Assembly: GCA_020848035.1 (NCBI GenBank) | Contig: JADLAX010000026.1 | Span: 256,180 to 320,179, forward strand | Direction of reading: 5' to 3' | From: Anaerolineae bacterium | Lineage (GTDB): Bacteria > Chloroflexota > Anaerolineae > Promineifilales > Promineifilaceae | DNA: 64,000 bases | Shown here: positions 1-64,000 of the stretch, one piece after another | Layout of the letters: each line of letters starts with the position of its first letter | How positions within the stretch are numbered: position 1 is the first letter of the stretch | Notes under the pieces: generated by a model | The model's input: only the letters and a program-made list of their open reading frames with translations | Databases searched by the model: none | What the model was told of the DNA's origin: nothing | Position numbers and translations under genes: made by a program

Positions 1-2106
1 GGTAATGTCGATCGGCCCCAGGTTCAGCGTAGCGTTGCCCGTTTCCAGGAACGTTAAATCGAGCGAAGCCGATTGGCCCACCTGTACGCCGCCAAAATCC
101 AGCGGCCCCGGCGCAGCCGGCTGCGAAGCAAAACCAGGCACCGGCAGCGCCTGCACGTTACAGAGGAGGTTGTAGGTCACGGATGGGTGTGCCGGGTCAT
201 TGGTGCTTAAGGTCAACGTAGCCGTGCGGCTGCCCACCGCATTGGCATTGCAGCGCAGCTCCACGTCCTGGCTGCCGCTGGCGATGTTCAGCGGGAAGGC
301 CGTCAGCACCGAAAACTCACCCGGATTGGCCCCGCCAATCGTCGGATTGCTCACCGTCAGCGTGGTGTTGCCCGTTTCAAAAATGGTAAAGATGGTGTTA
401 ATCGGCACGCCGACGCTAGTGTTGCCCAGATTGATTGGCCCCGGCTGAACCGGCGTGGAGCCGTACCCGGCCACCGCCGGATCAGCTTCAAACGCGCCGA
501 TGTCGCAAGCCAGCCCTTTGGGGCGCGGATCGCCGCGCTGGTCTTCGCCATCAACCGGGCTGTCGGCGCAGGCGACATTATCGCCCGCGTCACGCGCCGG
601 GCTGCCGCTGCCCAGGGCCATCGTCAGCAGCGAGGCAATCGCCCCGCCGTTAAACGAAGGCGGCTCCAGCAGCGGATCGGCGCTGGAGATGCCAGCGCCA
701 CAGGCCGTGCCCGGATATTGCAGATTACTGCCGAGGTTTAACGGCAGCTCGGCGGCGCAGGTGCCACCGCTGCCGCTGCTGCCCTCGGCCACGATACTGT
801 TCACCAGCTTAACCTGGTGCAGGTGGTTGTTGTCATCGTTGAGGTTGTAAATCGCCCCGCCGGAGCTGGCAATGTTGCCCGAAATCGTCACGTTTTCTAG
901 CGTGGTGATGGTATCACGCGGATCGTCGTTGCTGTACAGTGCGCCCCCCAAACCGTCATCGGCGATGTTGGCAAAAAAGGAGCTGTTGGCCAGCTCAATG
1001 GTGCTGCCCAGGTTGAAGATCGCCCCACCATTACCCGCATTGGTAAAGTCACTGGAAGCGATGTTGGCGTTGAAGGCCGTTTTAGACAGGTTGAGCGTGG
1101 CGGTGTAGGCATAGATGGCCCCGCCACGGCCGTTTTTCACCCCGCCCGAAATGTTGCCGTTAAACGAGCTGTTGCTCACGTTGACCGGAATATCCCCGGT
1201 GAGATACAGCGCCCCACCCTGGCCGCCGGGCGTCAGGTTGCCGTTAAAGGCGGTGCGCTCGATGTTGACGCTGTTATCTTCGTAGTTGTTCTCGACAAAG
1301 ATGGCCCCACCGCCATGCCCCGTTTGTGTACCTTGGGCAATGTTGCCGGAGAAAACGCTGTCGGTAATGTTCATCGGCGACGTGGTGATGAGGGCAATTG
1401 CCCCGCCCTTTTGCTCGGCAATGTTGCCCGCAAAGTTGGTCCCGGCAATGTTGAGCGACTCTTTGGCACCGCCCTGGAAGTAAATGGCCCCACCCGCCTG
1501 CGCCGCCTTATTGCCTGCAAAATTGCTGCCCAAAATGTTCAGCTCCGCGCTGGTCAAAATTGCGCCGCCGCTCACGGTGGATTCATTGCCAATGAAGGAA
1601 GTACCCACCACATTAATTTTGCCGTCGCCATTGCCCTGAATGGCCCCGGCGAAGCCGCTTTTGCCATTTTGCAGGGTCAGGTTCATCACGGTAAAACGGC
1701 CGCTGCTGGACACAATAAAAAAGTTAGTCGCCTGGTTGCCATCCAGGATGATGGGGCCAGAAATCGTTATCTCCGAATTGATGTACATCGGCTCGACAAA
1801 CGTAATCGCCCCGGACACGCTGAACGTGATCGTGTCTGCGCCGTTCCCGGCGGGGCAGTCCGCCCCGTTGTTGAGGCTGACGGCCGCATTGTTGTTGGCC
1901 GCCTCCACCGCTTCGCGCAGCGAACATTGGCCGTCGTCAATGGAAGGATCATCAATTGGTTTGTCGGTCAGGGTATTAACGGTGAGGGAACCAGCCTGTA
2001 CCGGCTGGTCAGTGAACAAAAAGAGGACGGTTAAGAGGAGAACGGCCGTTCTCACCCCCCATTTCCCCCAAAAAGGCACAACAGCACGAACGTCTTGCCA
2101 ATACAT
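1..2106 (-). CDS. Secreted CSLREA-domain / right-handed beta-helix (GGAI-repeat) protein; C-terminal part runs off the window
   Basis: Not in the ORF track because it is open to position 1. I checked every plus-strand triplet in frame 1 from 1 to 2106 and found no TTA/CTA/TCA, so 702 codons are open on the minus strand. ATG at 2106..2104 with AAGGAG 7 nt upstream. Translation: MYWQDVRAVVPFWGKWGVRTAVLLLTVLFLF, DGQCSLREAVEAANNN, then GGAIYFQ/GGAIALI/GGAIFVE/GGALYLT/GGAIYAY/GGAIFNL/GGALYSN/GGAIYNL turns and Ig-like modules. Confidence 0.8.
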   Translation of the reverse strand, partial: MYWQDVRAVVPFWGKWGVRTAVLLLTVLFLFTDQPVQAGSLTVNTLTDKPIDDPSIDDGQCSLREAVEAANNNAAVSLNNGADCPAGNGADTITFSVSGAITFVEPMYINSEITISGPIILDGNQATNFFIVSSSGRFTVMNLTLQNGKSGFAGAIQGNGDGKINVVGTSFIGNESTVSGGAILTSAELNILGSNFAGNKAAQAGGAIYFQGGAKESLNIAGTNFAGNIAEQKGGAIALITTSPMNITDSVFSGNIAQGTQTGHGGGAIFVENNYEDNSVNIERTAFNGNLTPGGQGGALYLTGDIPVNVSNSSFNGNISGGVKNGRGGAIYAYTATLNLSKTAFNANIASSDFTNAGNGGAIFNLGSTIELANSSFFANIADDGLGGALYSNDDPRDTITTLENVTISGNIASSGGAIYNLNDDNNHLHQVKLVNSIVAEGSSGSGGTCAAELPLNLGSNLQYPGTACGAGISSADPLLEPPSFNGGAIASLLTMALGSGSPARDAGDNVACADSPVDGEDQRGDPRPKGLACDIGAFEADPAVAGYGSTPVQPGPINLGNTSVGVPINTIFTIFETGNTTLTVSNPTIGGANPGEFSVLTAFPLNIASGSQDVELRCNANAVGSRTATLTLSTNDPAHPSVTYNLLCNVQALPVPGFASQPAAPGPLDFGGVQVGQSASLDLTFLETGNATLNLGPIDIT

Positions 2107-2138
2107 ACAGTCGCTCCTTGGAATATTCAGGATTAAAA

Positions 2139-2171
2139 AGATTGGCCCAATCTGGCAGATTGGGCCAATCT
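2139..2171. repeat. Two adjacent copies of the 15-bp palindrome AGATTGG-N-CCAATCT
   Basis: AGATTGGCCCAATCT (2139..2153) and AGATTGGGCCAATCT (2157..2171), 33-65 nt upstream of the CSLREA gene start. Confidence 0.85.
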
Positions 2172-2226
2172 GAGAGAGTGGTTGAGGTGCAACACCTTAC
2201 AAAAGTGCGTCGCACCAGGCAGAAAT

Positions 2227-2255
2227 GAGGGTGGAGACGCACCTTCTCCACCCTC
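2227..2255 (-). terminator. Terminator-like hairpin after the lipoprotein gene
   Basis: GAGGGTGGAGA / TCTCCACCCTC 11-bp stem with a 7-nt loop. Only a weak T-tract on the minus strand. Confidence 0.4.
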
Positions 2256-2271
2256 TGGCTCCAGAGGTGGT

Positions 2272-2745
2272 TTAGTTGGTTGCCAGCGACATAATCAGCA
2301 GGAAGTCGCCGTCAGACGTGGCATCCTCCGCCACGCGAATCAGGGTCAGGGTCTGCTTACCCTGCGACCAGATGGCCGTCTGGAATAAATCGTTACCCTC
2401 GTTCACTGAGCTCATCACATCCCCGGCAATGTCCCCGGCAATGCCGCCCAGGCCGCTTTCCCAGCCCTCGCCGCCCAGTTTGTCGTTGTAGAAGCTCTCG
2501 ACATCGTCCCAGCTGGCACCATCCGGCAGGCGGTAGGCCATCTGCTCAATCTGGCCGCCCACGCCGGCGCTGTTGCGAATCTGCGCATCTTGCACCATGT
2601 TGTTTACCAGCGTATCGGCCACTGGATCTGAACCCGGTTCCAAAGCAGTGGCGTCTGGGTACGCCGGGATGTCACCAATGGCAACTTCACTGCTGCAAGC
2701 CACCAAAAAGACGAGAATAACCAATAAAAATGCTAACTTTTTCAT
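2272..2745 (-). CDS. Small lipoprotein of unknown function
   Basis: MKKLAFLLVILVFLVAC: signal peptide plus lipobox Cys. 157 aa. No recognisable catalytic motif. Confidence 0.7.
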   Translation of the reverse strand: MKKLAFLLVILVFLVACSSEVAIGDIPAYPDATALEPGSDPVADTLVNNMVQDAQIRNSAGVGGQIEQMAYRLPDGASWDDVESFYNDKLGGEGWESGLGGIAGDIAGDVMSSVNEGNDLFQTAIWSQGKQTLTLIRVAEDATSDGDFLLIMSLATN

Positions 2746-2885
2746 GTTTTACTCCTATAACTCACTAAAGGTTGTTAAGCGCTTTGTCGGTTGACAGTGT
2801 AGGAGAGTAAAAAGGGGCAGTCAGTGTCAGTAACTGTTACCATTTTCGACACAATTCTGGGCGGCAACTGCTATAATGCGGGGCG

Positions 2886-5321
2886 ATGTCAACGCCGAAC
2901 ACCTTCCCCACCTGGCTCAAACGTCGCCGCAAAGCGCTGGACCTCACCCGTGAGGAGTTGGCCCGGCAGGCGCACTGTTCGGTCAGCACGATTCGCCGCC
3001 TGGAAGCGGGTGATTTACGCCCCTCCACCCAGCTTGTGGGTTTACTGGCCACCGCCCTCCATCTAGCGCCCAACGAAACAGAAGCGTTTGCCCTCTTTGC
3101 TCGCGGTTTTAGCCAGACACCGCCCACCCCAGACCTTTATTCACCAACGGGCAGCACGGCCGTTTCCCCCGCCAGGCCCGCCCCTGAACCCACCCAGGGC
3201 GACCTGCCCGCCCCGCTCACCAGCTTTGTCGGGCGCAAACAGGAATTAACGGCCGTTTGCGATCTACTCCACGAGCCCGATGTGCGCCTGCTTACCCTCA
3301 CCGGACCGCCCGGCACCGGTAAAACCCGGCTCAGCCTGGCCGCCGCCAATCAGCTGGCCACCGACCTGCCCCACGGCGCATTTTTTATCCCCCTCGCCCC
3401 CATCACCGACCCCGAGCTGGTGCTGGTCACCATCGGCCAGGTGCTGGGCGTCACCGAACCAACACGCGCCGGGGATGGCCTGGCCCCCTTGCAGCAGGCA
3501 CTCAAAGAGTTTTTGCGACCGCGCCGTCTGCTGCTGGTATTAGACAACTTCGAACAAGTTACCAGTGCCGCCGCCGTCGTCACCGACCTGCTGGCGGCCG
3601 CCCCTGGCCTGAAAATCCTGGTCACCAGCCGCGAACGGCTGCGCGTCTACGGCGAGCATGAATTCCCTGTGCCGCCGCTGCCCCTGCCCGACGTCAACCA
3701 TTTACCGGCCGGTACGGCCGTTACCTACCTTTCCCGCTACCCCTCCATTCGCCTTTTCCAGGAACGCGCCCGCGCCATCCGGCCCGATTTTCGCCTGACC
3801 GACGACAACATCGCCGACGTGGCCCGCATTTGCGCCTGGCTCGATGGCCTGCCGCTGGCCATCGAAATGGCCGCCGCCCAGGTAAAATGGCTTAGCCCCG
3901 CCCAGGTTTTTGCCCAGCTCAAAACCCGGCTCATTGCCCTCACTGGCGGCCCACGCGACCTGACGCCGCGTCAGCAGTCGCTCAGCGGGGCCATCGCCTG
4001 GAGCTACCACCTGCTGAGCGAACACGAACGCCTCCTCTTTGCCACAATGGGTGTTTTTGTCGGGGGCTGTGACGCCGCCGCCGCCAGCGCCGTCTGGCAG
4101 CAGGCCGCCGCCAGCCTGAACCACCCTACCAGCACGTTAAACGCCGCACCCAGCTTGCAGCTGCTGGCCGAAAAAAGCCTGCTTACGCACCACCCCCAGC
4201 CCGACGGCCAGCCGCGCTACGTCATGCTGGAGACGGTGCGCGAATATGCCCTGGAACAACTCAAAACCGATGGCTGGGAAACGGCCGTACGCCAGGCCCA
4301 CGCCACCTACTTTGCCAGCCAGACGGAAACCGTTTACCGCCACTTCCTGGCCACCAACAACCCGGTTACCTGGCTCAGCCTGCTGGATCGGGAATACCAC
4401 AACCTGCGCGCCGCCATTACCTGGGCCATGGAAACGGCCGTACAAACCCCCACCCCCACCACCATCCACTTTGCCCAGGATCTGGTGGAAAACGTGCAGC
4501 ACTTCTGGTACCTGCGCGGCCAGTTCCACGAAGCACGCCACTGGCTGGCTGAGGCGCTGGCCATCAGCCAGGAAACCAACATCATGCACGCCCTCCTGCT
4601 TAACCGCGTCGGCAAGTTTGCCCGGCTTCAGGGTGATCTGGCGCTGGTGCAAAGCTGTCACGAGCAGGCCCTGGCCATCCAGGAACACCTCGGTGACGAG
4701 CTGGGGCAGTGCCGCTCGCTGGAAAACCTGGCCATTCTGGCCGGAACCCAGGGCGATTACGGCCGTGCCCGCGTCCTGCTCGAACAAACCCTGGCAATTG
4801 ACCGGCGCAGCAACGGAGCCCGCCCCGTTGTCTCCACCCTCAACAACCTGGCCATTGTCCTGCGCCGCCTGGGTGATCCAGACGGCGCGGAGCGGCTGTA
4901 CCTGGAGGGTACCCAGCTGTGCCGCGAAACCAACAACCTCACCTCCCTCAGCTACACGCTGCACGGCCTGGGCGAAGTCAGTCTTGATCGCAGTCAGCCG
5001 GAGGCGGCCCTCACCTACCTGCGGGAGAGCATCACGTTGCGCCATCAATTGAGCGATCGGCCAGAGCTGGCCATTTCTTTGCGGACAATCGGCTTGGCCC
5101 ACATGCAGTTAGGCAATCCGGCCCTGGCAGCCCGTCTTTTTGCCGCTGGTGAACGGCTGCACCAGGAGCTGGGCATGAACCCGGCCGCCACCTACCGTGC
5201 CGAAACGGCCGTAAAAATCAACGAGATTTCTAACCTGCTGGGGGAAGCAGCATTTGCCCGCCTCTGGCAGGAAGGGGGCGAGCTATCACTGGACCAGGCC
5301 GTCAATCTGGCCCTGACATAA
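2886..5321 (+). CDS. STAND-type NTPase regulator: N-terminal XRE-type HTH + NB-ARC/AAA ATPase + C-terminal TPR array
   Basis: HTH LTREELARQAHCSVSTIRRLEAG. Walker A LTGPPGTGKTRL. Walker B LLLVLDNFEQV. C-terminal TPR-like repeats (GDLALVQSCHEQALAI, GDYGRARVLLEQTLAI, GDPDGAERLYLEG). Confidence 0.85.
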   Translation: MSTPNTFPTWLKRRRKALDLTREELARQAHCSVSTIRRLEAGDLRPSTQLVGLLATALHLAPNETEAFALFARGFSQTPPTPDLYSPTGSTAVSPARPAPEPTQGDLPAPLTSFVGRKQELTAVCDLLHEPDVRLLTLTGPPGTGKTRLSLAAANQLATDLPHGAFFIPLAPITDPELVLVTIGQVLGVTEPTRAGDGLAPLQQALKEFLRPRRLLLVLDNFEQVTSAAAVVTDLLAAAPGLKILVTSRERLRVYGEHEFPVPPLPLPDVNHLPAGTAVTYLSRYPSIRLFQERARAIRPDFRLTDDNIADVARICAWLDGLPLAIEMAAAQVKWLSPAQVFAQLKTRLIALTGGPRDLTPRQQSLSGAIAWSYHLLSEHERLLFATMGVFVGGCDAAAASAVWQQAAASLNHPTSTLNAAPSLQLLAEKSLLTHHPQPDGQPRYVMLETVREYALEQLKTDGWETAVRQAHATYFASQTETVYRHFLATNNPVTWLSLLDREYHNLRAAITWAMETAVQTPTPTTIHFAQDLVENVQHFWYLRGQFHEARHWLAEALAISQETNIMHALLLNRVGKFARLQGDLALVQSCHEQALAIQEHLGDELGQCRSLENLAILAGTQGDYGRARVLLEQTLAIDRRSNGARPVVSTLNNLAIVLRRLGDPDGAERLYLEGTQLCRETNNLTSLSYTLHGLGEVSLDRSQPEAALTYLRESITLRHQLSDRPELAISLRTIGLAHMQLGNPALAARLFAAGERLHQELGMNPAATYRAETAVKINEISNLLGEAAFARLWQEGGELSLDQAVNLALT

Positions 5322-5332
5322 AAGGAGCTTTT

Positions 5333-6574
5333 ATGAAGTTACGCGTGAAGTTGTCTGTACTGCTTTGGGGAACGGCCGTTTCCCTCCTCACCCTCGTTAT
5401 TTTCTACCACGCCCACTCCACCCCCGTTTTAGCCGAACAAACCAGTGTCGATACCCTGCTTCCCTACGGCTGTGGCCAGTGGTTTTTCTCTGGCGTCAAC
5501 ATCCCCTGGCAAAATGGCGGCTTTGGCGCCGACTTTGGCACCGTGGAAGAGTGGGGCCAGCACACCTACAGCGCCGGCGCCACCGAAACAATGTTTGCCG
5601 AGCTGTCCAGCGCCGGTGTCAACTCCGTGCGCTGGTGGCTGTTTACCGACGGCCGTGGCGCACCCGAATTTAGCGCCAACAGCGGCGGCAGCGTCACCGG
5701 GCTGGATGCCAACTTCCTGCCCAGCATGGCCAGCGCCATCCAACTGGCCCAGGAATACGATCTCTACCTGGTTTTTACCCTGTGGGATTTCTCCATGGTG
5801 TTTGCCGACAGCACAGCCTTCGGCAGTGGTGAACACTCCGGCTTCCACGGCAATCTCATCACCAACAGCACCGACCGCCAATCGTTTATCAACAACGCCC
5901 TGCTGCCCATGCTGGATTATCCGGTGGGCGGTTACACCATCGGCACCCACCCCAACGTGCTGGCCTGGGAAATCATCAACGAGCCGGAATGGATCATCAC
6001 CAACTTAAACGCGCTAGACGGCCGTGCTGTCCAGCCCGTCACCCTGGCTCAAATGCACCGTTTTGTGGCCGAGCTTTCGTCTGCCATTCACCAAAACAGC
6101 AACCAGATGGTCACCGTCGGCAGCGCCTCGCTCAAGTGGAACAGCGACACAGCTCTCGGTGCCGACGGCAACTTCTGGTCCGATGCCGATCTATCACCCT
6201 ACGCCGCCGATGGCACGCTGGACTTTTACCAGATTCATTACTACGGCTGGATGAACGGCGATGGCGTCAATTGGTCTTACTCGCCGCTGTTTAACAGTGT
6301 CAGCGCGGCCAGCCTGGACAAACCCACCATCGTGGGCGAATTTCCGGCCAACGCCAGCGACACCGGCACCAATCTCAGCGGGCTGCTGAATGGCATCTAC
6401 AACAATGGCTACGCCGGTGCCTGGACCTGGAGCTACGACGGCGTCGATGGCAACGGCAGCTGGAGCAACAGCGCAGCGGCCATGACATCGTTTAACCAGG
6501 CGCACCAGGGGCAAACGGCCGTTACCTTCGCCACGTGCAGCAACCATGTTTACCTCCCCTCCATCGTCAAATAA
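5333..6574 (+). CDS. Secreted glycoside hydrolase family 5 (mannanase/cellulase-like)
   Basis: AAGGAG RBS, signal peptide. Clan GH-A motifs LAWEIINEPEW (acid/base) and TIVGEFP (nucleophile). Confidence 0.8.
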   Translation: MKLRVKLSVLLWGTAVSLLTLVIFYHAHSTPVLAEQTSVDTLLPYGCGQWFFSGVNIPWQNGGFGADFGTVEEWGQHTYSAGATETMFAELSSAGVNSVRWWLFTDGRGAPEFSANSGGSVTGLDANFLPSMASAIQLAQEYDLYLVFTLWDFSMVFADSTAFGSGEHSGFHGNLITNSTDRQSFINNALLPMLDYPVGGYTIGTHPNVLAWEIINEPEWIITNLNALDGRAVQPVTLAQMHRFVAELSSAIHQNSNQMVTVGSASLKWNSDTALGADGNFWSDADLSPYAADGTLDFYQIHYYGWMNGDGVNWSYSPLFNSVSAASLDKPTIVGEFPANASDTGTNLSGLLNGIYNNGYAGAWTWSYDGVDGNGSWSNSAAAMTSFNQAHQGQTAVTFATCSNHVYLPSIVK

Positions 6575-6588
6575 ATAGTACTATGAAA

Positions 6589-6623
6589 AAGCACGGCCGC
6601 TGGTCTTGACAACGGCCGTGCTT
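6589..6623 (+). terminator. Hairpin after GH5, built from two ACGGCCG half-palindromes
   Basis: AAGCACGGCCG (6589..6599) pairs with CGGCCGTGCTT (6613..6623). No T-tract. The loop contains the putative marR -35 box. Confidence 0.4.
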
Positions 6624-6634
6624 CCTGTTATCCT
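6606..6634 (+). promoter_or_regulatory. Putative sigma70-type promoter of marR
   Basis: TTGACA (6606..6611), 17-nt spacer, TATCCT (6629..6634). Confidence 0.5.
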
Positions 6635-6643
6635 GTCAACCAG

Positions 6644-6663
6644 TTTGTTGACTAGTCAACAAA
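6644..6663. promoter_or_regulatory. Putative MarR operator (perfect 9-2-9 palindrome)
   Basis: TTTGTTGAC-TA-GTCAACAAA between the promoter and the marR start. An extra GTCAAC half-site lies at 6635..6640. Confidence 0.55.
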
Positions 6664-6682
6664 CCTCCCTGAGTAGACCAAC

Positions 6683-7171
6683 ATGAGTGATCGTTCACTG
6701 GATGAAACCCTGTATCGTCAATTTCTGACTGTTTTTGTATTGCTCGATGACGGCGACCGGCAGACGTTCAAACAAATCGATCTGACTACCACGCAGTACA
6801 ACTTTCTTCGCACTTTAGCCAATGGCACCCTTGCTAATGGCACGTTGGCGGATGCCGCAGTCAACAACCTTACCGTAACAGAACTGGCAGACAAACTGCT
6901 CTGCACCCGAGGCAACGTCACCCGGCTGGTGCAGCGGTTGAGCAGCAGCGGCCTGATTCAGGTTGGCAGCGACGAACGCGACCAGCGGCTGGTACGCATC
7001 TCGCTCACCGCCGCGGGGCAGGCCAAACTGGCGCAGGCCAGGCAGCTCCACGAAGCATCGATCCAGCGTCGCCTGGCCGGACTCACCCCCGACCAGCGGC
7101 AGCAGCTGATTGAATTGACGGGCGTAGCCGTCCAGCTTTTGCAAACGGACCTGTCTGCCCAATCTTCATAG
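6683..7171 (+). CDS. MarR family transcriptional regulator
   Basis: Winged-helix region VTELADKLLCTRGNVTRLVQRL..DERDQRLVRISLTAAGQ. Contains a 15-nt tandem duplication (LANGT-LANGT, 6815..6844). Confidence 0.85.
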   Translation: MSDRSLDETLYRQFLTVFVLLDDGDRQTFKQIDLTTTQYNFLRTLANGTLANGTLADAAVNNLTVTELADKLLCTRGNVTRLVQRLSSSGLIQVGSDERDQRLVRISLTAAGQAKLAQARQLHEASIQRRLAGLTPDQRQQLIELTGVAVQLLQTDLSAQSS

Positions 7172-7324
7172 CACACAATCAACCTTCTTCGTCGTTTATC
7201 AACCTGGCTGCGAACCTGTTTTCCTGGCGCTTCATTTGGTGCGGGAAAACGGCCGTTCCCGGCCCAACAGCCTGCCTTTTGCGCAGGCCACCCACCCACT
7301 TTCACAACTTGGAGGACTTTCCTG

Positions 7325-9775
7325 ATGCATTTTGCACGCAAACTGTTCGGTTCCGTGGCGTTTCGCGCCCTGTTTGTTCTGGCCCTCGTCAGCCTGATCT
7401 GGCAGACAAGATCGGCCGCCGCCGCTGCCGCCTTCGTTGACCACGGCGGCAATATCGTCCCCTCCGCCCCCACCAGCAGTACGGCCGTCGACTTCTGGGT
7501 ACAGGTCGGCTACCAGGGCTGGGTCACCGACACCCGGCTCTACCTCACCACCGATGGCAGTGAGCCGTCCATCAATCCCACTACCCACGCGGCTCAAGGC
7601 AGCACCCAGGCCATCACCATGAATTACAGCCACACGGAAAATAACATCCTGTGGTACAAAGCCACCGCCGGCCCGTGGGCCAACGGCACCGTCGTGCGCT
7701 ACAAAATCGCCTCCTGGCACAGCGGCGGCGGCGACACCAAGTACGCCGACAGCACCACCGATTGGCCTGTCACTGACCCCACCAAGGCACGTATCTTTGG
7801 CTTCCGCGTCGGTGAAAACCAGCTGCCCTCCTGGATTGGCGGCGCGGTCATCTACAACGTCTTTGTCGACCGCTTTTTTGACGGCGACACGGGCAACAAC
7901 AACTACTGCGCCGAATCCGCCAGCGGCTACTGCAACCACAACCATGCCGTGCATGGTGCCCTGCCCGCCCATCCGCAAGACGATTACCGCTTCACCTACA
8001 ACGGCGGTGACCTGGATGGTGTGGTCGCGCGGCTGGACTATCTGCAAGATTTAGGCATCAACGTGCTCTGGCTCTCGCCCGTATTCGATAACCCCAACTT
8101 CTACACCGACACCAGCTACAACAGCAATGGCAACATCTACTTTACCTACCACGGCTACCACCCCAGCAACCCGCTGGCTGTAGAAGAAGTCTTTGGCACC
8201 CAAGGCGACCTGCAAACCCTGGTCACCCAGGCCACCAACCGCAACATTCGTGTCATCCTGGACTTTGTGCCCAACCACACATCCAGCCAGCACAGCAACT
8301 TCATCAACGCCAGCACCACCTGTGCCGGACCGTTCAGCGCCTGGTACACCTTCAGCTCGTGCAGCACGGCGGCCGACCCCAGCTTTAATGTGACTTTCCC
8401 GGCCGGTTTCAACACCAGCTCGGCCAACTACACCGTTTACGGCTCCAACGACACCAACAAGAGCTTCTTTGGTGTGCTGGAACTGCCGCAAATCAACAAC
8501 GATAACGCCTCAGCCCGCAATTGGGTCATCAACAGCCAGGCCGTTTACTGGCTGAACACCCTGGGCCACGCGGGCTACCGCCTCGACTACGCCCCTGGCC
8601 CCAGCACCGACTTCTGGCGTGAATTCAACAGCACGGTGGGCAACAGCGAAACGTTCACCATTGCCGAAATCTGGCTGGACAACGGCCCGGAAATGATTCG
8701 CCGCCAGCAGGGTCGTATTGATTCGGCGATGGACTTTGAAGCCAATGCAGCCATGGTTGGCTTTTTCACCGGCGGCAGCAGCGTGGATTCGTTGGACAGC
8801 AGCCTGCGCGACCGGGCCAGCTTCTACTACCAGGGCGGCATCTCCCCCAGCGAATTTGTGCGCGGCTGCTTCATCGACAACCACGACATGGATCGCTTCT
8901 CGCACCGCGTTAGCTACAACCTGGCCGACATGAAACAGGGTGCCCTGCTCATGTTCACCCAGCCCTGTGTGCCGGTGATGTACTACGGCAACGAAATTGG
9001 CCTGGGGCAAGAGTTTGGTATGTACCAGTTTGGCGGCGGCCGTCCCGAATACGCCCGCGAGCGCATGGCCTGGGGCTTTTACGACGGCTCGGCCCCGGCT
9101 GAGTGGTACGGCAGCGCCAACACCACCCTGTGGGACTTCTACGAGTCGCTCATTGACGTGCGCAAAAACACGCCAGCGCTGCAAACCTTCAGCCCGGCCG
9201 ACTACATCGCCCTCTACCGCCATAATGCGGACCGCACCTACGCCTACCAGCGTGGCCAGGGCAGCAGCGCCGTCCTGGTAGCCCTCAACGACAGCGGTGG
9301 CAGCCGCACGCTGAACATCCCGAACATCGGCGGCACGTCCCTGCCCTACGCCAACGGCACGGTGTTGGTTGATCTGCTGGGCAGCGGCAAAACCTGTACC
9401 GTGAGCGCCGGAAAATGTGCGGTGACGCTGGATAACAACACCCCCGGTGTGGTCATGGCTCCGCAAAGCGGCGGCAGCAGTGTCACGGTGAATTTCACCA
9501 TTAACGGCTACACCACGCAGTGGGGCCAAAATATGTATGTGGTGGGCAACGTGCCGGAACTGGGCAACTGGAACGTGGCCAATGCCGTGCCGTTGAACTG
9601 GGTAGACAGCGATACCTGGAGCGGCCCAGCCACGTTTACCACCAGCGCCGGGCAGTCGATCCAGTTTAAGTTTATCGTACGCCAGGGCGGTACCACCATC
9701 TGGGAGGGCGGCAGCAACCGGACCTACTCGGTGCCGTCGAGCGGCTCGGGCAGCTACACGGGGTGGTGGCAGTAA
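7325..9775 (+). CDS. Secreted GH13 alpha-amylase-family enzyme with C-terminal CBM20 starch-binding domain
   Basis: GH13 regions DFVPNHTS, GYRLDYAP, AEIWLD, FIDNHDMDRF. CBM20-like tail VTVNFTINGYTTQWGQNMYVVGNVPELGNWN. Signal peptide present. Confidence 0.9.
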   Translation: MHFARKLFGSVAFRALFVLALVSLIWQTRSAAAAAAFVDHGGNIVPSAPTSSTAVDFWVQVGYQGWVTDTRLYLTTDGSEPSINPTTHAAQGSTQAITMNYSHTENNILWYKATAGPWANGTVVRYKIASWHSGGGDTKYADSTTDWPVTDPTKARIFGFRVGENQLPSWIGGAVIYNVFVDRFFDGDTGNNNYCAESASGYCNHNHAVHGALPAHPQDDYRFTYNGGDLDGVVARLDYLQDLGINVLWLSPVFDNPNFYTDTSYNSNGNIYFTYHGYHPSNPLAVEEVFGTQGDLQTLVTQATNRNIRVILDFVPNHTSSQHSNFINASTTCAGPFSAWYTFSSCSTAADPSFNVTFPAGFNTSSANYTVYGSNDTNKSFFGVLELPQINNDNASARNWVINSQAVYWLNTLGHAGYRLDYAPGPSTDFWREFNSTVGNSETFTIAEIWLDNGPEMIRRQQGRIDSAMDFEANAAMVGFFTGGSSVDSLDSSLRDRASFYYQGGISPSEFVRGCFIDNHDMDRFSHRVSYNLADMKQGALLMFTQPCVPVMYYGNEIGLGQEFGMYQFGGGRPEYARERMAWGFYDGSAPAEWYGSANTTLWDFYESLIDVRKNTPALQTFSPADYIALYRHNADRTYAYQRGQGSSAVLVALNDSGGSRTLNIPNIGGTSLPYANGTVLVDLLGSGKTCTVSAGKCAVTLDNNTPGVVMAPQSGGSSVTVNFTINGYTTQWGQNMYVVGNVPELGNWNVANAVPLNWVDSDTWSGPATFTTSAGQSIQFKFIVRQGGTTIWEGGSNRTYSVPSSGSGSYTGWWQ

Positions 9776-9785
9776 GTTAAACACC

Positions 9786-9823
9786 AGGTGACAGTCACTT
9801 TTGCAAGTGGCTGTCACCTTTTC
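9786..9823. terminator. Hairpin terminator between convergent amylase and hydrolase genes
   Basis: 15-bp stem AGGTGACAGTCACTT / AAGTGGCTGTCACCT (one G-T pair), loop TTGC, then TTTT on the plus strand. Confidence 0.7.
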
Positions 9824-9828
9824 CCATC

Positions 9829-10632
9829 TCAAGCAAGAACGGGGGGAGCCGTTTTTGCTGTGGTTTGTTGCAGGGCGGAAGGCAACGGCCGTTCCCCCAC
9901 CCAGCGCTCTACCATTTCTGTAAACAGCTCAGGAAATTCCCCGTTCCAGCCGTGATGGGCATTGGGGACGACGGCCGTTACGGCCGTCTCCACCACATGA
10001 AAGTCCGGCAAACTGTCCAAAACCAGCTTCGCTTCTTTTTCACCGGCCACCGCCAACAAGCGGGGCCGATGCCCTAACAGCGCCGCAGGCAGGCTGAAGG
10101 TCAGCACCTCGTCATAGGTGCGCAAAATCGTTGCCCGGCGCAGATTTTTGCTGTCGCGCCGGTAGAGCGGTTGGGCTTCGGGCGGCAGCTGCATCACCCG
10201 GCTCATCAGGGCAATGGTGAGGTTCCAGCCCATGGCCCGGCTCATCAGTTTGGGCATCAGTTTGTAGGCAAAGTTGTCGGGAAACGGCCGTATCGTCACC
10301 CCACTCACCAGGGTCGAGAGCACCCGCTCGGGATGGTTGGCCAGCAGCGTCAGCGCCGTGTAGCCGCCCAGCGACAGCCCCACCACGTGCGCCTGCCCAT
10401 TGGTGGCCCGGTCGCGAATGATGTGGGCGAGGGTAACGGCCGTTGCCGCAAACGACAGCCACTCCGCCCGGTAACTTTCCCCATTGCCCGGCAAATCCAC
10501 CGCCAGCACATGATACCGATCGTGCAGCGCTTCAACCTGCTCCTGCCACATCCAGCTGCTGACACCCAAACCGTGCAAAAACAAAATGGTGGGCTGACCT
10601 ACCTTACCGTATTCAAAAATTTTCAGATTCAT
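9829..10632 (-). CDS. Alpha/beta hydrolase
   Basis: ILFLHGLGVSS oxyanion region and nucleophile elbow HVVGLSLGG. The stop of the upstream regulator is 1 nt from its start. Confidence 0.85.
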   Translation of the reverse strand: MNLKIFEYGKVGQPTILFLHGLGVSSWMWQEQVEALHDRYHVLAVDLPGNGESYRAEWLSFAATAVTLAHIIRDRATNGQAHVVGLSLGGYTALTLLANHPERVLSTLVSGVTIRPFPDNFAYKLMPKLMSRAMGWNLTIALMSRVMQLPPEAQPLYRRDSKNLRRATILRTYDEVLTFSLPAALLGHRPRLLAVAGEKEAKLVLDSLPDFHVVETAVTAVVPNAHHGWNGEFPELFTEMVERWVGERPLPSALQQTTAKTAPPVLA

Positions 10633-10633
10633 G

Positions 10634-11173
10634 TCAATGGCTCCTTTCTTCAGGGATGGTGACGGAGGCCAGCGTGTACCGCTTGCGCTCCGTCGTAGGC
10701 TGGTTGGTCATCACCTGGCCCACCAGCTGGATAATTTGCGCCTGGAACGCCTCCCGCTCGGCGTCGCTCAGGTAAATGACGGCACGGTTGTAGCTCAGCC
10801 CATCATCAACCAATCTGGCGGGGTCTGCCTGCTGCACGTAACGGGTAAACGTGTCAATCAGCACGGCGGCAAAGGTGGAAAAGTAGCGCACATGCTGATC
10901 CGGGGTGATCGCCTGCCGCTCGTCCAGCGACAGCCGGTCGCCACCGCCCACCACGGCAACCGTTCGCTCCGTTGCCCCATTCACCACCTGCTCGGCCACC
11001 ACCTCAAACACGCCGCCTTCCAGCAGCCGGTTGATTTGCCGGTACAGCGTGGCCTGGGGCACGTCGGGCAGCGCCGCCGCCAGTTGGCCGGGGGTCATCT
11101 GCCGCCCCGCCAGCTCGGTGACCAGCCGCATCCGCACCGGATGCAGCAGTAAATCGCTTTTTGTTTGTGCCAT
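10634..11173 (-). CDS. ArsR-like winged-helix transcriptional regulator with C-terminal extension
   Basis: LLLHPVRMRLVTELAGRQMTPGQLAAALPDVPQATLYRQINRLLEGG. The ORF track starts at TTG 11260. I prefer ATG 11173 (MAQTKSDLL). The start is uncertain. Confidence 0.75.
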   Translation of the reverse strand: MAQTKSDLLLHPVRMRLVTELAGRQMTPGQLAAALPDVPQATLYRQINRLLEGGVFEVVAEQVVNGATERTVAVVGGGDRLSLDERQAITPDQHVRYFSTFAAVLIDTFTRYVQQADPARLVDDGLSYNRAVIYLSDAEREAFQAQIIQLVGQVMTNQPTTERKRYTLASVTIPEERSH

Positions 11174-11283
11174 AAGCCCTTTTGCTTTAGGTGCGTCGCA
11201 CCTTACATCCATTATCGCTATTGATAATAGTATTGTATTCTCAAAAGTGATAATAGTCAAGCCCTGTTCCTTAAACGGTGCAC

Positions 11284-11352
11284 GGTGAACGGTAATCGGT
11301 AAACGCCACCAATTACCAATTACCGATTACGGATAACGGATTACCGTTTACC
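11284..11352. repeat. GGTAATC/GATTACC heptamer repeat block in both orientations
   Basis: GGTGAACGGTAATCGGTAAACG ... AATTACCAATTACCGATTACGGATAACGGATTACCGTTTACC. The outer arms pair at 13 of 14 positions. Lies between the divergent regulator genes. Confidence 0.8.
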
Positions 11353-11388
11353 AACAATGGTTTGCCCACTGGGTACCTGCTGGCTACA

Positions 11389-14300
11389 ATGCACCACATG
11401 TACCAGCAAAACATCATTGTGCGTACCAAGCTTGTCGCGCCCCGCCCGCCCCGGCAGACCCTGCCGCGGCCGCGCATTACGCAGCGCCTGCTCGATGCAC
11501 AAAACCACCGTCTGACCATCCTGCAGGCGGGCACGGGCTACGGTAAAAGCACCGCTTTGGCCAGCCTGGCCTCGCAGCCAGGGGAACCGCCGCTCCGTTT
11601 TGTCTGGTACCGGCTGGAGGCAGAAGATGGCGATGCCCAGCCGTTTTTGCTGCACCTGCTGCACGGCTTTGGCATTGCTCTGCCCAATTTATCGCATGCG
11701 CCGCTGGCGGCGCTGGAGGCGTGGGGCCAGCAGCGCCAGCCGCAAGAGCTGCCGGTGTGGACGGCCGTTACCGACAGCCTCATCAACGAGCTGGCCAATG
11801 AACTGGACCAGCCCACCTTTTTGGTGCTGGACGACGTGCACCTGATCAGCGACAGCAGCGAACCAATCCGCATTCTCGACCGCCTCATCGGCCTGGCCCC
11901 CCATAATTTGCACATCATTTTGTCCAGCCGCTACCCACTCACCCTGCCGTCCCTGGTGACCTGGCGCGTCAAGGGGCAGGTGCTGGAAATTGGTCAGGAG
12001 GAACTGGCCTTCACCCCTGCCGAAATTGACGCCCTCTTCCGCAATTATTACGGCCACGCCCTGTCGCTGGAGCAGGCCACGATGGTGATCAATCGCATCG
12101 AGGGCTGGCCGATTGCCCTGCACCTCATCTGGCAGCGCTTGCAGCGGGACGGCGGTGCGTCGCTGGCCCAGGCGCTGACGCAGCTGTCGGGCACGGCCAG
12201 CGATCTGTTCCAATTCCTGGCGCAGGAGGTGCTGAACCAGCAGCCAGAGGACATCCAGGCATTTTTGCGGGAAACGGCCGTTCTTCGTGAAATGACCACC
12301 CCGCTCTGCAACCAGCTGCGCCGCCGCCAGGACAGCCAGCAGCTGCTGCGCTATCTGCTGGAAAAAGGGCTGTTTGTGGTCAACCTGGGCAACGGCTACG
12401 TGCGCTATCATCACCTCTTTCGCGACCTGCTGCTGAGCCAGCTCGCGCCCGACGAGGCGCAAAATTTGCACGAGCAGGCCGCCACCATCTACCAGCAGCA
12501 GGGGGAAGACGAGGAAGCGATTTTTCATTTGCTGGCGGCGGAGGCGTTTGAGCGAACGGCCGTCCTGCTCACCACCCTCGGCCGTCGGCTGGTGCGCGTG
12601 GGTCGGTTGGACACGCTGGCAGGCTGGATCGGCCGACTGCCGCCCGACATTTTGGCCCACTACCCCGCCCTGCTCGGCTACCTGGGCGACATCGCCCGAC
12701 TGCACTCCCGCTTCGACGAGGCGCTGGGCTGGTACCAGCAGGCCGAACAGCGCAGCCGCACCAAAGGCGACCGCCGCGGCATCGGCCAGGCGCTGCGCGG
12801 CCAGGCGCGGGTTTACCTGGACACGGTGAACCCGACCAAAGGCGAGGAGCTGCTGCAAGAAGCGCTGCGCCTCTCCGACGGGCAGGAAGATCGCGAAAGC
12901 CAGGCGCGGCTGCTGGAGCTGTTGGCCGAAAATCTGCTGAACCAGGGACGGCTGGGTGAGGCAGAAAATTACCAGGCTAAAGCCCGCGCCCTGCGCGAAC
13001 AGGGGCATGGCCCGGCCGAACTGCCGGTGCGGATGCTGCTGCGCACGGGACGGCTGGCCGAAGCGCGAGAAATCTTGGAAGCCCAGGCGCAGCAGGAAGA
13101 GCAGGCCCCCGTCTTGCGCCCCCGGGCCCACCGCGAAACGCTGCTGCTGCTGTCGCTCATTTTGGCCTACCAGGGGGAAGCGGATATGGCCCTGGCCACG
13201 GCCGTTTCCGGTACGCAGCGCGGTCGGGCCTTAAACTCGGAATTTATTACGGCCGTTGGCTACTGCCGCCAGGGGCACGCCTGGATGCTGCACAAAAACG
13301 AACCTGGCTACGAGCAAGCCCGCCAATCGTTCCAGCAAGGCATCGCCATGAGCGACCAGATGGAGGTGCCGCGCCTCAAGATCGAGGCATTTTGGGGGCT
13401 GTGCCAGGCATACGGCTTCCCCGGCGACCACGAGACGGCGCTAACCTACGCGCGCGAGGGCATCACCCTGGCCCGGCTGCACGGCGATGAGTGGGTAGAG
13501 ATGAGCATTCGCCTGACGATGGGTGCCACCTACACGCTGCTGGGCATGGTGCAGGAGGCCAACGAATGGCTGGCCCAGGCGGTTACCGGCTTCCGCGATT
13601 GCAGCGATATTTTTGGCGAAACGGCCGCACGCCTCTGGCGCTGCCTGCTGTGGCACAAAACCGATGACAACACCCGCCTCAAGCGCGATCTGGACGATCT
13701 GCTGCCGCTGATCAGCCGCCATCAGTACGAATTTTTGTTCCAGCGGCGCACCCTGCTGGGGCCGCCTGATCCACGCGCCCTGGTGCCCCTGCTGCTTTTT
13801 GCCCGCGAGCAAAACATTCATGCCGCCACCGCCGAGGCGATCCTGGCCCAGCTGGGCTTGGCCCAGGTGGAGCTGCATCCTGGCTTCCAGCTGCGCATCC
13901 AGACGCTGGGGCCGTTTCGCATCTGGCAGGGCAGCGAGGAGCTGCCCAGCCGGGCGTGGCGGCGCAAGAAGGCGCGCCAGCTGCTCCAGCTGCTGGTCAC
14001 CTATCGCGGCACGCTGCTGCACCGCGACCAGATTGCCGAGATGCTCTGGCCGGAGCTGGACCCAGACGGCGCGGTGCGCGACTTTAAGATAGCGTTCAGC
14101 GCCATGTGTTCGGTGCTGGAGCCGGACCGCAAGCGCAATGCGCCGTCGGCGTTTGTGGTGCGCGACGGCAGCCGCTACGGCCTGCGCGACGAGGCGGACA
14201 TCTGGCTGGACGCGGCCGAATTTGAGAAGCTGCTTGACCAGGGGGATCATCTTTACCAGAAGGATGTGGTGCGGGCGGTAGGGGGGTATGAAACGGCCGT

Positions 14301-14643
14301 TACCCTCTACGAAGGCGACTACCTGCAAGCCTACCCCTACGAAACCTGGTCTCACGAGGAGCGTGAACGGCTGCGCGCCCGCTTTTTGCACGCCGCCGAT
14401 CGGCTGGCCCAATGGCTGGCGGACCAGGCCGCCTGGGAGCGGGTTGTCACGCTCAGCCAGACCATTTTGCAGCAGGACGACTGCTGGGAAAACGCCTACC
14501 GCCTGCTGATGCTGGCCCACATCCAGCTGGGCAACCGGGTCCAGGCGCTGCGCACCTACCAGCGGTGCGAAACCATCCTGCAAGCCGGTCTGGGCGTAAC
14601 GCCCGCGCCCGCCACCGTCCAGCTCTACGAAACCATCCGCTAA
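11389..14643 (+). CDS. MalT-like STAND ATPase fused to a SARP-type winged-helix + BTAD transcriptional activator domain
   Basis: Walker A LQAGTGYGKSTAL. Walker B FLVLDDVHLI. TPR-like middle region. C-terminus LGPFRIWQGSEELP..RRKKARQLLQLL (OmpR/SARP wHTH), then BTAD (YEGDYLQAYPYETWSHEERERLRARF..ALRTYQRCETIL). Start ambiguous: TTG 11362, ATG 11389 or ATG 11398. Confidence 0.85.
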   Translation: MHHMYQQNIIVRTKLVAPRPPRQTLPRPRITQRLLDAQNHRLTILQAGTGYGKSTALASLASQPGEPPLRFVWYRLEAEDGDAQPFLLHLLHGFGIALPNLSHAPLAALEAWGQQRQPQELPVWTAVTDSLINELANELDQPTFLVLDDVHLISDSSEPIRILDRLIGLAPHNLHIILSSRYPLTLPSLVTWRVKGQVLEIGQEELAFTPAEIDALFRNYYGHALSLEQATMVINRIEGWPIALHLIWQRLQRDGGASLAQALTQLSGTASDLFQFLAQEVLNQQPEDIQAFLRETAVLREMTTPLCNQLRRRQDSQQLLRYLLEKGLFVVNLGNGYVRYHHLFRDLLLSQLAPDEAQNLHEQAATIYQQQGEDEEAIFHLLAAEAFERTAVLLTTLGRRLVRVGRLDTLAGWIGRLPPDILAHYPALLGYLGDIARLHSRFDEALGWYQQAEQRSRTKGDRRGIGQALRGQARVYLDTVNPTKGEELLQEALRLSDGQEDRESQARLLELLAENLLNQGRLGEAENYQAKARALREQGHGPAELPVRMLLRTGRLAEAREILEAQAQQEEQAPVLRPRAHRETLLLLSLILAYQGEADMALATAVSGTQRGRALNSEFITAVGYCRQGHAWMLHKNEPGYEQARQSFQQGIAMSDQMEVPRLKIEAFWGLCQAYGFPGDHETALTYAREGITLARLHGDEWVEMSIRLTMGATYTLLGMVQEANEWLAQAVTGFRDCSDIFGETAARLWRCLLWHKTDDNTRLKRDLDDLLPLISRHQYEFLFQRRTLLGPPDPRALVPLLLFAREQNIHAATAEAILAQLGLAQVELHPGFQLRIQTLGPFRIWQGSEELPSRAWRRKKARQLLQLLVTYRGTLLHRDQIAEMLWPELDPDGAVRDFKIAFSAMCSVLEPDRKRNAPSAFVVRDGSRYGLRDEADIWLDAAEFEKLLDQGDHLYQKDVVRAVGGYETAVTLYEGDYLQAYPYETWSHEERERLRARFLHAADRLAQWLADQAAWERVVTLSQTILQQDDCWENAYRLLMLAHIQLGNRVQALRTYQRCETILQAGLGVTPAPATVQLYETIR

Positions 14644-14646
14644 ACC

Positions 14647-14746
14647 CTCGTTCCACGCTCTGCGTGGAATGCCGTTGGCGACGCTCCGCGTCGCAAGGGA
14701 CGCAGAGCGTCCTGCCTTCATTCCCACGCGGAGCGTAGGAACGAGC
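14647..14746. repeat. MITE-like element made of four consecutive mini-hairpins closed by an outer stem
   Basis: TTCCACGC-TCT-GCGTGGAA, GCGACGC-TCC-GCGTCGC, GGACGC-AGA-GCGTCC, TTCCCACGC-GGA-GCGTAGGAA. Outer arms CTCGTTCC (14648..) / GGAACGAG (..14745). Confidence 0.8.
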
Positions 14747-14771
14747 AGAATGGGATGCCCAGCAGATAGGT

Positions 14772-14838
14772 GTCATACCCGCGCAGGCGGGTATCCATCT
14801 TCTTAACCCGGATGGATTCCCGCTTTCGCGGGAATGAC
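14772..14838. repeat. Second structured palindromic element (GTCAT..ATGAC type)
   Basis: GTCAT-ACCCGC-GCAG-GCGGGT-ATCCAT..ATGGAT-TCCCGC-TTTC-GCGGGA-ATGAC. Confidence 0.75.
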
Positions 14839-14882
14839 AATGAAAATTGTGGTCTTGCCCCTCTAAAGTTATAATCACCGCC

Positions 14883-15860
14883 ATGAATGTGAAATATCCC
14901 GAAAGAAAGCTCCTGGCCCACCTGCCCACACCTCTGGAAAAACTGGAACGCCTCAGTCGTCACCTGGGCGGACCGGATATTTACATGAAACGCGACGACC
15001 AGACCGGACTGGCGACCGGCGGCAACAAAACCCGCAAGCTGGAGTTCCTGGTGGCCGATGCGCTGGCCCAGGGCTGCGACCATCTGGTTACCACCGGTGC
15101 CCCCCAAAGCAACCACTGCCGACAAACGGCCGCTGCCGCCGCCCATTTTGGTCTGGGCTGCAGCCTGGTGTTACGCGGCAAGGCACCCTCTCAGCTGCAA
15201 GGCAATCTCCTGCTAGACAAACTGCTAGGAGCACACCTCTACTGGACCGGCGACAATCCTCGTCATGAAGTCATGGCCGAAGTGGCCAATGAGCAGCGGG
15301 TGATGGGGCACAGGCCCTACATCATCCCGTTGGGCGGCTCTAACGTCATGGGGGCCACCAGCTATGTCATGGCCATGCAAGAACTGATGGCCCAACTGGC
15401 CGCCACCAGTGTCAACATTGACTTTATCGTCTTTGCCAGCAGCAGCGGCGGCACCCAGGCGGGCATCGTGCTGGGGGCCGAGGTGTACGGCTTTCGTGGG
15501 CACGTGCTGGGCATCAGCGTGGACCATCCCGCCGAGGATTTGCAGATGCAGGTGTCGGCGCTGGCCACGGCCACGGCGACGCACCTGGGCATCAGCAACG
15601 TTTCCATTGCCAACCGGGTGGAGGTGAACGACGACTACCTGGGCGATGGCTACGCGATGGTGGGCGAGACGGAGCGGGAAGCGATTCAGATGGTAGCCCA
15701 GCTGGAGGGCATTTTGCTCGATCCCGTGTACACCGGGCGGGCCATGGGCGGCCTGATTGATTTGATTCGCTGGGGGGCGTTTACCCGGGGGCAAAGCGTG
15801 CTGTTCTGGCACACTGGCGGGGCAGCGGCGCTGCCTGCGTTTGTAGATAAGCTTCTCTAA
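14883..15860 (+). CDS. PLP-dependent D-cysteine desulfhydrase / ACC deaminase family protein
   Basis: Family hallmark TGGNKTRKLEFLVADA. The ORF track start 14847 lies inside a repeat element, so I prefer ATG 14883 (MNVKYPER). Confidence 0.85.
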   Translation: MNVKYPERKLLAHLPTPLEKLERLSRHLGGPDIYMKRDDQTGLATGGNKTRKLEFLVADALAQGCDHLVTTGAPQSNHCRQTAAAAAHFGLGCSLVLRGKAPSQLQGNLLLDKLLGAHLYWTGDNPRHEVMAEVANEQRVMGHRPYIIPLGGSNVMGATSYVMAMQELMAQLAATSVNIDFIVFASSSGGTQAGIVLGAEVYGFRGHVLGISVDHPAEDLQMQVSALATATATHLGISNVSIANRVEVNDDYLGDGYAMVGETEREAIQMVAQLEGILLDPVYTGRAMGGLIDLIRWGAFTRGQSVLFWHTGGAAALPAFVDKLL

Positions 15861-15907
15861 TCTTTCAACGCAGACGAGATGAAAAATTTCATCTCCCGAG
15901 GTTAAAA

Positions 15908-17272
15908 TTGAAATCTAGCACCGTGGGCAGCCAAGAAATTTCGGAGCTTGAAGCTCAACTAGAAGAGGCCACTGATCCGCAAACCAAAATTGATCTTCTC
16001 CACGAACTCGCCTGGCATTTAACGCTGCGAGATGCCCCAAAAGCTTACCGGTTGGCGAGGCAAGCGTATGAATTATCTTCGAGTGGTGAATTTGAAAAAA
16101 CGCATTATTTACCAGGCATGGCTGGCAGTTTGCGCAGCTTCATAGCGATCAACACCGATGCGGGCAACTACGATCAGGCCCTCACTTACTCCTTACAAGC
16201 TGTTGACATCCTAGATAAAATCCCAGACGAACAAACAGAAATCAACCTGATTAAAGTAGCCGTACTGGGCACCGTCAGCTGGACTTACCGTTGTCTTGGC
16301 GAGTATGCCATCTCGGCGGAATATGCTCTGCGAGGGTTAAAACTTGCGCAAGCAACGGGGGTGCGGCAGTATGAGGGTGGTGTCCTCAACATTCTTAGCG
16401 TGATTTATGCTGAATCCAACGACCTGCCAGCCGCTCGCCAGATGGGCCAAAAGGTTGTGGAATATTGTCGTGAAGCGGGTAATTTTCGGGGGGAAAGCAT
16501 CGCTCTAAATAATCTGGCAATGACCTACCTGGAGATGGGGGATGGCCAACAAGCCTTGGCCACTTGTAAAGAAAGCTTACGGCTGGCTCAAGATCATGGC
16601 ATTGAGAAGGTGGTCATTACTGCCTTAAGTACCCTGGGGGAAATTTATCTGGGGCTGAAAGATCTGGTTAACGCAGAACAGTACCTGTTGCAAACTTTGC
16701 AGCTAGCTCGCGATAAAAAAGCGGGATCAGATGAACTGCAATGCCTGCTCCATCTGGGTAAAGTTTACCAGCTGGAGCAAAAGGAGCAGGCAGCACTGGC
16801 TGCTTTTCAGGAAGCGCTTTTGCTCAGCCAGGCAGCTAACGATCGCCGCAGCCAGTTTCAATGCCACGAATTGCTAGCGGCGCTTTTTGAGCAACAAGGG
16901 GATTTGGGCAGTGCGCTGCACCATTTTAAGCAGTACCATCTCCTCAAAGAACAGGTGTTTAACGAAACGGCCGATCACAAACTCCGCAATTTGCGCATCA
17001 GCCACGAGGTAGAAACGCTGAAGCATGAAAGTGAAATTCACCGGCTTAAAAATATCGATTTGGAGGTGGCCCTGGCGCAGGTAAAGCAACTGTCCGGGCT
17101 GCTGCCCATCTGTGCCAGCTGCAAAAAGATTCGGGATGATGCCGGGTACTGGCATGATGTCGCGGTGTACATCCGCGATCATTCCGAAGCCGAGTTCAGC
17201 CACGGCATGTGCCCAGACTGTGTGAGGGATCTGTATTCAGAGCTAGAAGAAAAACGCAAAAGTAAGAATTGA
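15908..17272 (+). CDS. TPR-repeat protein with a coiled coil and a C-terminal four-cysteine (CxxC..CxxC) domain
   Basis: TTG start. Multiple TPR-like repeats. C-terminus LSGLLPICASCKKIRDDAGYWHDVAVYIRDHSEAEFSHGMCPDCVRDLY. Confidence 0.8.
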   Translation: MKSSTVGSQEISELEAQLEEATDPQTKIDLLHELAWHLTLRDAPKAYRLARQAYELSSSGEFEKTHYLPGMAGSLRSFIAINTDAGNYDQALTYSLQAVDILDKIPDEQTEINLIKVAVLGTVSWTYRCLGEYAISAEYALRGLKLAQATGVRQYEGGVLNILSVIYAESNDLPAARQMGQKVVEYCREAGNFRGESIALNNLAMTYLEMGDGQQALATCKESLRLAQDHGIEKVVITALSTLGEIYLGLKDLVNAEQYLLQTLQLARDKKAGSDELQCLLHLGKVYQLEQKEQAALAAFQEALLLSQAANDRRSQFQCHELLAALFEQQGDLGSALHHFKQYHLLKEQVFNETADHKLRNLRISHEVETLKHESEIHRLKNIDLEVALAQVKQLSGLLPICASCKKIRDDAGYWHDVAVYIRDHSEAEFSHGMCPDCVRDLYSELEEKRKSKN

Positions 17273-17405
17273 GCAACGATACGGAAGATGGGCGTTGAGG
17301 AGATATTTCCCCCAGGGTAAAGTACTCCCTTCTGGCTTACCTGTGGTGCTGCCTGCGTTTGTTGATGAGCTGCCGCCTGCAGGCCGTGTCCATAAATCAA
17401 ACCTT

Positions 17406-17888
17406 ATGGGATGGGAATTATTTGTAAGCGAATATTCAGTAGTGATTCTGGCTGCCGTAGTAGTGAGCTGGGCAATTTGGGTTTCATCCAAAATTTACAG
17501 CTTCAAACGTCAGACAACGCTTCAAAAAGCCATTAGCAAGCCGCAACTGCGCCAATTGCGTATTCGGCTATTTAAAGGGACGTTAGTCGCTTTTACAGGA
17601 ACCATCTTGGTTTTTTGGCTCCCCACCTTGCTCCTTACTGAGCAAGATTTCCAGGTTGTGCTCTATTCTCCTCTCGTTTGCCTCCTTCCAATGATTCTCT
17701 ATACATTTGGTTATCTGCAAAGTGAAATCCAGTTTCTCCGTTTCTACAGCTACCCTTTCACCGACCAGATGGATGTTCCGATACCAGGAACACCAAATCC
17801 ACCACCCCACGCAGAAAAAAGTTTTGAAGATTTGTTGGTAGAGCTAGAAAAAGCTTTGGAAAAGTTAGAGGAAAAAGAGAGAGATTAA
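17406..17888 (+). CDS. Small membrane protein (3-4 predicted TM segments), unknown function
   Basis: MGWELFVSEYSVVILAAVVVSWAIWV.. hydrophobic segments with an acidic coiled tail. The ORF track start 17295 has an implausible N-extension. Confidence 0.5.
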   Translation: MGWELFVSEYSVVILAAVVVSWAIWVSSKIYSFKRQTTLQKAISKPQLRQLRIRLFKGTLVAFTGTILVFWLPTLLLTEQDFQVVLYSPLVCLLPMILYTFGYLQSEIQFLRFYSYPFTDQMDVPIPGTPNPPPHAEKSFEDLLVELEKALEKLEEKERD

Positions 17889-18007
17889 TCTTTGTGGTAT
17901 CAGGTTTTGAATTCGGCTTTGACAGCGCCCCAATTTCTGCGTTTTTCTTGTCTAAACCTGCACCTCGCTTGGTACGTCTATGCTTGAGCAAGAGGAGAAA
18001 TCAACAG

Positions 18008-19000
18008 ATGACTTCCAATCACCCCAAACGGCAAGCTTTCGAACCAAATCAGTCGGTCATCGACTGGCTGCTCGACGCAGACCCGGCCATGCGCTGGCAG
18101 GTGATGGCTGAACTGACCGACACACCGGCTGAGGCAGTGGCCGCGGAGCGGGCGCGGGTGGCCACCGAGGGCTGGGGAGCGGCACTGCTGGCGCTTCAGG
18201 GAGGAGACGGCCGTTGGGCCAACACCGCCTGGAATCGAGGCTGGGACTCCACGATGCATGTCCTGATGCTGCTGCACTACTTTGGCCTTGATCCGGCCAG
18301 CGAGCCAGCGCAGCGGGCGCTGCGGCTGGTGCGCGAGAAAGTCACCTGGCGCGGTAGCGGACCACCCGAGTGTGACGACAATCCCTTCTTCGCCGGTGAG
18401 CTTGAGCCGTGCATCAATGGCCAGGTGGGTGCAGCAGGCGCGTATTTCGGCCAGGACGTGCGCGGCATCGTGGCTCGGCTGCTGGGCGAGCAGCTGGCCG
18501 ACGGCGGCTGGAACTGCGAGGCCGAAAACGGCGCAACGCGCGCGTCGTTTAACACGACGATTTGCGTGCTGGAAGCGCTGCTGGAACATGAGCTCAGTGC
18601 GGGCAGCCGCCCCGAAGTGACCACGGCGCGCCAGCGTGGGGAGGCGTACCTGTTAGAGCGCCACCTCTTCTTCCGCAAATCCACCGGCGAGCCGATCTTG
18701 CGCGACCGCAAGGGCAGTGCCGCGTGGACCGAGTTTGCCTTCCCCACCTGGTGGCACTACGACGTGCTGCGCGGGCTGGAATACCTGCGCCGCGCCGGGG
18801 TGGTCCCCGACGCGCGGCTGACGGAGGCCATCGACCTGGTGTTGTCTAAGCGGGATAGTAACGGCCGTTGGCCCCTTGAAGCTCACTACCCTGGCACCAT
18901 GCCCATCGAGCTGGGTGAGACTGTGGGACAGCCCAGCCGCTGGATCACCCTACGCGCCCTGCGGGTGTTGGCCTGGTATGCCAATCGATTTGCGGAATAG
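18008..19000 (+). CDS. Prenyltransferase / terpene-cyclase-like alpha-alpha toroid repeat protein
   Basis: AGGAG RBS before ATG 18008. Repeated QGGDGRWAN, LADGGWNCE and RDSNGRWPLE motifs typical of squalene-cyclase/prenyltransferase beta-type repeats. Confidence 0.6.
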   Translation: MTSNHPKRQAFEPNQSVIDWLLDADPAMRWQVMAELTDTPAEAVAAERARVATEGWGAALLALQGGDGRWANTAWNRGWDSTMHVLMLLHYFGLDPASEPAQRALRLVREKVTWRGSGPPECDDNPFFAGELEPCINGQVGAAGAYFGQDVRGIVARLLGEQLADGGWNCEAENGATRASFNTTICVLEALLEHELSAGSRPEVTTARQRGEAYLLERHLFFRKSTGEPILRDRKGSAAWTEFAFPTWWHYDVLRGLEYLRRAGVVPDARLTEAIDLVLSKRDSNGRWPLEAHYPGTMPIELGETVGQPSRWITLRALRVLAWYANRFAE

Positions 19001-19266
19001 TTACGGCAGTTTTCCCTTTGTCCATTTTCACCACCAACTCTATAATTTTGGTGAGAGGAAATCACGATCATTTTGGACATGATGTTAACCAACCATTTCA
19101 CCTGAGGCAGGCACGTAGGCGTCGGGCGACGCCTTTGGCCAAACCACGTCGGTTGCCCCCGGTTACCTTTGCCTTCCTGACTTCCCTCTGGATGCCATTT
19201 GCGACCGCTGTCAGCTGATGTTGGCAGCGGTTTTTTGTTGTCTGCCTCCAACCCAAAGGAGGCTGA

Positions 19267-19671
19267 ATGGAAATCCATTCACTGCGATTACACCCCCATC
19301 AAGATCTAAAAGTTGAGCTGGACAACTGGGCCACCGCCCACGCCGTAGAAGCGGCTTGCGTGCTGACCTGCGTCGGCAGCCTGCGGCGGGCGGTGCTGCG
19401 CTACGCCAACCAGCCCGAAGGCACCGAGCTGGACGGCAAGTTTGAGATTGTGGCCCTCACCGGCACGCTGTCGCGGCATGGTTCGCATTACCATGTGGCG
19501 CTGTCGGATGGAAACGGCCGTACCATCGGCGGCCATCTGCTGGAAGGGTGCCACATCTACACCACCGCCGAAATTGTCCTCGGCGTGCTGCCAGACGTGC
19601 GCTTCCTGCGCCTGCCAGACGCCGCCACCGGCTACGACGAGCTGTACATTGCAGCGGACAAAACCGTTTAA
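19267..19671 (+). CDS. PPC (DUF296) domain protein
   Basis: AAGGAGG RBS. SLRRAVLRY..FEIVALTGTLS..HYHVALSDGNGRTIGGHLLEG matches the PPC/DUF296 pattern. Confidence 0.75.
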   Translation: MEIHSLRLHPHQDLKVELDNWATAHAVEAACVLTCVGSLRRAVLRYANQPEGTELDGKFEIVALTGTLSRHGSHYHVALSDGNGRTIGGHLLEGCHIYTTAEIVLGVLPDVRFLRLPDAATGYDELYIAADKTV

Positions 19672-19697
19672 GCTTTTTGGGATTTCATGTGGGGCAA

Positions 19698-19753
19698 CGT
19701 GATGCGTGATGCGTGATACGTGACCAGAGGTGCATCACGCATCACGCATCACG
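19698..19753. repeat. Simple-repeat hairpin, (GTGATGC)n arms
   Basis: CGTGATGCGTGATGCGTGAT (19698..19717) pairs with ATCACGCATCACGCATCACG (19734..19753). 20-bp perfect stem. Confidence 0.9.
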
Positions 19754-19810
19754 CGCTCACTTCCATGAATACCTGAAGCCTTAAAAATTTTTCGACAACA
19801 GGAGAAAAAA

Positions 19811-20410
19811 ATGAACTTCAAAGACCGTTTACAACAAGATTTTTCCACGATGACGCTGGTGCTCATCCCCGTGGCGATTGTGCTAAACATCGTTGTGGGG
19901 CAAATTGCTAGCTCGCTCAGCCTGCCCATTTTCCTCGATTCCATCGGCACGGTGCTGATTGCCCTGCTGGCGGGTCCATGGGTGGGGGCGCTCACCGGGC
20001 TGCTCACCAACCTGATCTGGGGGCTGATTAGCGACCCAATCACTGCCGCGTTTGCTCCGGTGGCGATGGTGATTGGTCTGGTGGCCGGGCTGCTGGCCCG
20101 CGCCGGGCTGTTCCGCCAATGGTGGCAGGCGCTCATCAGCGGGGCGATTATTGCCATTGCCCTGTCGTTTGTGGCCGTGCCGATTCGGGTGTACATGTTT
20201 GGCGGCGTCACCGGCAGCGGGGCCGATTTTGTGACGGCTTACCTGCTGGCCGTCGGGCGCGATCTGTTCAGCTCGGTGATTATCACGGTGATCACGTCTA
20301 ATTTGTTGGACAAGGTGGTAACGGCCGTTCTCGCCTGGGCCATCGTGAAAGCATTGTCCAAACGGTTTGTGGCGCGGTTTCCCCGGGCAACGGCCGTTGT
20401 CGGCAATTAG
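19811..20410 (+). CDS. ECF transporter S (substrate-capture) component, substrate unknown
   Basis: About 6 TM segments, 199 aa, immediately upstream of ecfT-ecfA-ecfA'. AGGAGA RBS. Confidence 0.7.
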   Translation: MNFKDRLQQDFSTMTLVLIPVAIVLNIVVGQIASSLSLPIFLDSIGTVLIALLAGPWVGALTGLLTNLIWGLISDPITAAFAPVAMVIGLVAGLLARAGLFRQWWQALISGAIIAIALSFVAVPIRVYMFGGVTGSGADFVTAYLLAVGRDLFSSVIITVITSNLLDKVVTAVLAWAIVKALSKRFVARFPRATAVVGN

Positions 20411-20424
20411 CAAAGTGTGGTTGT

Positions 20425-20457
20425 AGATTGGACCATTTTTGCAAAATGGTCCAATCT
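20425..20457. repeat. Extended AGATTGGACC..GGTCCAATCT hairpin
   Basis: AGATTGGACCATTTT-TGC-AAAATGGTCCAATCT, 15-bp perfect stem between ecfS and ecfT. Confidence 0.85.
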
Positions 20458-20467
20458 TACTGCTGTC

Positions 20468-21238
20468 ATGACCCTTTATCTAGCTACCAACGGGCCGCTG
20501 CACCGGCTGCACCCGCTCACCAAGCTGACCGGGCTGTTCACGGTGCTGACGGCTGCCCTGCTGGGGCCAAACGTCTGGCTGCCGCTGGGGCTGTTTTTTG
20601 TTGAATGGCTGCTGGCGGTGTGGGGTGGCGTGGGGCGCAGTTGGCTGGGGCGGAACGGCCGTATCCTGCTCCCCCTCATCGTCATGCTGTTTGTGATCCA
20701 CGGCTTCTTCAACCCCAACGGCCAAACGCCATTGCTCACCCTCTGGCGGCTGACGCTGACGCAGGAGGGCGTGGCCTACGCCCTGTTGCTCAGCAGCCGC
20801 CTGGCGGCAATCGTGGGGGCGGCGCTGCTGCTGCTGCTCACCACCCACCCCGGCGATCTGCTGACGGCGCTCACCCAGCGCGGCCTGCCCCCGGCGCTGG
20901 CCTACATCATCAGCAGCACGCTGTACATCTTGCCGCAGATGCAAAGCAAGGCGACGGCCATCATGCAGGCGCAGCAGGCGCGCGGGCTGGAGACGGAAGG
21001 GTCGCTGTGGCGACGGGCGCGGGCGCTGCTGCCGCTGCTGGCTCCGCTGGTGCTCGGCGCGTTGGTCGATAGCGAAGAGCGGGCAATTGCCCTGGAATCG
21101 CGCGGTTTTCGCGTGCGCGGCCCCAAAAGCTCGCTGGTGGAACTGCCCGATTCCCCTGGCCAGCGCTGGCTGCGCAGGGGGCTGCTGTTAGGCATTCTTT
21201 TGCTCATAGGATGGCGAATATGGCGCTTGTTCACATAA
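20468..21238 (+). CDS. ecfT: ECF transporter transmembrane component EcfT (CbiQ family)
   Basis: Coupling motifs QQARGLE and ALESRGF. The ORF track start 20417 overlaps a hairpin repeat, so I prefer ATG 20468. Confidence 0.85.
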   Translation: MTLYLATNGPLHRLHPLTKLTGLFTVLTAALLGPNVWLPLGLFFVEWLLAVWGGVGRSWLGRNGRILLPLIVMLFVIHGFFNPNGQTPLLTLWRLTLTQEGVAYALLLSSRLAAIVGAALLLLLTTHPGDLLTALTQRGLPPALAYIISSTLYILPQMQSKATAIMQAQQARGLETEGSLWRRARALLPLLAPLVLGALVDSEERAIALESRGFRVRGPKSSLVELPDSPGQRWLRRGLLLGILLLIGWRIWRLFT

Positions 21239-22065
21239 CGGATCTCACTTACCGGTATCCGCAAACGGCCGTTCCTGCCCTACAAACCATCAGCTTCAGC
21301 GTGGCGCCGGGGGAGTTTGTGGCCATTATCGGGGCCAACGATGCGGGCAAATCGACCCTGTGTTACGCGCTGACTGGCTACGTGCCCCACTTTTTTCAGG
21401 GGCAGATGGACGGCAGCGTGCAGGTGGCGGGGTTGGAGACGAGGGAACGGCCGTTACCAGAACTGGTGACCCAAGCTGGACTCGTCTTCCAAAACCCAAC
21501 CACGCAAATGTCCGGCGTGCGCGACACGGTGCGCGGCGAGGTGGGCTTTGGCCTGGAAAACCTGGGCGTGCCCCGCGCCGAGATGCACACCCGCATCGCC
21601 GAGGCGCTGGAAATTACCGGCACCACCGATTTGGCGGAGCGCCACCCCCGCGAACTTTCTGGCGGGCAGCAGCAGCGCGTGGCCCTTGCGGCGATGCTGG
21701 CGATGCGCCCCCAGCTGCTGGTGCTGGACGAGCCCACGGCGCAGCTGGACCCGGTGGGCAGTCGAGAACTGTTTGCCGCCCTGCAGCGGCTCAGCCGCAC
21801 CGGGCTGACGCTGGTGCTGGCCACGCACAAGCTGGAATGGGCCGCCGCCTACGCCGACCGTCTGCTGCTGCTGCACAAAGGTCGGTTGGTGCAGCAAGGT
21901 ACGCCGCAGGAGCTGCTCACCCAGCCAAACTTGGTCGAATGGGGCATTGCGCCGCTGCCGTTTACGGAAGCCGCCCGGCAGGCGCGGGACGAGGGGTTGT
22001 GGGATCGGGAACGGCCGTTGCCTATCACCCTGGCCGACGCCATTGCCGGGTTTTTAGAAATGTGA
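21211..22065 (+). CDS. ecfA: ECF transporter ATPase component A
   Basis: Walker A GANDAGKST, signature LSGGQQQRV, Walker B LLVLDEPT. Overlaps the ecfT stop. Confidence 0.9.
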   Translation: MANMALVHITDLTYRYPQTAVPALQTISFSVAPGEFVAIIGANDAGKSTLCYALTGYVPHFFQGQMDGSVQVAGLETRERPLPELVTQAGLVFQNPTTQMSGVRDTVRGEVGFGLENLGVPRAEMHTRIAEALEITGTTDLAERHPRELSGGQQQRVALAAMLAMRPQLLVLDEPTAQLDPVGSRELFAALQRLSRTGLTLVLATHKLEWAAAYADRLLLLHKGRLVQQGTPQELLTQPNLVEWGIAPLPFTEAARQARDEGLWDRERPLPITLADAIAGFLEM

Positions 22066-22133
22066 GGAGATTGGAGATTAGAGATTGGAGATTAGGGAGC
22101 GGCCCAATCTCCAATCTCTAATCTCCAATCTCC
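22066..22133. repeat. Simple-repeat hairpin, (GGAGATT)n arms
   Basis: Left arm 22066..22093 GGAGATTGGAGATTAGAGATTGGAGATT. Right arm 22106..22133 is its exact reverse complement. 12-nt loop. Starts 1 nt after the ecfA stop. Confidence 0.9.
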
Positions 22134-22165
22134 CGTAAAAATGCCTAAACCGTGAGTAAATTGTT

Positions 22166-22993
22166 ATGGACATTGTGATTGACCAAATCCAGTATCGCTA
22201 CCCCAATGGCGTCACCGCCCTGGCAGATGTGTCGCTGCGGGTGGCGGCGGGGGAGCAGGTGGCCATCGTCGGGCAGAACGGGTCGGGCAAGACGACGTTG
22301 GCGAAGCAGTTGAACGGGCTGTTACGGCCGTCTTCCGGCCAGGTGCAGATTGGCGATTGGCAAACGTACGGGCACAGCGTGGCCCAGCTGGCGCGGCGGG
22401 TCGGCTACCTGTTCCAGCACCCCGACGAGCAGCTTTTCCAGCGCACCGTGGCCGCCGAGCTGGCCTTTGGCCCGCGCAATCTGGGCTTCGACGCCACGCG
22501 CACCGCCGCACTGGTGACGGAAGCGCTGCACAGTTTGGCGTTAACGGCCGTTGCTCAGGAAAACCCCTATGATCTCAGCCTGGCCTGGCGCAAGCGGGTG
22601 GCCCTGGCCGCCGTCCTGGCGATGGACACGCCCATCCTGGTGCTGGACGAACCGACGACGGGGCAGGATGCCCGCTTCCAGGCGCTGCTGGCTGGCCTGC
22701 TGGTCCGCTGGCGGCAGGCGGGCAAAACAGTCATCGCCATCAGCCATGACATGGAATTTGTGGCGGCAAACTTTACCCGGCTGGTGGTGCTGCACGCGGG
22801 GCGAGTGCTGCGCGATGGCTTGACGGCAGAGGTGGTAGGGGAAACGGCCGTTCTCCAGCAAACTCAGGTTGAACCCCCGGCAATCACCCGGCTCGCCCAG
22901 GGGCTGAATCTGCCGCAAACCGTCTGGACCATCCCTGATTTTTTAGAGGTGTGGCGGGGAAACGGCCGTGCCCCAAAAGTGGATGGTGGTTAG
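22166..22993 (+). CDS. ecfA: ECF transporter ATPase component A'
   Basis: Walker A GQNGSGKTT, Walker B ILVLDEPT, degenerate signature LSLAWRKRV. Confidence 0.85.
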   Translation: MDIVIDQIQYRYPNGVTALADVSLRVAAGEQVAIVGQNGSGKTTLAKQLNGLLRPSSGQVQIGDWQTYGHSVAQLARRVGYLFQHPDEQLFQRTVAAELAFGPRNLGFDATRTAALVTEALHSLALTAVAQENPYDLSLAWRKRVALAAVLAMDTPILVLDEPTTGQDARFQALLAGLLVRWRQAGKTVIAISHDMEFVAANFTRLVVLHAGRVLRDGLTAEVVGETAVLQQTQVEPPAITRLAQGLNLPQTVWTIPDFLEVWRGNGRAPKVDGG

Positions 22994-23022
22994 TGGCTGT
23001 CTTGCCAGCCACCAGCCACTAA
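22990..23022. repeat. Hairpin overlapping the ecfA' stop
   Basis: TTAGTGGCTG (22990..22999) pairs with CAGCCACTAA (23013..23022). Confidence 0.6.
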
Positions 23023-23034
23023 CAATTATCAGGA

Positions 23035-23091
23035 ATTTCCCCGGAAACCGCCTGCAAGTGAAATGTTCTGGTGAACAGTTTCCGGGGAAAT
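23035..23091. repeat. ATTTCCCCGGAAAC inverted repeat
   Basis: ATTTCCCCGGAAAC (23035..23048) pairs with GTTTCCGGGGAAAT (23078..23091), between convergent ecfA' and gabD. Confidence 0.8.
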
Positions 23092-23094
23092 GGG

Positions 23095-24543
23095 CTAAAT
23101 CCCCCCCATACACAAATATTTCACTTCCAGGTACTCCTCAATGCCATACTTCGACCCCTCACGGCCGATACCCGACTCCTTGACGCCGCCAAACGGAGCC
23201 ACCGGCGTCGAAATGGTGCCGGTGTTGATACCCACCATGCCGTACTCCAGCGCCTCGGCCACGCGCCAGACGCGGCCAACGTCACGCGCGTAAAAGTAAG
23301 CGGCCAGGCCGTAGGGCGTATCGTTGGCCAGGGCAATCACTTCCTCATCGCTGTCGAAGCGGTAGAGGGGTGACACGGGGCCGAAGATTTCCTCATGGGC
23401 CATCTGCATGTGCCGCGTTGCCCCGGTGAGCACGGTGGGTTCGTAAAAGGTGCCGCCCAGCTCGTGGCGTGCGCCGCCCAGCGCCACCGTCGCCCCATTT
23501 TCGACCGCGTTGGCCACCAGCGACTCCACTTTTTCCAGGGCCGCCTGGTTGATCAGCGGGCCAACGTCCACGGCGCTCATGCCTGGCCCCACCTTCAGCC
23601 CGGCCACGGCGGCGCGGTATTTTTGGGCAAAGGTATCGTAAACGGCCGTTTGCACAAAAAAGCGGTTGGTGGCAATGCAGGTCTGGCCACCGTTGCGGTA
23701 TTTGGCGGCGATGGCTCCCTCGACGGCCGCGTCAATGTCGGCATCATCAAACACGATAAACGGCGCGTTGCCCCCCAGCTCAAACGACACCTTCTTCATC
23801 GTGTCGGCCGACTGGCGCATCAGCAGCTTGCCAATCTCGGTGGAGCCGGTGAATGACAGCTTGCGCACGGTTGGGTTGCTGGTGAGTTCATTGCCGACGG
23901 GGACGGGGTCAACGGCCGTAACCACGTTCAGCACCCCGGCGGGCAGTCCCGCCCGCGCCGCCAGTTCGGCCAGCGCCAGGGCGGAGAGCGGCGTATCTTC
24001 GGCGGGTTTGATGACCACGGTGCAGCCCGCCGCCAGCGCCGGGGCCACCTTGCGGGTGATCATCGCGTTGGGGAAATTCCAGGGGGTAATGGCCGCCACC
24101 ACGCCCACCGGCTGCTTGATGGCCAGGATGCGCTTGTCCGCCGCGTGGGCGGGGATGACATCGCCATACACCCGCTTCGCCTCCTCGGCAAACCATTCAA
24201 CAAACCCGGCCCCGTAGCGAATTTCGGCTTTGGCCTCGGCCAGGGGCTTGCCCATTTCGGTGGTCAGCAGCACCGCCAGGTCGTCAATTTCGGCCAGCAT
24301 CAAGTCATGCCAGCGGCGCAAAATGTTGGCCCGCTCCGACGCCAGCAGGCTGCGCCAGCCGGGCAGCGCCTGTCCAGCGGCGGCAATGGCGCGCCGCGTC
24401 TCGGCCGCCCCCATCGCAGGCACCTCGACGATGGTTTCACCCGTCGCCGGGTTGAGCACGGGGTACGTCTCGCCGCTGTCAGCTGCGGTCCACTGCCCAT
24501 TGATGTACGCTTCGGTTTTGAGTAAATTTTTGTTCGTCAGCAT
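23095..24543 (-). CDS. gabD: NAD(P)-dependent succinate-semialdehyde dehydrogenase (aldehyde dehydrogenase family)
   Basis: FTGSTEIGK, ELGGNAP, catalytic Cys in GGQTCIATNR. GGAG lies 8-9 nt before ATG 24543, and the track start 24555 abuts the brnA stop. Confidence 0.9.
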   Translation of the reverse strand: MLTNKNLLKTEAYINGQWTAADSGETYPVLNPATGETIVEVPAMGAAETRRAIAAAGQALPGWRSLLASERANILRRWHDLMLAEIDDLAVLLTTEMGKPLAEAKAEIRYGAGFVEWFAEEAKRVYGDVIPAHAADKRILAIKQPVGVVAAITPWNFPNAMITRKVAPALAAGCTVVIKPAEDTPLSALALAELAARAGLPAGVLNVVTAVDPVPVGNELTSNPTVRKLSFTGSTEIGKLLMRQSADTMKKVSFELGGNAPFIVFDDADIDAAVEGAIAAKYRNGGQTCIATNRFFVQTAVYDTFAQKYRAAVAGLKVGPGMSAVDVGPLINQAALEKVESLVANAVENGATVALGGARHELGGTFYEPTVLTGATRHMQMAHEEIFGPVSPLYRFDSDEEVIALANDTPYGLAAYFYARDVGRVWRVAEALEYGMVGINTGTISTPVAPFGGVKESGIGREGSKYGIEEYLEVKYLCMGGI

Positions 24544-24555
24544 TATTTTCTCCAT

Positions 24556-24861
24556 TCAGTCGTTGTCGGTACGGTATTCGGCTCTGGCCTCGGCAACGGC
24601 CGTTGCCAGCACCTCATCCTGTACTCCCTGCCGCCGCAAACTTTCCACCAATCGGGACAGCTCGGTCGCCTGATCCAGTCGCTCCAAGTCAGCCCGCAGC
24701 CCCTGCCCAATGTACGCCCGCACCAGCGGTTGGTACCCAGAAAAACCGAGCAGCGGCGCAACCCGCTTCAGCTCCTCAACCACATCTTCCGGCATCCGAA
24801 TACTCACCATCACTTTTTTGCGATTTGGCTGCAGCCTTGTCTTCAATTTATCCACGCTCAT
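24556..24861 (-). CDS. brnA: BrnA-like antitoxin
   Basis: 101 aa. Overlaps the upstream BrnT-like gene by 14 nt. MVSIRMPEDVVEELKRVA.. RHH-like segment. Confidence 0.7.
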   Translation of the reverse strand: MSVDKLKTRLQPNRKKVMVSIRMPEDVVEELKRVAPLLGFSGYQPLVRAYIGQGLRADLERLDQATELSRLVESLRRQGVQDEVLATAVAEARAEYRTDND

Positions 24862-25144
24862 ACCGTTTCCTCTCGCTGTTTGTTGCCAATCTTGCCGAGA
24901 TTAGGCGAATATTTTCGTCACGCCAGACGAAGGCAACAAATATAACCTGCCAGTTCTTAGTCATACCAAGCGCATGATGCCGCAGTTCACCCTCTTCGAG
25001 TTTGTCCTCTACTGCCATTAAAAAGGGATCGAAGAACAGTTCAACGGCCGTTCGAAAATCAAAGCCATGTTTTTTAGCATTAGCAAACGCTTTGTCAGCA
25101 TCCCATTCAAAGTTTATTCCTTGAGAATGAAATTTTACATCCAT
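24848..25144 (-). CDS. brnT: BrnT-like (DUF497) ribonuclease toxin
   Basis: FEWDADKAFANAKKHGFDFRTAVELFFDP..IRLISAR is the DUF497/BrnT pattern. Confidence 0.8.
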   Translation of the reverse strand: MDVKFHSQGINFEWDADKAFANAKKHGFDFRTAVELFFDPFLMAVEDKLEEGELRHHALGMTKNWQVIFVAFVWRDENIRLISARLATNSERKRYERG

Positions 25145-25182
25145 GACATTCTATGATTTCGTATTGACAATGTCAATACACT

Positions 25183-27222
25183 TTATTCTTCAACGATGAT
25201 AGTAGTCAATAAATAGGCATCCGTTGCGCCATCTGGGGTAGTAATGGGCAGGCGGTTGGTGGGGTTGGCCAGATCGTAGAGACCGAGCAGGAGGCGGTAG
25301 CTGCCGGGTGGCAAATCGCTGGGCAGGAGCAGGCCGTGATTATCCAGCACCACTGTGCCGGGCGGCCAGGTGGTGGTGAGGGCCAGGCCGCCGCCCGGTT
25401 CGCTGTCGCGCTGGCTGACCAGGTTACCATTTTCATCCAGCAGGTGCAGGAACACTTTGTAGCGGTTTTGGAGGGGTACGGCCGTTTCCCAAAACAGCGT
25501 CACCTCCACAATATCACCCGGTTGCAGGATTGTTTCACCCAAAGTGTAGCCATCTAGCACGATATTTTCGCCAAAGGGGAGGGAAACGGCCGTTGCCATC
25601 TCGGTGGCGGGCGCAGAGGGTACGGCGTAGGTGACAAAACGCACGTCGCCAACCCACTCGTCGGTGGCTTTGAAGGCGTGGGCGTCCAGCCAGCGCTCAA
25701 CCAGCCGTTCGGGATCGCGCTGCGCCTCGCCCCAGAAGATAGCGTAAATGCGGTTGTGCTGGGCGGCAATCTGGCTGAGGGCGGCGTCGATGTCGGCGGG
25801 ATTGGGGCGGCTGCGGCCCTCTGGCAGGGGAAAGACGTTGCCGTCGTCGGGGAAGTAGTAGGTGAACGCTTCCCACTGGTTGGCGGCGTTCAAAATGATA
25901 CCCGCATCGGGATGATCTTCGGCCAGAATGCGCTGGGCCATGGCGCGGTAATCGGCCCGGGCGTAGGCCGGATCGGCGTACATGTTTTGCAGCGATTGGA
26001 GCATGCCCCACGGCAGCACTAGCAGCAGCACGCCCGCCAGCAGGCGAAAGCCGCGCTGGTTGGTTTCCGTCAGCGCAGCCCCCAGCCAGATTGCCCAGAA
26101 CGGCACAGCGACCATCAAAAATTTGTAATATTCGCGGCCCGTCGTGCCGGTGGCATACATCATGACCAGCGGAATGAGCACGCCCAAAACGGGCAAGATG
26201 AGTTTAGACCGGGCGTACACCAACCCAATCCCCAACAAACCAGCCACCAGCCACAATAAACTCGCTTCTGGTTCAATTGTCTGGCCAAAGGTGAGGAAGT
26301 GGGCAACGGCCGTAACCAACTCCCCCACCCCCGGCCGGTTAATCGGATCACTGCCAAACTGGACCCAAAATGTGGGCAGCCAGGGCGCATAAAGCAGCAG
26401 CGTGGCCAGCATGAGGAAGGACCAATGCTTAATGGTTAATGGGAAATGGTTACTGGTTAATGGTTTGGGCAAGGATTGGATAATTTTGATGAGGACAAAC
26501 AGATTGTGGACGAGGAGGACGGCGGGGAAAAAGTAGTGCGTGTACAACCCCGCCGCCGCACACAGCACATACGCGCCACCCCACCACCATTGCCGATTAC
26601 CGCTCACCGATAACCGATTACCGATTACCGACCACCAGCGCAGCAGCAAAACCGTCGACAGCACCGCCCACAAACCCAGCAGCGCATACATTCGTGTTTC
26701 CTGGCTGTAATACACCAGCCCTGGATTGATAGCGACCAACCCCGCCGCCACCAAGCCCAATCTCTGTGCCCCTCTGTGCCGCCTCTGCGTAACTCTGTGT
26801 TCCGCTTTTTCCTGTTGCTGAAGCGGCCGTTTCGACACGCTCAACGCCCTTCCCAGTACAAACGTCAACGGCACCACCAACAACCCGGCAAACACGGACA
26901 GCGAACGCAGGCCAAATTCGCTGTCGCCCGCCAGCTTGCGCCACTGGTGCAGCAGCAGGTAGTAAAGCGGCGGATGAATGTCGCTGGCGGTGCCCTCGAT
27001 AATGAGCGGGATGGAGCGCTCGCTCAGCCGGGCGCTGTTCCCCTCATCATTCCAAAACGACTGCACTTCCAGATTATGCACCTGCAGTCCAAACGCCAGC
27101 AGCAAAATCGCCACCAGAAGATATTGCTTAGCCACAGAGGGCACAGAGAAATGAGAGATTTTGGGTTTTTTCTCTGCGATCTCCGCGTCCTCTGCGGTGA
27201 AATCTTTAGGCTTCAGGTTCAT
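25183..27222 (-). CDS. GT39/ArnT-like membrane glycosyltransferase with C-terminal soluble domain
   Basis: FWNDEGNSARLSER..DIHPPLYYLLLHQW and more than 10 TM segments. Carries in-frame simple-repeat insertions (see findings). Overlaps the upstream GH gene by 17 nt. Confidence 0.8.
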   Translation of the reverse strand: MNLKPKDFTAEDAEIAEKKPKISHFSVPSVAKQYLLVAILLLAFGLQVHNLEVQSFWNDEGNSARLSERSIPLIIEGTASDIHPPLYYLLLHQWRKLAGDSEFGLRSLSVFAGLLVVPLTFVLGRALSVSKRPLQQQEKAEHRVTQRRHRGAQRLGLVAAGLVAINPGLVYYSQETRMYALLGLWAVLSTVLLLRWWSVIGNRLSVSGNRQWWWGGAYVLCAAAGLYTHYFFPAVLLVHNLFVLIKIIQSLPKPLTSNHFPLTIKHWSFLMLATLLLYAPWLPTFWVQFGSDPINRPGVGELVTAVAHFLTFGQTIEPEASLLWLVAGLLGIGLVYARSKLILPVLGVLIPLVMMYATGTTGREYYKFLMVAVPFWAIWLGAALTETNQRGFRLLAGVLLLVLPWGMLQSLQNMYADPAYARADYRAMAQRILAEDHPDAGIILNAANQWEAFTYYFPDDGNVFPLPEGRSRPNPADIDAALSQIAAQHNRIYAIFWGEAQRDPERLVERWLDAHAFKATDEWVGDVRFVTYAVPSAPATEMATAVSLPFGENIVLDGYTLGETILQPGDIVEVTLFWETAVPLQNRYKVFLHLLDENGNLVSQRDSEPGGGLALTTTWPPGTVVLDNHGLLLPSDLPPGSYRLLLGLYDLANPTNRLPITTPDGATDAYLLTTIIVEE
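26424..26465. repeat. Six AATGGTT-type heptamers (42 nt) inside the GT39-like CDS
   Basis: AATGCTT AATGGTT AATGGGA AATGGTT ACTGGTT AATGGTT. Translated as ..LTSNHFPLTIKHW.. Confidence 0.85.
26594..26635. repeat. Six CGATTAC-type heptamers (42 nt) inside the GT39-like CDS
   Basis: CGATTAC CGCTCAC CGATAAC CGATTAC CGATTAC CGACCAC. Translated on the minus strand as ..SVIGNRLSVSGNR.. Confidence 0.85.
27133..27197. repeat. CACAGAG / CTCTGCG element forming the 5' end of the GT39-like ORF
   Basis: CACAGAGGGCACAGAGA ... TCTCTGCGATCTCCGCGTCCTCTGCGG. Related CTCTGTG decamers at 26761..26800, also inside the ORF. Confidence 0.7.
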
Positions 27223-28561
27223 GAGGGGTTAACCAGCGGAGGAGGGCGAAGAAGAGGCTGGCGAGGGCGGGAATGAAGAGATACGGCCGTATCTCCATCC
27301 AGTCATACACCCAACCAGCCTGGGGCACAGGTTTGGCCATCTGCGGCAGCGTTTCAGCCAGCGCATCGTACACGGGCTGGGGCGTAAAATCGGCATCGAG
27401 CAGGCGGAAGTAGTAAAACGATTGGTCCAGCTCCGTGTCATCTTTGCGCTTGAGGAACCAGGTGTTGATCACACCCACCCAGGGCCATTCCGCCTGCGCC
27501 CGCTCGTATGCCTCGACGGCAAAACGGGCCTGCTGCTCCGGCGTCACCCGGCCAAAGCGGGCGTCCATGCCTTCCGGCACCACATTCCAGCCCATCTCCG
27601 ATATCCAGATCGGCTTGTTGGCGTCGCCGTGGCGCACCATCACGTCACGCAAATACAAATTGTGCGGATAGTTGATCACGTTGGGCTTCAGCCGCTGGTC
27701 CAGCGCCCCGGACCACAGCCCGTACCCCTGCGCCGACATCACGTCGAAGCAGTCACCAGCCCCGGCGGCGTACATGCGCTCCAAAAAGATGAGATCGTTC
27801 AGGTTGCCGTCGTTGATGGCCACGGTGGGGGTGAGCGCCCCGGCCAACACCACAGCGTCGGGATTTACTTCCTTGATACGGCCGTACGCGTTACACAACA
27901 GCTCCGTATACTGCTCCGGGCTGACGGGCTGGTGGTTGCCCCACTCGCCGTTGCCGTTGGGCTCGTTCCACAGCTGGAAGTAGCGGATACGGCCGTTATA
28001 CCGTTCCGCCACCGCCGCCGCAAAATCGCCAAAATCGTCGTAGTTGTCCGGGGGGGCCAGCGTACCGGTCACCTCCACCGGCAGCGCACGGCTCCAGGCG
28101 GGCGGATTGCTCAGCCGGGCAATAATCTCAACATCGTACGACTCCGCCAAATCCACGATGTTGTCGTACTTCTCCCACGCCGAGCGGAACGGCTCGTGCC
28201 GCCGGTCCTCAAAATCCCCCTTGCCGTGAATCTCAATATCTTCCCAAACAAATTCCTGGCGGATGAACTGGAAGCCCGCCTGACGGGCCATTTGCAGACT
28301 CAGATCGCGCTTAACAATCTCGGCTTCCTGCTCCAAAAAGGTATTCACGCCAAACGGAGACACAGGCACAATAGTCCGTTGAGCAGAGTTTAGAGCGAGC
28401 TGGGGTTGGGGGCGTACGGCCGTATTCCACCAGTGCACCACCCCGCGCAGCTGGGCCAGCAGGGCATCTTCGCCCGTCAGTTCATACAACGAACCAACGG
28501 GCGGCCATAAAGAAATCACGAGCAACAAACCACTAGCCACTAAAATCAACTTCTTCCACAT
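27206..28561 (-). CDS. Clan GH-A glycoside hydrolase (GH5/GH39-like), membrane-anchored
   Basis: N-terminal anchor. YFQLWNEPNGNGEWG (acid/base NEP) and IWISEMGWN (nucleophile). Confidence 0.7.
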   Translation of the reverse strand: MWKKLILVASGLLLVISLWPPVGSLYELTGEDALLAQLRGVVHWWNTAVRPQPQLALNSAQRTIVPVSPFGVNTFLEQEAEIVKRDLSLQMARQAGFQFIRQEFVWEDIEIHGKGDFEDRRHEPFRSAWEKYDNIVDLAESYDVEIIARLSNPPAWSRALPVEVTGTLAPPDNYDDFGDFAAAVAERYNGRIRYFQLWNEPNGNGEWGNHQPVSPEQYTELLCNAYGRIKEVNPDAVVLAGALTPTVAINDGNLNDLIFLERMYAAGAGDCFDVMSAQGYGLWSGALDQRLKPNVINYPHNLYLRDVMVRHGDANKPIWISEMGWNVVPEGMDARFGRVTPEQQARFAVEAYERAQAEWPWVGVINTWFLKRKDDTELDQSFYYFRLLDADFTPQPVYDALAETLPQMAKPVPQAGWVYDWMEIRPYLFIPALASLFFALLRWLTPHEPEA

Positions 28562-28737
28562 AGCGCCAAATTATAACCCAAATCGCCAATCGCACATTCC
28601 ATGATGCACTGCGTCAATAGATCGTGTAGAATAATGGCAACTTTGCGGGGGAAACGGCCGTATGATAGACTTTCGCCCCATACTCGATCCCACTTCGAGT
28701 TGGCGGCTTTCCAATAAAATAAACAAGAGGGACACGC

Positions 28738-30756
28738 ATGTTATCACCAATCGAAAAGATCCTGTTTGCCTTTTTGGCGCTCATCTGCATCGTGGCGACA
28801 ATCAACACCTTTGGCCAGATGTACAAAATCGTCATGCGCGGCCCAGGCAAGCTAAAGCTCAATGATCTGCCGCGCCGCATCGTCACCGGACTGGTTGCCC
28901 TCATCTCCCAGGGGCGCATCATTCGCCACCGCAAACTCTCCTCCCTGTTCCACTACGGCGTCGCCTGGGGCTTCATCTTTTACTTCCTCGTCAACGCCAT
29001 CGACGTCGCCGAAGGGCTCATCACCGGCTTCGAATTCTTGCCAGATAACATCATTGGTGACGTTTACCGCTTCGCCGCCGACATTTTTGGCGCGCTGGTG
29101 CTCATTGGCGTGGTTTACTTCATTTTGCGCCGCTTTGCCTGGGGTGATCCCGCCCTCACCATTCGCGACAACGTGAAGCTGCTGCCCCAGGTCCGCAGCG
29201 GCGGCGTCAGCAAAGATTCCTTTGTTGTCGGCCTCTTCATCCTGTGTCACGTCGGCTTCCGCATGATGGCCGCCGCCTTTCACATTGCCCAACACGGTGC
29301 CGATCCCGGCCAGCCAGTGGCCAACCTCATTGCCCAAACCTTCCTGGTGGGCGGCAGCGAAACCGCCCTCAACTTTGGCTGGCACTTTAGCTGGTGGGTT
29401 GCCGTCGGCCTGGTTTTGATGTTCCTGCCCTACTTCCCCTACACCAAACACGCCCACCTCTTCATGGGCCCGTTTAACTTCATGACCAGCCCCGACCGCA
29501 CCTACCTGGGCCAGATGTTCACCCTGGACTTCGAAGATGAGTCGATTGAACAATTTGGCGCGGCCACACTGTTTGATTTGGAGCAAACCAAGCTGGTTGA
29601 CGCTTTTGCCTGCATCATGTGCAACCGCTGCCAGGAAGTGTGCCCCGCCTACCGCACCGGCAAGGAATTGTCGCCAGCGGCCGTTGAAATCAACAAACGC
29701 TACTACATTCGCGAAAATATGATTGAGTTTGCCAACGGCGGCGAAGCAACCATACCCCTGCTCGATTTTGCCATCAGCGAGAGCGCCCTGTGGGCCTGCA
29801 CCGCCTGCGGTCACTGCATCGAAGTTTGCCCGGTGGGCAACACCCCCATGCTAGACATCATGGATATGCGCCGCGACCAGGTGCTGATGGCCTCCGCCTT
29901 CCCACAGGAGCTGAAGGGCGCGTTTGTCGGCATGGAGCGCATGGGCAACCCATGGCAATCCACCGACGACCGCATGGCCTGGGCCGCCCCACTCGAATTT
30001 GACGTGCCCACCGTGGAAGAAAACCCCGATTACGAGTATTTGCTCTGGGTGGGCTGTGCCGGGGCCTTCAACCCAGACGCCCAAGCAACCGTACGCGCCG
30101 TGGCCACCATTATGCATCACGCGGGCGTCAGCTTTGCCGTGCTGGGTGATGCCGAAAGCTGCACCGGCGACTCTGCCCGCCGCGCTGGCAACGAATATCT
30201 CTATTACGAAATGGCCCAGGGCAACATCGAAACGCTCAACGCGGCCGGGGCGGACAAAAAGCGCATCGTTACCAGCTGTCCGCACTGCTTCACCACCATC
30301 GGCAAAGAGTACGGCGAGTTGGGCGGCCATTACCACGTTTTCCACCACACCCAGCTTATTGCCGACCTGGTGGGCCGGGGCAAGCTGCGGCTCAACGGCA
30401 GCAAGCTGGAAAGCGTCACCTACCACGATCCGTGTTACCTGGGTCGGCACAATGGCATTCTTACCGAGCCGCGCACGGCGCTGGCTAAAGCCGGTGCCAG
30501 GCTGCTGGAAATGGAGCGCAGCGGCAAAGATTCGTTCTGCTGCGGCGCTGGCGGGGCGCAATATTGGAAGGAAGAGGAGCACGGCACGGAAGCCGTCAAC
30601 GCCAACCGTTTTGCCGAGGCACAAGGCACCGGCGCTACTACGCTGGCCGTCGGCTGCCCCTTCTGCGCCACCATGATGATCGATGCCAACCGCGAAAAGG
30701 GTGAACCGATGCAGGTGAAAGATGTCGCCCAGGTTGTGCTGGAAGCAATGAGCTAA
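28738..30756 (+). CDS. Membrane-anchored HdrD/GlpC-like Fe-S oxidoreductase (NarI/DsrM-like TM domain fused to 2x[4Fe-4S] + CCG domains)
   Basis: N-terminal TM helices. CIMCNRCQEVCP and CTACGHCIEVCP ferredoxin motifs. Cys-rich CCG-type segments including DSFCCGAGG. Confidence 0.8.
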   Translation: MLSPIEKILFAFLALICIVATINTFGQMYKIVMRGPGKLKLNDLPRRIVTGLVALISQGRIIRHRKLSSLFHYGVAWGFIFYFLVNAIDVAEGLITGFEFLPDNIIGDVYRFAADIFGALVLIGVVYFILRRFAWGDPALTIRDNVKLLPQVRSGGVSKDSFVVGLFILCHVGFRMMAAAFHIAQHGADPGQPVANLIAQTFLVGGSETALNFGWHFSWWVAVGLVLMFLPYFPYTKHAHLFMGPFNFMTSPDRTYLGQMFTLDFEDESIEQFGAATLFDLEQTKLVDAFACIMCNRCQEVCPAYRTGKELSPAAVEINKRYYIRENMIEFANGGEATIPLLDFAISESALWACTACGHCIEVCPVGNTPMLDIMDMRRDQVLMASAFPQELKGAFVGMERMGNPWQSTDDRMAWAAPLEFDVPTVEENPDYEYLLWVGCAGAFNPDAQATVRAVATIMHHAGVSFAVLGDAESCTGDSARRAGNEYLYYEMAQGNIETLNAAGADKKRIVTSCPHCFTTIGKEYGELGGHYHVFHHTQLIADLVGRGKLRLNGSKLESVTYHDPCYLGRHNGILTEPRTALAKAGARLLEMERSGKDSFCCGAGGAQYWKEEEHGTEAVNANRFAEAQGTGATTLAVGCPFCATMMIDANREKGEPMQVKDVAQVVLEAMS

Positions 30757-30808
30757 CAACTGCCCTAACCAATGAGGCACAATTGCCGTCAATCCATAAT
30801 CATGTAAA

Positions 30809-31030
30809 ATGCTTGGCGTTATGGCAGAGTTAGATTTATCTTCCCTTTCTATCGACAAAACGGTTTTTTCCGTCAGGCACAACTTTGATGAAACAGAGGA
30901 TAAACGGTACTGGCTGGCCAAGTCGCCCGAGGAAAGGTTGCGACATATCGAGTATTTAAGACAGATAAATTATGGACATCGCGCTACCGCCAGACTTCAA
31001 AGAGTTCTTGAAATTACTCAGGGAGAATGA
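30809..31030 (+). CDS. Small conserved protein (putative antitoxin-like partner of the downstream gene)
   Basis: 73 aa. ..ETEDKRYWLAKSPEERLRHIEYLRQINYGH..TARLQRVLEI resembles small proteins I have seen paired with the downstream family. Overlaps the next ORF by 59 nt. Confidence 0.45.
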   Translation: MLGVMAELDLSSLSIDKTVFSVRHNFDETEDKRYWLAKSPEERLRHIEYLRQINYGHRATARLQRVLEITQGE

Positions 31031-31418
31031 AGTTGAGTACTTGCTAATCGGTGGTTATGCCATTGGCTATCATGGATACCCGCGTGCTACCAATGATTTA
31101 GATGTCTGGGTGGCTATTGACCCCAAAAATGCTCAGAAAATTGTTACAGCTCTCCAGCAATTTGGCTTTCAAACTTCTGATCTGACCGATGAACTCTTTT
31201 TGCAGGAAAAAAGTATTGTGCGCATGGGTGTTCCACCCATGCGTATTGAAATCTTGACAACCATTTCCGGTGTCGACTTTGAAGAGTCTTTTCAAGCCCG
31301 AATCGAAACGATTCTCGATGGCGTTGAAGTTAATTTAATCAGTCTCTCCCATCTCAAACAAAACAAAAAAGCCAGCGGCCGTTATAAAGATTTAGACGAT
31401 TTGGAACATTTGCCCTAA
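30972..31418 (+). CDS. Nucleotidyltransferase-fold-like protein (uncharacterised family)
   Basis: LPPDFKEFLKLLRENEVEYLLIGGYAIGYHGYPRATNDLDVWV..KASGRYKDLDDLEHL. Confidence 0.6.
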   Translation: MDIALPPDFKEFLKLLRENEVEYLLIGGYAIGYHGYPRATNDLDVWVAIDPKNAQKIVTALQQFGFQTSDLTDELFLQEKSIVRMGVPPMRIEILTTISGVDFEESFQARIETILDGVEVNLISLSHLKQNKKASGRYKDLDDLEHLP

Positions 31419-31458
31419 AGCAGCAGGCAAACATAGTTTTCGGAGAAAGCAGGCAAAT

Positions 31459-32097
31459 ATGCAACTAAAATTGGCAAAGTTATTTGTTTTTCTGGGGGTT
31501 ACGGCCGTTTTCATCACCGCCTGTAACACCGCAGAAACGTACAGCGAAACCTTCGACGAAACCGGCAGCTGGCGCGTGGAAAACAGCAGTGACGTGGTGG
31601 GCGAAGTCCGCGACGGCATTTTTGACTTCACCGTCGTGGCCGATGAGCTGACCAGCTGGACCACCGCTGGGGCAAACTTTAGCGACGGCATCTACTCCGT
31701 CGAGGCAACCCAGGTGGCTGGGCCAGACAACAACGCCTACGGCATGTTGTTCCGCGTCGATGACGAGAACGACAATTTTTACTCCTTCCAGATTTCTGGG
31801 GATGGTTTTGTGTGGATCGGCCGTTACCGCGATGGCGGCGCGGCCGAAGCCGAACCGATCGTGAATGATTGGTGGTTTGAGTCGCCAGTGATCAACCAGG
31901 GCAACGCCACCAACAAGCTGTCGGTGCAGGCCGAAGGGCAAAATCTCATCTTTTTTGTGAATGATCAAGAGGTTGGCCGCGTCACCGACGACGCCTTCAG
32001 CAGCGGCGACATTGGCCTGATGGTGCGTACGCTGGGCGTTGGCGGCGTGCAGGTGCAGTTTGATAACTTCACGGTTGAGCCGCTGCCCGAAAGTTAG
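31459..32097 (+). CDS. Lipoprotein with concanavalin/LamG-like (DUF1080-type) domain
   Basis: Lipobox LGVTAVFITAC. AYGMLFRVDDENDNFYSFQISGDG..IGLMVRTLG..VQFDNFTV. Confidence 0.65.
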   Translation: MQLKLAKLFVFLGVTAVFITACNTAETYSETFDETGSWRVENSSDVVGEVRDGIFDFTVVADELTSWTTAGANFSDGIYSVEATQVAGPDNNAYGMLFRVDDENDNFYSFQISGDGFVWIGRYRDGGAAEAEPIVNDWWFESPVINQGNATNKLSVQAEGQNLIFFVNDQEVGRVTDDAFSSGDIGLMVRTLGVGGVQVQFDNFTVEPLPES

Positions 32098-32163
32098 AAT
32101 AACTTGAGATTCAGTAAGCTATGACGCTATAATAAGCGCGACACTTGCATCTGGAAGCCAAAC

Positions 32164-32400
32164 ATGAACAGCACAAAAATTGTTTCTGATCCCAAAATCA
32201 TGATGGGCAAGCCAATAATCGAGGGTACCCGGATCACTGTTGAGCTGATCCTGGAAAAATTAGCTGCTGGAGAAACCGTGGAACAACTTCTGGCGGCTCA
32301 CCCCAGGTTAACACAGTCCGGGATTCAGGCCGCATTGGCTTATGCAGCGCAGACCATGCGCTCTGACCTTATTTACCCGACAACCCTCGCCGCCGCATGA
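32164..32400 (+). CDS. DUF433 antitoxin-like protein
   Basis: MGKPIIEGTRITVELILEKLAAGETVEQLLAAHPRLTQSGIQAALAYA. 4-nt overlap with the next gene. Confidence 0.85.
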   Translation: MNSTKIVSDPKIMMGKPIIEGTRITVELILEKLAAGETVEQLLAAHPRLTQSGIQAALAYAAQTMRSDLIYPTTLAAA

Positions 32401-32753
32401 ATTTTCTGGCTGATGAAGGTGTTGACGCTCCCATTGTGGCTGAACTTCGCCAGGCGGGTTTTCAAGTGGCCTACGTGGCAGAACTTTCACCGAGCATAGA
32501 CGATAGCACTGTCCTATCTATGGCAAATCAGCAAGAGGCGGTTCTGATTACTCAAGACAAAGACTTTGGGAATCTGGTTTTCCAACAAAGATTGATTTCA
32601 CATGGTGTCATCTTGCTGCGCCTCCATGGCATTGATCCGCGCTTAAAGGCACATTTGCTTTTGAAAAGCATTCGAGATCATCAAGACCAGCTAGAGGACT
32701 CATTTACTGTAATTACGCAGGACAGAATTCGAATACGTCCGCGTCTGAATTAA
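32397..32753 (+). CDS. DUF5615 (PIN-like / Mut7-C RNase) toxin-like protein
   Basis: MNFLADEGVDAPIVAELRQAGFQV..VLITQDKDFGNLVF. Confidence 0.85.
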   Translation: MNFLADEGVDAPIVAELRQAGFQVAYVAELSPSIDDSTVLSMANQQEAVLITQDKDFGNLVFQQRLISHGVILLRLHGIDPRLKAHLLLKSIRDHQDQLEDSFTVITQDRIRIRPRLN

Positions 32754-32871
32754 CTTTACAAGCACGGCCGTTTCCCTCACCATCCCACCAGGCATACGGC
32801 CGTTTCTTAACCAACAACGAAACCTGAACAAGTTACGCTAAATACACACCCACTAATTCGACCGACGTGGT

Positions 32872-32895
32872 GGTAGGAAACGGCCGTTTCCTACC
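32872..32895. repeat. Perfect 24-bp palindrome centred on ACGGCCGT
   Basis: GGTAGGAAACGG|CCGTTTCCTACC, 33 nt upstream of the E1 start codon. Confidence 0.9.
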
Positions 32896-32927
32896 CAACA
32901 ATTCGCACAAGGAGCTCCCACAATCCT

Positions 32928-35372
32928 ATGCTTGAGACAGAACAAGAGATTCAAACACGTTTAGCCAGTGACACACCGGCAGAACCACTGTACATCAGCA
33001 CCGCCGAAATTTTAAGAGATTACACCCTGGCCAACGAAAGCCGCCACGCCAGCCTGATTGGGCGACGTGAAGTGCTCAGCGGCAAGGCCAAGTTTGGCAT
33101 CTTTGGCGATGGCAAAGAGGTAGCCCAACTGGCCATGGCCAAAGCGTTCAAAAAAGGCGACTTCCGCTCTGGCTACTACCGCGACCAGACCTTTATGTTT
33201 GCCACCGGGGCCGCCACCATCAAACAATTTTTTGCCCAGCTGTACGCCATCGCCGATGTCTCGCTGGAGCCACATTCGGCCGGGCGGCAGATGAATGCTC
33301 ATTTTGCATCGCGCAGTTTGGATGAAAACGGCCGTTGGCGTGACCTCACCCAGCAAATCAACACTTCCGCCGACGTTTCCCCCACCGGCAGCCAGATGCC
33401 CCGTTTGGTCGGCCTGGGCTATGCCTCTCGCCTCTACCGCGAGCTGGATGAGCTGAAACAGTTCACCCAATTTTCCCGCAATGGCAACGAGATTGCTTTT
33501 GGTACGATTGGCAACGCCAGCTGTGCCGAGGGCATGTTTTGGGAAGCGATCAACGCCATCGGCGTGCTGCAAGCACCCGTGGTGCTCTCCATTTGGGACG
33601 ATGGCTACGGCATCTCCGTGCCCAACGAATACCAGCACACCAAGGAAAATTTGAGCGACCTGCTGCAAGGTTTCCAGCGCGAGCCCAACAGCAAACGCGG
33701 CTTCGATATCTACACCGTGCGCGGCTGGGATTACATGGCCCTGATGGAGACGTACCAAAAAGCCACCCACATCGCCCGGCGTGACCACGTGCCCGCTATC
33801 ATCCACGTCATCGAGATGACCCAGCCGCAGGGGCATTCCACCTCCGGCAGCCACGAGCGCTACAAGTCCGAAGCGCGGCTGGCGTTTGAGGAGGAGTTCG
33901 ACTGCATCCGCAAAATGCGCGAATGGATCATCGAGCAGCGTATTGCCACGGCAGGCGAACTGGACCAGATTGAGCGTAATGCGCACAAGTCGGTGGAAAA
34001 CATTCGCACCAAGTTGTGGAAAACGTTCTCCCTGCCCATCTACAAAGAACGGCAAGAAGTGGCCAACATCATCGAAGAAATTGAGGCCACTTCACCCCGG
34101 CAGGCCGAACTGGCCAGGCTGCGGCGCAAGCTCATGGAAATCAAATCGCCCTTCCGCCGCGACAACATGGAAGCAATTCGCGAGGCGCTGCTGCTGGTGC
34201 GCGGTGAGCAGTCACCGGCCATGCAAAAGCTGGCGCAGTGGCGCACCAACCAGATCGCCATCAGCAAAGAACGGTACGGTTCACACCTCTACAGCCAGTC
34301 CAGCGAGACATACCGCAACGTGCGCGAGGTCAAGCCGGTTTACTCGGCCCAATCTGAAAGCCTGAAAGGGTTTGAAGTGCTGAACCGCACCTTCGACGCG
34401 ATGCTGGCTCGCGAGCCGCGTTTTGTTGCCTTTGGCGAGGACGTCGGCCAGTTGGGCGGCGTCAATCAATCAATGGCGGGTATGCAGGCCAAATACGGCA
34501 AGCTGCGCGTGTCGGACACCGGTATTCGCGAGGTGACGATTTTGGGCCAGGCGATTGGCCTGGCACTGCGAGGGTTACGGCCGTTAGCCGAAATCCAATA
34601 CCTCGACTACCTGCCCTACGCCCTGCAAATCATGTCCGATGACCTGGCCACGACCCAGTGGCGCACCCGGGGCGGCCAAAAAGCGCCGGTGATTGTGCGC
34701 ACGCGCGGCCACCGCCTGGAAGGCGTCTGGCACGGCGGTTCGCCAATGGGGGCAATTGTGCATCTGCTGCGCGGCATGCACGTGCTGGTGCCACGCAACA
34801 TGGTCCAGGCGGCCGGTTTTTACAACACGCTGCTGCAAATTGACGAGCCGGCGCTGATTGTGGAAGTGCTCAACGGCTACCGGCTTAAGGAGCGCGTGCC
34901 GGACAATCTGACCGAGTACACCATTCCCCTGGGCGTGCCCGAAGTGGTGCGTGAGGGTGACGATATCACTGTGGTTACCTACGGCGCGATGGTGGGCGTG
35001 GCTGAACGCGCCGCAGAGCTGCTGGCCCGCACGGGCATCGCCGTGGAGCTGATTGATGTACGGACGCTGCTGCCGTTTGATGTGAACGGCCGTATCGTTG
35101 AATCGCTCAAAAAGACCAGCCGCATCCTGTTTGTGGACGAGGATGTGCCCGGCGGAGCCACCGCCTACATGATGCAGCAGGTGATCGAACAGCAGCAGGG
35201 CTTTTACTGGCTGGACAGCGAACCGGCCACCCTGGCCGCCGCCGAACACCGCCCGGCCTACGGCTCCGACGGCAACTATTTCTCCAAACCCAACGCCGAA
35301 GACATCTTCGAAGTCGTCTACAACATCATGAACGAAGCCGAACCGGCGCGATATCCAATTTTTTACCGGTAA
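32928..35372 (+). CDS. Fused alpha/beta E1 component of a 2-oxoacid (branched-chain-type) dehydrogenase, TPP-dependent
   Basis: 814 aa. TPP region GNASCAEGMFWEAIN in the alpha part. The beta part has transketolase-like Pyr and C-terminal domains (ITVVTYGAMV..ELIDVRTLLPFD). Confidence 0.9.
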   Translation: MLETEQEIQTRLASDTPAEPLYISTAEILRDYTLANESRHASLIGRREVLSGKAKFGIFGDGKEVAQLAMAKAFKKGDFRSGYYRDQTFMFATGAATIKQFFAQLYAIADVSLEPHSAGRQMNAHFASRSLDENGRWRDLTQQINTSADVSPTGSQMPRLVGLGYASRLYRELDELKQFTQFSRNGNEIAFGTIGNASCAEGMFWEAINAIGVLQAPVVLSIWDDGYGISVPNEYQHTKENLSDLLQGFQREPNSKRGFDIYTVRGWDYMALMETYQKATHIARRDHVPAIIHVIEMTQPQGHSTSGSHERYKSEARLAFEEEFDCIRKMREWIIEQRIATAGELDQIERNAHKSVENIRTKLWKTFSLPIYKERQEVANIIEEIEATSPRQAELARLRRKLMEIKSPFRRDNMEAIREALLLVRGEQSPAMQKLAQWRTNQIAISKERYGSHLYSQSSETYRNVREVKPVYSAQSESLKGFEVLNRTFDAMLAREPRFVAFGEDVGQLGGVNQSMAGMQAKYGKLRVSDTGIREVTILGQAIGLALRGLRPLAEIQYLDYLPYALQIMSDDLATTQWRTRGGQKAPVIVRTRGHRLEGVWHGGSPMGAIVHLLRGMHVLVPRNMVQAAGFYNTLLQIDEPALIVEVLNGYRLKERVPDNLTEYTIPLGVPEVVREGDDITVVTYGAMVGVAERAAELLARTGIAVELIDVRTLLPFDVNGRIVESLKKTSRILFVDEDVPGGATAYMMQQVIEQQQGFYWLDSEPATLAAAEHRPAYGSDGNYFSKPNAEDIFEVVYNIMNEAEPARYPIFYR

Positions 35373-35420
35373 GGCATTGAATTACGAATCTGCAAACGTA
35401 AGATTTTTATCAAAGATTTC

Positions 35421-35463
35421 GCAGATTACGCAGATAAAAATCTTTTCAATCTGCGTAATCTGC
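35421..35463. repeat. Hairpin of the ATCAAAGATTTCGCAGATT family
   Basis: GCAGATTACGCAGAT pairs with ATCTGCGTAATCTGC (15-bp perfect stem), preceded by ATCAAAGATTTC, between E1 and E2. Confidence 0.85.
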
Positions 35464-35521
35464 TGATTTAACTCTCTCAATTTTGTATTTTGGCAAATAA
35501 GGGAGTGCAGTTGAGGAGCAC

Positions 35522-36808
35522 ATGGCAATACAAGTCGTCATGCCCGAGATGGGCGAAGGTGTGGTTGAAGGAACCATTTCCCGCTGGCTGAAGCAGGTGG
35601 GCGAGCAGGTGGACCAATACGAGCCGCTGCTGGAAATTGAAACGGACAAGGTAACCACCGAAGCCACCGCCGAAGAGGCGGGCACCGTGCTGGAAATCCT
35701 GGTGCCGGAGGGCGAGACGGTGGACGTGGGCACCGTGCTGGCAGTCATTGGCCAGCCAGGCGAGTCGCCCCAGAAAAACGGCAAGGCCCCGGCCCAAGAA
35801 ACAACGGCCAAAGCAGAACCTGCGCCGCCGCCGACTGCACCAAAAGCACAGGCAACGGCCGTTGCCCACCACCAACCCACCGAGCGCTACACCGGCCGCA
35901 TCAGCCCCGTCGTCGGCCGCATCGCCGCCGAGCACGAGGTAGACCTGAACCAGATCCACGGCACGGGCCGCGACGGCCGTATCACCAAAACCGACATCCT
36001 CGCCCACCTCGACCAACGCCAAACCAACCCACAACCCCTCACCCCCTCACCCGTTCACCCCATCACCCCGTCACCCCTTCACCCCGTCACCCGGTCACCC
36101 CGTCACCCGGTCACCTTGTCACCTGAACTCGCCACAGGCGAGGTTGTCCCCCTCACCCCCATGCGCCGGGCCATCGCCGAGCACATGGTACGCAGCGTGC
36201 AGACCAGCCCGCACGTCACCACCGTGTTTGAGTTTGACTTTACGGCCGTTGCCCACCACCGCACTGCCCACAAGGATCAATTTGCCCGAGATGGGGCCAA
36301 CCTCACCTTCACCGCCTACATCGTCGCCGCCACGGTGGCAGCGCTGAAGCAGCACCCGATGGCCAACAGCACCTGGACCGACGAGGGGATCGCGCTGAAG
36401 CGACAAATCAACATCGGCATGGCCGCCGCCATCGACGACGGCCTGATTGTGCCGGTGATCAAGGGGGCCGATGGCATGAACCTGCTTGGCCTGGCCCGCA
36501 CCATCAACGACCTCACCGAGCGAGCGCGGCGTAAGCAGCTCCAGCCCGGCGACGTGCAGGGCGGCACCTTCTCCATCACCAACCACGGCACCTCGGGCAG
36601 CCTCTTTGCCACGCCAATCATCAACCAGCCGCAGTGCGGCATTTTGGGCGTGGGCAAAATCGAGAAGCGGGTGAAGGTGATCAACGATGCGATTGCGATA
36701 CGGCCGCTCGCCTACGTTAGCTTCACCTTCGACCACCGCATCCTGGATGGGAAAACGGCCGATGATTTTGTCAGCACCATCAAGCAGGTGATTGAAAACT
36801 GGCAGTAA
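35522..36808 (+). CDS. Dihydrolipoamide acyltransferase (E2)
   Basis: Lipoyl motif LEIETDKVTTEA. E1/E3-binding domain SPVVGRIAAEHEVDLNQIHGTGRDGRITKTDIL. Catalytic SFTFDHRILDG. GAGGAG RBS. Confidence 0.9.
   Translation: MAIQVVMPEMGEGVVEGTISRWLKQVGEQVDQYEPLLEIETDKVTTEATAEEAGTVLEILVPEGETVDVGTVLAVIGQPGESPQKNGKAPAQETTAKAEPAPPPTAPKAQATAVAHHQPTERYTGRISPVVGRIAAEHEVDLNQIHGTGRDGRITKTDILAHLDQRQTNPQPLTPSPVHPITPSPLHPVTRSPRHPVTLSPELATGEVVPLTPMRRAIAEHMVRSVQTSPHVTTVFEFDFTAVAHHRTAHKDQFARDGANLTFTAYIVAATVAALKQHPMANSTWTDEGIALKRQINIGMAAAIDDGLIVPVIKGADGMNLLGLARTINDLTERARRKQLQPGDVQGGTFSITNHGTSGSLFATPIINQPQCGILGVGKIEKRVKVINDAIAIRPLAYVSFTFDHRILDGKTADDFVSTIKQVIENWQ
36039..36126. repeat. Eleven TCACCNNN octamers inside the E2 coding sequence
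   Basis: TCAC at 36039 and every 8 nt up to 36119. Translated as PLTPSPVHPITPSPLHPVTRSPRHPVTLSP (8-aa periodicity equals 3 octamers). Confidence 0.9.
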
Positions 36809-36834
36809 ACCGACTATTGGTAGTTGGGTAGCTG

Positions 36835-36868
36835 AGCCACTCGTGAATTTCATGAGTGGCTTTTTTTT
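36835..36868 (+). terminator. Intrinsic terminator after E2
   Basis: AGCCACTC (36835..36842) pairs with GAGTGGCT (36854..36861), followed by T8. Confidence 0.85.
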
Positions 36869-36943
36869 ACGGCCGTTACCCCCTTGTGCTCAACCACCCT
36901 CGCAAAAATCTTCCTGATTACGTTATGATTTCTAATAGGATTC

Positions 36944-36972
36944 TTGACATTTCTTATCTGAATCATTATTAT
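36944..36972 (+). promoter_or_regulatory. Putative promoter of the MFS gene
   Basis: TTGACA (36944..36949), 17-nt spacer, TATTAT (36967..36972), in an AT-rich spacer. Confidence 0.5.
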
Positions 36973-37049
36973 TCTTGTCATTCACCTAAATATTTTTAAC
37001 TTGTAGATCAATTTCTTTCCTAAACAAACCACCTGGCTAACAACGGTCT

Positions 37050-37076
37050 CAATTACCCAATTACTTAATTACTCAA
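37050..37076. repeat. Single-arm copy of the same family (AATTACNN octamers)
   Basis: CAATTACCCAATTACTTAATTACTCA immediately upstream of the MFS start. Confidence 0.7.
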
Positions 37077-37081
37077 AAGCC

Positions 37082-38467
37082 ATGACTACACCTACCCCCA
37101 ACCGACCCGCCGGGATGACCGGCTTTACCATCGTCTGGATTGGCCAGCTCGTTTCCCTGCTGGGCACCAGCATGACCAACTTCGCCCTCACCATCTGGGC
37201 CTTCGAGCAAACCGGCCGGGCCACCGACCTGGCCTTGATCGGCTTCTTTTTCCTGGTGCCGCTGCTCATCGTCAGCCCCATGGCCGGGGCGATTGTGGAC
37301 CGCCACGACCGCAAATTGATGATGATGGTCAGCGATCTGGCTTCCGGCGTAGTCACTATCATCGTGCTGATTTTGTATGCCACCGGCCTGCTGGAAGTGT
37401 GGCATCTGTACATCACCGCCGCCATTTCCGGCACCTTCCAGACGTTCCAATGGCCCGCTTACTCCGCCGCCATCAGCACCATGCTGCCCAAGACGCAGTA
37501 CGCCCGGGCCAACGGCATGATCTCCCTGGCTGAATCCGGCTCCGGCATTTTTGCCCCAGTGCTGGCGGGGGCGCTGCTGAGCTATTTTGGCCTGAACGCC
37601 GTATTTGCCATCGACATTATCTCCTTCGTCATCGCCATTGGGGCGCTGCTGGTGGTGAACATTCCCAACCCCAAACGCACCGAAGCGGGTGCGGAAAGCC
37701 AGGGCAGCATCTGGAAAGAGTCGGCCTACGGCTTTCGCTACATTTTGGCCCGGCCCAGCCTGCTCGGTTTGCAGCTGCTCTTTTTTGGGGCCAACTTTAT
37801 GGCGGCGCTGGGCGGTACCGTCTTTGCGCCCATGCTGCTGGCCCGGACGGGCAACAATGAACTCATTTTTGGCTCTGTGCAATCAGCCGGGGCCATTGGC
37901 GGGGTGATTGGCGGCCTGGTGATGAGTGCCTGGGGCGGGCCGAAACGACTGGTTCATGGCGTGGTCTTTGGCTGGATCATTTCGGGTCTTACCCAATCCG
38001 TTTTTGGCGCCGGGCAAATCTTGCCAGTCTGGCTGGTGACCAGCTTTATCATGTCGGCCCTGATACCGCTCATCAATGGCTCTAACCAGGCCATCTGGCA
38101 GGCCAAAGTGGCCCCCGACGTACAGGGGCGCGTTTTTGCCATTCGCCGCCTCATCGCCTGGGTCTCGACGCCGCTGGCGCAGCTCATCGCCGGGCCGCTG
38201 GCCGATTACGTGATGGAACCAGCCATGCAAGAAGGGGGTGCGCTGGCGGGCGCGTTTGGCGGACTGGTGGGCACCGGCAATGGCGCAGGCATGGGACTGA
38301 TGCTTTTCGTCTCGGGCATCCTGTCTAGCCTGGTGGCCCTGGCGGCTTATTCCACCAACGCCGTGCGCCACGCCGAAGATCTGCTGCCGGACCACGAGCA
38401 AACAGCCGCGGAAGAAGAGCATAACCCGGCGGCTGTCGCCGAACCGACACAGTTGGAAGGAGCGTAA
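37082..38467 (+). CDS. MFS transporter (EntS/MFS_3-like)
   Basis: 12 predicted TM segments. GAIVDRHDRKLMMM loop typical of this MFS subgroup. Confidence 0.85.
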   Translation: MTTPTPNRPAGMTGFTIVWIGQLVSLLGTSMTNFALTIWAFEQTGRATDLALIGFFFLVPLLIVSPMAGAIVDRHDRKLMMMVSDLASGVVTIIVLILYATGLLEVWHLYITAAISGTFQTFQWPAYSAAISTMLPKTQYARANGMISLAESGSGIFAPVLAGALLSYFGLNAVFAIDIISFVIAIGALLVVNIPNPKRTEAGAESQGSIWKESAYGFRYILARPSLLGLQLLFFGANFMAALGGTVFAPMLLARTGNNELIFGSVQSAGAIGGVIGGLVMSAWGGPKRLVHGVVFGWIISGLTQSVFGAGQILPVWLVTSFIMSALIPLINGSNQAIWQAKVAPDVQGRVFAIRRLIAWVSTPLAQLIAGPLADYVMEPAMQEGGALAGAFGGLVGTGNGAGMGLMLFVSGILSSLVALAAYSTNAVRHAEDLLPDHEQTAAEEEHNPAAVAEPTQLEGA

Positions 38468-38468
38468 C

Positions 38469-39647
38469 ATGCAGCAGTACGAAGGATATTTTAGTTTAGA
38501 CACGTTTTTGCTTGAAGTTCGGCTGAGGGACGGGCGGCTTACGGCCGTTTCCCCAGGTGTGCCGGAAGGGTACGAAGTGATTTTGCAGCCTACGGCCGTT
38601 CCCCACACTTTTACCCTGCTCCGTGGACCGCTGGCAGGGGTTACGGCCGTCTTCCACCACTCCCCCGACGGCAAACCCACCGGCCTGACCATCGGCGGCG
38701 AGTTTGAGCTGACTTACAGCCCCACCGCGCCGCCAACGCCGGACATCCCCACCGGGCAAGGGCTGCTGCCGCCAGAGCTGGTGCTGGACGCCGGCAAGGA
38801 AGCCGATTTTGCCGAACTGCTGGATGCGGTGCTGGGCGGCGACGGCGGGTTGTTAGACTACACCCTGCCCTACCCCAAACATGAATTTCTGCGCTACCTG
38901 GCCGCGCAAGACCGGTTCATTTTCCACGGCTCGCCCAAAGCCGACATTGAGGAATTTAGCACCCGCCGCACCTCGATGGAGCTGAATGACAAAAACGGCC
39001 GTGGCAACGTGCAGGGCATCTACGGCACCCACGACGGCCTCTGGCCCCTCTTTTTTGCCGTGGTAGACCGCGACAAGATCACCGGCTCCATCCGCAACGG
39101 GGTGCAGTTTTACCAAAACGACGACGGCGACGAGGTGGGTGTGTATCACTTCTCGGTGAACCAGGAGTGGCTGGACCAAAATCCGTGGCGCAGCGGCACG
39201 CTCTACGTGCTGCCGCGCCAAACCTTCCGACAAATGCCCATGACGGCCAGCGGCGGCCTGTCCAACGAGTGGGTCAGCGAACTGTCGGTCAGGCCGCTGG
39301 TGCGCCTGGCCGTCGCGCCGGAGGACTTTCCCTTCCTGGCCCAGGTGGGCGGCCATGATGATTCCGAGCTGATCAACCTGGGCACCCTGGGCGAGCAAAT
39401 CACCCAGGCCACCACCGCCGCCGATTTTGGCGCAGACTGTCTCAATTGGAAGCTCAGCTACTCGCCCGAATTGGGCGAAACGATTCTCAAGTACATTCCC
39501 CTGGCACAGAAGTTCATTCCGACGGCCCGGTTTGTGCTGCGTTTTGAGCCGGAAACGGCCGTCTGGCTGGAAATGTCTGGTCCACCGGCCGTCATGCAGG
39601 TGATGCGCGACCGGGTGGAAAGGCACCTGGCGGAGCGTGAAAAGTGA
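38469..39647 (+). CDS. Hypothetical protein, apparently translationally coupled to the MFS gene
   Basis: 392-aa ORF. Its ATG is 1 nt after the MFS stop. Native-looking codon usage with HIP copies read as TAV. I recognise no family. Confidence 0.6.
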   Translation: MQQYEGYFSLDTFLLEVRLRDGRLTAVSPGVPEGYEVILQPTAVPHTFTLLRGPLAGVTAVFHHSPDGKPTGLTIGGEFELTYSPTAPPTPDIPTGQGLLPPELVLDAGKEADFAELLDAVLGGDGGLLDYTLPYPKHEFLRYLAAQDRFIFHGSPKADIEEFSTRRTSMELNDKNGRGNVQGIYGTHDGLWPLFFAVVDRDKITGSIRNGVQFYQNDDGDEVGVYHFSVNQEWLDQNPWRSGTLYVLPRQTFRQMPMTASGGLSNEWVSELSVRPLVRLAVAPEDFPFLAQVGGHDDSELINLGTLGEQITQATTAADFGADCLNWKLSYSPELGETILKYIPLAQKFIPTARFVLRFEPETAVWLEMSGPPAVMQVMRDRVERHLAEREK

Positions 39648-39690
39648 AACGTGAAACGTGATTGATTCGTCATCACGTTTCACGCTTCAC
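39644..39690. repeat. Simple-repeat hairpin, (GTGAAAC)n arms
   Basis: GTGAAACGTGAAACGTGAT pairs with ATCACGTTTCACGCTTCAC (19 bp, 1 mismatch). The stop codon of the 392-aa ORF lies in the left arm. Confidence 0.85.
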
Positions 39691-39819
39691 GCCTCTTCTT
39701 CTCAAAACGGCGTCCCTATCATCCCCGGTAGGGGCGCTGTTTTTTTGCCAAACATCGAATCTGCCATATAATCCCGTCTATCTATTCACACTCTGAATAT
39801 TCTGTTTCTGAATAACATT

Positions 39820-40365
39820 ATGGCCCCATCTTCACTTTCTCTCGAACTGGCCCTGCTGGGCTTTGTGCGGCAGCAGCCCAATCATGGCTACGCCATTCAC
39901 CAGGCGCTAACCGACCCCGCCGGGTTGGGTCCGGTGTGGCAAATTAAGCTGAGCCAGCTCTATGCCCTGCTGGCCAAGCTGGAAGAAGCGGGTTACCTGA
40001 CCACCAGCACCGAACTGCAAGACAACAAACCACCGCGCAAGCTGTTCCACCTGACCCCATCGGGGGAGACAGTTTTTTTGGAGTGGGTACAGACACCGGT
40101 GGGCAACGGCCGTTCCCTCCGCCTGGACTTTTTGGTGAAGCTCTATTTTGCCCGGCTGGAAAGCAATGAAATCGCCGCCCGGCTGCTGGCCAGCCAACGC
40201 AGCCAATGCCACGATTGGCTGGCGGCGGAGCAGGAGATTGCCACGGAAGAGTTTGAAAATGGCCGGGTGTACGGCCGGTTGGTTCATCAATTTCGCGCCG
40301 GTCAAATTCAAGCGATGTTGACCTGGCTCGATCAATGTGAGGAGGAACTTTCTGGTGAAAATTAA
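39820..40365 (+). CDS. PadR family transcriptional regulator
   Basis: LELALLGFVRQQPNHGYAIHQAL..LSQLYALLAKLEEAGYL. Confidence 0.85.
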   Translation: MAPSSLSLELALLGFVRQQPNHGYAIHQALTDPAGLGPVWQIKLSQLYALLAKLEEAGYLTTSTELQDNKPPRKLFHLTPSGETVFLEWVQTPVGNGRSLRLDFLVKLYFARLESNEIAARLLASQRSQCHDWLAAEQEIATEEFENGRVYGRLVHQFRAGQIQAMLTWLDQCEEELSGEN

Positions 40366-41149
40366 ATGGTTGCTTTTATTGTTTGCGCTCTTTTTTGTGG
40401 TGGGCTGTGGCGCTGACGCCGCCGAAGAAGAAGCGGCCGAACCGCAAGAAATCACCGTTTTTGCGGCATCATCACTCACCGATGCCTTTAACGAAATGGC
40501 CGAAGCGTTTAAAGCCCAAAATGAAGGCGTCGCGGTGGTGCTTAACTATGCTGGATCGACCCAGCTGGCCGCCCAACTCAGCGAAGGGGCAGCCGCCGAC
40601 GTGTTTGCCTCGGCCAACAGCACCCAAATGCAGGTCGCAGTAGATGCCGGGCGCATTACCGCAGGCAGCGAAAAGCTGTTTGTCTCCAACCGCCTGACCG
40701 TCATTGTGCCCGCCGATAATCCGGCGGGCATCACCGCGCTGGAAGATTTAGCCCAGCCGGGCGTACAGATGATCCTGGCGGTGACCGGCGTGCCGGTACG
40801 CCAATACACGGACGAAATCGTGGCCACCTTCCCGGCCGATTTTCAGACAAATTTCTACGCCAACATGGTGTCTGAAGAAGAAAATGTGCGCCAGGTGTCG
40901 GCCAAAGTGGCCCTGGGTGAAGCCGATGCAGGCATCGTCTACACCTCAGACGTGACGCCAGACATTGCCGACCAGGTGCTGCAAATTGACATTCCAGACG
41001 ATCAAAACGTAATCGCCACCTACCCCATCGCCCGGCTGGCCGACGCCCCCGCGCCCACCCTGGCGCAAAGCTTCGTTGACTTTGTGCTGAGCGAAGACGG
41101 ACAGGCCATCCTGGCAAAATGGGGCTTTGGCCCGCCGCCGACAAATTAG
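40355..41149 (+). CDS. modA: Molybdate ABC transporter substrate-binding lipoprotein
   Basis: Lipobox FFVVGCG. VFAASSLTDAFNEMAEAF..VVLNYAGSTQLAAQLSEGAAADVFASAN. GTG 40355 follows GAGGAGGA, and the track start 40337 is also GTG. Confidence 0.85.
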   Translation: MKIKWLLLLFALFFVVGCGADAAEEEAAEPQEITVFAASSLTDAFNEMAEAFKAQNEGVAVVLNYAGSTQLAAQLSEGAAADVFASANSTQMQVAVDAGRITAGSEKLFVSNRLTVIVPADNPAGITALEDLAQPGVQMILAVTGVPVRQYTDEIVATFPADFQTNFYANMVSEEENVRQVSAKVALGEADAGIVYTSDVTPDIADQVLQIDIPDDQNVIATYPIARLADAPAPTLAQSFVDFVLSEDGQAILAKWGFGPPPTN

Positions 41150-41158
41150 GCATGTCAT

Positions 41159-41223
41159 TGAGTAATTGGGTAATTGAGTAATTGGCAGTTCCAGGGTTAC
41201 CCAATTACCTGATTACCCACTCA
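41159..41223. repeat. Imperfect hairpin of the GAGTAATTGGGTAATT family
   Basis: TGAGTAATTGGGTAATTGAGTAATTGG ... GTTACCCAATTACCTGATTACCCACTCA, between modA and modB. Confidence 0.75.
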
Positions 41224-41238
41224 CCCACGCACTTCTTC

Positions 41239-42075
41239 ATGAAACTCACCCTCCCCCGCAGCCGCCCGCCGTCGTCACCAACGTGGGCGGAGCGGCTGCC
41301 GGGGCTTTTAGCCTCTTTACTGGCCCTGATCATGGGGCTGTTTATCATTCTGCCGTTTGTGGCGCTCATCTGGCGCGCTGTTACGCTGGAGGGCGATCTC
41401 CGGGCGACGGACCTTTCGATTGGTTCGGCCATTTGGCTAAGTTTGGGCACAACGGCCGTTACCGTCCTCCTCATCATTCTTTTTGGCACCCCGCTGGCCT
41501 ACTTTCTGGCCCGGCACAACTTTCCCCTCAAGCGGCTCCTCTCCATCTTCATCGAGATTCCCATCGTCATGCCGCCGGTGGTGGCCGGGCTGGCGCTGCT
41601 CTCTGCCTTTGGGCGACGCGGCCTCATTGGCCAATCGCTGGCTGAGCTGGACATCACGGTGACGTTTACCTTAACGGCCGTTGCCCTGGCCCAGCTGTTT
41701 GTCGCCGCTCCTTTCTACATTCGCGCCGCGCAAAGCCGCTTTGAAACCCTGCCCCGCGAGTATGAAGATGCCGCCGCCGTGGACGGCGCCAATCGGTGGG
41801 TCACCTTCTGGCTGGTCATCTTGCCGCAAAGCACGCGAGCGCTGCTGGCAGGCCTCATCCTCAGCTGGGCGCGGGCGCTGGGCGAATTTGGCGCAACGAT
41901 CCTTTTTGCCGGGAATTTGCAGGGACGCACCCAAACGATGCCGCTGCTGGTCTACGGCGCGCTGGAGCGCGACCTGCGCGTGACGTTTGTCACGGCGCTG
42001 CTGCTGCTGGGTCTGGCGGTGCTGGCCTTCAGCCTTACCCGCTGGCTGGGCCGCCTGGACCTCGACGAAAATTGA
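41239..42075 (+). CDS. modB: Molybdate ABC transporter permease
   Basis: Permease with EAA-type loop EDAAAVDGANRWVTFWLVILP. The track start 41182 lies in a repeat element, so I prefer ATG 41239. Confidence 0.85.
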   Translation: MKLTLPRSRPPSSPTWAERLPGLLASLLALIMGLFIILPFVALIWRAVTLEGDLRATDLSIGSAIWLSLGTTAVTVLLIILFGTPLAYFLARHNFPLKRLLSIFIEIPIVMPPVVAGLALLSAFGRRGLIGQSLAELDITVTFTLTAVALAQLFVAAPFYIRAAQSRFETLPREYEDAAAVDGANRWVTFWLVILPQSTRALLAGLILSWARALGEFGATILFAGNLQGRTQTMPLLVYGALERDLRVTFVTALLLLGLAVLAFSLTRWLGRLDLDEN

Positions 42076-42164
42076 GCCACTTTCTGGTCAAGTTAGGCAA
42101 CCTGGCTTACGATTAACCCGATTGAATGATTCAACACGCCATTCACACAGGCAACCGTAAGTTT

Positions 42165-43019
42165 ATGTCAACCAACAAGCTAAACGCCGCGCTGGCGGCC
42201 GAAGTTTTATCGTTTTTGAACGTCCCGGCCGCTGCGCCCACCTTACCGGTGCTGGAGGCGCTGCTGACGGCCTACTACCGTCGTGTGCCCTGGGAAAGTG
42301 TCTTCCGCATCGTGCGCCGGGCGGAAAACCCCACGCCGCGCTGGCCCGACTTATTCTGGCGCGACGCCATTTCCCACGGCGGCGGTGGCACCTGCTTCGA
42401 GAGCAATTACGCCTTTTTCGCCCTGCTGCAAACCCTCGGCTACGACGGCTACCTGACCATCAACAACATGGGCGAGTCGATTGGCTGCCACACGGCGATT
42501 GTGGTAGTGCAGGACGGGCAAAAGTGGCTGGTAGATGTGGGGCTGCCGCTCTACGCCCTGCTGCCCATCAGCAACCGGGGCGTGATGCACCGCAGTTCGC
42601 CTTTTTTGCACTATGCGGTGCGGCCAAACGGCCGTTCCACTTACCAGATCGAGCGCTGGCCCCACCCCAAACGCACCGCCTTCACCCTCGTCGACGAGCC
42701 GGTAGACGACACCACCTATCGCGCCGCCACCGCCAACGATTACGGCGAATTTGGCCTTTTCCTCGAATTTGTCATCATCAACAAAGTCGTTGACGGCGAG
42801 CCGTGGCGCTTTAACATGGCCGAACGGCCGTGGGCGCTCGACCGCTTTGAATGGGGCCAAAAGATGGATACACTTCTGGAAGGCGATGCGGCCGTCGCCG
42901 TGGCGGAACATTTTGGGCTGGAAACGGCCGTTGTGCAACGCGCCTTTGCCCTCACCCAACACAATTATCCCAACCAGGAACTCACCGCGGAGGACGCAGA
43001 AAACGCGGCGGAATTTTAG
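42165..43019 (+). CDS. Arylamine N-acetyltransferase (NAT) family protein
   Basis: Catalytic-Cys region GGGGTCFESNYAF, then HTAIVV. The last ~10 codons lie in a repeat element. Confidence 0.7.
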   Translation: MSTNKLNAALAAEVLSFLNVPAAAPTLPVLEALLTAYYRRVPWESVFRIVRRAENPTPRWPDLFWRDAISHGGGGTCFESNYAFFALLQTLGYDGYLTINNMGESIGCHTAIVVVQDGQKWLVDVGLPLYALLPISNRGVMHRSSPFLHYAVRPNGRSTYQIERWPHPKRTAFTLVDEPVDDTTYRAATANDYGEFGLFLEFVIINKVVDGEPWRFNMAERPWALDRFEWGQKMDTLLEGDAAVAVAEHFGLETAVVQRAFALTQHNYPNQELTAEDAENAAEF

Positions 43020-43040
43020 AAAACTCTGCGCACTCCGCGG
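42985..43040. repeat. CCGCGGAG..CTCTGCG-type inverted repeat spanning the NAT stop codon
   Basis: CCGCGGAGGACGCAGA (42985..43000) pairs with TCTGCGCACTCCGCGG (43025..43040), 14 of 16 positions. Confidence 0.7.
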
Positions 43041-43059
43041 ACTCAGCGGTTAAAAAAAT

Positions 43060-43665
43060 ATGCGAAAACCAAAACCATACCAACCCAAACCCAAAAAGAA
43101 AGTCACGCCGCGCCAGCGCAGCGGCGATTACCGCATCTTTGTCGGGGCATTCCCCGAAGGCGAAAAAATCGGCCAGATTCAGCAGCTGCGCCAGGCAGTT
43201 GACCCGGAAACGGCCGTCATTACCCCACCGCACGTTACCCTGGCAGGCACCTACTGGCGCAGCGGCCAGCCCAACGCCAGCAGCGAAAGCGTGCTCATCG
43301 ACAAGCTTACCGGCCTGGCAGCCTACCTCAAGCCGCTGACGCTGCACCTGGGTGGCATCTACACCTTTGGCGAGCGGGTCATCTATCTCGGCGTGCTGCC
43401 CACGGACGAGATGCTGGCTATCCGAAATTCCCTTATGGCGGTGATGGGCAAAGACAAACATCGCCAGTTCCGCCCCCACCTGACGCTGGCGATGCGATTA
43501 AAAGACGAGGCATTTGCTGCAGCGCTGGCAGAACTGGAACAATCTGAGTGGGCCGACGGCCGTTTTACCACCCCCATCCACGATCTGCGCCTGATGCAGC
43601 GCGGCCCCAACGACCCCGCCTGGCGCACCATCCACACGATTCCCCTGCTGGCAGCAGATAAATAA
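43060..43665 (+). CDS. 2H phosphoesterase (LigT / 2'-5' RNA ligase-like)
   Basis: Two HxT motifs: PPHVTLAGTY and RPHLTLAMRL. Confidence 0.8.
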   Translation: MRKPKPYQPKPKKKVTPRQRSGDYRIFVGAFPEGEKIGQIQQLRQAVDPETAVITPPHVTLAGTYWRSGQPNASSESVLIDKLTGLAAYLKPLTLHLGGIYTFGERVIYLGVLPTDEMLAIRNSLMAVMGKDKHRQFRPHLTLAMRLKDEAFAAALAELEQSEWADGRFTTPIHDLRLMQRGPNDPAWRTIHTIPLLAADK

Positions 43666-43725
43666 ATCAAAGATTTCGCAGATTGAAAAGATTAAAAAAT
43701 CTGGTTAATCTGCGAAATCTTTGAT
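43666..43725. repeat. Hairpin of the ATCAAAGATTTCGCAGATT family
   Basis: ATCAAAGATTTCGCAGATT (43666..43684) pairs with AATCTGCGAAATCTTTGAT (43707..43725). 19-bp perfect stem directly after the LigT-like stop. Confidence 0.9.
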
Positions 43726-43780
43726 AAATGCCATCTTTAAGCACGCTTCTTATTTGAGGAGTCTTATTTTTAACTTGCAA

Positions 43781-44596
43781 ATGATTGATTTTTTGTTAAA
43801 CGGAGAACGGTATCACCTGCGCTGCAGCGACGATCTGACAAAGCCGCCGCTGCTGCTGCTGCACGGCTTCACCGGCAGCAGCGCCAATTGGGATCCTCTG
43901 CTGCCGCTGTTGGGTGCGCGGCATTCGGTCATCGGGGTAGATATTTTGGGACACGGCCGTTCCGCCAGCCCACTCGATCCCCAGCGCTACACCATGCTTC
44001 AGGTCGCCGCCGACCTCATCGCCCTGCTGGATGAATGGCACATTGAGCAAACGGCCGTTCTCGGCTACTCGATGGGCGGGCGACTGGCATTGTACCTGGC
44101 CTGTACCTACCCGGAACGATTTAGCCAGCTCATCCTGGAAAGCAGCTCCTCCGGTTTGGCCACCGAGGCGGAACGCGCCGCCCGCCGCCAAAGCGACGAG
44201 GCGCTGGCCAACTGGATTGAAGCCAACGGCATCGAAGCCTTTGTCGACCGCTGGGAGACACTGCCGCTGTGGGCCAGCCAGGAGCAGCTTTCAGAAGAAG
44301 TTCGGGCGCGATTGCGGCAGCAGCGACTGCAAAACAGTCCGCTGGGTCTGGCCAATTCGCTGCGCGGCATGGGCACCGGGGCACAGCCCTCGCTGTGGGA
44401 AAAATTGCCTGCGCTAACCCTGCCCACGCTGCTCATCGCTGGCGAGCTGGACGAGAAATTTGTGGCCATTAACCAAAAGATGGTGGAACGATTGCCCAAC
44501 GGCCGTCTCCACCGCATCCTCCACGCCGGACACACCACCCATCTGGAACGGCCGTCTGCATTTGCCACGGCCGTGTTAACCTTCATGGGAAACTGA
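43781..44596 (+). CDS. Alpha/beta hydrolase, MenH (SHCHC synthase)-like
   Basis: LLLLHGFTGS, nucleophile elbow LGYSMGGRLAL, lid region RRQSDEALANWIEANGIEAFVDRWETLPLW. No other men genes in the window. Confidence 0.7.
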   Translation: MIDFLLNGERYHLRCSDDLTKPPLLLLHGFTGSSANWDPLLPLLGARHSVIGVDILGHGRSASPLDPQRYTMLQVAADLIALLDEWHIEQTAVLGYSMGGRLALYLACTYPERFSQLILESSSSGLATEAERAARRQSDEALANWIEANGIEAFVDRWETLPLWASQEQLSEEVRARLRQQRLQNSPLGLANSLRGMGTGAQPSLWEKLPALTLPTLLIAGELDEKFVAINQKMVERLPNGRLHRILHAGHTTHLERPSAFATAVLTFMGN

Positions 44597-44636
44597 GTAA
44601 TTGGGTAATTCAGGCAGACAATTACCCAATTACTCA
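44594..44636. repeat. Hairpin of the GAGTAATTGGGTAATT family
   Basis: TGAGTAATTGGGTAATT (44594..44610, includes the menH-like stop) pairs with AATTACCCAATTACTCA (44620..44636). 17-bp perfect stem. Confidence 0.9.
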
Positions 44637-44650
44637 ATTACAATAGCCAG

Positions 44651-45049
44651 ATGAACAAACAACTTCCGCTCCTTATTTATGATGGCGACTGCGGCTTTTG
44701 AGAAAAGTCCGCACGGCTCGTCGAGTCGTGGACCAACGGCCGAATCGCCCTACAACCGTGGCAAAACATCCCAGAAACCATGACCGCGTTGGGCCTGACG
44801 GACGACGACGGCATGGCCCAGGCGTGGTTTGTGGCTGAAAACGGCCGTCTCACCGGTGGCGCAGAGGCGATTAACCAATCGCTGCGTTACTGTTGGTGGT
44901 TACGGCCGTTCACGTACCTCTATCCCCTGCCCGGCATACGCCAGCTGCAAGATTGGGTCTACCGCTGGGTGGCAGAAAACCGGTACCGCCTGCCCGGCAG
45001 CACCCCGCAGTGCGCCATTCCCACCAAAAATGATCAATCCGCTCTCTAA
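44651..45049 (+). CDS. DCC-family (DUF393) thiol-disulfide oxidoreductase with in-frame TGA at 44699..44701 (candidate selenocysteine; otherwise a pseudogene)
   Basis: ATG 44651: MNKQLPLLIYDGDCGF-TGA-EKSARLVESW.., continuing in frame into track ORF 44780..45049 (..AINQSLRYCWWLRPF..WVYRWVAENRYRLPG). The TGA sits where the family has the second Cys of DGxCxxC. Confidence 0.55.
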
Positions 45050-45788
45050 AAATGATTGCCGCCGCCTGGCGCAACATTTGCCAGACGGCCCCCAAACCGT
45101 CATCTCGCGGGCGCATTTGCTGTGGGGCACGGCGCGGGCGTATGCCATTGGGCTGACGGCGGGGGGATTGGACACGGCCGTCGTCGAAGACCCCGGCTGT
45201 CCTGGCGAACCGATGATCTTTGGCCATAACGCCCGGCAAATCGCCGATCTGATGCCGCAAATCCCCGACTGGTTCTGCGTTAACGTCGCCACTGACCTGG
45301 CCGATGAGCTGGAACCGCTGCTGGCGGCCCAAATGGGCTGCGCCCTGCGGCGGCAAGGGGATGTGTACCACACGCTTACCCAAGCACCACCAGCGGCGCT
45401 GCTCACTCACCCCGCCGTGCGCCTGCTCACCCCTGACGATCTGCCCCTGCTGCAAGCCGCCCCAGCCGAGCTGCGCGGTCACAATCCGGAACAGTTGTTG
45501 CAGAGAACGGCCGCTGCCGGGGCCATCATTCAAGGCCAACTGGTAGCCATCGCCCAAAATTACGCCCTCAGCGAAGGTTTTGGCGACATTGGCGTCTTCA
45601 CCCGGCCCGAGTGGCGCGATCATGGCTTGGCCGCCGCTGCCGCGGCGCTGGTGGCGGAGTGGCTGTGGCGCAACGGCCGTATCCCCGTCTGGAGCTGCGG
45701 CGAGCAAAACCACCCCAGTTTACGCGTGGCGAAGAAAGTGGGTTTTGTAGAAAACGGCCGTCGTGTCTACCTCATCCTGGACGAATAA
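45030..45788 (+). CDS. GNAT family N-acetyltransferase
   Basis: C-terminal GQLVAIAQNY..IGVFTRPEWRDHGLAAAAAALVAEW..GEQNHPSLRVAKKVGF. I prefer ATG 45030 (MINPLSKND) over the long track extension from 44829. Confidence 0.7.
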   Translation: MINPLSKNDCRRLAQHLPDGPQTVISRAHLLWGTARAYAIGLTAGGLDTAVVEDPGCPGEPMIFGHNARQIADLMPQIPDWFCVNVATDLADELEPLLAAQMGCALRRQGDVYHTLTQAPPAALLTHPAVRLLTPDDLPLLQAAPAELRGHNPEQLLQRTAAAGAIIQGQLVAIAQNYALSEGFGDIGVFTRPEWRDHGLAAAAAALVAEWLWRNGRIPVWSCGEQNHPSLRVAKKVGFVENGRRVYLILDE

Positions 45789-45975
45789 CTCGCCAAACAG
45801 CCTCTCTACCTCGCAAATGACAAAAATCACCAAACTCCAGGGTCGTTTGACCGTTCCTTTACGGCCGCTTTTTGCGTAAAATGGCACTGTTCTTGCCGGG
45901 CAGCTTGCCCCATTTGTTGCGTTCTTGCCGCGACCCGTAATGTGAGTCAATCAAATACAGCCAACGGAGGATCCC

Positions 45976-48900
45976 ATGTCTCGTCAATTTTCCACTTTCG
46001 CCCGATTTCTGCTTCTGGTTTTGGCGGTAACGACCGTTCTCACCCTCACCGTGCACGCCAGCCCCACCAGCCAGGACACACCACGCCCGCGCTTCGGTCT
46101 GGAAGATATTCCCTACCAGGCAGGTGCGGAAAACAGTGCACCAAACGAGTCGGCCTTGAGCGTGACCGCACCAAACGTCTTGCTGCCCTGGAGCAAAGTG
46201 GCGTTTCAATCGCTGCGCAACGGCAGTTGGGACATTTTTGTGGGCAATGATGACGGGACGGGGCAAACGGCCGTTGTCGGCAGTGGCAACGCTGAGATTC
46301 AACCCCACCTCAACCGGGGCAATACCAAAATTGTCTACGCCTCCAACAGCGGCGGCGACTATGAGATTTACACCGCCAACTTCAATGGTTCCGGCCAGAC
46401 CGCCCTCACCAGCAACACCACCAGCGACGGCAATCCATCCTGGTCGCCTGACGGCAGCAAAATCGTTTTCGAAGCGTACCGCAATGGCGAAGCCGACATC
46501 TACGTGATGAACGCCAACGGCACCAATCAGGTCCGCCTCACCACCCACTCGGACTTCGACGGCATGCCCAGTTGGTCGCCCGACGGCAGCAAAATTGCCT
46601 TCGTCAGCCGACGCACTGGTGGCTACCGCATTTACGTGATGAACGCCGACGGCTCCAGCCAGACGCAGCTCTCCAACCAGCCCTACAGCCTTCGCCCGCA
46701 GTGGTCGCCCGACGGCACCCAGATCGCCTACGATGCCGACGGCGATGGCGACGGCTGGCAAGACCTCTGGCGCATGAACGCCGATGGCAGCAGCCAGACC
46801 CTTGTCGTCAACCCCGGCGGCCAGACCGATGCCTGGACCTCTAGCTGGTCCCCAGACGGCAGCCGCATTGTTTACACGCTCATCTCCTTTGTCTACTACC
46901 AGGGCAACTGGTACTGGACCACCGCCTACCCTGATGCCTGGAGTCCCAACTTGGGCACCACCCGCCTCAGCAGCAACGGCACCGACTGGGATGCCACCTG
47001 GCAAACCAGCGATAGTTCATCCCCTGCGCTGACGCTCAACTCGATCCCGCAATACTCGCGTAATCCATTAACCGTAAGCTGGGTGGGCACAGATGTGGGC
47101 AGCGCCGGAATCAAAAGTTACGATGTTCAATACCGCTTAGCTGGGGCCACGAACTGGAGCAGTTTGTCCGCAGGAACGACGGCAACTACGGCCAATTTCA
47201 ACGGCTCCGTAGGCCAAACCTACCAATTCAGGGTCCGGGCCACAGACAAAGCTTTCAACCGCAGTAACTGGCAGTACAACTTTCAAACAACCCTGTATAG
47301 TTGGCTGATTAGCGGTAACATCACCGACAATCGCGGAAACCCGATCACCAATGCCACAGTTGCAACTACACCTGCAGCTTTCAAAACATCATCAAGCGAT
47401 TTCCATGGCTTCTTCCAAAACTTTGTAGGAGGAACACCAAACAATTATTCTGCAAGCTTGTTCAAAAGCGGTTATAGTGCCTTGCCTGCCACAGCCTACA
47501 TGTCAAGTGAGGATGCTGTTGTAAGAATGGTCCTCCCTCCCCTCGACAATATCTTAATAAACTGGGGATTTGAGGATGGTCCCTTTGGTCCATCCAACTG
47601 GCAAAGCTTAGGGCTGTTAACTGAGCGCATCACTGCAGAAAAACATACTGGCTCTTATTCTGCTTTTATGGGTGAGGCAACCACACCACAACCAGTTAAT
47701 GTATCGACTACCTCAGGGGCCTCGTTTTCGCCCAACATTACCAGTACAGAAGACGGCAAAATACATATAATTTGGCTTGAAGATGACCTTACTGGAATTT
47801 GCCGGGTAATGTATCGGAATTTAGACACGAATGGCTCTGTTTCAGCAGTCGTAGTTGTTTCTGGTTCCGGAGATCAGTGTTACTACAATTCCATAATTGC
47901 AGATGCAAATGGAGTTGTACACGTTTCATGGTTACAGTTAATTGGGGGTAATTATCACGTTTATTACAGACAACGTGATGGTATCGGCAATTGGAGCTCT
48001 ATTGAAGATGTTTCTTTGGTTAACTTTGGAGCTGCGCAGCCCCATTTAAAAATTCGTGATACAGGAGAAGTTTATTTGGTTTGGAATGATAAACAAAATA
48101 ATGAAGAGATGTTATTTTTTTCAGAGAGAGAGGGAGTATCTAATTGGAGTACCCCACTGAACATCTCTCCCGGTTTATCTTCATCGAAGACTTTTGATAT
48201 AGACATAGATCATCTCGGAGGCATCCATGTGCTGTGGAGAGAGTTCGATTATTTGCATTATTACGAAGCTTCAATATTAGCTACCTATCGCTCAAGCGAT
48301 GGTACCTGGTCTGCTCCAACAATCGTGGCTGGACCAGATGGGCATAAAAGCGTGCCCGATTTTACTATTGATAGTACAGGCAAAGTTCACGCAGTCTGGT
48401 CAAATATCGATCCTGCTTCAGAGTACCAGATCTATTATTCATCTCGAAATTTAGATGGGACTTGGACAGCGCCTGCACAACTTTCAAACGATGGGTTCGG
48501 CAATGGGATGGCTTTAATTACGGTAAATATTGACGGGAAACTTTACGTGCTGTGGCAAGGAGATAGTGGATTCCGTTATATTATAAGAAGCAGCACCGGA
48601 ACGTGGGGAACAATTCAAACAATACCTTCAATAAACAACCCACCCGTAATTTTCGAAGTCGATCAAACAGGCACACTTCATTTAGCCTGGAGGGATCAAG
48701 ATAGTAATATGGGAAACCTTATTTACGCATTTCAAAGTAGTGATAATATCTGGTCAACACCATTGAATATTTCCGGTGTTGACTCCGAAGTAGGCGTTAC
48801 TAGTTCCTTCCTTGCCTCTGATGGTTCGATAAGTTTTGCCTGGTCTAAGTCCAGTGAAGAATTGGATTACATTGGAGAAATATTCTCGGTTCGGGCTAAA

Positions 48901-49635
48901 CCGGGCACCTACACTCTTTCTCAAACTGTAAATATACCAGGCACAATGATAAACCCAACATTGTCATTATTTGCCAAACCTGCAGCTAGTGGAAGCGAAA
49001 ATGATCCGATCCTCAGTGTAAATATCGATAACGGAACTTCGAACCAAAGCTTTTTATTAATGAATGTTAACGATCCGAATTGGTCACACTACTGGATTGA
49101 TCTTTCACCGTGGCTGGGTGAATCCATTCAAATTAACGTCTCTTATGAAGTAGCGTCTACAGCACCATTTGAAGCAACAAGCTCAACACCGTTAAATGGA
49201 TTTTACTTAGATGAAATTACATTGGGCTCCTCATTTACCGACGTTTGGATTCAAATTGATGGTTCTAACGAAGCACTGCGTGGGGAAGAAGTTACTTACA
49301 CGATTTCCTATGGAAATAGAAGCAGTATAGATGCTGATGATGTTTCTATTACGGCCGTTCTCCCCCCACAGTTAACTTTCTTAAGCGCCAGTTTGCCACC
49401 TTCCAGCCAATCGCCAGGCTTGACCTGGAACATTGGTGACTTACCTGCCAACAGCGGCCCGATTTCTTTCACGATTACCGCCAGGGTGAAAAATACCGCT
49501 CAAGGGTTGAGTAATGCCACGTCCACTGTTAATATCACCACATCGTCTACAGAGTTAGAGGTGTTTAACAATGTGGGCCAAAGCGACCTGTTAATTGGCA
49601 CCAGATTGTACACACCCTTGATTATTAAGAATTAG
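45976..49635 (+). CDS. Large secreted multidomain protein: TolB-like PD40 beta-propeller repeats + FN3/Ig-like modules + BNR/sialidase-like repeat region + C-terminal DUF11 domain
   Basis: GGAGGA RBS, signal peptide. PD40 repeats (PSWSPDGSKIVF, PSWSPDGSKIAF, PQWSPDGTQIAY, SSWSPDGSRIVY). Recurring G.hHhhW strands (VHVSWLQ, VYLVWND, IHVLWRE, VHAVWSN, LYVLWQG, LHLAWRD). DUF11-like VTYTISYGN..ITAVLPPQLTF..TWNIGDL. Confidence 0.85.
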   Translation: MSRQFSTFARFLLLVLAVTTVLTLTVHASPTSQDTPRPRFGLEDIPYQAGAENSAPNESALSVTAPNVLLPWSKVAFQSLRNGSWDIFVGNDDGTGQTAVVGSGNAEIQPHLNRGNTKIVYASNSGGDYEIYTANFNGSGQTALTSNTTSDGNPSWSPDGSKIVFEAYRNGEADIYVMNANGTNQVRLTTHSDFDGMPSWSPDGSKIAFVSRRTGGYRIYVMNADGSSQTQLSNQPYSLRPQWSPDGTQIAYDADGDGDGWQDLWRMNADGSSQTLVVNPGGQTDAWTSSWSPDGSRIVYTLISFVYYQGNWYWTTAYPDAWSPNLGTTRLSSNGTDWDATWQTSDSSSPALTLNSIPQYSRNPLTVSWVGTDVGSAGIKSYDVQYRLAGATNWSSLSAGTTATTANFNGSVGQTYQFRVRATDKAFNRSNWQYNFQTTLYSWLISGNITDNRGNPITNATVATTPAAFKTSSSDFHGFFQNFVGGTPNNYSASLFKSGYSALPATAYMSSEDAVVRMVLPPLDNILINWGFEDGPFGPSNWQSLGLLTERITAEKHTGSYSAFMGEATTPQPVNVSTTSGASFSPNITSTEDGKIHIIWLEDDLTGICRVMYRNLDTNGSVSAVVVVSGSGDQCYYNSIIADANGVVHVSWLQLIGGNYHVYYRQRDGIGNWSSIEDVSLVNFGAAQPHLKIRDTGEVYLVWNDKQNNEEMLFFSEREGVSNWSTPLNISPGLSSSKTFDIDIDHLGGIHVLWREFDYLHYYEASILATYRSSDGTWSAPTIVAGPDGHKSVPDFTIDSTGKVHAVWSNIDPASEYQIYYSSRNLDGTWTAPAQLSNDGFGNGMALITVNIDGKLYVLWQGDSGFRYIIRSSTGTWGTIQTIPSINNPPVIFEVDQTGTLHLAWRDQDSNMGNLIYAFQSSDNIWSTPLNISGVDSEVGVTSSFLASDGSISFAWSKSSEELDYIGEIFSVRAKPGTYTLSQTVNIPGTMINPTLSLFAKPAASGSENDPILSVNIDNGTSNQSFLLMNVNDPNWSHYWIDLSPWLGESIQINVSYEVASTAPFEATSSTPLNGFYLDEITLGSSFTDVWIQIDGSNEALRGEEVTYTISYGNRSSIDADDVSITAVLPPQLTFLSASLPPSSQSPGLTWNIGDLPANSGPISFTITARVKNTAQGLSNATSTVNITTSSTELEVFNNVGQSDLLIGTRLYTPLIIKN

Positions 49636-49644
49636 GGCAAATTT

Positions 49645-50139
49645 ATGACCACCTTCATCCAATTCTGCGCCGGGGCCAAGCTGCGCCACGACTTCAGCGA
49701 CCAGATCCAGGTGCGCTACCTGCACCCTAGCGGGGAAAACTTCGACACCTGGATCAGCGGCGAAGAAGTGCTGAGCCGCCTCAAAACAATGTCGCGCGAG
49801 CAGCTCATCCACAGCTTCAGCCGGATGAACTGGACCGAGGCCAAAGCCGCCCTTCAGCATGAATTGGATGAAGGCCAGCAAAACGCCAGGCGCAGCCTGA
49901 AGGAGCGCCTGGCCGGCCTGGTCGAAGACAACATCGGCGGCAATATTTTTGGCGATACGCTGGCCAACAACATTCGTGGCGTAGACAGCCATGCCGACCC
50001 CCGTGAGCAGGAAAAGGCGCTCTGGCAGGAGCGCCTGCGCCACGACGCCTTCCGCGCCGTCGCCCTGGAACTGGCCTGGATCAATCTGGAGGGCACCTTT
50101 CCCGCCGAAGCCACGGTCGAACCAGATGATTGGCTCTGA
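49645..50139 (+). CDS. Hypothetical protein
   Basis: 164-aa ORF with native G+C content, followed by a terminator-like hairpin. I recognise no family. Confidence 0.55.
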   Translation: MTTFIQFCAGAKLRHDFSDQIQVRYLHPSGENFDTWISGEEVLSRLKTMSREQLIHSFSRMNWTEAKAALQHELDEGQQNARRSLKERLAGLVEDNIGGNIFGDTLANNIRGVDSHADPREQEKALWQERLRHDAFRAVALELAWINLEGTFPAEATVEPDDWL

Positions 50140-50145
50140 CCGCCG

Positions 50146-50176
50146 AACCTGCCAGACTGAAACCTGGCAGGTTTTA
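50146..50176 (+). terminator. Terminator-like hairpin after the 164-aa ORF
   Basis: AACCTGCCAG (50146..50155) pairs with CTGGCAGGTT (50164..50173), running into TTTT. Confidence 0.55.
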
Positions 50177-50386
50177 GATTCCCCCATTCCTAGATAAAAT
50201 CCCGGTTATGCCTCGAAATTGGTCTTGGCTGGTCAACGGCCTGCTGATCTTGCAGTACGTGTGGGCGCTAGGGGAAGCAACGGCCGTTTCCGCCACAAAA
50301 AACCCCTCACCTTTGTCACCAGCCCGACGGGCAGCGGGTGGAAGTCCAATGAAAATCCACAGACTTGTGGTGAGCGCAGCCAAATC

Positions 50387-50436
50387 ATTTCGCAGATTCA
50401 ACAGATTTTTTCTCTGCGACTCCGCATCTCTGCGTT
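50387..50436. repeat. Degenerate member combining CGCAGAT and CTCTGCG units
   Basis: ATTTCGCAGATTCAACAGATTTTTTCTCTGCGACTCCGCATCTCTGCG upstream of the ATL gene. Confidence 0.6.
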
Positions 50437-50460
50437 AAATTATTCTCGAAGGAGACAGCC

Positions 50461-50844
50461 GTGAATCAACCAACCCTCACCAACCCAGACGCATTTTATG
50501 AGCAGGTGTGGCAGCTGGCCCGCCAGATTCCGCGTGGGCGAGTGGCCACCTACGGCCAGCTGGCCCAGCTCATTGCCTGCCCCACCGGCGTTACCCCAGA
50601 TGAGTACCACGCCTTTGGCGCACGCTGGGTGGGCAGCGCCATGGCCGCCTGCCCCGCCGATGTGCCCTGGCAGCGGGTGATCAATTCCCAGGGCAAAATC
50701 AGCCAGCGACCAGGTGCCGAAAGGCAGCGCCAGCTGCTGGAACATGAAGGCATCGTGTTTGCCAGGGAGCGCATTGACCTGAAGGCTTACCATTGGCGCG
50801 GCCCTGGCGAGCCAGAGCCGCCGCAGCAAGCCAGGCTATTTTAA
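50461..50844 (+). CDS. Alkyltransferase-like (ATL) protein, MGMT DNA-binding domain without the acceptor Cys
   Basis: GTG start 6 nt after AAGGAGA. IPRGRVATYGQLA.. and PWQRVINSQGKIS, where true Ogt/Ada proteins have PCHRV. Confidence 0.8.
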   Translation: MNQPTLTNPDAFYEQVWQLARQIPRGRVATYGQLAQLIACPTGVTPDEYHAFGARWVGSAMAACPADVPWQRVINSQGKISQRPGAERQRQLLEHEGIVFARERIDLKAYHWRGPGEPEPPQQARLF

Positions 50845-50925
50845 GCCAAGCCGTCACATGCATGAATTTAGAACAGATTTTCTATTTGACCTTGACACAT
50901 TCCCATATCGGAATATAATACACGT

Positions 50926-51264
50926 ATGGCTCGCACATCCACCACACATGACCCGTTTAATGCCATAGCTGAACCCAAAAGACGTGAACTGCTGGACCTG
51001 CTGGGAACACAGGAACTCTCTGTCAACGAAATTGTGGCGCGGCTTGGCTGGACCCAACCAATGGTGTCTAAACACCTGGGTGTGTTAAAGCAGGTTGGCT
51101 TAGTGAGCGAAAGGCGAGACGGCCGTCAGCGATTCTATCGCACCAACGCGGAGCAGCTAAAACCCATCTACGACTGGGTAGCCCCGTTCGAGCGCTATTG
51201 GAGCGAGAGATTCAACCGCCTGGATGAGGTTTTGGAACAACTTAAAAAAGTAAACAAGGAGTAA
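50926..51264 (+). CDS. ArsR/SmtB family transcriptional regulator
   Basis: ELSVNEIVARLGWTQPMVSKHLGVLKQVGLVSERRDGRQRFYR. Confidence 0.9.
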   Translation: MARTSTTHDPFNAIAEPKRRELLDLLGTQELSVNEIVARLGWTQPMVSKHLGVLKQVGLVSERRDGRQRFYRTNAEQLKPIYDWVAPFERYWSERFNRLDEVLEQLKKVNKE

Positions 51265-51268
51265 CACC

Positions 51269-51751
51269 ATGTCGAAAAACAAAACAATCATTACCGCTGA
51301 ACCCGGTAAACAGGAACTGTTCATCACCCGAGAGTTTGATGCGCCGCGTGAACTAGTTTACCGGGCGCACACGGACCCAGAGATTTTTGCCCAATGGCTT
51401 GGCCCCCAAGATTTATCGGTCGATTTTGAAGTTTTTGAACCGGTGTCGGGCGGCCGCTGGCGTTTTCTGAACGTCGATCAGGATGGCAACAAATATGCAT
51501 TTCACGGTACGTTCCATGAGGTCACGCCGGAACGCATTATCCAAACGTTTGAATTTGATGGTTTGCCAGAAACCGGGCACGTGTCGCTGGAAACTTTGAC
51601 GCTGGAGGAGCTGCCAAACGGCCGTACCAAATTAATCACCCACGCCGTCTACCAAACCGTGGCCGACCGGGACGGCATGATCCAGTCTGGCATGGAATCC
51701 GGCGTAAACGACGGGTACAACAAGCTCGATGAGCTGCTAGAGACGATGTAA
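51269..51751 (+). CDS. SRPBCC superfamily protein (AHSA1 / activator of Hsp90 ATPase homolog-like)
   Basis: ITREFDAPRELVYRAHTDPEIFAQWLGP..FHGTFHEV. The ArsR-AHSA1 pairing is typical. Confidence 0.85.
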   Translation: MSKNKTIITAEPGKQELFITREFDAPRELVYRAHTDPEIFAQWLGPQDLSVDFEVFEPVSGGRWRFLNVDQDGNKYAFHGTFHEVTPERIIQTFEFDGLPETGHVSLETLTLEELPNGRTKLITHAVYQTVADRDGMIQSGMESGVNDGYNKLDELLETM

Positions 51752-51876
51752 GACAAGAACTCCGAAGTTTTGCTGGCAGCCCAGATCGTGAAAAAGCCAA
51801 CCGGGCACTGCAAGCCATGCTAAAAATGCAAAAGATCGTTATCGCCGACCTGCACAAAGCTTTTCACGGTGCCTGA
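51751..51876 (+). pseudogene. Possible 3' remnant of a PhnB-like/VOC-family gene
   Basis: Start-less frame reads ..RQELRSFAGSPDREKANRALQAMLKMQKIVIADLHKAFHGA-stop. It resembles the C-terminal tail I recall for PhnB-like VOC proteins, which often co-occur with ArsR-AHSA1 pairs. This rests on memory only. Confidence 0.3.
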
Positions 51877-51885
51877 GCGTCGTTT

Positions 51886-51920
51886 TTTCCCGGAAACTTT
51901 GGCGGAAGTTTCCGGGGAAA
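51886..51920. repeat. Second copy of the TTTCCC(C)GGAAAC hairpin family
   Basis: TTTCCCGGAAACTT pairs with AAGTTTCCGGGGAAA (one bulge). Confidence 0.75.
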
Positions 51921-52044
51921 TTCTGTCTTAGTCACTATTGGCACAAACTTGCCAAACGCTCATAAACGGTGCGCCACTTTTGGCAAACGGCCGTGTTCAT
52001 CTCCATAATCCTTTCATGCAACTGGAGGCAGGGCAAACTGTCCT

Positions 52045-53130
52045 ATGAACATTCTTCTCTTTTTGGGTGGGCTGGCGTTTTTGATTGTGGGAGCTGAAGC
52101 GTTGGTGAGAGGCGCTTCCCGGTTAGCGGCCGTTTTTGGCGTGTCGCCGCTGGTGATTGGCTTAACTGTGGTGGCCTTCGGCACCAGCTCGCCTGAAATT
52201 GCTGTCAGCGTCAACGCGGCACTCGCTGGCCAGGCCAGCCTGGTTTTAGGCAACGTGGTGGGCAGCAATATTTTCAACATCCTTTTCATTTTAGGCCTGT
52301 CGGCCGTCATCGTTCCACTCCTCGTCTCCCAGCAGCTCATTCGCCTGGAGCTGCCGCTCATGATCGGGCTCTCGCTCTTCATTCTACTGCTGGCTCTAGA
52401 CAGCACCCTGAGCCGACTCGATGGATTGGTTTTATTGGTGGGTCTGGTAGGGTACATTCTGCTTTCGTTGCGAGCGAGCCGCAACGAAAAGCGCGAAGTT
52501 CAGGAAGAGTACGCCAAAGAGTTTGGCCAAAAAACTGTGCCGCCCCACAACAACCTGGTCAACGTTATTCTGGTTGTTGTAGGGTTGGGCTTACTCATTT
52601 TGGGGTCCCGGTGGCTGGTTCAAAGCGCCGTCGCCTTTGCCCAATTTTTAGGACTGAGCGAACTGATCATTGGCTTAACTATCATCGCCGCAGGCACCTC
52701 TCTGCCGGAAGTGGTCACCTCTATCATTGCCGCCCTGCGCGGCGAACGAGACATCGCCGTTGGTAACGTAGTAGGCAGCAACATTTTTAATCTGCTGGGT
52801 GTGTTGGGGGTGTCCAGTGTGCTCGCACCAGCTGGAATTGCCGTATCCGAAGCTGTTGTCGGTTTTGATCTGCCAGTGATGATTGCAGTGGCGCTGGCCA
52901 GCTTCCCTATCTTCTTTACCGGTGGCTACATCAGTCGGTGGGAAGGTGGTTTTCTGCTCATTTACTACGTGGCCTATACACTTTATCTGGTTTTATCAGC
53001 TACTGCGCACGATGCCCTGCCCCGCTTCAACCTGGTCATGCTCTATTTTGTCATCCCCCTCAGCGTGGTAACACTGGCCGTAACGTTTACCCAAGAAATG
53101 CGTCGACGACAAGCTCGCCAGGTAGCTTAA
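52045..53130 (+). CDS. CaCA family sodium/calcium exchanger (YrbG-like)
   Basis: Two alpha-repeats, GNVVGSNIFNILF and GNVVGSNIFNLLG. About 10 TM segments. Confidence 0.9.
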   Translation: MNILLFLGGLAFLIVGAEALVRGASRLAAVFGVSPLVIGLTVVAFGTSSPEIAVSVNAALAGQASLVLGNVVGSNIFNILFILGLSAVIVPLLVSQQLIRLELPLMIGLSLFILLLALDSTLSRLDGLVLLVGLVGYILLSLRASRNEKREVQEEYAKEFGQKTVPPHNNLVNVILVVVGLGLLILGSRWLVQSAVAFAQFLGLSELIIGLTIIAAGTSLPEVVTSIIAALRGERDIAVGNVVGSNIFNLLGVLGVSSVLAPAGIAVSEAVVGFDLPVMIAVALASFPIFFTGGYISRWEGGFLLIYYVAYTLYLVLSATAHDALPRFNLVMLYFVIPLSVVTLAVTFTQEMRRRQARQVA

Positions 53131-53243
53131 CGCTGTTTGTGGCACGTTTAACAGCTTCGCCTGGCAAGAAAAATGAGAAGGGTGCCAGTGTGGCAACTAG
53201 CAAGGGCAAATCCGCCACCAGCACACTTTTCACGTTTTACGAC

Positions 53244-54209
53244 TCACGCCCACGCCGTCGTCTCATCTAAGGCCGCTTTTTCCTCTGGTGTCAGCGAAAC
53301 GGCCGCTCCGCCCACGGTATCTTCCAACTGGGCAATGGAGTTTGCCCCAATGATAGCCGCGCTAACGGCCGTATTCGCCAGCACCCAGGCAATGGCCGTT
53401 TGGGCAATGGTGGCATTGTGGATTCGGCCAATGGCTTCCAGCTTGTCAACGGCCGTAAATCCCTGTTCGTTCATGTACCGCTGGCGTACCCCCTCGGCCC
53501 GCGCCGACTCTGGCAGCGGCGTGTCGCGGCGGTATTTGCCGGTGAGGAAACCCGCCGCCAGCGGGCTGTACGGAATGACGCCAATGCCCTGATCCAGGCA
53601 CAGGGGCTGGAGCTCCCGCTCAAATTCAGCCCGGTGCACCAGGCTGTAGTGCGGCTGGAGGCTGTCAAATCGGGCCAGCTGGCGTACATCACTCACCCAG
53701 AGCGATTTGGCCAGCAACCACGCCGGGTAGTTGGAGCAGCCGATGTAGCGCACTTTGCCCGCCCGCACCAGATCGGTGAGGGTCGCCAGCGTTTCTTCCA
53801 GCGGGGTTTCCTCGTCGGGCCAGTGCACCTGGTACAGGTCCAGGTAATCGGTTTGCAGGCGGCGCAGACTGTTTTCAACGGCCGTCATCATGTGCCCGCG
53901 CGACAAACCCTGATCGTTAGGTCCGCTGCCCATCTCGCCGCGCACCTTGGTCGCCAATACAATGCGCTCGCGGCGCACGCTGCCGCTAGCCAGCCACCGG
54001 CCAATGATTTGCTCGCTCACGCCACCCGCGTTGCCCTCGGCCCAACGGGAATAAATATCGGCCGTATCGATGAAGTTACAGCCCAGCTCCACCGCCCGGT
54101 TCAGGATGTCGTGGCTGGTCGCCTCGTCAGCCGACCAGCCAAACTGCATCGTGCCCAGGCAAATCGTCGAAACTTTCAGGCCCGTCCGGCCCAAGCGTCG
54201 ATATTCCAT
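53244..54209 (-). CDS. Aldo/keto reductase
   Basis: MEYRRLGRTGLKVSTICLGTMQFG..FIDTADIY..LDLYQVHWPD. Confidence 0.9.
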   Translation of the reverse strand: MEYRRLGRTGLKVSTICLGTMQFGWSADEATSHDILNRAVELGCNFIDTADIYSRWAEGNAGGVSEQIIGRWLASGSVRRERIVLATKVRGEMGSGPNDQGLSRGHMMTAVENSLRRLQTDYLDLYQVHWPDEETPLEETLATLTDLVRAGKVRYIGCSNYPAWLLAKSLWVSDVRQLARFDSLQPHYSLVHRAEFERELQPLCLDQGIGVIPYSPLAAGFLTGKYRRDTPLPESARAEGVRQRYMNEQGFTAVDKLEAIGRIHNATIAQTAIAWVLANTAVSAAIIGANSIAQLEDTVGGAAVSLTPEEKAALDETTAWA

Positions 54210-54359
54210 GGTGTTCTCCTCTTTTTGGGTAACCGTTCAGTTCTCTGTAGAGCATGGGCAGCGCCCACGTGCGGGATACCAACTGAACGGTTACCTTTTG
54301 GGCCACAGAGATCGCCCAGGATTTAAAGTTGAGACCGTGTCTGGGCCATCTGTAGCTGT

Positions 54360-55127
54360 TTATTTTTTTGCGGCCAGAACCAGCAGGCGGTCGCTTTCTT
54401 CGTCGTAGGGGGATTTGTCGTAGCCGCCCCAGAGGTGCAGCAGCTTAAAACCGGCTTCTTGCAGCAGCAGTTCCAGCTGGTGCGGATAGCGGTAGTGGTA
54501 GGTGCCGTGGGCTACCGTGCGATGCACTGGACCGCCGTTGGCGGCAGAGACGTCGTAGATCCAGGTGATGTGCAGGGTTTGTTCGGCCGTATCCAGCCGG
54601 TTGCTGGCCAGGTGCACAATCAATTCGCCGGTTTCGGGATCGGTGAGCACATTTTCCAGGCTCAGCAGGGCATCTTCCGGCGTGTTGGCGATGTCTACGG
54701 GATTGTCGAGATCAATGAAAAGACGGCCGTTTTCCCCCAAATACCCCCTCACCTGCCGCAGCGCCGCCAGCGCCTGAGTGGTGTCCAGGTGCAGCAGCGT
54801 GTTGTACGGAATCACCGCCAGGCCAAAAGTAGGTGCACCGGGCAGGGTAAACCGGGTCATGTCGGCCTGGTGCAGACTGATAAGCTGCTGAACAGCCGCG
54901 GCTTCCTGCGCCAGCCGCACCCGCGCCCGATCCAACATCACCCCAGACAAATCAAGGCCCGTAACTCCATGTCCGGCCCGCGCCAGCGGCAGCAGCAGCC
55001 GCCCGCTGCCACAGCCCAATTCCAGGATGGGTCCGCCGGTTTGCTGGGCCAACTGCACCACAAAGGGCAAATCGGCCGTCAGGCTGGCGTGGGTCAGGTC
55101 GTAGAAGCGGGCAATTTGATCGTACAT
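54360..55127 (-). CDS. Class I SAM-dependent methyltransferase
   Basis: Motif I ILELGCGSGRLLLPLA. Confidence 0.85.
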   Translation of the reverse strand: MYDQIARFYDLTHASLTADLPFVVQLAQQTGGPILELGCGSGRLLLPLARAGHGVTGLDLSGVMLDRARVRLAQEAAAVQQLISLHQADMTRFTLPGAPTFGLAVIPYNTLLHLDTTQALAALRQVRGYLGENGRLFIDLDNPVDIANTPEDALLSLENVLTDPETGELIVHLASNRLDTAEQTLHITWIYDVSAANGGPVHRTVAHGTYHYRYPHQLELLLQEAGFKLLHLWGGYDKSPYDEESDRLLVLAAKK

Positions 55128-55175
55128 AGGGCCGATTTTACCGCAGGAGAGGGTAATGTGGTAAAGAGGAGAAGG

Positions 55176-55246
55176 GGTGAGCGGGTGAAGGGGTGAAGGG
55201 GTGACAAGGTGACCGATAACCGTTTACCGTTTACCGAATACCGGTT
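55176..55246. repeat. Five GGTGANNN octamers followed by five ACCGNNN heptamers
   Basis: GGTGA at 55176, 55184, 55192, 55200 and 55208, then ACCGATA ACCGTTT ACCGTTT ACCGAAT ACCGGTT (55212..55246). The crotonase stop lies in the heptamers. Confidence 0.85.
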
Positions 55247-56009
55247 TTCGCTTTTCGCGGAAGGCGGCGAGAGCTTCCAGGTGATCGGGCTGGGACCACA
55301 AATCAACAAAGAGGCTGGTTTCTTGCGCGTTGGTGGCGGCGACAGCAGGCTGGCTGGCGGCATAGACGAGCTGTTTGCTGGCGGCCAGGGCATGTTGGGG
55401 CAGTTGGATGAGTGAGTGAGCCAGGGCAGTAACGGCCGTTTCTAACCCCGCCGCCTCGTCTACCACCTGCTGCACCAGCCCCATCTGCTGCGCCTCTTCC
55501 GCCGAAAATATACGCGCCGTCAGCAGCAGGTCGAGCGCCCGCGCCTGACCCAGCAGGTTGACCAGTCGTCCTGTACCGCCCCAGCCCGTGCACAGCGCAT
55601 TGCGTACCTGAGCAAAACAAAAGCGGGCATGACGGGTCGCCACACGCAGGTCGCAGGCGGTCAAAATCTCGCAGCCGCCGCCAAACGCATCCCCATTTAC
55701 AGCGGCAATAACGGGAATGGGCAGCCGGGTCAGCTGCCCCAGCGCCTCCCGCATCACCCGGTTCAACCGTTCGCCCGCCTCCCGTTCTGGATGCTGGCTC
55801 AGCTCCTTCAAGTCGCCGCCAGAAACAAACGCTTTATCGCCCGTACCGCTGATGATAAGAACGCGAACGGCCGAATCCGCCGCCACTTGCGCCACCGCCT
55901 CAGCAAACGCCGCCTGCGCCGTCCAATTCAACGCATTACGCGCCTCCGGTCGGTTCACTCGCAGCGTGGCAATTCCTTCTTGTTGTGTCAGAATGATTTC
56001 TTGGTTCAT
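55224..56009 (-). CDS. Enoyl-CoA hydratase/isomerase (crotonase) family protein
   Basis: MNQEIILTQQEGIATLRVNRPEARNALN..ISGTGDKAFVSGGDLKE. The track start 56117 adds an N-extension encoded by simple repeats. The stop codon lies inside a heptamer array. Confidence 0.85.
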   Translation of the reverse strand: MNQEIILTQQEGIATLRVNRPEARNALNWTAQAAFAEAVAQVAADSAVRVLIISGTGDKAFVSGGDLKELSQHPEREAGERLNRVMREALGQLTRLPIPVIAAVNGDAFGGGCEILTACDLRVATRHARFCFAQVRNALCTGWGGTGRLVNLLGQARALDLLLTARIFSAEEAQQMGLVQQVVDEAAGLETAVTALAHSLIQLPQHALAASKQLVYAASQPAVAATNAQETSLFVDLWSQPDHLEALAAFREKRKPVFGKR

Positions 56010-56133
56010 GGGGTAAGTGTACGAGGATGGGGGGGAAGTGGAAAGTAAAAAGTGGGAAGTGAGCAGGTGGCAGGTTTGCAAGTAGCAGGTGGCAAGTGGC
56101 ACGAGGCAGGATTGCAAAGCATCTAACGAAACT

Positions 56134-56186
56134 TCACCTTGTCACCTTGTCACCCCCTCACCCTGTCACCCCATCACCCCATCACC
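56134..56186. repeat. Seven TCACCNNN octamers (inverse orientation of the 55176 array)
   Basis: TCACC at 56134, 56142, 56150, 56158, 56166, 56174 and 56182. The LacI stop codon lies in the array. Confidence 0.85.
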
Positions 56187-57196
56187 GAACTCTCGCGCAC
56201 AATCAGCTTGGGCTGCAAAACAACAGAGGGGGATTCCAGGTTTTCTTCGTCGTCGAGCAGGGTGAGCAGCTGCTTTACACCCTGCCGGCCCATTTCGGCC
56301 ACGTCCTGGCGCACGGTGGTGAGCGAGGGTGAGAAATAGGGCGATTCAGGAATGTCGTCAAAACCGACAATGGCCAAATCTTGGGGAATTTGCCGGCCCA
56401 TTTGCCGGGCCACCTTCATCGCGCCCAGGGCCATCTGATCGTTACAAATAAACACGGCATCCATCTCCGGATGCCACTCCAGCAGCATGCGAATGCAGCG
56501 CTCGCCGCTGCTAGGTGTCCAATCGCCGTTAGCAATAAAACTTTCATCAACAAGACGGCCGTTTGCCGCCACCTCCTCACGCCAGCCCTGTTCACGCTGT
56601 CGGGCTTCCCACCAATTCATCGGCCCGGTGATCAGGCCAATGTTTTGCCGCCCTTGGGCAATGAGATGCTGCGTGGCAATACGGCCACCATGTTTATTGT
56701 CGATGACGGCCGTTACCAAATTCGGCCGTGGCTGAGCGTTTAAAAACACAATCGGCACCGTCAGGTTGGGCAGCGCCTGCTGGATCAAATCCCGATTTTG
56801 CCCAATTTCCGGCACCGCCCACAAAATGCCATCAACGTGATAAGACAAAATCTCACGCAGCACCTGGTTGGCATCAAACACCTCCGCATTGGGCAAAATG
56901 TTCAACATCAACGAGTAATCCTCTTCAACGGCCGCTTCCTGAATCCCTTGCAGCAGCAGCGACGGCCCGTACAGGCCAATGCTCGAACTCACCACCCCTA
57001 AAGAATAACTGCGGCCACGAATCAGGCTGCGGGCAATCTTGCTGGGCTGGTAGCCCAAATCATCAATGACCTGCTGCACATGTTCTCGGGTATCTGAGGC
57101 GACATCAGGACGGTCGTTTACCACCCGTGACACGGTCTGAGTTGAAACCCCAGCCGCCGCTGCAACCTCTTTAATCGTGACCCGTTTGAAATTCAT
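56174..57196 (-). CDS. LacI family transcriptional regulator (probable regulator of the adjacent sugar-utilisation genes)
   Basis: [25 protein letters not shown] plus a periplasmic-binding-protein-like core. Divergent from the sugar ABC operon. Confidence 0.9.
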
Positions 57197-57278
57197 TCTT
57201 GCTACCTGCTACCCTGATTATCGGACAGATTTGATTTTTCACCACAAAACACCGGAAAATCCCGGTCGTGGGCGGATT

Positions 57279-57290
57279 GTTATCGTTAAC
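57279..57290. promoter_or_regulatory. Putative LacI-family operator O2
   Basis: GTTATCGTTAAC (10 of 12 palindromic, same consensus as O1), on the lacI side of the divergent region. Confidence 0.4.
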
Positions 57291-57448
57291 GAAACGCAGT
57301 GTAACATAGCAGCCAAATAGTGTCAATTTGTAAAAAACCTGACCAAATCGACTCATTTTCGCCGGATATTTAGAAAACGCCCACCAAAATCGAGTCAAGT
57401 TACACCAGTCAAGCGCCGAAAAACTGCACAACTTGCCCAAAAACAGGC

Positions 57449-57476
57449 TTGACGCCGCCGAAATGTATGATAATAT
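57449..57476 (+). promoter_or_regulatory. Putative promoter of the sugar ABC operon
   Basis: TTGACG (57449..57454), 16-nt spacer, TAATAT (57471..57476). Confidence 0.5.
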
Positions 57477-57488
57477 GTTAACGTTAAC
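57477..57488. promoter_or_regulatory. Putative LacI-family operator O1 (perfect palindrome)
   Basis: GTTAACGTTAAC abuts the -10 box. A related half-site CGATAAC follows at about 57494. Confidence 0.5.
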
Positions 57489-57748
57489 GGGAACGATAAC
57501 ATCGTTTCATGGATGCAAGTGCAGGCTTAAAAATTACGGCATTCATCGGTCGCCCGGCCCTCTTTGGCGGGCACATTGGCCGATGAGGGTTTACCGAGGA
57601 GAGTGTTTATGGGGTGAACAGGACAACCGCTGGCGAATGCGGTTATTGGGTGTCACACATCATCTTACTTGGGGCGGGAAACGGCCGTAACCATTTTATC
57701 GAGGCAGCAACGCCTTGTTAGCTGTCAAAACCAAAAAAGGAAGAGAAA

Positions 57749-58891
57749 ATGAAAAATTCCAAACTATTTCTTGTCTTGCTTGCCCTTTTAGCCGCCATGT
57801 TGTTCACTGCTTGCGGCTCTGGCTCTACCGAAGAAGCCACCGACACCAGCAGCGATACCGCGGCCGACACCAGCAGCGAAGAAGTAAGCGAAACCTCCGA
57901 GGAAGCTCCCCTGGTTGGTATCTCCATGCCCACCAAATCCTCCGCCCGCTGGATTTCCGACGGCGAAAGCATGGTCCAGGTCTTCACCGAACTGGGTTAC
58001 AGAACAGAGCTGCAATTCGCCGAAGATGATATTCCCAACCAGTTAGCCCAAATCGAAAACATGGTAACCCAGGGCGCTAAAGTTCTGATCATCGCCGCGA
58101 TTGATGGCTCCACCCTGTCCGACATCCTGCAGAAAGCGCACGACCAGGGCGTCCTGGTTATCGCCTACGACCGTCTGATCACCAAAACCGAAAACGTGGA
58201 CTACTACGTCACCTTCGACAACTTCCAGGTTGGCGTGCTCCAGGCCAGCCAGATCGAAACCGCGCTGGGTCTGAAAGATGGCAATGGCCCGTTCAACATC
58301 GAACTGTTTGGTGGTTCCCCCGACGACACCAACGCCTTCTACTTCTATGATGGTGCGATGTCTATCCTGCAGCCCTACATTGACAACGGCCAGCTCGTTG
58401 TGCAGTCCGGCCAGATGGGCATGGACAAAGTTTCCACCCTCCGTTGGGACGGTGCCGTGGCCCAGGCTCGTATGGACAACCTGCTCAGCGCCTTCTACAC
58501 CGACAAACGGGTTGACGCCGTTCTGGCTCCCTACGATGGTCTCAGCCGTGGTATCATCTCCTCCCTCAAGGGTGTGGGTTATGGCACCGAAGATCAGCCC
58601 TGGCCAGTTATCACCGGTCAGGATGCCGAAGTGGCTTCCATCAAACAAATGATCGCCGGCGAGCAGATGTTCACCGTCTTCAAAGATACCCGTGAGCTGG
58701 CCAAACAGGCCGCCACAATGGTCGATGCCGCTCTGAAAGGTGAAGAAGTACCGATCAACGACACGTCCACCTACAACAACGAAGTGAAAGTTGTGCCGTC
58801 TTTCCTGTTGATTCCCTACAGTGTAGACATCAACAATTACTTCGAAATTTTGGTCACCAGCGGTTACTACACCGAAGATCAACTGAAGTAA
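57749..58891 (+). CDS. Sugar ABC transporter substrate-binding lipoprotein (ChvE / multiple-sugar-binding type)
   Basis: Lipobox LFTACGS with a Ser/Thr/Glu-rich linker. [32 protein letters not shown]. Confidence 0.85.
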
Positions 58892-59160
58892 GAGCAGATT
58901 TTTTGAGCGGGTGAGAACTTACTCTTGAACCAGGAGTAGTCTCACCCGCTTATTTTTTATAGGTAAAGGGCAACTTTGACGTCAATCTTTTCTCAATGAT
59001 TTTCCGCCCACTACCCAAATAATTGGCAGAATACACACTACTTTGTTTTGAAAAACTCTCTGCCAATTACACCAACTAAGATAAAATTCCCGTGTAATTA
59101 GAATTTCTGCCAATAACTCAACTTGCCACTTTATTGATTCCGCGAACAAGGAATAGCGAT

Positions 59161-60702
59161 ATGACAGAAATTATTCTGGAAATGCGAAATATCACAAAAA
59201 CGTTTCCTGGCGTAAAAGCGCTGGACAATGTGAGTTTTCGCGTCAAGCAGGGTGAAATTCATGCCCTGGTGGGGGAAAACGGGGCCGGAAAATCGACCCT
59301 GATGAAGGTGTTGAGCGGTGTTTATCCCCACGGCTCGTACACGGGTGACATTTATTTCCAGGGCAAAGAGTGCCGCTTTAAGGACATTAACCACAGCGAA
59401 GCGGTGGGGATTGTCATTATTCATCAAGAGTTGGCGCTGATTCCCAACCTGTCCATTGCGGAAAACCTTTTTCTGGGCAACGAGCGCCAAAAGAACGGCG
59501 TGATTAGCTGGGTTGAAACCTTTTCAAAAACGCAGGAGCTGCTGCAAAAAGTGGGCCTGCGCGAGTCGCCCAAAACGCTCATTACCGACATTGGCGTAGG
59601 CAAACAGCAGCTGGTGGAGATTGCCAAAGCGCTGGCCAAAGAAGTACAGCTGCTCATTTTGGATGAGCCTACCGCCAGCCTTAATGAAAACGACAGCGAG
59701 GCGCTGCTTAAGCTGCTGCTCCAGTTTAAGGAACACGGCATTTCTTCGATTTTGATTTCGCACAAGTTGAGCGAAGTATCTAAAGTTGCCGATTCGATTA
59801 CCATTTTGCGCGATGGGGCGACGATTGAAACCCTGGACTGCCAGACTGACGTTATCACCGAAGACCGCATTATTCGCGGCATGGTGGGGCGTGATCTGGT
59901 GCACCGCTTCCCGCCACGTGAATCGAAGATTGGCGAGACGATTTTTGAAGTGCGTGAGTGGAACGTATACCACCCCCAGCACGAAAATCGCAAGGTGAGC
60001 AGCAACATCAACCTGCACGTGAAGCGGGGTGAGGTGGTAGGCATTGCCGGGCTGATGGGTTCAGGGCGCACTGAGCTGGCGATGAGTATTTTTGGACGGG
60101 CATACGGCCGTCACATCACCGGCCAGGCCTACAAAAACGGCCGTGAAGTAGATTTGAGCACGATTGACAAAGCAATTGCCAACGGGGTTGCCTACGCCAC
60201 CGAAGACCGCAAGACGTATGGCCTCATCCTCATTGAAGACATCAAAGAAAACATCACTCTGGCAAACCTGGACGCCATTACCGATGGCATTGTCATCAAC
60301 GAGCCTAAAGAGCTGACCGTTACCCGGGAGTACCGCGACAAGCTGAACATTAAATGCTCCAGCATTTTGCAGAAGACCGTCAATCTCTCCGGGGGAAACC
60401 AGCAAAAGGTTGTGTTAAGCAAATGGCTCTTTGCCAAGCCAGACATTCTGATTTTAGACGAGCCGACACGCGGGATTGACGTGGGGGCCAAGTATGAAAT
60501 TTATACCATCATCAACCAGCTGGCGGACGAAGGCAAAGGCATTATCTTGATTTCCTCGGAATTACCGGAAATCCTGGGGGTGTGCGACCGGATCTATGTG
60601 ATGAGCGATGGGAAAATTGTGGGCGAAATGCCAGCCAGGGAAGCTACACAAGAAAAAATTATGAAAGCCATTATGCGACAGGAAGAGGTAACAACTTCAT
60701 GA
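59161..60702 (+). CDS. Sugar ABC transporter ATP-binding protein (two fused ABC domains, GguA/XylG/MglA type)
   Basis: Walker [10 protein letters not shown] and [10 protein letters not shown], signature LSGGNQQKV, Walker [10 protein letters not shown] prefer ATG 59161 ([11 protein letters not shown]). Confidence 0.9.
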
Positions 60703-61865
60703 AAACATTAATGACCCTTGTTAGAAACAACATCCGCGAATATGGCATGTTGATCGCCTTAATCGTCATCATGTTGTTCTTCCAGATTCAAACCGATGGG
60801 ACGTTGATGCGTCCGGTGAACCTCACCAACCTGATTTTGCAGAACAGCTACATTGTCATTATGGCTTTGGGGATGCTGTTGATTATCGTGGCTGGGCATA
60901 TTGATCTTTCGGTTGGGTCGATTGCCGGGTTTGTTGGGGCAGTAGCGGCCGTTTTGCTGGTTCGCTACGATGTCAATGTCTGGTTAACCATCCTGATCAG
61001 CTTGCTCGTCGGGGCCTTGATTGGGGCGTGGCAAGGGTACTGGGTGGCCTACGTCAAAATTCCAGCGTTTATTGTGACCCTGGGTGGTATGTTGATTTTC
61101 CGTGGCCTGACCCTGGCGCTGCTGGCGGGTGAATCGGTGGGGCCATTCCAGGAAACGTTCCAAAAGCTAAGTTCCGGGTTTATTCCCGATGTTTTTGGCA
61201 ACGAAGGTTTCCACATCACCACGATAGTGATCGGCGTGCTGCTTTCCGTATTGCTGATCTACATGGACATTCGCTCACGCAAAAACCAGCAAAAGTACAA
61301 CTTTGAAGTAACGCCCTTCCCGCTCTTTGTGCTGAAAAATGTGCTCATTTCTGGCGCTATCCTCGGCCTGTGCTACCTGATGGCTTCGTACAAAGGGCTG
61401 CCCAACGTGCTCATCGTGCTGATGGTGTTGGTGGTGCTCTACACCTTCCTGACCACACAAACCGTTATTGGGCGGCGCATTTATGCCCTGGGTGGCAACG
61501 AAAAAGCGGCGAAATTGTCGGGGGTCAACACCACCCGGCTCCTCTTTACCACTTTTGTGAATATGGGTTTGCTAAGCGCCCTGGCCGGGATGGTTTTTGC
61601 GGCGCGGTTAAACTCGGCCACGCCGAAGGCGGGTAATGGGTTTGAACTGGACGTGATTGCGGCCGTTTTCATCGGTGGTGCGTCGGCCAGCGGCGGTATC
61701 GGTACGGTGATCGGGGCCATCATCGGCGCGTTTGTGATGGGTGTGATGAACAACGGCATGTCCATCCTCGGTGTGAACATCGACTGGCAGCAGGTTATTA
61801 AAGGGTTGGTGCTTCTTGCGGCCGTTTTCTTCGATGTCTACAACAAAAACAAAAGTGGTTCTTAA
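60699..61865 (+). CDS. Sugar ABC transporter permease (GguB/XylH type)
   Basis: ATGA start/stop overlap with the ATPase gene. About 10 TM segments. [13 protein letters not shown] motif. Confidence 0.9.
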
Positions 61866-61917
61866 TCGTAATCGGCCCTGAAGCTGTCGTTGAGACTTCA
61901 AGTCATGGGAGATAAAG

Positions 61918-63516
61918 ATGAATCAAAATGATGTTCCCCACGTCATCGGGAGCGGTAGAACCGCGCTTGGTATTGAATTTGGCTCCACCCGCATCAAAGC
62001 AGTATTAATTGGCCCGGATCATGCGCCCCTCGCCTCGGGCAGCTACGACTGGGAAAACCGGTACGAAAATGGCGTCTGGACCTACAGCCTGGACGACGTG
62101 TGGACGGGCCTGCAAGCCAGTTACCGCAATCTGCGCCAGGACGTGCAAACACGGTACGGCACCCCGCTGCAAACGATTGGGGCCATTGGTTTTAGCGGCA
62201 TGATGCACGGGTACATGGTGTTTGCGGAAGACGGCCGTCTCCTCACCCCCTTCCGTACCTGGCGCAACACCATTACCGGGCAGGCCGCCGCCGAACTGAC
62301 CGGGCTGTTCCAGTTCAACATTCCCCAGCGCTGGAGCATCGCCCACCTGTACCAGGCCATTTTGAACCAGGAGCCACACATCAACGACATCACCTTCCTG
62401 ACCACCCTGGCCGGGTACGTGCACTGGCAGCTAACCGGCACAAAAGTGCTGGGCATTGGCGAAGCGTCCGGCGTCTTTCCCATCAACAGCCAAACCAACG
62501 ATTATGATGCAGGCATGATTGCCCAATTTAACCAGGCGCTGGCGGCCGATATTCCGTGGCAGCTTCAAGACATTTTGCCCACCGTTTTGCTGGCCGGGCA
62601 GCCCGCAGGCAGCCTCACCGAAGCTGGTGCCAGACTGCTGGACCCGTCGGGTGAACTGCAAGCGGGCATTCCCTTCTGCCCGCCGGAAGGGGACGCCGGT
62701 ACCGGCATGGTGGCTACCAACAGCGTGGCCCCGCGCACCGGCAACGTCTCCGCCGGCACTTCTGTTTTTGCCATGATTGTTCTGGAAAAAGCGCTCTCCC
62801 AGCTGTACCCCGAAATTGACATGGTGACAACCCCCACGGGCAAGCCGGTGGCCATGGTGCACAGCAACAACTGCACCTCGGACCTCAATGCCTGGGTGGG
62901 CCTGTTCCGCGAATTTACCGACGCGCTGGGCGTGGCCGTTGACCAGGCCCAGCTGTTTGAAATGCTGTACCAGAAAGCGCTCACCGGGGATGCCGATGGC
63001 GGCGGACTGCTGGTGTATAACTATTTTTCCGGCGAACACATTACCCATCTGGCGGAAGGACGGCCGTTATTTGTGCGCACTCCCGAAAGCAAATTTACCC
63101 TGGCCAACTTCATGCGCGTGCACCTGTTTTCGGCGCTGGGCGCGCTGAAGATTGGGCTGGACATCTTGTTTGAGCAGGAAAAGGTGCAGATTGACCAGGT
63201 GTTGGGGCATGGCGGCTTCTTCAAAACGAAGGGCGTGGGTCAAAAAATGATGGCCGCCGCCATGAACGTCCCGGTGTCGGTGATGGACACGGCGGGTGAA
63301 GGTGGTGCCTGGGGCATCGCCCTGCTGGCCGCCTACCGGCTCAATCGGACCAACAATGAACTGCTGGAAACGTACCTGGCCAACAACGTCTTTGCCGGGG
63401 AAAGCGGCTCCACCGTCGCGCCAGACCCCGCCGATGTGGCCGGTTTTGCCACGTTTATGGAACGGTACAAAAAAGGGCTGGTGATTGAAGAAACGGCCGT
63501 TGCCGCCCTACACTAA
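61918..63516 (+). CDS. FGGY-family carbohydrate kinase (ribulokinase/xylulokinase-like)
   Basis: GGAG RBS. N-terminal [14 protein letters not shown]-terminal GHGGFFKT. Adjacent to araD. Confidence 0.85.
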
Positions 63517-63520
63517 CGGA

Positions 63521-63535
63521 AGATTGGACCAATCT
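63521..63535. repeat. Fourth copy of AGATTGG-N-CCAATCT
   Basis: AGATTGGACCAATCT between the FGGY kinase gene and araD. Confidence 0.8.
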
Positions 63536-63553
63536 GGAGAGCGAGAGAAACCC

Positions 63554-64000
63554 ATGCTAGAAAAACTGCGCCAAATCGTCTGCGAACTGCATGCCGAACT
63601 GCCCCACAACAACCTGGTCGCCTGGACCAGCGGCAACATCAGCGCCCGCGACCCGGATTCCAACCTGGTGGTGATCAAACCCAGCGGCATTAAATTCCCG
63701 GACCTGCGGCCAGAAAACATGGTGGTGGTCAACATTGATGGCCAAATCGTGGAAGGCAGCTACAAAGCCTCTTCCGACACAGCCTCACACTGCTACATTT
63801 ACCGCCACATGCCCAACGTGAACGGCATCGTGCATACCCACTCACGCTTTGCCACGGCATTTGCCACACACGGCCGTTCCATTCCCTGCATCACCACCGC
63901 CATGGGCGACGAATTTGGCGGCGACATTCCCTGCGGCGGTTTTGCCCTGATTGGCGGCCAGGAAATTGGCCAGATTGTGGTGGAGACCCTGCAAGGCAGC
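63554..64000 (+). CDS. araD: L-ribulose-5-phosphate 4-epimerase, 3' end outside the window
   Basis: Not in the track (open to the window end). My translation: MLEKLRQIVCELHAELPHNNLVAWTSGNISARDPDSNLVVIKPSGIKF..SSDTASHCYIYRHMPNVNGIVHTHSRFATAFA.. Confidence 0.85.
   Translation, partial: MLEKLRQIVCELHAELPHNNLVAWTSGNISARDPDSNLVVIKPSGIKFPDLRPENMVVVNIDGQIVEGSYKASSDTASHCYIYRHMPNVNGIVHTHSRFATAFATHGRSIPCITTAMGDEFGGDIPCGGFALIGGQEIGQIVVETLQGS

Follow-up and report, generated by a model that had tools for sequence, protein, structure and literature searches.

HIP1 of cyanobacteria (GCGATCGC) is a G+C-rich palindromic octamer found in genes and spacers at about 0.3-2.7 copies per kb (300-2700 per Mb; Elhai, PMC4390886). 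It spreads by nucleotide substitution, is conserved between genomes above background (PMC4390886; PMC5861425), has one-off variants mostly at positions 1 and 8, and contains an inner palindromic hexamer, not enriched outside the octamer in the hosts, that is a methyltransferase target (CGATCG; PMC4390886). The HIP1 enzyme is of the m5C DmtC/M.Ssp6803I type, and some CGATCG enzymes are m4C (Elhai, PMC4390886). Alternate cyanobacterial HIPs (TCGATCGA, GGGATCCC, CAGGCCTG, GCsGC and rCCGGy) are lineage-specific replacement motifs (PMC4390886; PMC5861425). All of these are cyanobacterial, and none is identical to ACGGCCGT, the motif considered here, or has a CGGCCG core; in agreement with the sequence-only reading of this DNA, we found no earlier description of ACGGCCGT in the literature searched. 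The DNA uptake sequences of Neisseria (DUS) and the Pasteurellaceae (USS) are clade-specific, occur near once per kb, are frame-biased with an excess of particular tripeptides, and originate by point mutation; the Dcm/Vsr very-short-patch repair system of E. coli raises the frequency of its methyltransferase target, CCWGG, by repair bias.

The stretch of DNA analysed here (the window, 64,000 nt) comes from a bacterium related to the sludge filament family Promineifilaceae. The sequence-only reading put ACGGCCGT at about 105 copies, roughly one per 600 bp; the exact count is 106 (1.66 copies per kb, within the range given by Elhai for HIP1), with a mean spacing of 598 bp. The spacing is roughly exponential (CV 1.1), long gaps being just marginally commoner than expected and the longest ACGGCCGT-free stretch extending over 3.9 kb (14301..18206). 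It is by far the top 8-mer of the window; the runner-up, which is unrelated, has 33 copies, and the second palindromic 8-mer, CCAGCTGG, has 14. Dinucleotide shuffles (n=100) gave an expectation of 1.5 copies (sd 1.3, maximum 5) and Markov models of orders 0 to 4 gave 1.6, 1.4, 2.5, 5.2 and 11.8; the expectation climbs to 42 at order 5 and 90 at order 6, where the models include the sub-words of the motif itself. In genes only, 95 copies were observed, where synonymous-codon shuffling leaves 10.7 ± 3.0 and shuffling of the codon order 2.1. None of the unrelated G+C-rich 8-mers of the window was comparably enriched in the Markov comparison. The claim of over-representation is thus upheld: neither a count near expectation nor a similar enrichment of other G+C-rich 8-mers, which had been named as signs of a compositional artefact, was found.

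As had been proposed, copies occur in genes on both strands and in spacers, and the density in the two is equal (1.64 per kb coding, 1.81 per kb non-coding): 94 (89%) are in genes and in frame, and 12 are intergenic. The commonest reading, as stated earlier, is Thr-Ala-Val (54 copies), followed by [NHDY]GR (30) and xRPx (10). Of the 64 codon spellings possible for Thr-Ala-Val, the one given by ACGGCCGT accounts for 54 of the 55 tripeptides in the window, and 30 of 34 [NHDY]GR tripeptides are likewise written with ACGGCCGT; TAV (6.2-fold) and NGR (5.7-fold) are the two most over-represented tripeptides. Single genes follow this pattern. An HTH/TPR regulator-like gene (2886..5321, plus strand) carries six copies read as ACG-GCC-GTn (STAVS, LTAVC, GTAVT, ETAVR, ETAVQ, ETAVK), as described, and a seventh at 4759, overlooked in the claim that all its copies read Thr-Ala-Val, which is read as nAC-GGC-CGT (YGR); in a MalT/SARP-like regulator gene (11362..14643, plus strand) all six copies are indeed in the Thr-Ala-Val frame. 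A beta-propeller/DUF11 gene of 1219 amino acids (45976..49635, plus strand) is poor in copies (two, 0.55 per kb), scores as atypical in its codons, and may be a more recent arrival.

Comparison with four related genomes (L001-L004) shows that existing copies stay at the same position: window sites recur at the orthologous position in 16 of 20 cases in L002, 14 of 17 in L003, 7 of 8 in L001 and 4 of 5 in L004, a conservation of 78-88% versus 17-28% for ordinary aligned 8-mers (28% in L002, 19% in L003, 17% each in L001 and L004). At conserved amino acids, L002 has the codon of the window in 29 of 30 cases within sites; outside sites, these codons are identical at a frequency of 0.11-0.77. All gains and losses relative to these genomes are gap-free point substitutions. 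As to whether sites are created by synonymous or amino-acid-replacing changes, copies arise in situ, synonymously if the protein permits and otherwise by replacement at tolerant positions. The copy at 34577..34584 (plus strand) lies over an LRP conserved in 75 of 80 orthologues and reflects synonymous codon choice only. At 33328..33335 (plus strand) the copy was born of a replacement; the ancestral DGS is found in 27 orthologues, including all from HIP-less Chloroflexota, and has become NGR in the window and L004 and DGR in L001, while L002 and L003 retain DGT/DGS and lack the site. The copy at 35086..35093 (plus strand) falls on a variable protein position, NGR in the window and all four HIP-bearing genomes and HGM, PGV, HGT, NGN or NGV in HIP-less relatives. 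In the spacer 5' of an E1-dehydrogenase fusion gene (32754..32927), three copies (at 32764, 32796 and 32880) are conserved islands amid divergence in the alignment with L001-L003. The equal use of genes and spacers, the codon spelling, the tripeptide excess and the orthologous conservation, synonymous sites included, show that ACGGCCGT acts at the DNA level, and is not a peptide motif, an RNA motif or a mobile element.

At the centre of the over-represented unit is a CGGCCG core; outside it A...T is preferred and, less strongly, GGaA...TtCC. Across the 106 sites, A precedes the octamer in 59% and T follows it in 58%, with G at -4/-3 in 60/50% and C at +3/+4 in 53/64%, giving a symmetric 16-bp consensus, GGaA-ACGGCCGT-TtCC. 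The proposed bias toward a longer palindrome is therefore real but weaker than stated: AACGGCCGTT, correctly placed at 2041-2050 and 5371-5380, is present at 34 of the 106 sites, and GAAACGGCCGTTTC was found once. Two further structures were also correctly located, a pair of copies 9 bp apart starting at 9971 and 9980 (9971..9987, GACGGCCGTTACGGCCGTC) and a perfect 24-bp palindrome centred on a copy (32872..32895, GGTAGGAAACGGCCGTTTCCTACC); the latter, folded as an RNA hairpin, has -17.7 kcal/mol (z = -3.2), and its palindromy is preserved in L002 by compensatory changes (GGGTGGG...CCCACCC). One-base variants cluster at the two outermost bases of the octamer, and the half-sites ACGGCCGN are accordingly enriched 3-8 fold. 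In pooled host DNA (128 kb), O/E is 78 for ACGGCCGT, 5.0 for half-sites ACGGCCGA and 2.8 for ACGGCCGC; the remaining NCGGCCGN contexts have O/E 0.3-1.5 versus 1.1-1.9 in HIP-less relatives, and GGCC outside CGGCCG is not enriched. Interior one-base variants are at Markov expectation, not below it, and there is hence no signature of Vsr-type T:G repair. This sets ACGGCCGT, enriched about 80-fold, apart from the Dcm/Vsr system, in which the effect on CCWGG is well below 2-fold and T-for-C variants are depleted; moreover, the 128 kb of available host DNA, searched as the sequence-only reading had suggested, yielded neither a methyltransferase gene nor one resembling Vsr or MutH.

The iteration of ACGGCCGT is confined to one Promineifilaceae-like lineage of Chloroflexota and its phages. 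Density is 1.4-2.2 per kb in L001-L004, which are Promineifilaceae-like MAGs, and about zero in L005 (Promineifilum sp.) and in L006, L011, L019, L040 and L072 (other Chloroflexota), with no copy in 108 kb from HIP-less relatives of similar G+C. We found ACGGCCGT in 22 viral-contig loci from IMG/VR (G+C 45-60%) at 1-3.5 per kb, and still at 1-2.3 per kb in phages of 45-50% G+C; the full range in phage contigs is 1-3.8 per kb. Phage status was checked for several loci with PHROGs (terminase, portal, protease, primase and endolysin genes), and several ACGGCCGT-rich phages encode integrases; phages of 30-57 kb have a density equal to or above that of the host, capsid and terminase genes included.

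Phage contigs also encode a subfamily of beta-class amino-methyltransferases with an S-P-P-Y catalytic motif, predicted from that motif to be of the N4-cytosine type. Among 20 loci with subfamily members (41-100% identity), 18 have CGGCCG at the top of the 64 palindromic hexamers by over-representation (O/E 3.7-20), the exceptions, without enrichment, being L269 and L278. It ranks first in 1 of 38 loci with homologues at or below 30% identity, 3 of 55 unrelated phage loci and 1 of 52 HIP-less cellular loci; the comparison with controls (18/20 versus 4/93) gives a Fisher p of 4e-15, related phages not being independent samples. CGGCCG is also first in three further viral loci whose methyltransferase has 32-39% identity. 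Phages with related methyltransferases share the core and vary in its flanks (A..T, T..A, G..T or none); L265 has 25 copies of TCGGCCGA in 12.9 kb and none of ACGGCCGT, a pair with common core and different outer bases, like TCGATCGA and GCGATCGC. The methylation link suggested earlier for CGGCCG or GGCC is thus supported in part, with CGGCCG rather than GGCC as the core that matters. It is correlative and drawn from phages, with specificity and chemistry predicted from sequence, and causality may be reversed, CGGCCG-rich phages needing the enzyme against a host restriction system.

The parallel with HIP1 drawn by the sequence-only reading extends to every testable sequence-level property, and the candidate subfamily would be the counterpart of the CGATCG methyltransferases. 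ACGGCCGT differs from HIP1 in its CGGCCG core, in outer A/T instead of G/C, in lacking an internal GATC and so a Dam-type component, in its phylum, in the beta-class, phage-borne type of its candidate enzyme, in its enrichment in phages, and in that its methylation is predicted. We favour, with about even confidence, the reading of ACGGCCGT as a new HIP-class element of one lineage and its phages, with a probably methylated CGGCCG core, spread by a bias in repair or recombination. The core would be a target of cytosine methylation, as suggested by the phage S-P-P-Y methyltransferase that tracks its enrichment, and a second, host-specific factor would add the outer preference, as suggested by the differing flanks on a shared core. 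Methylated sites may then bias repair or recombination toward themselves, either as a ratchet or by biased gene conversion directed by methylation. A bare CGGCCG would become a half-site and then a full site, which would be protected, and density would saturate near one per 600 bp; phages and all other DNA replicated in these cells would pick up the motif. Against this reading, methyl-directed mismatch repair has been established in some gamma-proteobacteria only (PMC4390886), and A or T at the outer position is at odds with Elhai's specific G-meC rule. Xu et al. (PMC5861425) take positional conservation as a sign of selection and not of neutral replenishment; the conservation seen for ACGGCCGT is compatible with both.

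It is possible, if rather doubtful, that ACGGCCGT is instead a self-recognition tag for incoming DNA, spread by molecular drive or selection because DNA with the methylated motif is favoured by the machinery of uptake or recombination, or left intact by a nuclease, and mimicked by phages that bring their own methyltransferase. DUS and USS share its density, frame bias, tripeptides, clade specificity and point-mutation origin, and tolerant positions, positional conservation and one-off variants also fit; phage density at or above that of the host and a core-tracking phage methyltransferase are what such mimicry predicts, and integrases are present. Methylated HIP1 lifts transformation of Synechococcus 7002 more than 100-fold, and a Chi-like role has been proposed for it (10.1101/2024.09.10.611283); HIP1 is correlated in abundance with genes for pili and competence (10.64898/2026.06.24.733823). 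However, DUS and USS are non-palindromic, 9-12 nt long, served by a known receptor or uptake machinery and independent of methylation, and Chi, likewise an over-represented short motif marking self DNA for recombination, is asymmetric, co-oriented with replication, enriched few-fold and methylation-independent. The bearers are uncultured filaments, no competence, pilus or RecBCD/AddAB gene was recognisable among the window proteins scanned, and a tag alone leaves the depletion of non-HIP CGGCCG contexts in hosts unexplained.

Selection for chromosome architecture, with ACGGCCGT bound by an abundant dimeric nucleoid-associated or chromosome-organising protein as Xu et al. proposed for HIP1, is unlikely. 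The symmetric 16-bp consensus has the usual form of a site bound by a dimer, the 32872-32895 palindrome is maintained by compensatory changes, and HIP1 is periodic along chromosomes (PMC5861425). Positions are conserved, in spacers and at synonymous sites too. The equal or higher density in phages, capsid and terminase genes included, is not predicted, and the methyltransferase co-occurrence and the varying flanks on one core are left unexplained. A by-product of composition, favoured codons (ACG/GCC/GTN or GGC/CGT) giving the octamer by chance, is hardly credible: G+C is 57.7%, GCC and GGC are favoured for Ala and Gly, and the order 5-6 expectations are high with the motif's sub-words already inside such models, but ACG (29%) and CGT (13%, a rare Arg codon) are not favoured, spacers are as dense as genes, HIP-less relatives have no copies, phages of 45-50% G+C have many, and shuffles, Markov orders 0-4 and synonymous codons predict 1.5-12 copies. 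Equally far-fetched are peptide selection, for which the lead of TAV and NGR among tripeptides might speak, given three reading frames, spacers and a single TAV spelling, and a mobile or REP-like repeat, given site differences by substitution rather than insertion, no Rfam family match, and a predominance of in-frame copies within genes that REP and MITE elements do not show.

The enrichment in phages and the co-occurrence of a methyltransferase subfamily with CGGCCG over-representation are newly seen in this analysis. As a HIP-class element, ACGGCCGT adds a second case, outside the cyanobacteria, to the still unexplained phenomenon of highly iterated palindromes, one tied to a candidate DNA methyltransferase.

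The palindromic octamer ACGGCCGT, which is its own reverse complement and 75% G+C, is present in 106 copies across the 64,000 bases of the window (57.7% G+C), equivalent to 1656 copies per Mb; the sequence-only reading had counted about 105. It is by a wide margin the most frequent 8-mer, followed by overlapping shifts of itself; the palindromic octamer next in frequency, CCAGCTGG, is found 14 times. Dinucleotide-preserving shuffles (n = 100) gave an expectation of 1.5 copies (sd 1.3, maximum 5), and Markov models of orders 0, 1, 2, 3 and 4 predict 1.6, 1.4, 2.5, 5.2 and 11.8; at orders 5-6 the prediction nears the observed count, but only through the motif's own sub-words, from which such models are built. 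A codon-usage model called 50 genes, which make the window about 90% coding, and the 95 copies in coding sequence compare with 10.7 ± 3.0 (maximum 19) after synonymous-codon shuffling and 2.1 after codon-order shuffling. The observed-to-expected ratio (O/E) is 70 for the dinucleotide shuffles, 20 for the third-order Markov model and 9 for synonymous-codon shuffling. A composition artefact, in which many unrelated 8-mers would be similarly enriched, is refuted: the count is far above each of these expectations, and the best unrelated 8-mer in the window reaches 33 copies.

Spacing of the copies is roughly exponential (CV 1.1). Gaps of more than 3 kb are only marginally commoner than expected, and we therefore make no strong claim for motif-poor stretches as islands. 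The gene at 45976-49635, encoding a 1219-aa TolB-like beta-propeller/DUF11 protein, has only 2 copies in 3.7 kb and a codon-usage score very low for its length; it is possibly a later acquisition.

The motif is a DNA signal, neither a protein nor an RNA signal. Its density is 1.64 per kb in coding and 1.81 per kb in non-coding DNA of the window, and genes on either strand contain it, in three different frames: 54 copies lie in the frame ACG-GCC-GTn and read TAV, 30 in nAC-GGC-CGT and read [NHDY]GR, and 10 in nnA-CGG-CCG-T and read xRPx. The motif spells 54 of the 55 TAV tripeptides and 30 of the 34 [NHDY]GR tripeptides, the latter although CGT is a rare arginine codon (13%). TAV (55 observed versus 8.8 expected) and NGR (20 versus 3.5) rank first and second among over-represented tripeptides of the window's proteins, so that the motif reshapes the encoded proteome. 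Most coordinate details of the sequence-only reading were right, but the gene at 2886-5321, said to hold six copies all read as TAV, has seven, six TAV and one YGR.

The same reading had proposed a bias toward a longer palindrome, and a symmetric flank bias is indeed present, but it carries weak information. Position -1 is A in 59% and +1 is T in 58% of copies, with G at -4 and -3 (60 and 50%) and C at +3 and +4 (53 and 64%), giving the consensus GGaA-ACGGCCGT-TtCC; the extended form AACGGCCGTT occurs 34 times in the window. For copies in the TAV frame, these flanking bases fall on the third position of codons, at which A and T are disfavoured elsewhere, and the flank bias is therefore also set at the level of DNA.

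Strong intergenic hairpins, with arms made of tandem 6-7-nt repeats, lie immediately 3' of stop codons in the window (2139-2171, 11272-11350, 19698-19754, 22066-22133, 35421-35463, 39635-39692, 43666-43725 and 44591-44639). The hairpin formed by (GGAGATT)x4 and its complement has an RNA MFE of -54.6 kcal/mol (z = -10.6), and that of (CGTGATG)x3 has -44.5 kcal/mol (z = -8.2). A hairpin of the same kind with another repeat unit is found at 12427-12483 of the related locus L004, 3' of the orthologue of the window's E1-dehydrogenase fusion protein (E1 protein); none of at least 18 nt was found in L002, a second related locus, or L005, from a Promineifilum sp. These hairpins look like terminators, and resemble the cyanobacterial STRR heptamer repeats.

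The closest sequences to the E1 protein (32928-35372) come from MAGs labelled Candidatus Promineifilaceae, uncultured Anaerolineae or Chloroflexota; the Promineifilaceae are placed in the Chloroflexota, class Ardenticatenia, order Promineifilales. Four of these related loci carry ACGGCCGT as their top 8-mer: L002 (E1 identity 88%, the nearest species representative; 1.69 per kb), L003 (86%; 1.41 per kb), L001 (84%; 2.18 per kb) and L004 (70%; 2.01 per kb). The motif is missing from L005 (68%) and the remaining Chloroflexota loci examined; in 108 kb pooled from relatives without a highly iterated palindrome (HIP) there is not one copy. Orthologue loci of other phyla have it only at background (0-4 copies, at most 0.18 per kb).

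L002 and L003 share about 16 kb of synteny with the window, at a nucleotide identity of 78-85%. Window sites are kept in 16 of 20 cases in L002, 14 of 17 in L003, 7 of 8 in L001 and 4 of 5 in L004, and ordinary aligned 8-mers are identical in 28, 19, 17 and 17%, respectively; across the four loci, site conservation is 78-88% versus 17-28%. Where the amino acid is conserved in L002, 29 of 30 codons in sites are identical, against a fraction of 0.11-0.77 for the same codons elsewhere, and the CGT codon is kept in 3 of 4 cases inside sites versus 0.11 outside. Presence/absence differences between the window and L001-L005 are all gap-free and 1-5 substitutions apart, examples being TCGGCCGT, ACGGCCGA and ACGGCCGC. 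Between genes, the three copies in the spacer 32754-32927 stand as conserved islands amid diverged sequence; the perfect 24-bp palindrome at 32872-32895, correctly located in the sequence-only reading, has stayed symmetric in L002 by way of compensatory changes. Directly upstream of this spacer (about 32164-32753, from the gene calls of L081) is a small DUF433/DUF5615 gene pair, a likely toxin-antitoxin.

Site histories were read across 80 E1 orthologues, and bear on whether sites are created by synonymous or other changes, a question already raised from the sequence. At site 33328 an ancestral DGS has been replaced by NGR or DGR; site 35086 falls at a variable protein position, with NGR in the window and all four of L001-L004; and at site 34577, over a conserved LRP, synonymous changes alone sufficed. 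Sites thus arise both by synonymous change and by amino-acid replacement. L002 and L003 are syntenic with the window on both sides of a stretch of about 8.7 kb (15861-24573) but lack the stretch itself, which is an indel relative to those genomes; it carries 16 motif copies, and is therefore either not recent foreign DNA or derived from a motif-bearing donor.

One-base variants in the window number 0-3 copies each for interior positions and 1-11 each for positions 1 and 8. In pooled host DNA (128 kb) the O/E is 78 for ACGGCCGT, 5.0 and 2.8 for the half-sites ACGGCCGA and ACGGCCGC, and 0.3-1.5 for other contexts of the core CGGCCG, which are at or below expectation in hosts and at 1.1-1.9 in the HIP-less relatives; GGCC outside CGGCCG shows no enrichment in hosts. 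Elhai described the same variant pattern for HIP1 and its CGATCG core (PMC4390886). Host DNA (128 kb) and phage DNA (180 kb) show no Vsr-type signature of C-to-T one-off depletion: interior variants match the Markov-1 expectation in both, in a sample too small to reveal subtle effects.

The likeness to HIP1 claimed in the sequence-only reading holds in abundance, dispersal, substitution origin, conservation and outer-position variants. HIP1-type elements exceed expectation 15-300-fold, at about 300-2700 copies per Mb (PMC5861425; PMC4390886), and ACGGCCGT, likewise a palindromic G+C-rich octamer, is hyper-abundant within this range. It is dispersed over coding and non-coding DNA on both strands and is not within a longer repeat; it spreads by nucleotide substitution, not transposition; its sites are conserved beyond background in and between genes; and its deviations fall at positions 1 and 8, the inner hexamer being not enriched outside the octamer. 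For HIP1 itself a periodic distribution along the chromosome, with periods of 10-90 kb, has been described (PMC5861425). One difference lies in the host: HIP1 and its alternates TCGATCGA, GGGATCCC, CAGGCCTG, GCsGC and rCCGGy are all cyanobacterial (PMC4390886; PMC5861425), whereas ACGGCCGT is found in Chloroflexota. In our view the host phylum reflects the range known to date and does not define such elements, and we file ACGGCCGT as a new element of the HIP kind, to which it adds a new phylum, carriage by phages, and a methyltransferase subfamily that tracks the core, together with an alternate form, TCGGCCGA. The literature searched gives no account of ACGGCCGT as an iterated genomic motif, nor of an iterated palindrome in Chloroflexi, in agreement with its having been called undescribed.

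The 16-mer GGAAACGGCCGTTTCC matches 31 stretches of IMG/VR viral contigs. In 22 of the 31, ACGGCCGT is present at 1-3.5 per kb, and in 21 of these 22, at 45-61% G+C, it is the top 8-mer. The viral loci checked are genuine phages, with genes for large terminase, portal, head protease, DnaB helicase, primase and endolysin, and some related phage contigs that bear a methyltransferase also have integrases. In the pooled phage DNA, 180 kb in all, ACGGCCGT is found 360 times (O/E 95), and every CGGCCG context is raised.

Host DNA (the window and L001-L004, 128 kb) was searched by motif scan and tblastn, and no methyltransferase or Vsr gene was found there; in phages, one methyltransferase subfamily co-occurs with CGGCCG enrichment. 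Two motif-rich phage loci, L105 and L108, each carry a gene for a beta-class amino-methyltransferase of PF01555 with T-S-P-P-Y as motif IV; the two enzymes are homologous and about 34% identical. A viral scan with an alignment of these enzymes found five real homologues, all five in motif-rich contigs, two of which were new and missed by the motif search. In a metagenome scan, six matches at 71-78% identity were all motif-rich (1.2-3.8 per kb), and the 74 matches at or below 30% were essentially all motif-free. A protein search returned a graded series of homologues (36% to 100% identity), and the contigs of ten of them were all phage-like. CGGCCG is the top over-represented of the 64 palindromic hexamers in 18 of 20 subfamily loci (41-100% identity; Markov-1 O/E 3.7-20 in those 18), ranking second in L263 and tenth in L269. 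It comes first in 1/38 loci of homologues at or below 30% identity, 3/55 phage loci found via an unrelated m5C enzyme, and 1/52 HIP-less cellular loci. The contrast between 18/20 subfamily loci and 4/93 controls (Fisher p = 4e-15) is drawn from phage samples that are related to one another. Among six further viral loci CGGCCG was first in three (32-39% identity) and second in one, and not in L278 (53%) or L283 (28%); L269 and L278 are the two subfamily loci without CGGCCG enrichment.

The bases around the core vary between phages. ACGGCCGT dominates in L270/271 (54% identity), L275 (54%) and L273 (57%; 44 copies in 18.8 kb at 50% G+C), GCGGCCGT occurs beside ACGGCCGT in L272, and L263, L264, L267/268 and L274 show no octamer preference. 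The phage-like contig L265 (NCBI GCA_964389925.1, CAYMGE010000059.1; 41%) has 25 copies of TCGGCCGA in 12.9 kb, and L266 has 5 in 2.0 kb, with ACGGCCGT absent; TCGGCCGA of L265 is an alternate HIP that shares the CGGCCG core. Flank choice in phages does not track enzyme similarity, which suggests that the enzyme sets the core and something else the flanks. L270/L271 have an extreme CGGCCG density (202 copies in 20.8 kb, 9.7 per kb) and are also enriched in GCCGGC (O/E 3.8-4.6) and CCGGCCGG (20 copies), which hints at more than one favoured palindrome.

The nearest solved structures to the subfamily enzyme are M.MboIIA, M.RsrI and M.PvuII; NCBIfam has no equivalog for it, and one member is labelled cytosine-N4-specific by JGI. 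S-P-P-Y/F is the motif of N4-cytosine enzymes and D/N-P-P-Y that of N6-adenine enzymes. A target of CGGCCG, which has no adenine, fits the N4-cytosine type predicted from the S-P-P-Y motif; the literature searched on CGGCCG m4C enzymes offered nothing relevant. A second methyltransferase gene of adenine type (D12/Dam or MT-A70) usually accompanies the CGGCCG-associated one, often directly adjacent (L270 10001-11498, L108 72-995, L263 7496-8050, L264 6268-6846, L274 9178-9774, L275 2972-3649), near DnaB helicase or terminase genes. The small m5C methyltransferase of L105 (9850-10545) was rejected as the cognate enzyme at family level, its 62 relatives in other viral contigs lying in motif-free DNA. 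The gene for this 231-aa C5-cytosine enzyme is overlapped at the start by a 155-aa ORF in a dcm/vsr-like arrangement (L105 9398-10545, equal to L113 9549-10693); this ORF (L105 9398-9865), with the string ...RKWRLDFAWP...VAVETHG..., looked Vsr/DUF559-like by eye, and had no Pfam match at E 0.01.

These observations establish a hyper-abundant palindrome built on a CGGCCG core that is found throughout the lineage, acts at the level of DNA, arises by substitution, is conserved in position and is present also in phages, and they establish the statistical association of one methyltransferase subfamily with CGGCCG enrichment. From them we infer, as the reading that we favour, that the CGGCCG core is probably methylated in hosts, that methylation would be causal for the accumulation of the motif, and that accumulation would proceed by a repair or recombination bias favouring marked sites; causality may also be reversed. 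A more speculative proposal, and an unlikely one, is that a phage-borne predicted N4-cytosine CGGCCG methyltransferase marks phage and lysogen DNA, that a methylation-sensitive repair, recombination or defence step favours the marks, that the core accumulates in both phage and host, and that host factors set the outer bases (ACGGCCGT or TCGGCCGA). Elhai's G-meC rule for HIP1 does not fit the outer A or T bases of ACGGCCGT.

In the main rival reading the motif would serve, like an uptake sequence or Chi, to tag incoming DNA as self once methylated. This is attractive in that phages would benefit from mimicking such a tag and bringing their own methyltransferase. It also fits the reports that methylated HIP1 raises transformation more than 100-fold (10.1101/2024.09.10.611283) and that HIP1 is correlated with pilus and competence genes (10.64898/2026.06.24.733823). 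The known signals of these kinds differ in form, DUS/USS, which a competence system with a sequence-specific receptor takes up preferentially, being asymmetric 9-12-nt motifs in both orientations whereas ACGGCCGT is a perfect palindrome with symmetric flanks, and Chi being asymmetric and strand- or orientation-biased with respect to replication, whereas a palindrome cannot be so oriented. A purely architectural role in the chromosome (PMC5861425) agrees with the symmetric flanks, but the phage data do not fit it. A REP- or MITE-type intergenic repeat can be ruled out, since 89% of copies are intragenic and in frame, genomes differ by substitutions, and an Rfam scan of the window gave no family match.

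Some three decades after HIP1 became known, its function is still unsettled. Every case so far described comes from cyanobacteria, and a single phylogeny has therefore confounded comparative arguments. The Chloroflexota case is independent, with another sequence and another candidate class of methyltransferase, and shows that the phenomenon recurs. Cross-phylum tests are now possible for three ideas: a methylation-directed repair ratchet, a self-tag in uptake or recombination, and an architectural role in the chromosome. From the phages comes a further, discriminating fact: whatever keeps the motif in place also acts on, or is exploited by, phages, and tracks a methyltransferase subfamily around a common hexamer core. 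In practice, so strong a sequence signature can be used in binning and in phage-host assignment among the Promineifilaceae filaments of activated sludge, and the distortion of the proteome toward TAV and NGR bears on annotation and on models of protein evolution. If the proposal of a phage-borne methyltransferase is true, iterated palindromes would be a general outcome of methyltransferase-linked drive that temperate phages can carry, not a cyanobacterial peculiarity, and the motif would be an epigenetic self-tag around which hosts and phages co-evolve.

Follow-up and report, generated by a model that had tools for sequence, protein, structure and literature searches.

The window analysed here, a stretch of 64,000 nucleotides of DNA from an Anaerolineae bacterium, contains a genuine, non-random class of hairpins that consist of inverted tandem 7-9-mers and are placed just after stop codons. 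These hairpins are probably STRR-type repeat elements of Promineifilaceae and, with other units, of other Anaerolineae, and a model that combines slippage, template switching, copy-and-insert steps and REP-like effects would best explain them.

Hairpins of inverted tandem units

Thirteen long hairpins (stem of at least 14, at least 85% paired, loop of at most 30) were found in the window, whereas the mean expected from 50 dinucleotide shuffles was 0.52. Tandem-periodic arms with 7-9-nt units were present in eight of the 13, against 0.02 expected and a maximum of one in the same number of shuffles. Spacers account for about 12% of the window, and all of the tandem-unit hairpins are located within a spacer or at its border. 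Each element is a palindrome of 40-80 nt, and each arm is composed of 2-4 tandem copies of a relatively A+T-rich unit of 7-9 nt. The units belong to a small repertoire of families, namely GGAGAYT, NCGCAGATT, CGTGAWR, GRGTAATT, CGGTAAT and GGTGANGG. The period is 7 at 19698, 22066, 22982, 39635 and 11272, and 8-9 at the remaining sites (Table 1). Among the intergenic arrays of the window the paired (inverted) form is dominant, with about 11 paired versus 1-2 unpaired. In a census of about 290 kb of loci from one family, the hairpins had a density of 7.6 per 100 kb, compared with 6.1 for loci of other Chloroflexota and 0.4 for those of other phyla.

Table 1. Positions, make-up and gene context of tandem-unit hairpins, tandem arrays and canonical terminators in the window
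Position	Feature	Strand	Make-up	Context
11272..11350	Imperfect inverted heptamer arrays		(ACGGTGA/CGGTAAT)n then (ACCAATT/ATTACCG)n; 77% complementary; period 7	Between divergent gene starts, HTH_20 (minus strand) and BTAD/TPR (plus strand)
19203-19232	Canonical terminator		13-bp stem then T-tract	
about 19698..19757	(CGTGATG)n hairpin		Stem 20/20, period 7, z -8.2	PCC-domain gene stop (19671), ECF S-component start (19811)
22066..22133	Reported hairpin		(GGAGATT)x4 arm, 6-12-nt loop, (AATCTCC)x4 arm	Starts 1 nt past ecfA1 stop (22065), ends 32 nt ahead of ecfA2 start (22166)
22982..23030	(GGTGGTT/AGTGGCT)-type heptamer hairpin			Overlaps ecfA2 stop (22993); absent from the initial annotation
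26424..26636	Two in-gene heptamer arrays	-	(AATGGTT)x6 and (ATTACCG)x6	Gene for 679-aa membrane protein
about 35414..35470	(AGATTNCGC)n 9-mer hairpin		Core 15/15 (35421-35463), period 9, z -6.8	2-oxoacid dehydrogenase E1 (stop 35372), E2 (start 35522)
36023..36124	In-gene 8-nt tandem array	+	(TCACCCCN)x~12	Within E2 gene
36835-36868	Canonical terminator			
37048..37076	Unpaired direct array	+	CTCAATTA / CCCAATTA, C-type strand of GRGTAATT family	Just 5' of MFS gene start (37082)
about 39634..39692	(CGTGAAA)n hairpin		Stem 18/20, period 7, z -5.0	Stop codon of upstream ORF (39645-39647) inside 5' arm
about 39705-39745	Canonical terminator		17-bp stem then T7	
about 41154..41223	(GRGTAATT)n 8-mer hairpin		Stem 17/20 (41162-41216), period 8, z -3.2	Solute-binding protein (SBP) stop (41149), permease (probable ATG at 41240)
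43666..43725	Palindrome ATCAAAGATTTCGCAGATT...AATCTGCGAAATCTTTGAT		Stem 19/19 core, 25/28 extended, period 9, z -11.4	Begins 1 nt past LigT-like stop (43665); within 115-nt spacer
about 44591..44641	(GRGTAATT)n 8-mer hairpin		Stem 17/17 (44594-44636), period 8, z -7.9	Hydrolase stop (44594-44596) in 5' arm
55160..55236	Degenerate inverted pair		(GGTGAAGG)n then (ACCGTTT)n	Among minus-strand genes; after enoyl-CoA hydratase stop (55224, minus strand), before methyltransferase start (55127); absent from the initial annotation
56036..56186	Degenerate long inverted pair		(AAGTGGA/GCAGGTG)n then (TCACCCYN)n	Overlaps LacI-family stop (56174, minus strand); absent from the initial annotation

The hairpin at 22066 lies between two genes that both match Pfam ABC_tran. 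Its arms of 31 nt are 97% complementary and 6 nt apart, and its core is a perfect 28-bp stem, exactly as the initial annotation had described it after the ecfA stop. Tandem Repeats Finder resolved the 5' arm into (GGAGATT)x4.0 and the 3' arm into (CCAATCT)x4.3. The minimum free energy of the RNA was -54.6 kcal/mol (z = -10.6, 200 dinucleotide shuffles). The variant unit AGAGATT of this hairpin has an exact mirror copy in the opposite arm, and in the cores of the hairpins at 22066, 43666 and 44594 the arm-to-arm complementarity (100%) was higher than the unit-to-unit identity (0.7-0.9). The other sites listed in the initial annotation as having the same architecture are all real. Its unit lengths of 7 and 8 nt were both found; 9-nt units also occur in the window, and 10-nt units in relatives as well.

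The hairpins are placed almost wholly in spacers, mostly 0-50 nt past a stop codon; the median distance was 0 nt from the stop to the hairpin and 57 nt from the hairpin to the next start. The earlier statement that they are placed at gene ends agrees with this median, but it does not hold for the arrays at 11272-11350, which lie between divergent gene starts. Several hairpins had also been said to include or abut the upstream stop codon, and this is the case: the stop codon is contained in the 5' arm at 39635 and 44591, and the hairpins at 22066 and 43666 begin 1 nt past it. In-unit stop codons partly explain this position. In the GTGA/GTAA unit families the 5' arms close two to three of the three frames (all three in four of five) and the 3' arms none or one. 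As the full reason for the proximity to stop codons, however, this explanation fails for the AGATT families (22066, 35421 and 43666).

Tandem arrays were also found inside genes. The array at 36023 codes for the Pro-rich linker PLTPSPVHPITPSPLHPVTRSPRHPVTLSP of E2, and its copy number is different in two relatives (L034 and L039; related loci are designated by such numbers). In the arrays at 26424, units that would read TAA in frame are altered to TTA or CAA, and relatives carry variant units apparently in the same place, as judged by conserved alignment (L001 14519, L002 14336).

No match to the Rfam covariance models was obtained at the gathering score in the whole window. At all 11 sites compared, folding energies and G:U counts were about equal on both strands, and so gave no strand-specific signal for or against selection on RNA structure. 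At 11/11 sites of the window the G-rich arm is the first one, but this is not a general rule, as the hairpins of L034 (E1|E2) and L001 (ecfA) are C-first; in other Chloroflexota the two orders were found 5 versus 4 times. The order of the arms is independent of the strand because the palindrome reads identically on both strands.

Turnover and dispersal among relatives

The window was compared with 11 related loci, all from metagenome-assembled genomes or metagenome contigs. A metagenome scan for relatives of the 42-kb region gave only contigs of 1.5-2 kb, and loci gathered through homologous proteins took their place. Hairpins of the same class were found in every related locus set examined, so that the recurrence on which the initial annotation had made its proposal depend was observed. 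The comparison of syntenic spacers that it had suggested revealed that hairpins are gained and lost, that units are replaced or slip in register, and that one hairpin has flipped in place.

Genomes that share 80-93% identity in the flanking DNA may have hairpins with differing units, or no hairpin at all, at one and the same gene junction. At the ecfA1|ecfA2 junction the unit is GGAGATT in the window and in L003, CACGAAT in L001 and GGGGCAAAG in L002, and L004 has nothing there. The E1|E2 junction has an AGATT-type 9-mer in the window and an unrelated CCYAATTA/GTAATTGR 8-mer hairpin in L034. A 115-nt spacer with a hairpin separates the LigT and hydrolase genes of the window, but in L034 these two genes overlap (ATGA) and have no spacer between them. 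Homologues of the 22982 hairpin in L001 and L002 have another unit make-up. The 39635 hairpin is common to the window and L036; at this junction L034 has non-hairpin repeats and L037 none, and L039 showed no tandem-unit hairpin. At the SBP|permease junction (41154) the relatives have unrelated hairpins, and at the 44591 junction L036 has only a degenerate C-type array and L038 has GTAATTGGGTAATT...AATTACTCAATTAC.

Changes within orthologous hairpins were flips and slippage only, with no compensatory changes. The core and loop of the 19698 hairpin are the reverse complement of those of the L001 orthologue, and the flanks are collinear. In the ecfA1|ecfA2 hairpin, the 5' arm of L003 has its variant unit one register away from that of the window, and the 3' arms are identical. 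As judged from these alignments, the hairpins turn over fast, by gain and loss, by unit slippage and by in-place flipping. Fold-back chimeras or other artefacts of assembly or amplification are hardly credible as their source, since the same hairpins are present in independent assemblies (the window with L003, with L001 and with L036) and are short, contig-internal and flanked by intact genes.

The comparison also showed that unit families have been dispersed to non-syntenic sites. Within the window an identical 19-mer is present at 35414 and 43666. The 35414 hairpin can be aligned over its full length to 43666-43725 and to positions 7501-7560 of L038, and an element of about 70 nt, ATCAAAGATT...AATCTTTGAT, recurs together with its flanks. 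The 43666 element, including its ATAAATA and GATAAA flanks, is also found at a non-syntenic locus of L038. Several genomes have unit families in common at differing, non-syntenic loci, and GAGTAAY arrays are present at several loci of distant Anaerolineae genomes, in DNA of 64-68% G+C.

A Pfam search of roughly 40 window ORFs gave no match to a transposase family, and no RAYT (Y1 transposase) gene was seen in the window. Target-site duplications were not found at the filled-versus-empty sites (LigT|hydrolase and ecfA1|ecfA2), which showed only an ambiguous GATAAAT repeat overlapping the palindrome, and the flanks of nine hairpins contain no conserved terminal motif. Because of the lack of a transposase, a target-site duplication and a conserved terminal motif, we can only infer the dispersal step. 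Integron attC sites, MITEs and CRISPR were considered and rejected on anatomical grounds: the genes on either side are housekeeping operon genes, and the elements show neither an extrahelical-base or R/L box pattern, nor long terminal repeats with duplications, nor spacer arrays.

Could the hairpins be purely local by-products, in which a chance seed was extended by slippage and then duplicated in inverted orientation by fold-back or template switching, with neither dispersal nor function? The tandem structure, the unit register shift between the window and L003 and the unit changes between relatives in the in-gene arrays are consistent with this, and the mirroring of variant units between the arms is what inverted duplication predicts. 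It also fits the polymerase-slippage idea of Mrazek for heptamers, as far as that is summarised in PMC4679880. Nevertheless, we regard a purely local origin as unlikely. Unit families and the whole element of about 70 nt with its flanks occur at non-syntenic loci both within and between genomes, GAGTAAY arrays occur at several loci of distant Anaerolineae genomes of 64-68% G+C, and so small a set of units would not be expected from independent seeds.

In the STRR-type model that we prefer, the arrays would grow and shrink by replication slippage, and the complementarity of the arms would be upheld by template switching or recombination within the palindrome. The latter process would also account for the mirrored variant units and the flipped loops. 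New copies would be made via a copy-and-insert route, and many copies may be effectively neutral passengers.

Transcription termination and other possible effects

As stated in the initial annotation, most of the hairpins lack a T-tract: the 8 nt after the stems of the tandem-unit hairpins contain 1-5 T and no T-run. Its view that 36835-36868 is the only canonical terminator has to be revised, as the window has at least three (Table 1). A terminator consensus scan picked 36834 and 19203 and none of the tandem-unit hairpins. One canonical terminator lies 13 nt downstream of the 39635 hairpin. This terminator is kept in all four relatives compared (L034, L036, L037 and L039), whereas the heptamer hairpin is found only in L036; in L036 and L039 the stem sequences of the terminator differ yet still pair. 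The G+C-rich stem with a U-tract and the unit-end location conserved with the unit, by which intrinsic terminators are recognised, were not found for the tandem-unit hairpins. Judging from these sequence features, the hairpins are probably not the transcription terminators of this organism.

It had been proposed that the hairpins act in termination without a T-tract, that is, as 'I-shaped' intrinsic terminators marking the ends of transcription units. They directly follow stop codons (median 0 nt), their stems are very stable, and any termination at most of them must proceed without a T-tract, as this is missing. The proposal is nonetheless improbable. Three of the hairpins (22066, 35421 and 41162) occupy positions within apparent operons, where the genes on both sides code for subunits of a single complex or transporter (ecfA1|ecfA2, E1|E2 and SBP|permease), and one inverted array lies between divergent promoters. 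Close relatives with identical gene order lack the hairpins or have others in their place. The terminator past 39635 is conserved while the hairpin itself is not, and the window already has at least three terminators with a stem and a T-tract. When Chloroflexota genomes are annotated, a long perfect hairpin at the end of a gene should not be counted as a terminator.

As parts of transcribed mRNAs, the hairpins would be bound to form stems with energies of -22 to -55 kcal/mol. REP stem-loops stabilise the upstream mRNA against 3' exonucleases, and by analogy the hairpins may plausibly influence the stability or processing of RNA. The likeliest consequence would be REP-like: the stem could hold up 3'-to-5' exonucleases, admit RNase III or cause a pause, which would tune the stability of the upstream cistron and would not end transcription. 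RNA-level effects of the hairpins are conjecture at this stage.

Non-homologous hairpins occupy the same junction across genomes in 5/5 cases for the SBP gene and its next gene and in 4/5 cases for ecfA1|ecfA2. Such repeated filling of the same junctions could mean that there is selection for some hairpin at these places. This is the main attraction of an explanation in which the elements are selected mRNA modules for which any strong hairpin suffices, acting as stabilisers, as sites of RNase III processing or as uncouplers of translation that fix the ratio of the neighbouring proteins. The perfect stems of 19-31 bp are long enough for RNase III substrates, the closeness to the upstream stop resembles that of REP stabilisers, and the 5' arms with GTGA/GTAA units would close all three frames (in four of five). 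We consider this explanation unlikely, as L004 and L034 have no hairpin where the genes of the junction abut or overlap, orthologous hairpins show flips and slippage without compensatory changes, and the folding energy has no strand asymmetry. Distant Chloroflexota ECF operons, in which a fused EcfA1A2 is directly followed by EcfT, have no hairpin either; this also led us to reject the hairpin as a general need of ECF operons.

An action at the DNA level, through G-quadruplexes, cruciforms or tandem protein-binding sites, is very unlikely. Heptamer arrays of Xanthomonas and Nostoc form G-quadruplexes in vitro (PMC4692102), and the window has three (GGGGTGA)-like arrays, at 36023, 55171 and 56150. 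There are, however, no G3 tracts in the GGAGATT, CGTGATG, GTGAAAC, GRGTAATT and CGCAGATT hairpins. The period of 7-9 bp does not match the helical repeat of DNA, which makes tandem binding on one face unlikely, and the diversity of the units argues against one sequence-specific binding protein.

Comparison with known repeat systems

Tandem heptamer repeats of the STRR type have been on record since 1990; by 2015 at the latest, their inverted-pair form was known too. The cyanobacterial STRR sequences were reportedly described by Mazel et al. in 1990. Their classical units are CCCCAGT, TTGGTCA and CAACAGT, and their hosts are filamentous, heterocystous cyanobacteria. In about 290 kb of family loci, no tandem dimer of these units or of TAACTGA was found. 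STRR heptamer arrays that form hairpins are 'not unusual in filamentous cyanobacteria', as in the hupS-hupL spacer, and transcript stability or translational coupling has been proposed as their function (PMC2670836). The likeness to STRR drawn in the initial annotation is apt in view of these hairpin-forming arrays. Like them, the window elements have tandem units of about 7 nt, belong to several dispersed, intergenic families and can form hairpins between genes expected to be co-transcribed. Unlike them, the elements belong to a Promineifilaceae-like member of Chloroflexota, a close relative of Ca. Leptofilum and not a cyanobacterium; units of 8-10 nt are common, and the paired form is dominant among the intergenic arrays of the window. 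Tandem heptamer units and dispersed intergenic families are thus shared with STRR, and the cyanobacterial host and the classical units are not.

The octamer palindrome ACGGCCGT is present in 106 copies in the window, where about 1.5 would be expected, like the highly iterated palindrome of cyanobacteria. The lineage carries both hallmark cyanobacterial repeat types, the highly iterated palindrome ACGGCCGT and STRR-like arrays. Their co-occurrence may reflect a shared feature of DNA metabolism and not a cyanobacterial peculiarity.

With the REP/BIME elements of enterobacteria and pseudomonads (REPINs, with RAYT transposases) the hairpins share that they are short extragenic palindromes in dispersed families, at the 3' ends of genes and inside operons. 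A REP consists of one imperfect palindrome and has a conserved head, GTAG or CGTC (PMC3733652); the window elements differ in their tandem-unit arms, and no GTAG/CGTC head was seen in the flanks of nine hairpins. The TAACTGA repeats of Beggiatoaceae, cyanobacteria and Bacteroidetes are likewise intergenic heptamer arrays, of 2-6 copies, and the filamentous bacteria that carry them are scattered over the phylogeny, but they comprise 169 direct sets versus 1 inverted set, just upstream of start codons (MacGregor 2015, PMC4679880), whereas the window elements are inverted pairs just after stops. We also compared the hairpins with the SDR sequences of Nostoc. These were reportedly described by Elhai et al. 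in 2008 as seemingly mobile sequences of under 30 nt in hairpin-forming contexts, with no transposase known. SDRs are conserved sequences of 21-27 nt, whereas the window elements are defined by tandem-unit arms.

In Xanthomonas, each genome has (GGGANTN)n repeats that include 70-75 inverted, 'convergent' pairs (Rehm et al. 2015, PMC4692102). These repeats are 89-93% intergenic, lie on average 28 nt from the upstream and 160 nt from the downstream ORF, and have typically about 4 units per array; their lengths vary between species, and 83% of the copies of X. campestris (Xcc) keep their context in X. citri (Xac) (PMC4692102). The window elements resemble them as convergent, intergenic heptamer arrays near the upstream ORF that are able to form a stem-loop or cruciform, and some units (GGAGATT, GGTAATC) have the G-G-x-A/G-A-T-Y flavour of GGGAATC. 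The Xanthomonas repeats have one dominant G3-containing unit, taken to form G-quadruplexes, in contrast to at least six unit families in the window, most of them without G3 tracts, and turnover is visibly faster in the lineage of the window. No tandem dimers of GGGAATC, GGGGATT or GGGGACT were found, and only the arrays at 36023, 55171 and 56150 contain GGGG. Convergent intergenic pairs near the upstream ORF are thus common to the Xanthomonas/Nostoc repeats and the window elements; a unit with a G-tract of at least 3 is not.

A bolder proposal is that a dedicated trans-acting system makes and spreads tandem-unit palindromes across filamentous cyanobacteria (STRR), Xanthomonas (GGGAATC pairs) and Chloroflexota; in a weaker version, they would be selected RNA modules between cistrons, with structure and not sequence conserved. 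The generator could be a nuclease or transposase that was domesticated and is specific for hairpins, or else a polymerase activity that switches templates. Such a system would explain the few unit families per genome, the perfect complementarity of the arms and the insertion at or near stop codons, although we give this proposal a low probability. The many closely related Promineifilaceae genomes from activated sludge offer a tractable comparative system that could help to decide among mobile, self-generating and selected elements. An architecture of inverted arrays is not new, because hairpins of STRR in the hupS-hupL spacer and convergent pairs in Xanthomonas already have it; the STRR-type architecture with many unit families is now found in a third unrelated phylum, Chloroflexota.

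Structure and position of the tandem-unit hairpins

The initial annotation had reported long hairpins with arms of tandem 7-8-nt repeats at gene ends. This observation was confirmed and is robust, and the interpretation given to it was partly right. The hairpin at 22066-22133 (GGAGATTGGAGATTAGAGATTGGAGATTAGGGAG-CGG-CCCAATCTCCAATCTCTAATCTCCAATCTCC) starts 1 base past the TGA of the upstream gene. A repeat finder gave arms of 31 nt, 97% complementary and separated by 6 nt, and Tandem Repeats Finder resolved them into (GGAGATT)x4.0 and (CCAATCT)x4.3. Folded as RNA, it reached -54.6 kcal/mol (z-score -10.6 relative to 200 dinucleotide-shuffled sequences). The arm complementarity, tandem units and fold z-score confirmed this hairpin, and all the other sites listed in the annotation were present in the window.

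Hairpins were defined by an ungapped stem of at least 14, at least 85% paired, with a loop of at most 30; arms were called tandem-periodic at a period of 7-9 and a self-match of at least 0.7. The window contained 13 hairpins, whereas 50 dinucleotide-preserving shuffles averaged 0.52, and 8 of the 13 had tandem-periodic arms (0.02 in the shuffles). In the perfect hairpins, the arm-to-arm complementarity (100%) was higher than the unit-to-unit identity (0.7-0.9), and variant units were mirrored between the two arms. These facts suggest that the arms were copied from, or corrected against, each other; to judge from the sequence, they did not expand independently.

Gene context was taken from Pfam matches and a spacer table of the 64-kb window. 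Spacers make up ~12% of the window; about 11 of the ~38 that are 20 nt or longer contained a hairpin. The ECF cluster has the order S component, CbiQ/EcfT, EcfA1 and EcfA2. In seven co-directional cases, the median distance was 0 nt from stop to hairpin and 57 nt from hairpin to next start. The placement at gene ends holds for the co-directional sites, but not for the hairpin at 11272. In the GTGA and GTAA unit families, the 5' arms close 2-3 of the three frames (all three in 4/5) and the 3' arms 0-1, which partly accounts for the reading frames that terminate within or right at a 5' arm; this explanation fails for the AGATT families. The best-supported reading is that the elements are tolerated mainly within a few nucleotides past stop codons.

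Features of the window and their counterparts in related loci (L001-L004, loci syntenic with the ecf part; L034, a locus compared for the later part; SBP, solute-binding protein; E1/E2, 2-oxoacid dehydrogenase subunits)
Feature	Position	Structure and context	Counterparts
Hairpin	11272	between divergent gene starts; promoter-like sites on flanks	
Hairpin	19698	(CGTGATG)n; between PCC-domain gene and ECF S component	L001, (CGTGATG)n hairpin; L002 and L004, small G+C hairpin; L003, unrelated palindrome
Hairpin	22066-22133	GGAGATT; between two ABC_tran genes (EcfA1, EcfA2) of ECF-transporter cluster	L003, identical type; L001, CACGAAT/ATTCGTG hairpin; L002, GGGGCAAAG/CTTTGCCCC hairpin; L004, no hairpin, spacer ~20 nt
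Hairpin	22982-23030	overlaps stop codon of ecfA2 (upstream gene); not in initial annotation	
Hairpin	35421	AGATT-type 9-mer; between E1 and E2 genes	L034, (CCYAATTA)n...(GTAATTGR)n hairpin
Hairpin	39635	overlaps stop codon of upstream gene	
Hairpin	41162	between SBP and its permease	
Junction of the 41162 hairpin (SBP-next gene)		GRGTAATT hairpin	different hairpin in each of five genomes
Hairpin	43666	starts 1 nt 3' of a stop; opens the 115-nt LigT-hydrolase spacer	L034, genes overlap (ATGA)
Hairpin	44594	overlaps stop codon of upstream gene	
Additional member	55160-55236	degenerate inverted pair	
Additional member	56036-56186	degenerate inverted pair	
Canonical terminator	19203-19232	13-bp stem, then T-tract	
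Canonical terminator	36834-36868	13-bp stem, then T8	
Canonical terminator	~39705-39745	17-bp stem, then T7; 13 nt 3' of the 39635 heptamer hairpin	
Promoter-like site	39745-39772	3' of the ~39705 terminator; 11/12 consensus positions	

Relation to transcription termination

Termination was among the functions first suggested for these hairpins. None of the tandem-unit hairpins examined was followed by a T-run, in agreement with the earlier remark that most lack a T-tract, while the organism uses canonical terminators. The hairpin at 36835, the only canonical terminator noticed initially, is not the sole one, since those at 19203-19232 and ~39705-39745 are canonical too. The ~39705 terminator was kept in all four relatives compared (L034, L036, L037 and L039); its stem has another sequence yet still pairs in L036 and L039, and its loop TCATCCCCGG is identical in the window, L034 and L036. 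Of these four, however, L036 alone gave a heptamer hairpin next to the terminator; the repeats of L034 do not form a hairpin there, L037 has none, and the scan of L039 gave the terminator only. In addition, the nature of the ECF and E1/E2 complexes implies subunit co-expression, with which strong terminators within ecfA1-ecfA2 or E1-E2 would be hard to square. A role as transcription terminators is therefore disfavoured. Of the first interpretation, the class resembling the short tandemly repeated repetitive (STRR) sequences of cyanobacteria is real.

Turnover and dispersal among relatives

The ABC ATPase encoded 5' of the 22066 hairpin shares 91-93% identity with proteins of 'Ca. Leptofilum gracile' and 'Ardenticatenaceae' (metagenome-assembled genomes); in the NCBI taxonomy, Ca. 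Leptofilum belongs to Chloroflexota, Ardenticatenia, Promineifilaceae. By sequence similarity, the host genome is that of a member of Chloroflexota, not of a cyanobacterium. Synteny with relatives extends over ~20 kb at 80-93% DNA identity. Two ORFs without Pfam match (17295-17888 and 17894-19000; region 17273-19009) were unaligned in L001-L004, and neither L001 nor L002 had a counterpart that aligned with the gene for aldehyde dehydrogenase (23095-24555, minus strand); gene content thus differs from that of the syntenic relatives.

Comparison of syntenic spacers, as the initial annotation had proposed, revealed gain or loss, unit replacement and resizing. At ecfA1-ecfA2, L003 has the 3' arm of the window and a 5'-arm variant unit one register off, a signature of slippage. 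At PCC-ECF-S, L001 carries the core and loop of the window in reverse-complemented form between collinear flanks, indicating that the hairpin was flipped in place. At LigT-hydrolase, the ATG at 43781 (MIDFLLNG) is the true start codon of the hydrolase gene in the window. It is best supported that, within the time separating genomes with 80-93% identical flanks, the elements appear, disappear, change in size and flip. Evidence against selection on the RNA is the lack of compensatory changes between orthologues, folding without strand asymmetry and the existence of relatives without a hairpin. A purely neutral view, on the other hand, has against it that some junctions carry non-homologous hairpins in nearly all relatives.

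The same units recur at unrelated sites. The elements at 35414-35470 and 43666-43725 align over their full length and share an identical 19-mer. A 43666-type element (ATCAAAGATTACGCAGATTTA...TAAATCTGCGTAATCTTTGAT), which also resembles it in its ATAAATA and GATAAA flanks, lies in L038 between the DAHP synthase and chorismate mutase genes, non-syntenic with the window locus. Dimers of GGAGAYT, CGCAGATT, GTAATTGR, CGTGAWR and CGGTAAT were each found at loci that differ between genomes. More distant Anaerolineae (64-68% G+C) have (GAGTAAY)n inverted arrays at several loci, and further units are (GGACCAT)n in L013 and (ATTGGTAR)n in L006. Per 100 kb, loci of the family had a density of 7.6, those of other Chloroflexota 6.1 and those of other phyla 0.4. 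The units form dispersed families, which is more than local slippage alone.

The GTAATT-type family also reaches a relative with an N-acetyltransferase ~60% identical to that of the window (L041; locus 50% G+C). Its unit being palindromic, a perfect 32-nt GTAATTACGTAATTACGTAATTACGTAATTAC at L041 16296-16327 is both a zero-loop palindrome and an array of tandem 8-mers.

Arrays were also found inside genes. The E2 gene (35522-36808) has an 8-nt array TCACCCCN of ~12 units (36023-36124) encoding a Pro-rich inter-domain linker PLTPSPVHPITPSPLHPVTRSPRHPVTLSP; L034 has at least 7 units and L039 has 2. The linker length is thus set by expansion of a repeat with a period not a multiple of three. The minus-strand ORF 25183-27222, a 679-aa membrane protein without Pfam match, has heptamer arrays at 26424-26465 and 26587-26636, in which precisely the units otherwise giving in-frame TAA are altered to TTA/CAA. 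At apparently the same positions, the units are ACCGTTY in L001 and ACTGATT in L002. Comparable C-type (AATCTCC)n arrays lie within a PMT_2 gene of L036 and L039.

Other palindromes and comparison with known systems

Between the ECF S component and EcfT, a non-tandem perfect 15-bp hairpin (AGATTGGACCATTTT tgc AAAATGGTCCAATCT; 20425-20457) is found unchanged in L001 and almost unchanged in L004. Its AGATTGG/CCAATCT ends are common to the 2139-2171 palindrome and the GGAGATT unit. Since it is conserved, unlike the tandem-unit hairpins, it may be functional. The 14644-14846 spacer is dense in G+C-rich composite palindromes, REP-like in look; one of these, GTCATACCCGCGMAGGCGGGTATCCA...TGGATTCCCGCYTTCGCGGGAATGAC, was found again at a different locus in L036 (6143-6210), and in L001 the junction is occupied instead by a tandem-unit hairpin with 10-mer units. 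A second family of small palindromes, TTTCCSGGRAAA (4 matches, 0.01 expected), forms hairpins at 23035-23091 and 51885-51920, one of them where the ecfA2 and aldehyde dehydrogenase genes converge.

The most striking by-product, outside the hairpin finding, was the abundance of the octamer palindrome ACGGCCGT (extended consensus GGaAACGGCCGTTtCC), by far the commonest octamer of the window. The 64 kb hold 106 copies, located in genes as well as spacers (for example 2042, 20321, 22011, 32880 and 36869), where dinucleotide shuffling predicts ~1.5 (maximum 5). L001-L004 and L030-L041 carry it too, at 15-20 per 10 kb in all ~20-kb family loci and ~0 in other Chloroflexota and phyla. It looks analogous to HIP1, the highly iterated palindrome of cyanobacteria, and goes unmentioned in the Elhai 2015 paper on such palindromes.

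For the tandem-unit hairpins, array size would change via slippage, arm complementarity and flips would arise via template switching or recombination between arms, and copying to new sites would take some further route. A putative REP-like influence on mRNA decay or processing would be the most likely phenotype.

An Rfam search of the whole window gave no matches, classical STRR units gave no tandem dimers in ~290 kb of family loci, and our literature search found no account of such elements in Chloroflexota. In filamentous cyanobacteria, STRR heptamer arrays that form hairpins are no rarity, the hupS-hupL spacer being one example; the unit mostly measures 7 bp, and a part in translational coupling or transcript stability has been suggested (PMC2670836). 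According to Mrazek, as cited in PMC4679880, the commonest long simple repeats of most surveyed genomes are heptanucleotides, for which he proposed polymerase slippage. Two Xanthomonas genomes contain 186 and 183 (GGGANTN)n arrays, mostly of four units, with 70 and 75 convergent opposite-strand pairs capable of forming stem-loops; the arrays are 89-93% intergenic, at a mean of 28 nt from the upstream ORF versus 160 nt from the downstream one (PMC4692102). The best-supported interpretation is that the present elements, as dispersed families of tandem-unit palindromes, are a Chloroflexota member of this STRR/heptamer-repeat kind.

Follow-up and report, generated by a model that had tools for sequence, protein, structure and literature searches.

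Heptamer Repeats in Frame Within a Predicted GT-C Glycosyltransferase of a Repeat-Rich Chloroflexota Genome

Introduction

How can a gene for a membrane enzyme carry arrays of a 7-nt tandem repeat within its reading frame, and what keeps that frame open? The question is raised by a minus-strand open reading frame (ORF) in the window, the 64,000-nt stretch of contig JADLAX010000026.1 (Anaerolineae bacterium, GenBank assembly GCA_020848035.1) that was analyzed here. This ORF contains two heptamer arrays of six units each, a block of the CACAGAG type and, within its first 30 codons, a hairpin of 9-nt repeats (Table 1). A first-pass annotation of the window had read it as a GT39-like glycosyltransferase with in-frame repeat insertions and had proposed that only frame-neutral expansions survive.

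The Repeats of the Gene and of the Genome

Tandem Repeats Finder detected period 7 at 26424-26465 (6.0 copies, 80% matches, score 56, unit AATGGTT; 1.9 copies and 89% when the same array is taken at period 21) and at 26589-26631 (6.1 copies, 83%, score 58, unit ATTACCG). Together with the minus-strand ORF translation of the arrays, which reads ..PLTSNHFPLTIKHW.., ..SVIGNRLSVSGNR.. and ..EHRVTQRRHRGAQR.., this confirms the two six-heptamer blocks of the first-pass annotation. Its "decamer block" was only partly right: a CACAGAG-type repeat is present, but only 2.5 copies are found at period 10 (26762-26787), and the block is better described as four (C/G)(A/C)CAGAG cores with a spacing of about 10-11 nt. 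Furthermore, the peptide quoted for this block, QQQEKAEHRVTQRRHRGAQ, extends about 20 nt past it; positions 26761-26802 encode E141-R154 only. The first 30 codons, in which a period of 9 was detected at 27171-27196 (2.9 copies), encode MNLKPKDFTAEDAEIAEKKPKISHFSVPSV. We also considered whether the loop B and loop C arrays might be the two arms of one hairpin and rejected this, as they are not complementary to each other; both are 42-nt single arms, and the only palindrome is the 66-nt 5′ hairpin. Predicted tryptic peptides spanning the arrays include LSVSGNR, PLTSNHFPLTIK and DFTAEDAEIAEK.

Table 1. Positions of the gene, its repeat segments and the upstream gene in the window.
Feature	Positions	Strand	Content and location	Basis
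GT-C fold, PMT_2/GT39-like membrane glycosyltransferase (GT)	25183..27222	-	679 aa	AF2 model, Foldseek, Pfam after excision
N-terminal tail	27133..27222	-	Codons 1-30, repeat-derived, probably cytoplasmic	ATG conserved, open frame in 9/9 loci
5′ hairpin	27132..27197	-	Three 9-nt GCAGAG-type units facing three CTCTGTG/CTCTC-type units; A-rich 12-nt loop	
D59-E60	27043..27048	-	WNDEGNS motif, first extracytoplasmic loop	Invariant in 116 homologues
Loop A	26749..26850	-	Residues 125-158, TM2-TM3, probably cytoplasmic; CACAGAG-type array at 26761-26802 encodes EHRVTQRRHRGAQR	
Loop B array	26589..26636	-	TM4-TM5, probably cytoplasmic; six TCGGTAA-type heptamers, i.e., two 21-nt blocks (SVIGNRL SVSGNRQ)	
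Loop C array	26422..26465	-	TM6-TM7, probably cytoplasmic; six CCATTAA-type heptamers, i.e., two 21-nt blocks (PLTSNHF PLTIKHW)	
GH5-like membrane-anchored gene (Cellulase PF00150)	27206..28561	-	Upstream, co-directional; stop 14-17 nt inside the GT ORF	Pfam

The repeats of this ORF are far above shuffle expectation: the 386-kb contig contains 87 period-7 arrays, 13 of them with a score of at least 50, and six shuffles of it gave 3 to 9 such arrays each and none with that score. In the 7.65 Mb genome, which is 84% coding, there are about 1,535 period-7 arrays, of which 784 are intergenic and 299 overlap gene ends. About half of them (758) are paired in inverted orientation, the partners being a median of 9 nt apart, and 44 hairpin elements lie within CDSs. 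Of the unit families, ACCGATT, with 80 arrays in the genome, includes the loop B unit, and AACCATT, with 36, the loop C unit. These arrays thus have the features of STRRs (short tandemly repeated repetitive sequences), namely a 7-nt tandem unit that recurs at many loci, mainly in intergenic positions and often in inverted pairs.

An Enzyme Obscured by Its Repeats

GT-C enzymes of the PMT_2/PMT type (GT39/GT83-like) move a sugar from a polyprenyl-phosphate-linked donor to an extracytoplasmic acceptor. The AF2 model of the protein (pLDDT 87.8, pTM 0.85) has 11 predicted TM helices and, from residue 417, an extracytoplasmic C-terminal part with an alpha/beta and a beta-sandwich domain, and its best Foldseek matches are ArnT (5ezm, E 7.8e-7), Pmt4, PglB, AftA and Pmt1-Pmt2. 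The native sequence has no PMT_2 match in Pfam, reaches 13 bits for PMT (cut-off 22.7, E = 0.074), and in NCBIfam reaches 31 bits for Agl23 (cut-off 126). When the four repeat segments were excised in silico, the score for PMT_2 (PF13231) became 35.8 bits (cut-off 26.1), covering profile positions 2-158 of 160, and that for PMT (PF02366) became 29.4 bits; the repeat-poor homologues P0067, P0086 and P0099 have PMT_2/PMT matches in their native form. The 2125 homologues found are labeled in their sources as GT family 39 or mannosyltransferase, and a profile of 116 homologues detected no PDB relative by sequence. In these 116, W57-N58-D59-E60-G61-N62 is invariant, and in the model it lies between TM1 (29-48) and TM2 (102-128), where D59-E60 is presumably the catalytic acidic pair of GT-C enzymes. 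The protein thus combines the PMT_2 profile (after excision), the GT-C fold and an acidic motif of the DE/DxD type, and the GT39-like label stands on its fold matches to ArnT and Pmt4 and on the PF13231 score once the repeats are removed. In fact, some 70 repeat-derived residues suffice to put a clear GT-C enzyme under every Pfam threshold. The same masking may affect many proteins of repeat-rich Chloroflexota now called "hypothetical", and these would be recovered if periodic segments were trimmed ahead of a profile search.

The model has low-pLDDT stretches between helices at residues 129-140, 202-209 and 251-259, with a mean pLDDT of 60-75 in loop A, and its topology, together with the 116 homologues, places all three internal arrays in loops between TM helices, as had been suggested from the sequence. 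The even-numbered loops are rich in K and R, loop A among them, and the odd-numbered ones are poor in both. Judged by helix counting and the positive-inside rule, the array-bearing loops TM2-3, TM4-5 and TM6-7 are probably cytoplasmic, on the side opposite the D59-E60 loop. The TM7 helix (260-288 in the model) begins with residues of the second 21-nt block of loop C. The even-numbered loops and the N-terminal tail, all probably cytoplasmic, are thereby indicated as permissive parts of a GT-C enzyme, which is useful for choosing sites for tags or fusions.

Cured Stop Codons and a 21-nt Coding Unit

Both heptamer units of loops B and C contain TAA, a feature overlooked in the first reading. Thus, a perfect array would end translation, and in-frame stops are avoided because every third unit is altered: in the DNA of nine relatives, 14 of 20 seventh codons are one substitution away from TAA. 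The real coding unit is therefore the 21-nt block, in which the seventh codon is a cured stop. Curing makes of a 7-nt repeat a 21-nt coding repeat that changes by 7-residue steps.

The same filter is seen genome-wide when arrays are sorted by family, as 34% of those of the stop-free GGAGATT family lie inside CDSs, versus 0.3% for AAACGTG, which contains TGA. The filter on in-gene arrays thus acts on stop codons and not on a multiple-of-three copy number, a bias that the first-pass annotation had proposed to look for and that failed to appear: Tandem Repeats Finder copy numbers of CDS arrays are distributed as 65/115/97 over units modulo 3, and among solo arrays of at least five units, 11 of 32 in CDSs versus 22 of 83 in intergenic regions are multiples of three (p = 0.27). 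A 21-nt periodicity was not significant when identity at lag 21 was compared with lag 7, and the comparison with lag 14 gave only a weak 21-nt signal (p = 0.003, n = 28). For selection on in-gene repeats, this means that stop-free families enter CDSs freely and that stop-bearing ones persist only if cured.

Variation Among Orthologues and Homologues

In orthologue DNA from nine relatives, loop B holds 6 or 9 heptamers, in register, and its units are homogenized per lineage (TCGGTAA versus TCAGTAA). The proposal that only frame-neutral expansions survive thus holds for the three-unit steps of this gene and not as a genome-wide bias. Loop A has 34 aa here versus 11-16 aa in repeat-free relatives, and other relatives carry a GCAAAGG 8-mer type instead. 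In relatives, loop C measures 20, 27 or 34 aa, and its repeats are of the CATTAAC or AATTCAC type. The word "insertions" is relative: repeat-free relatives at about 60% identity have a loop C of the same 20 aa as this protein. At 50-60% identity, the loops of homologues either measure 9-16 aa or carry other repeat families at the same three places, so that the comparison with orthologues suggested at the outset favors the first reading: the arrays are absent or different in distant homologues.

On a tree built with the loops masked, loop B changed length at least 15 times, loop C at least 11 times and loop A at least 17 times, and the changes in loop B include at least seven switches between 19 and 26 aa. 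Among homologues, loop C also measures 25, 28, 29 or 39 aa, and as several such differences in loop length are not multiples of 7 aa, whole-unit slippage would not be the sole process. Within the clade of at least 69% identity, conservation of the loop C peptide roughly equals that of the remaining protein, so that the peptide may have ceased to be neutral.

The arrays are in frame in 10 of the 10 distinct loci with DNA spanning them fully, and loop B differs among these only by 21 nt (L019 and L020 are identical and were counted once; in an eleventh locus, L018, the contig stops at loop C). The allele encoding P0033 (L019/L020) is genuinely split by a frameshift at the start of loop A, in which one A was lost from an A5 run and no heptamer was lost. 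Two short homologues, P0090 and P0065, were considered as phase-off alleles and rejected, as contig ends or short contigs coincide with their loop C array.

The 5′ Hairpin

The inverted repeat noted under the first ~30 codons is real, and the N-terminal tail derives from a hairpin of repeats, but the unit of this hairpin is 9 nt, not 7. Its sense RNA has a folding energy of -33.6 kcal/mol (z = -5.9; none of 200 shuffles matched it) and its antisense RNA one of -29.8 kcal/mol (z = -2.6), the sense strand being more stable because of G-U pairs. Of 9 relatives, 7 retain the hairpin, 2 pairs of which show GC to AU changes on both sides, and in one locus (L006) one arm is lost. Indels in the N-terminal tail measure 3, 6 or 9 nt. 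One gene caller chose a GTG at 27135 as the start, giving a 650-aa version; we hold this less likely, given that this GTG is part of the hairpin stem and that relatives conserve the ATG, with indels that keep the frame, and we infer that translation starts at the ATG at 27222. The pair formed with the upstream GH5-like gene is also present in relatives. Alleles of the same species, from the same 90% cluster, lack the tail and the hairpin. They have an unrelated GGAGATT array instead, with a TTG in it as the start of MEIRTRWRW, and their loop A array is swapped for a different one.

How the Repeats May Be Maintained

We consider it quite probable that STRR-like repeats are tolerated in permissive loops of this protein, translated as a passenger peptide and kept in frame and stop-free. 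The gene would encode a working GT-C (PMT_2/GT39-like) glycosyltransferase in an Ardenticatenaceae genome related to Candidatus Leptofilum, a wastewater-type Chloroflexota, that is saturated with STRR-like short tandem repeats. Members of the genome-wide repeat families lie at four sites of the gene that would be permissive: the junction with the GH5-like gene, which also encodes the N-terminal tail, and the loops after TM2, TM4 and TM6, opposite the active-site loop. Repeats at these sites would be transcribed and translated as passenger peptide, some of which may now be part of cytoplasmic extensions of TM3 and TM7. The arrays would turn over fast by slipped-strand mispairing, gene conversion or recombination, and selection would retain only in-frame, stop-free alleles. 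With a surviving coding unit of 21 nt (7 codons) that includes a mutated stop, length changes would mostly be 21-nt steps.

A selected function of the segments is a possible but unlikely alternative. The 5′ hairpin might adjust how stable the mRNA is or how tightly translation of the GT gene is coupled to that of the GH5 gene, and the basic loop peptides could strengthen positive-inside topology or bind a partner in the cytoplasm. The greater stability of the sense strand through G-U pairs, the retention of the hairpin with its two compensated pairs, the K and R content of loop A and the conservation of the loop C peptide within its clade would all fit such functions. Nevertheless, alleles of the same 90% cluster replace the hairpin with a GGAGATT array and a short N-terminus and loop A with a different array, L006 lacks one hairpin arm, and relatives at 50-60% identity manage without the segments; the compensated pairs, moreover, are confined to one clade and may reflect one event only.

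It seems distinctly unlikely that the arrays are remnants of MITE-like insertions bounded by tandem arrays, with tolerant loops struck repeatedly across lineages. The tandem arrays would then be non-autonomous copies of an undescribed element whose full form is a small PF05635 gene bracketed by inverted tandem arrays, and those of the GT gene would be insertion scars, not products of slippage. PF05635 is the 23S rRNA intervening-sequence protein, a four-helix bundle. An autonomous form of this kind would fit the finding that six of six PF05635 genes are bracketed by inverted tandem arrays, one family each, versus 48 of 5,766 genes overall, and the recurrence of a few heptamers at tens to hundreds of loci, the different families in the same three loops by lineage and the hairpin elements within CDSs also speak for mobility. 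However, we know of no transposase or other mobility function for PF05635, the arrays of loops B and C consist of one arm each and are not hairpins, and target-site duplications and element ends are not definable. Furthermore, the in-register difference of 6 versus 9 units in loop B and the homogenization of its units are what local slippage and conversion would be expected to produce.

The least probable explanation, to which we give very little credence, is a contingency locus, in which slippage by one or two heptamers would shift the frame and switch a surface-glycan transferase off and on as the LPS tetranucleotides of Haemophilus do: the unit is not a multiple of three, it lies in a glycosyltransferase gene, a classic target class of such switches, array copy number changes frequently on the tree and a natural allele exists with a frameshift where loop A begins. 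However, slippage is lowered by the imperfection of the arrays (80-83% unit identity), a perfect array would be untranslatable with its TAA in frame, the arrays are in frame in every fully spanned locus, the one frameshifted allele lost an A and not a heptamer, and another partial homologue is simply cut by a contig end. Judging from these sequences, phase variation of the gene is not supported, as there is neither a near-perfect tract nor a set of in-frame and out-of-frame alleles that differ in unit number.

Comparison with Known Systems

Tolerance of repeats within genes, the reading that we prefer, has parallels in other bacteria. Among the closest are the cyanobacterial STRR heptamers, considered with the heptameric repeats that are over-represented in Xanthomonas and Nostoc (PMC4692102). 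As in the genome studied here, STRRs have 7-nt units belonging to a few families at hundreds of loci, are mostly intergenic, often in inverted pairs able to form stem-loops, and vary in copy number among relatives. They also occur occasionally inside a functional gene at a tolerant position; for instance, the RNase P RNA gene was found to contain STRR (Vioque 1997, cited in PMC4748335). The differences are that our host belongs to the Chloroflexota (Ardenticatenaceae), with the units AAACGTG, GGAGATT, AAAAGTG, ACCGATT and AACCATT, and that arrays here would be read as protein in three loops of one enzyme. In the literature searched, we found no description of heptamer repeats in Chloroflexota.

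The TAACTGA direct repeats of marine Beggiatoaceae, which contain stops in all three frames of one orientation (PMC4679880), resemble ours in being stop-bearing heptamers that are mostly intergenic and near start codons, with a minority inside ORFs, mainly at the protein periphery, where they give a peptide with a 7-residue period (LSVISYQ there, SVIGNRL here). In Beggiatoaceae, forward-orientation repeats are found only at ORF ends because of their stops (PMC4679880). In contrast, the stop-bearing orientation here lies in the middle of a conserved enzyme, with every third unit mutated, and there are many unit families, not one.

Rickettsia palindromic elements (summarized in PMC10969869) are palindromic elements of about 100-150 bp with a conserved consensus that lie in frame in protein-coding genes. 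In both cases, repeat DNA of an intergenic type lies in frame within conserved genes at sites compatible with the fold (its translation in our gene being probable), with dozens of cases per genome, such as the 44 in-CDS hairpins reported above. The arrays of loops B and C, however, are 42-nt single-arm tandem arrays without defined ends, and only the 5′ hairpin is palindromic; the likeness thus extends to an in-frame repeat at a fold-compatible site and not to a discrete palindromic element of 100-150 bp with a consensus.

Finally, the LPS glycosyltransferase genes of Haemophilus influenzae contain tetranucleotide contingency loci (PMC2651432) and so share with our gene a tandem unit that is not a multiple of three within a glycosyltransferase gene. 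Their repeats are perfect, long, and in or out of frame among strains, whereas ours are imperfect, stop-cured and in frame at every locus for which DNA was compared. Set beside these systems, the repeats of this glycosyltransferase are a tidy case of known repeat tolerance and not a new mechanism.

Repeat arrays in the glycosyltransferase gene

The glycosyltransferase (GT) gene is an ordinary and well-resolved case of permissive loops in which repeat DNA is tolerated and translated, and for this gene the interpretation proposed in the first-pass annotation is largely supported. The open reading frame (ORF) is intact, and Tandem Repeats Finder (TRF) confirmed the four arrays seen previously within it. 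In the frame of the ORF, the heptamer arrays encode SVIGNRL-SVSGNRQ (loop B, between TM4 and TM5) and PLTSNHF-PLTIKHW (loop C, TM6-TM7), the period-10 block encodes EHRVTQRRHRGAQR (loop A, TM2-TM3), and the N-terminal repeat peptide is FTAEDAEIAEKK...SHFSVPSV. These arrays are not due to chance, as the real 386-kb contig contains 13 period-7 arrays with scores of at least 50, whereas six shuffles contained none.

Coordinates of the GT gene, its arrays and other loci (window positions unless a contig, C, or locus, L, is named)
Feature	Position	Remark
GT ORF	25183-27222 (-)	679 codons
AATGGTT x6.0	26424-26465	inside GT ORF (TRF)
ATTACCG x6.1	26589-26631	inside GT ORF (TRF)
Period-10 block	26762-26787	inside GT ORF (TRF)
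Period-9 block	27171-27196	inside GT ORF (TRF)
Loop A and N-terminal tail	26749-27222	34-aa loop A
Alternative GTG start	27135	one gene caller
BrnT toxin/CopG-BrnA-like antitoxin pair	24556-25144	directly downstream of GT gene
Inverted 8-mer arrays	55160-55212, 56134-56186	GGTGAAGG / TCACCCTG types
ORF between the 8-mer arrays	55224-56117 (-)	crotonase/enoyl-CoA hydratase-like
GH5/GT junction array	L010:1488-1510	GGAGATT, same-species alleles
Split GT gene	L019/L020:2142-4099	122-aa and 532-aa ORFs
Repeat peptides in other proteins (examples)	C74:58226-58308, C90:135015-135114, C61:75127-75207	often both hairpin arms in frame
Six PF05635 genes (L012-L017)	C32:34416-34977, C86:20002-20591, C54:141326-141786, C77:131092-131708, C66:39354-39900, C11:~640-1199	array-bracketed

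The native protein matches no Pfam family. The 2,125 homologues belong to Ardenticatenaceae, Candidatus Leptofilum and other Anaerolineae; the name "glycosyltransferase family 39" or mannosyltransferase is attached to several of them. After in silico excision of the four repeat-derived stretches (residues 1-29, 129-150, 198-207 and 252-261), it matched PMT_2 with 35.8 bits (cut-off 26.1) over the whole profile and PMT with 29.4 bits; the earlier GT39-like family assignment is therefore right, and it is the repeats that mask the family. The AlphaFold2 model, with 116 homologues as input, is confident (pLDDT 87.8, pTM 0.85), its top structural matches are the GT-C enzymes ArnT, Pmt4, PglB, AftA and Pmt1-Pmt2, and the WNDEGNS motif, including D59-E60, is invariant in the 116 homologues.

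Position and turnover of the arrays

The model contains 11 TM helices (29-48, 102-128, 141-164, 174-201, 210-226, 233-250, 260-288 and a further four) ahead of a C-terminal alpha/beta and beta-sandwich domain. Within the membrane domain, the only low-confidence stretches are the loops after TM2, TM4 and TM6, which are the sites of the three internal arrays, in agreement with the earlier proposal that the inserts map to loops between helices. Given the number of helices, the acidic motif in the first outer loop and the enrichment of K+R in even-numbered loops, we infer that these loops and the N-terminal tail probably face the cytoplasm, an orientation derived by counting helices and applying the positive-inside rule. 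In the model, parts of the arrays extend TM3 (EHRVTQRR...) and TM7 (FPLTIKHW) on the cytoplasmic side.

In relatives with 50-62% identity, the three loops measure 11-16, 9-12 and 7-20 residues; some lack periodicity, and others carry different repeat peptides in the same loops (for example, IHNSQFTIHN, GDWRLEI, WQLTIDHW and DFGFRTTD). Every sequence of the clade with at least 69% identity has repeat peptides at all three loops, with variable lengths (loop B, 19 aa in 16 sequences and 26 aa in nine; loop C, 20 aa in 22 sequences and 27 or 34 aa in some). At the DNA level, loop B has six or nine heptamers in nine relatives without any change of register, so the frame-neutral copy-number steps previously proposed hold in the GT gene itself. 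A tree computed from the protein with masked loops requires at least 15 length changes in loop B (including at least seven switches between 19 and 26 aa), at least 11 in loop C and at least 17 in loop A. The unit type of loop B is homogenised by lineage (TCGGTAA here, TCAGTAA in the relatives' loci L002, L004 and L007), a pattern that marks turnover of the array and not separate point mutations. As all of the window's nearest relatives have nine loop B units, its six units look like a recent 21-nt loss. Loop A and the N-terminal tail match Candidatus Leptofilum proximum (P0007/L005) almost exactly, yet P0003, which is the closest relative over the remainder of the protein (94%), differs in both, which suggests that GT alleles are mosaic through recombination.

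A search for out-of-frame array alleles, as phase variation would produce, found none among the eleven GT loci with DNA. L019 and L020 are identical and were counted once, and each of the ten distinct loci that span the arrays fully has them in frame; in the eleventh, L018, the DNA stops at a contig end. Two short homologues from the databases were rejected as such alleles, as a contig break at the loop C array truncates both. The L019/L020 allele, whose sequence is identical in two assemblies, is a true split where loop A begins; a single A has been lost there from an A5 run, and the cause is not a heptamer slip. This allele may represent a pseudogene, an enzyme in two pieces or an error of assembly.

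The 5′ end of the gene

The ATG of the GT ORF overlaps the end of the upstream GH5-like gene. All nine loci carrying the 5′ hairpin conserve this ATG and an open frame, with tail length differences of 3, 6 and 9 nt that are not only multiples of the 9-nt unit, an argument for translation of the tail. The alternative GTG start lies inside the hairpin stem. As sense RNA, the hairpin reaches -33.6 kcal/mol (z = -5.9), and the antisense is weaker (-29.8, z = -2.6); it is kept in seven of nine relatives, and in one clade two of its pairs have changed from GC to AU on both sides. The tail is nevertheless dispensable, as the same 90% protein cluster includes alleles that start at a TTG (MEIRTRWRW), with an unrelated GGAGATT array in the junction and a different array in loop A. 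In L010, this junction array holds both the upstream stop (TAG) and the TTG, and its GGAG lies about 8 nt before the TTG, in Shine-Dalgarno position.

Stop codons and heptamers across the genome

Both heptamers (TCGGTAA and CCATTAA) contain TAA, an in-frame stop that the first-pass annotation missed, and therefore a perfect (TCGGTAA)n or (CCATTAA)n array gives an in-frame TAA every 21 nt. Each third unit is altered in the GT gene arrays, and of 20 seventh codons of loop B in ten loci, 14 differ from TAA by a single substitution (TTA, TAT, CAA, AAA). The coding repeat is thus a 21-nt block; this also explains why the array at 26424-26465 shows 89% identity at period 21 versus 80% at period 7 (TRF).

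Period 7 is the commonest in the 7.65-Mb assembly, with 1,535 arrays dominated by AAACGTG (319), GGAGATT (263), AAAAGTG (149), ACCGATT (80) and AACCATT (36); the last two families include the two heptamer arrays of the GT gene. Half of the heptamer arrays form inverted pairs (median loop of around 9 nt), and 44 such hairpins, almost all GGAGATT, lie deep within coding sequences (CDSs) predicted by a simple codon-usage gene finder. The expected genome-wide bias towards multiples of three fails: TRF copy numbers of the 277 arrays in CDS interiors are distributed 65/115/97 for mod 3 = 0/1/2, solo arrays of at least five units give p = 0.27, and 21-nt periodicity is weak. GGAGATT, stop-free on both strands, has 34% of its arrays within CDSs, whereas the commonest family, AAACGTG, has 0.3%, a single array. 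The stop filter is clear, and a filter on stop codons and frame takes the place of the multiples-of-three generalisation.

Hairpin arms in CDSs almost always have four units (68/86), and intergenic arms have three (192/447) or four (172/447). Translated repeat peptides of the same kinds (QSPISNL, GDWRLEI, SVNGERL, LPITDY, PLTINH, QWLMVNG) occur in many other proteins of this genome, often with both hairpin arms read through in frame. All six PF05635 (23S rRNA intervening-sequence protein) genes are bracketed by a tandem array upstream and its inverted complement downstream, each gene with flanks of one family and its own 7-, 8- or 14-nt unit; under a strict criterion, only 48 of the 5,766 predicted genes have inverted array flanks. 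The ORF between the window's inverted 8-mer arrays is ordinary-looking.

Comparison with known repeat systems

Our literature search found no paper describing such heptamer repeats in Chloroflexota. The repeats fit published descriptions of short tandemly repeated repetitive (STRR)-type and other over-represented bacterial heptamers (PMC4692102), of stop-bearing heptamers located partly within ORFs (PMC4679880) and of STRR within a functional RNA gene (Vioque 1997, cited in PMC4748335). The translated state resembles that of Rickettsia palindromic elements (PMC10969869), although, unlike those, the two internal heptamer arrays here are not palindromic elements.
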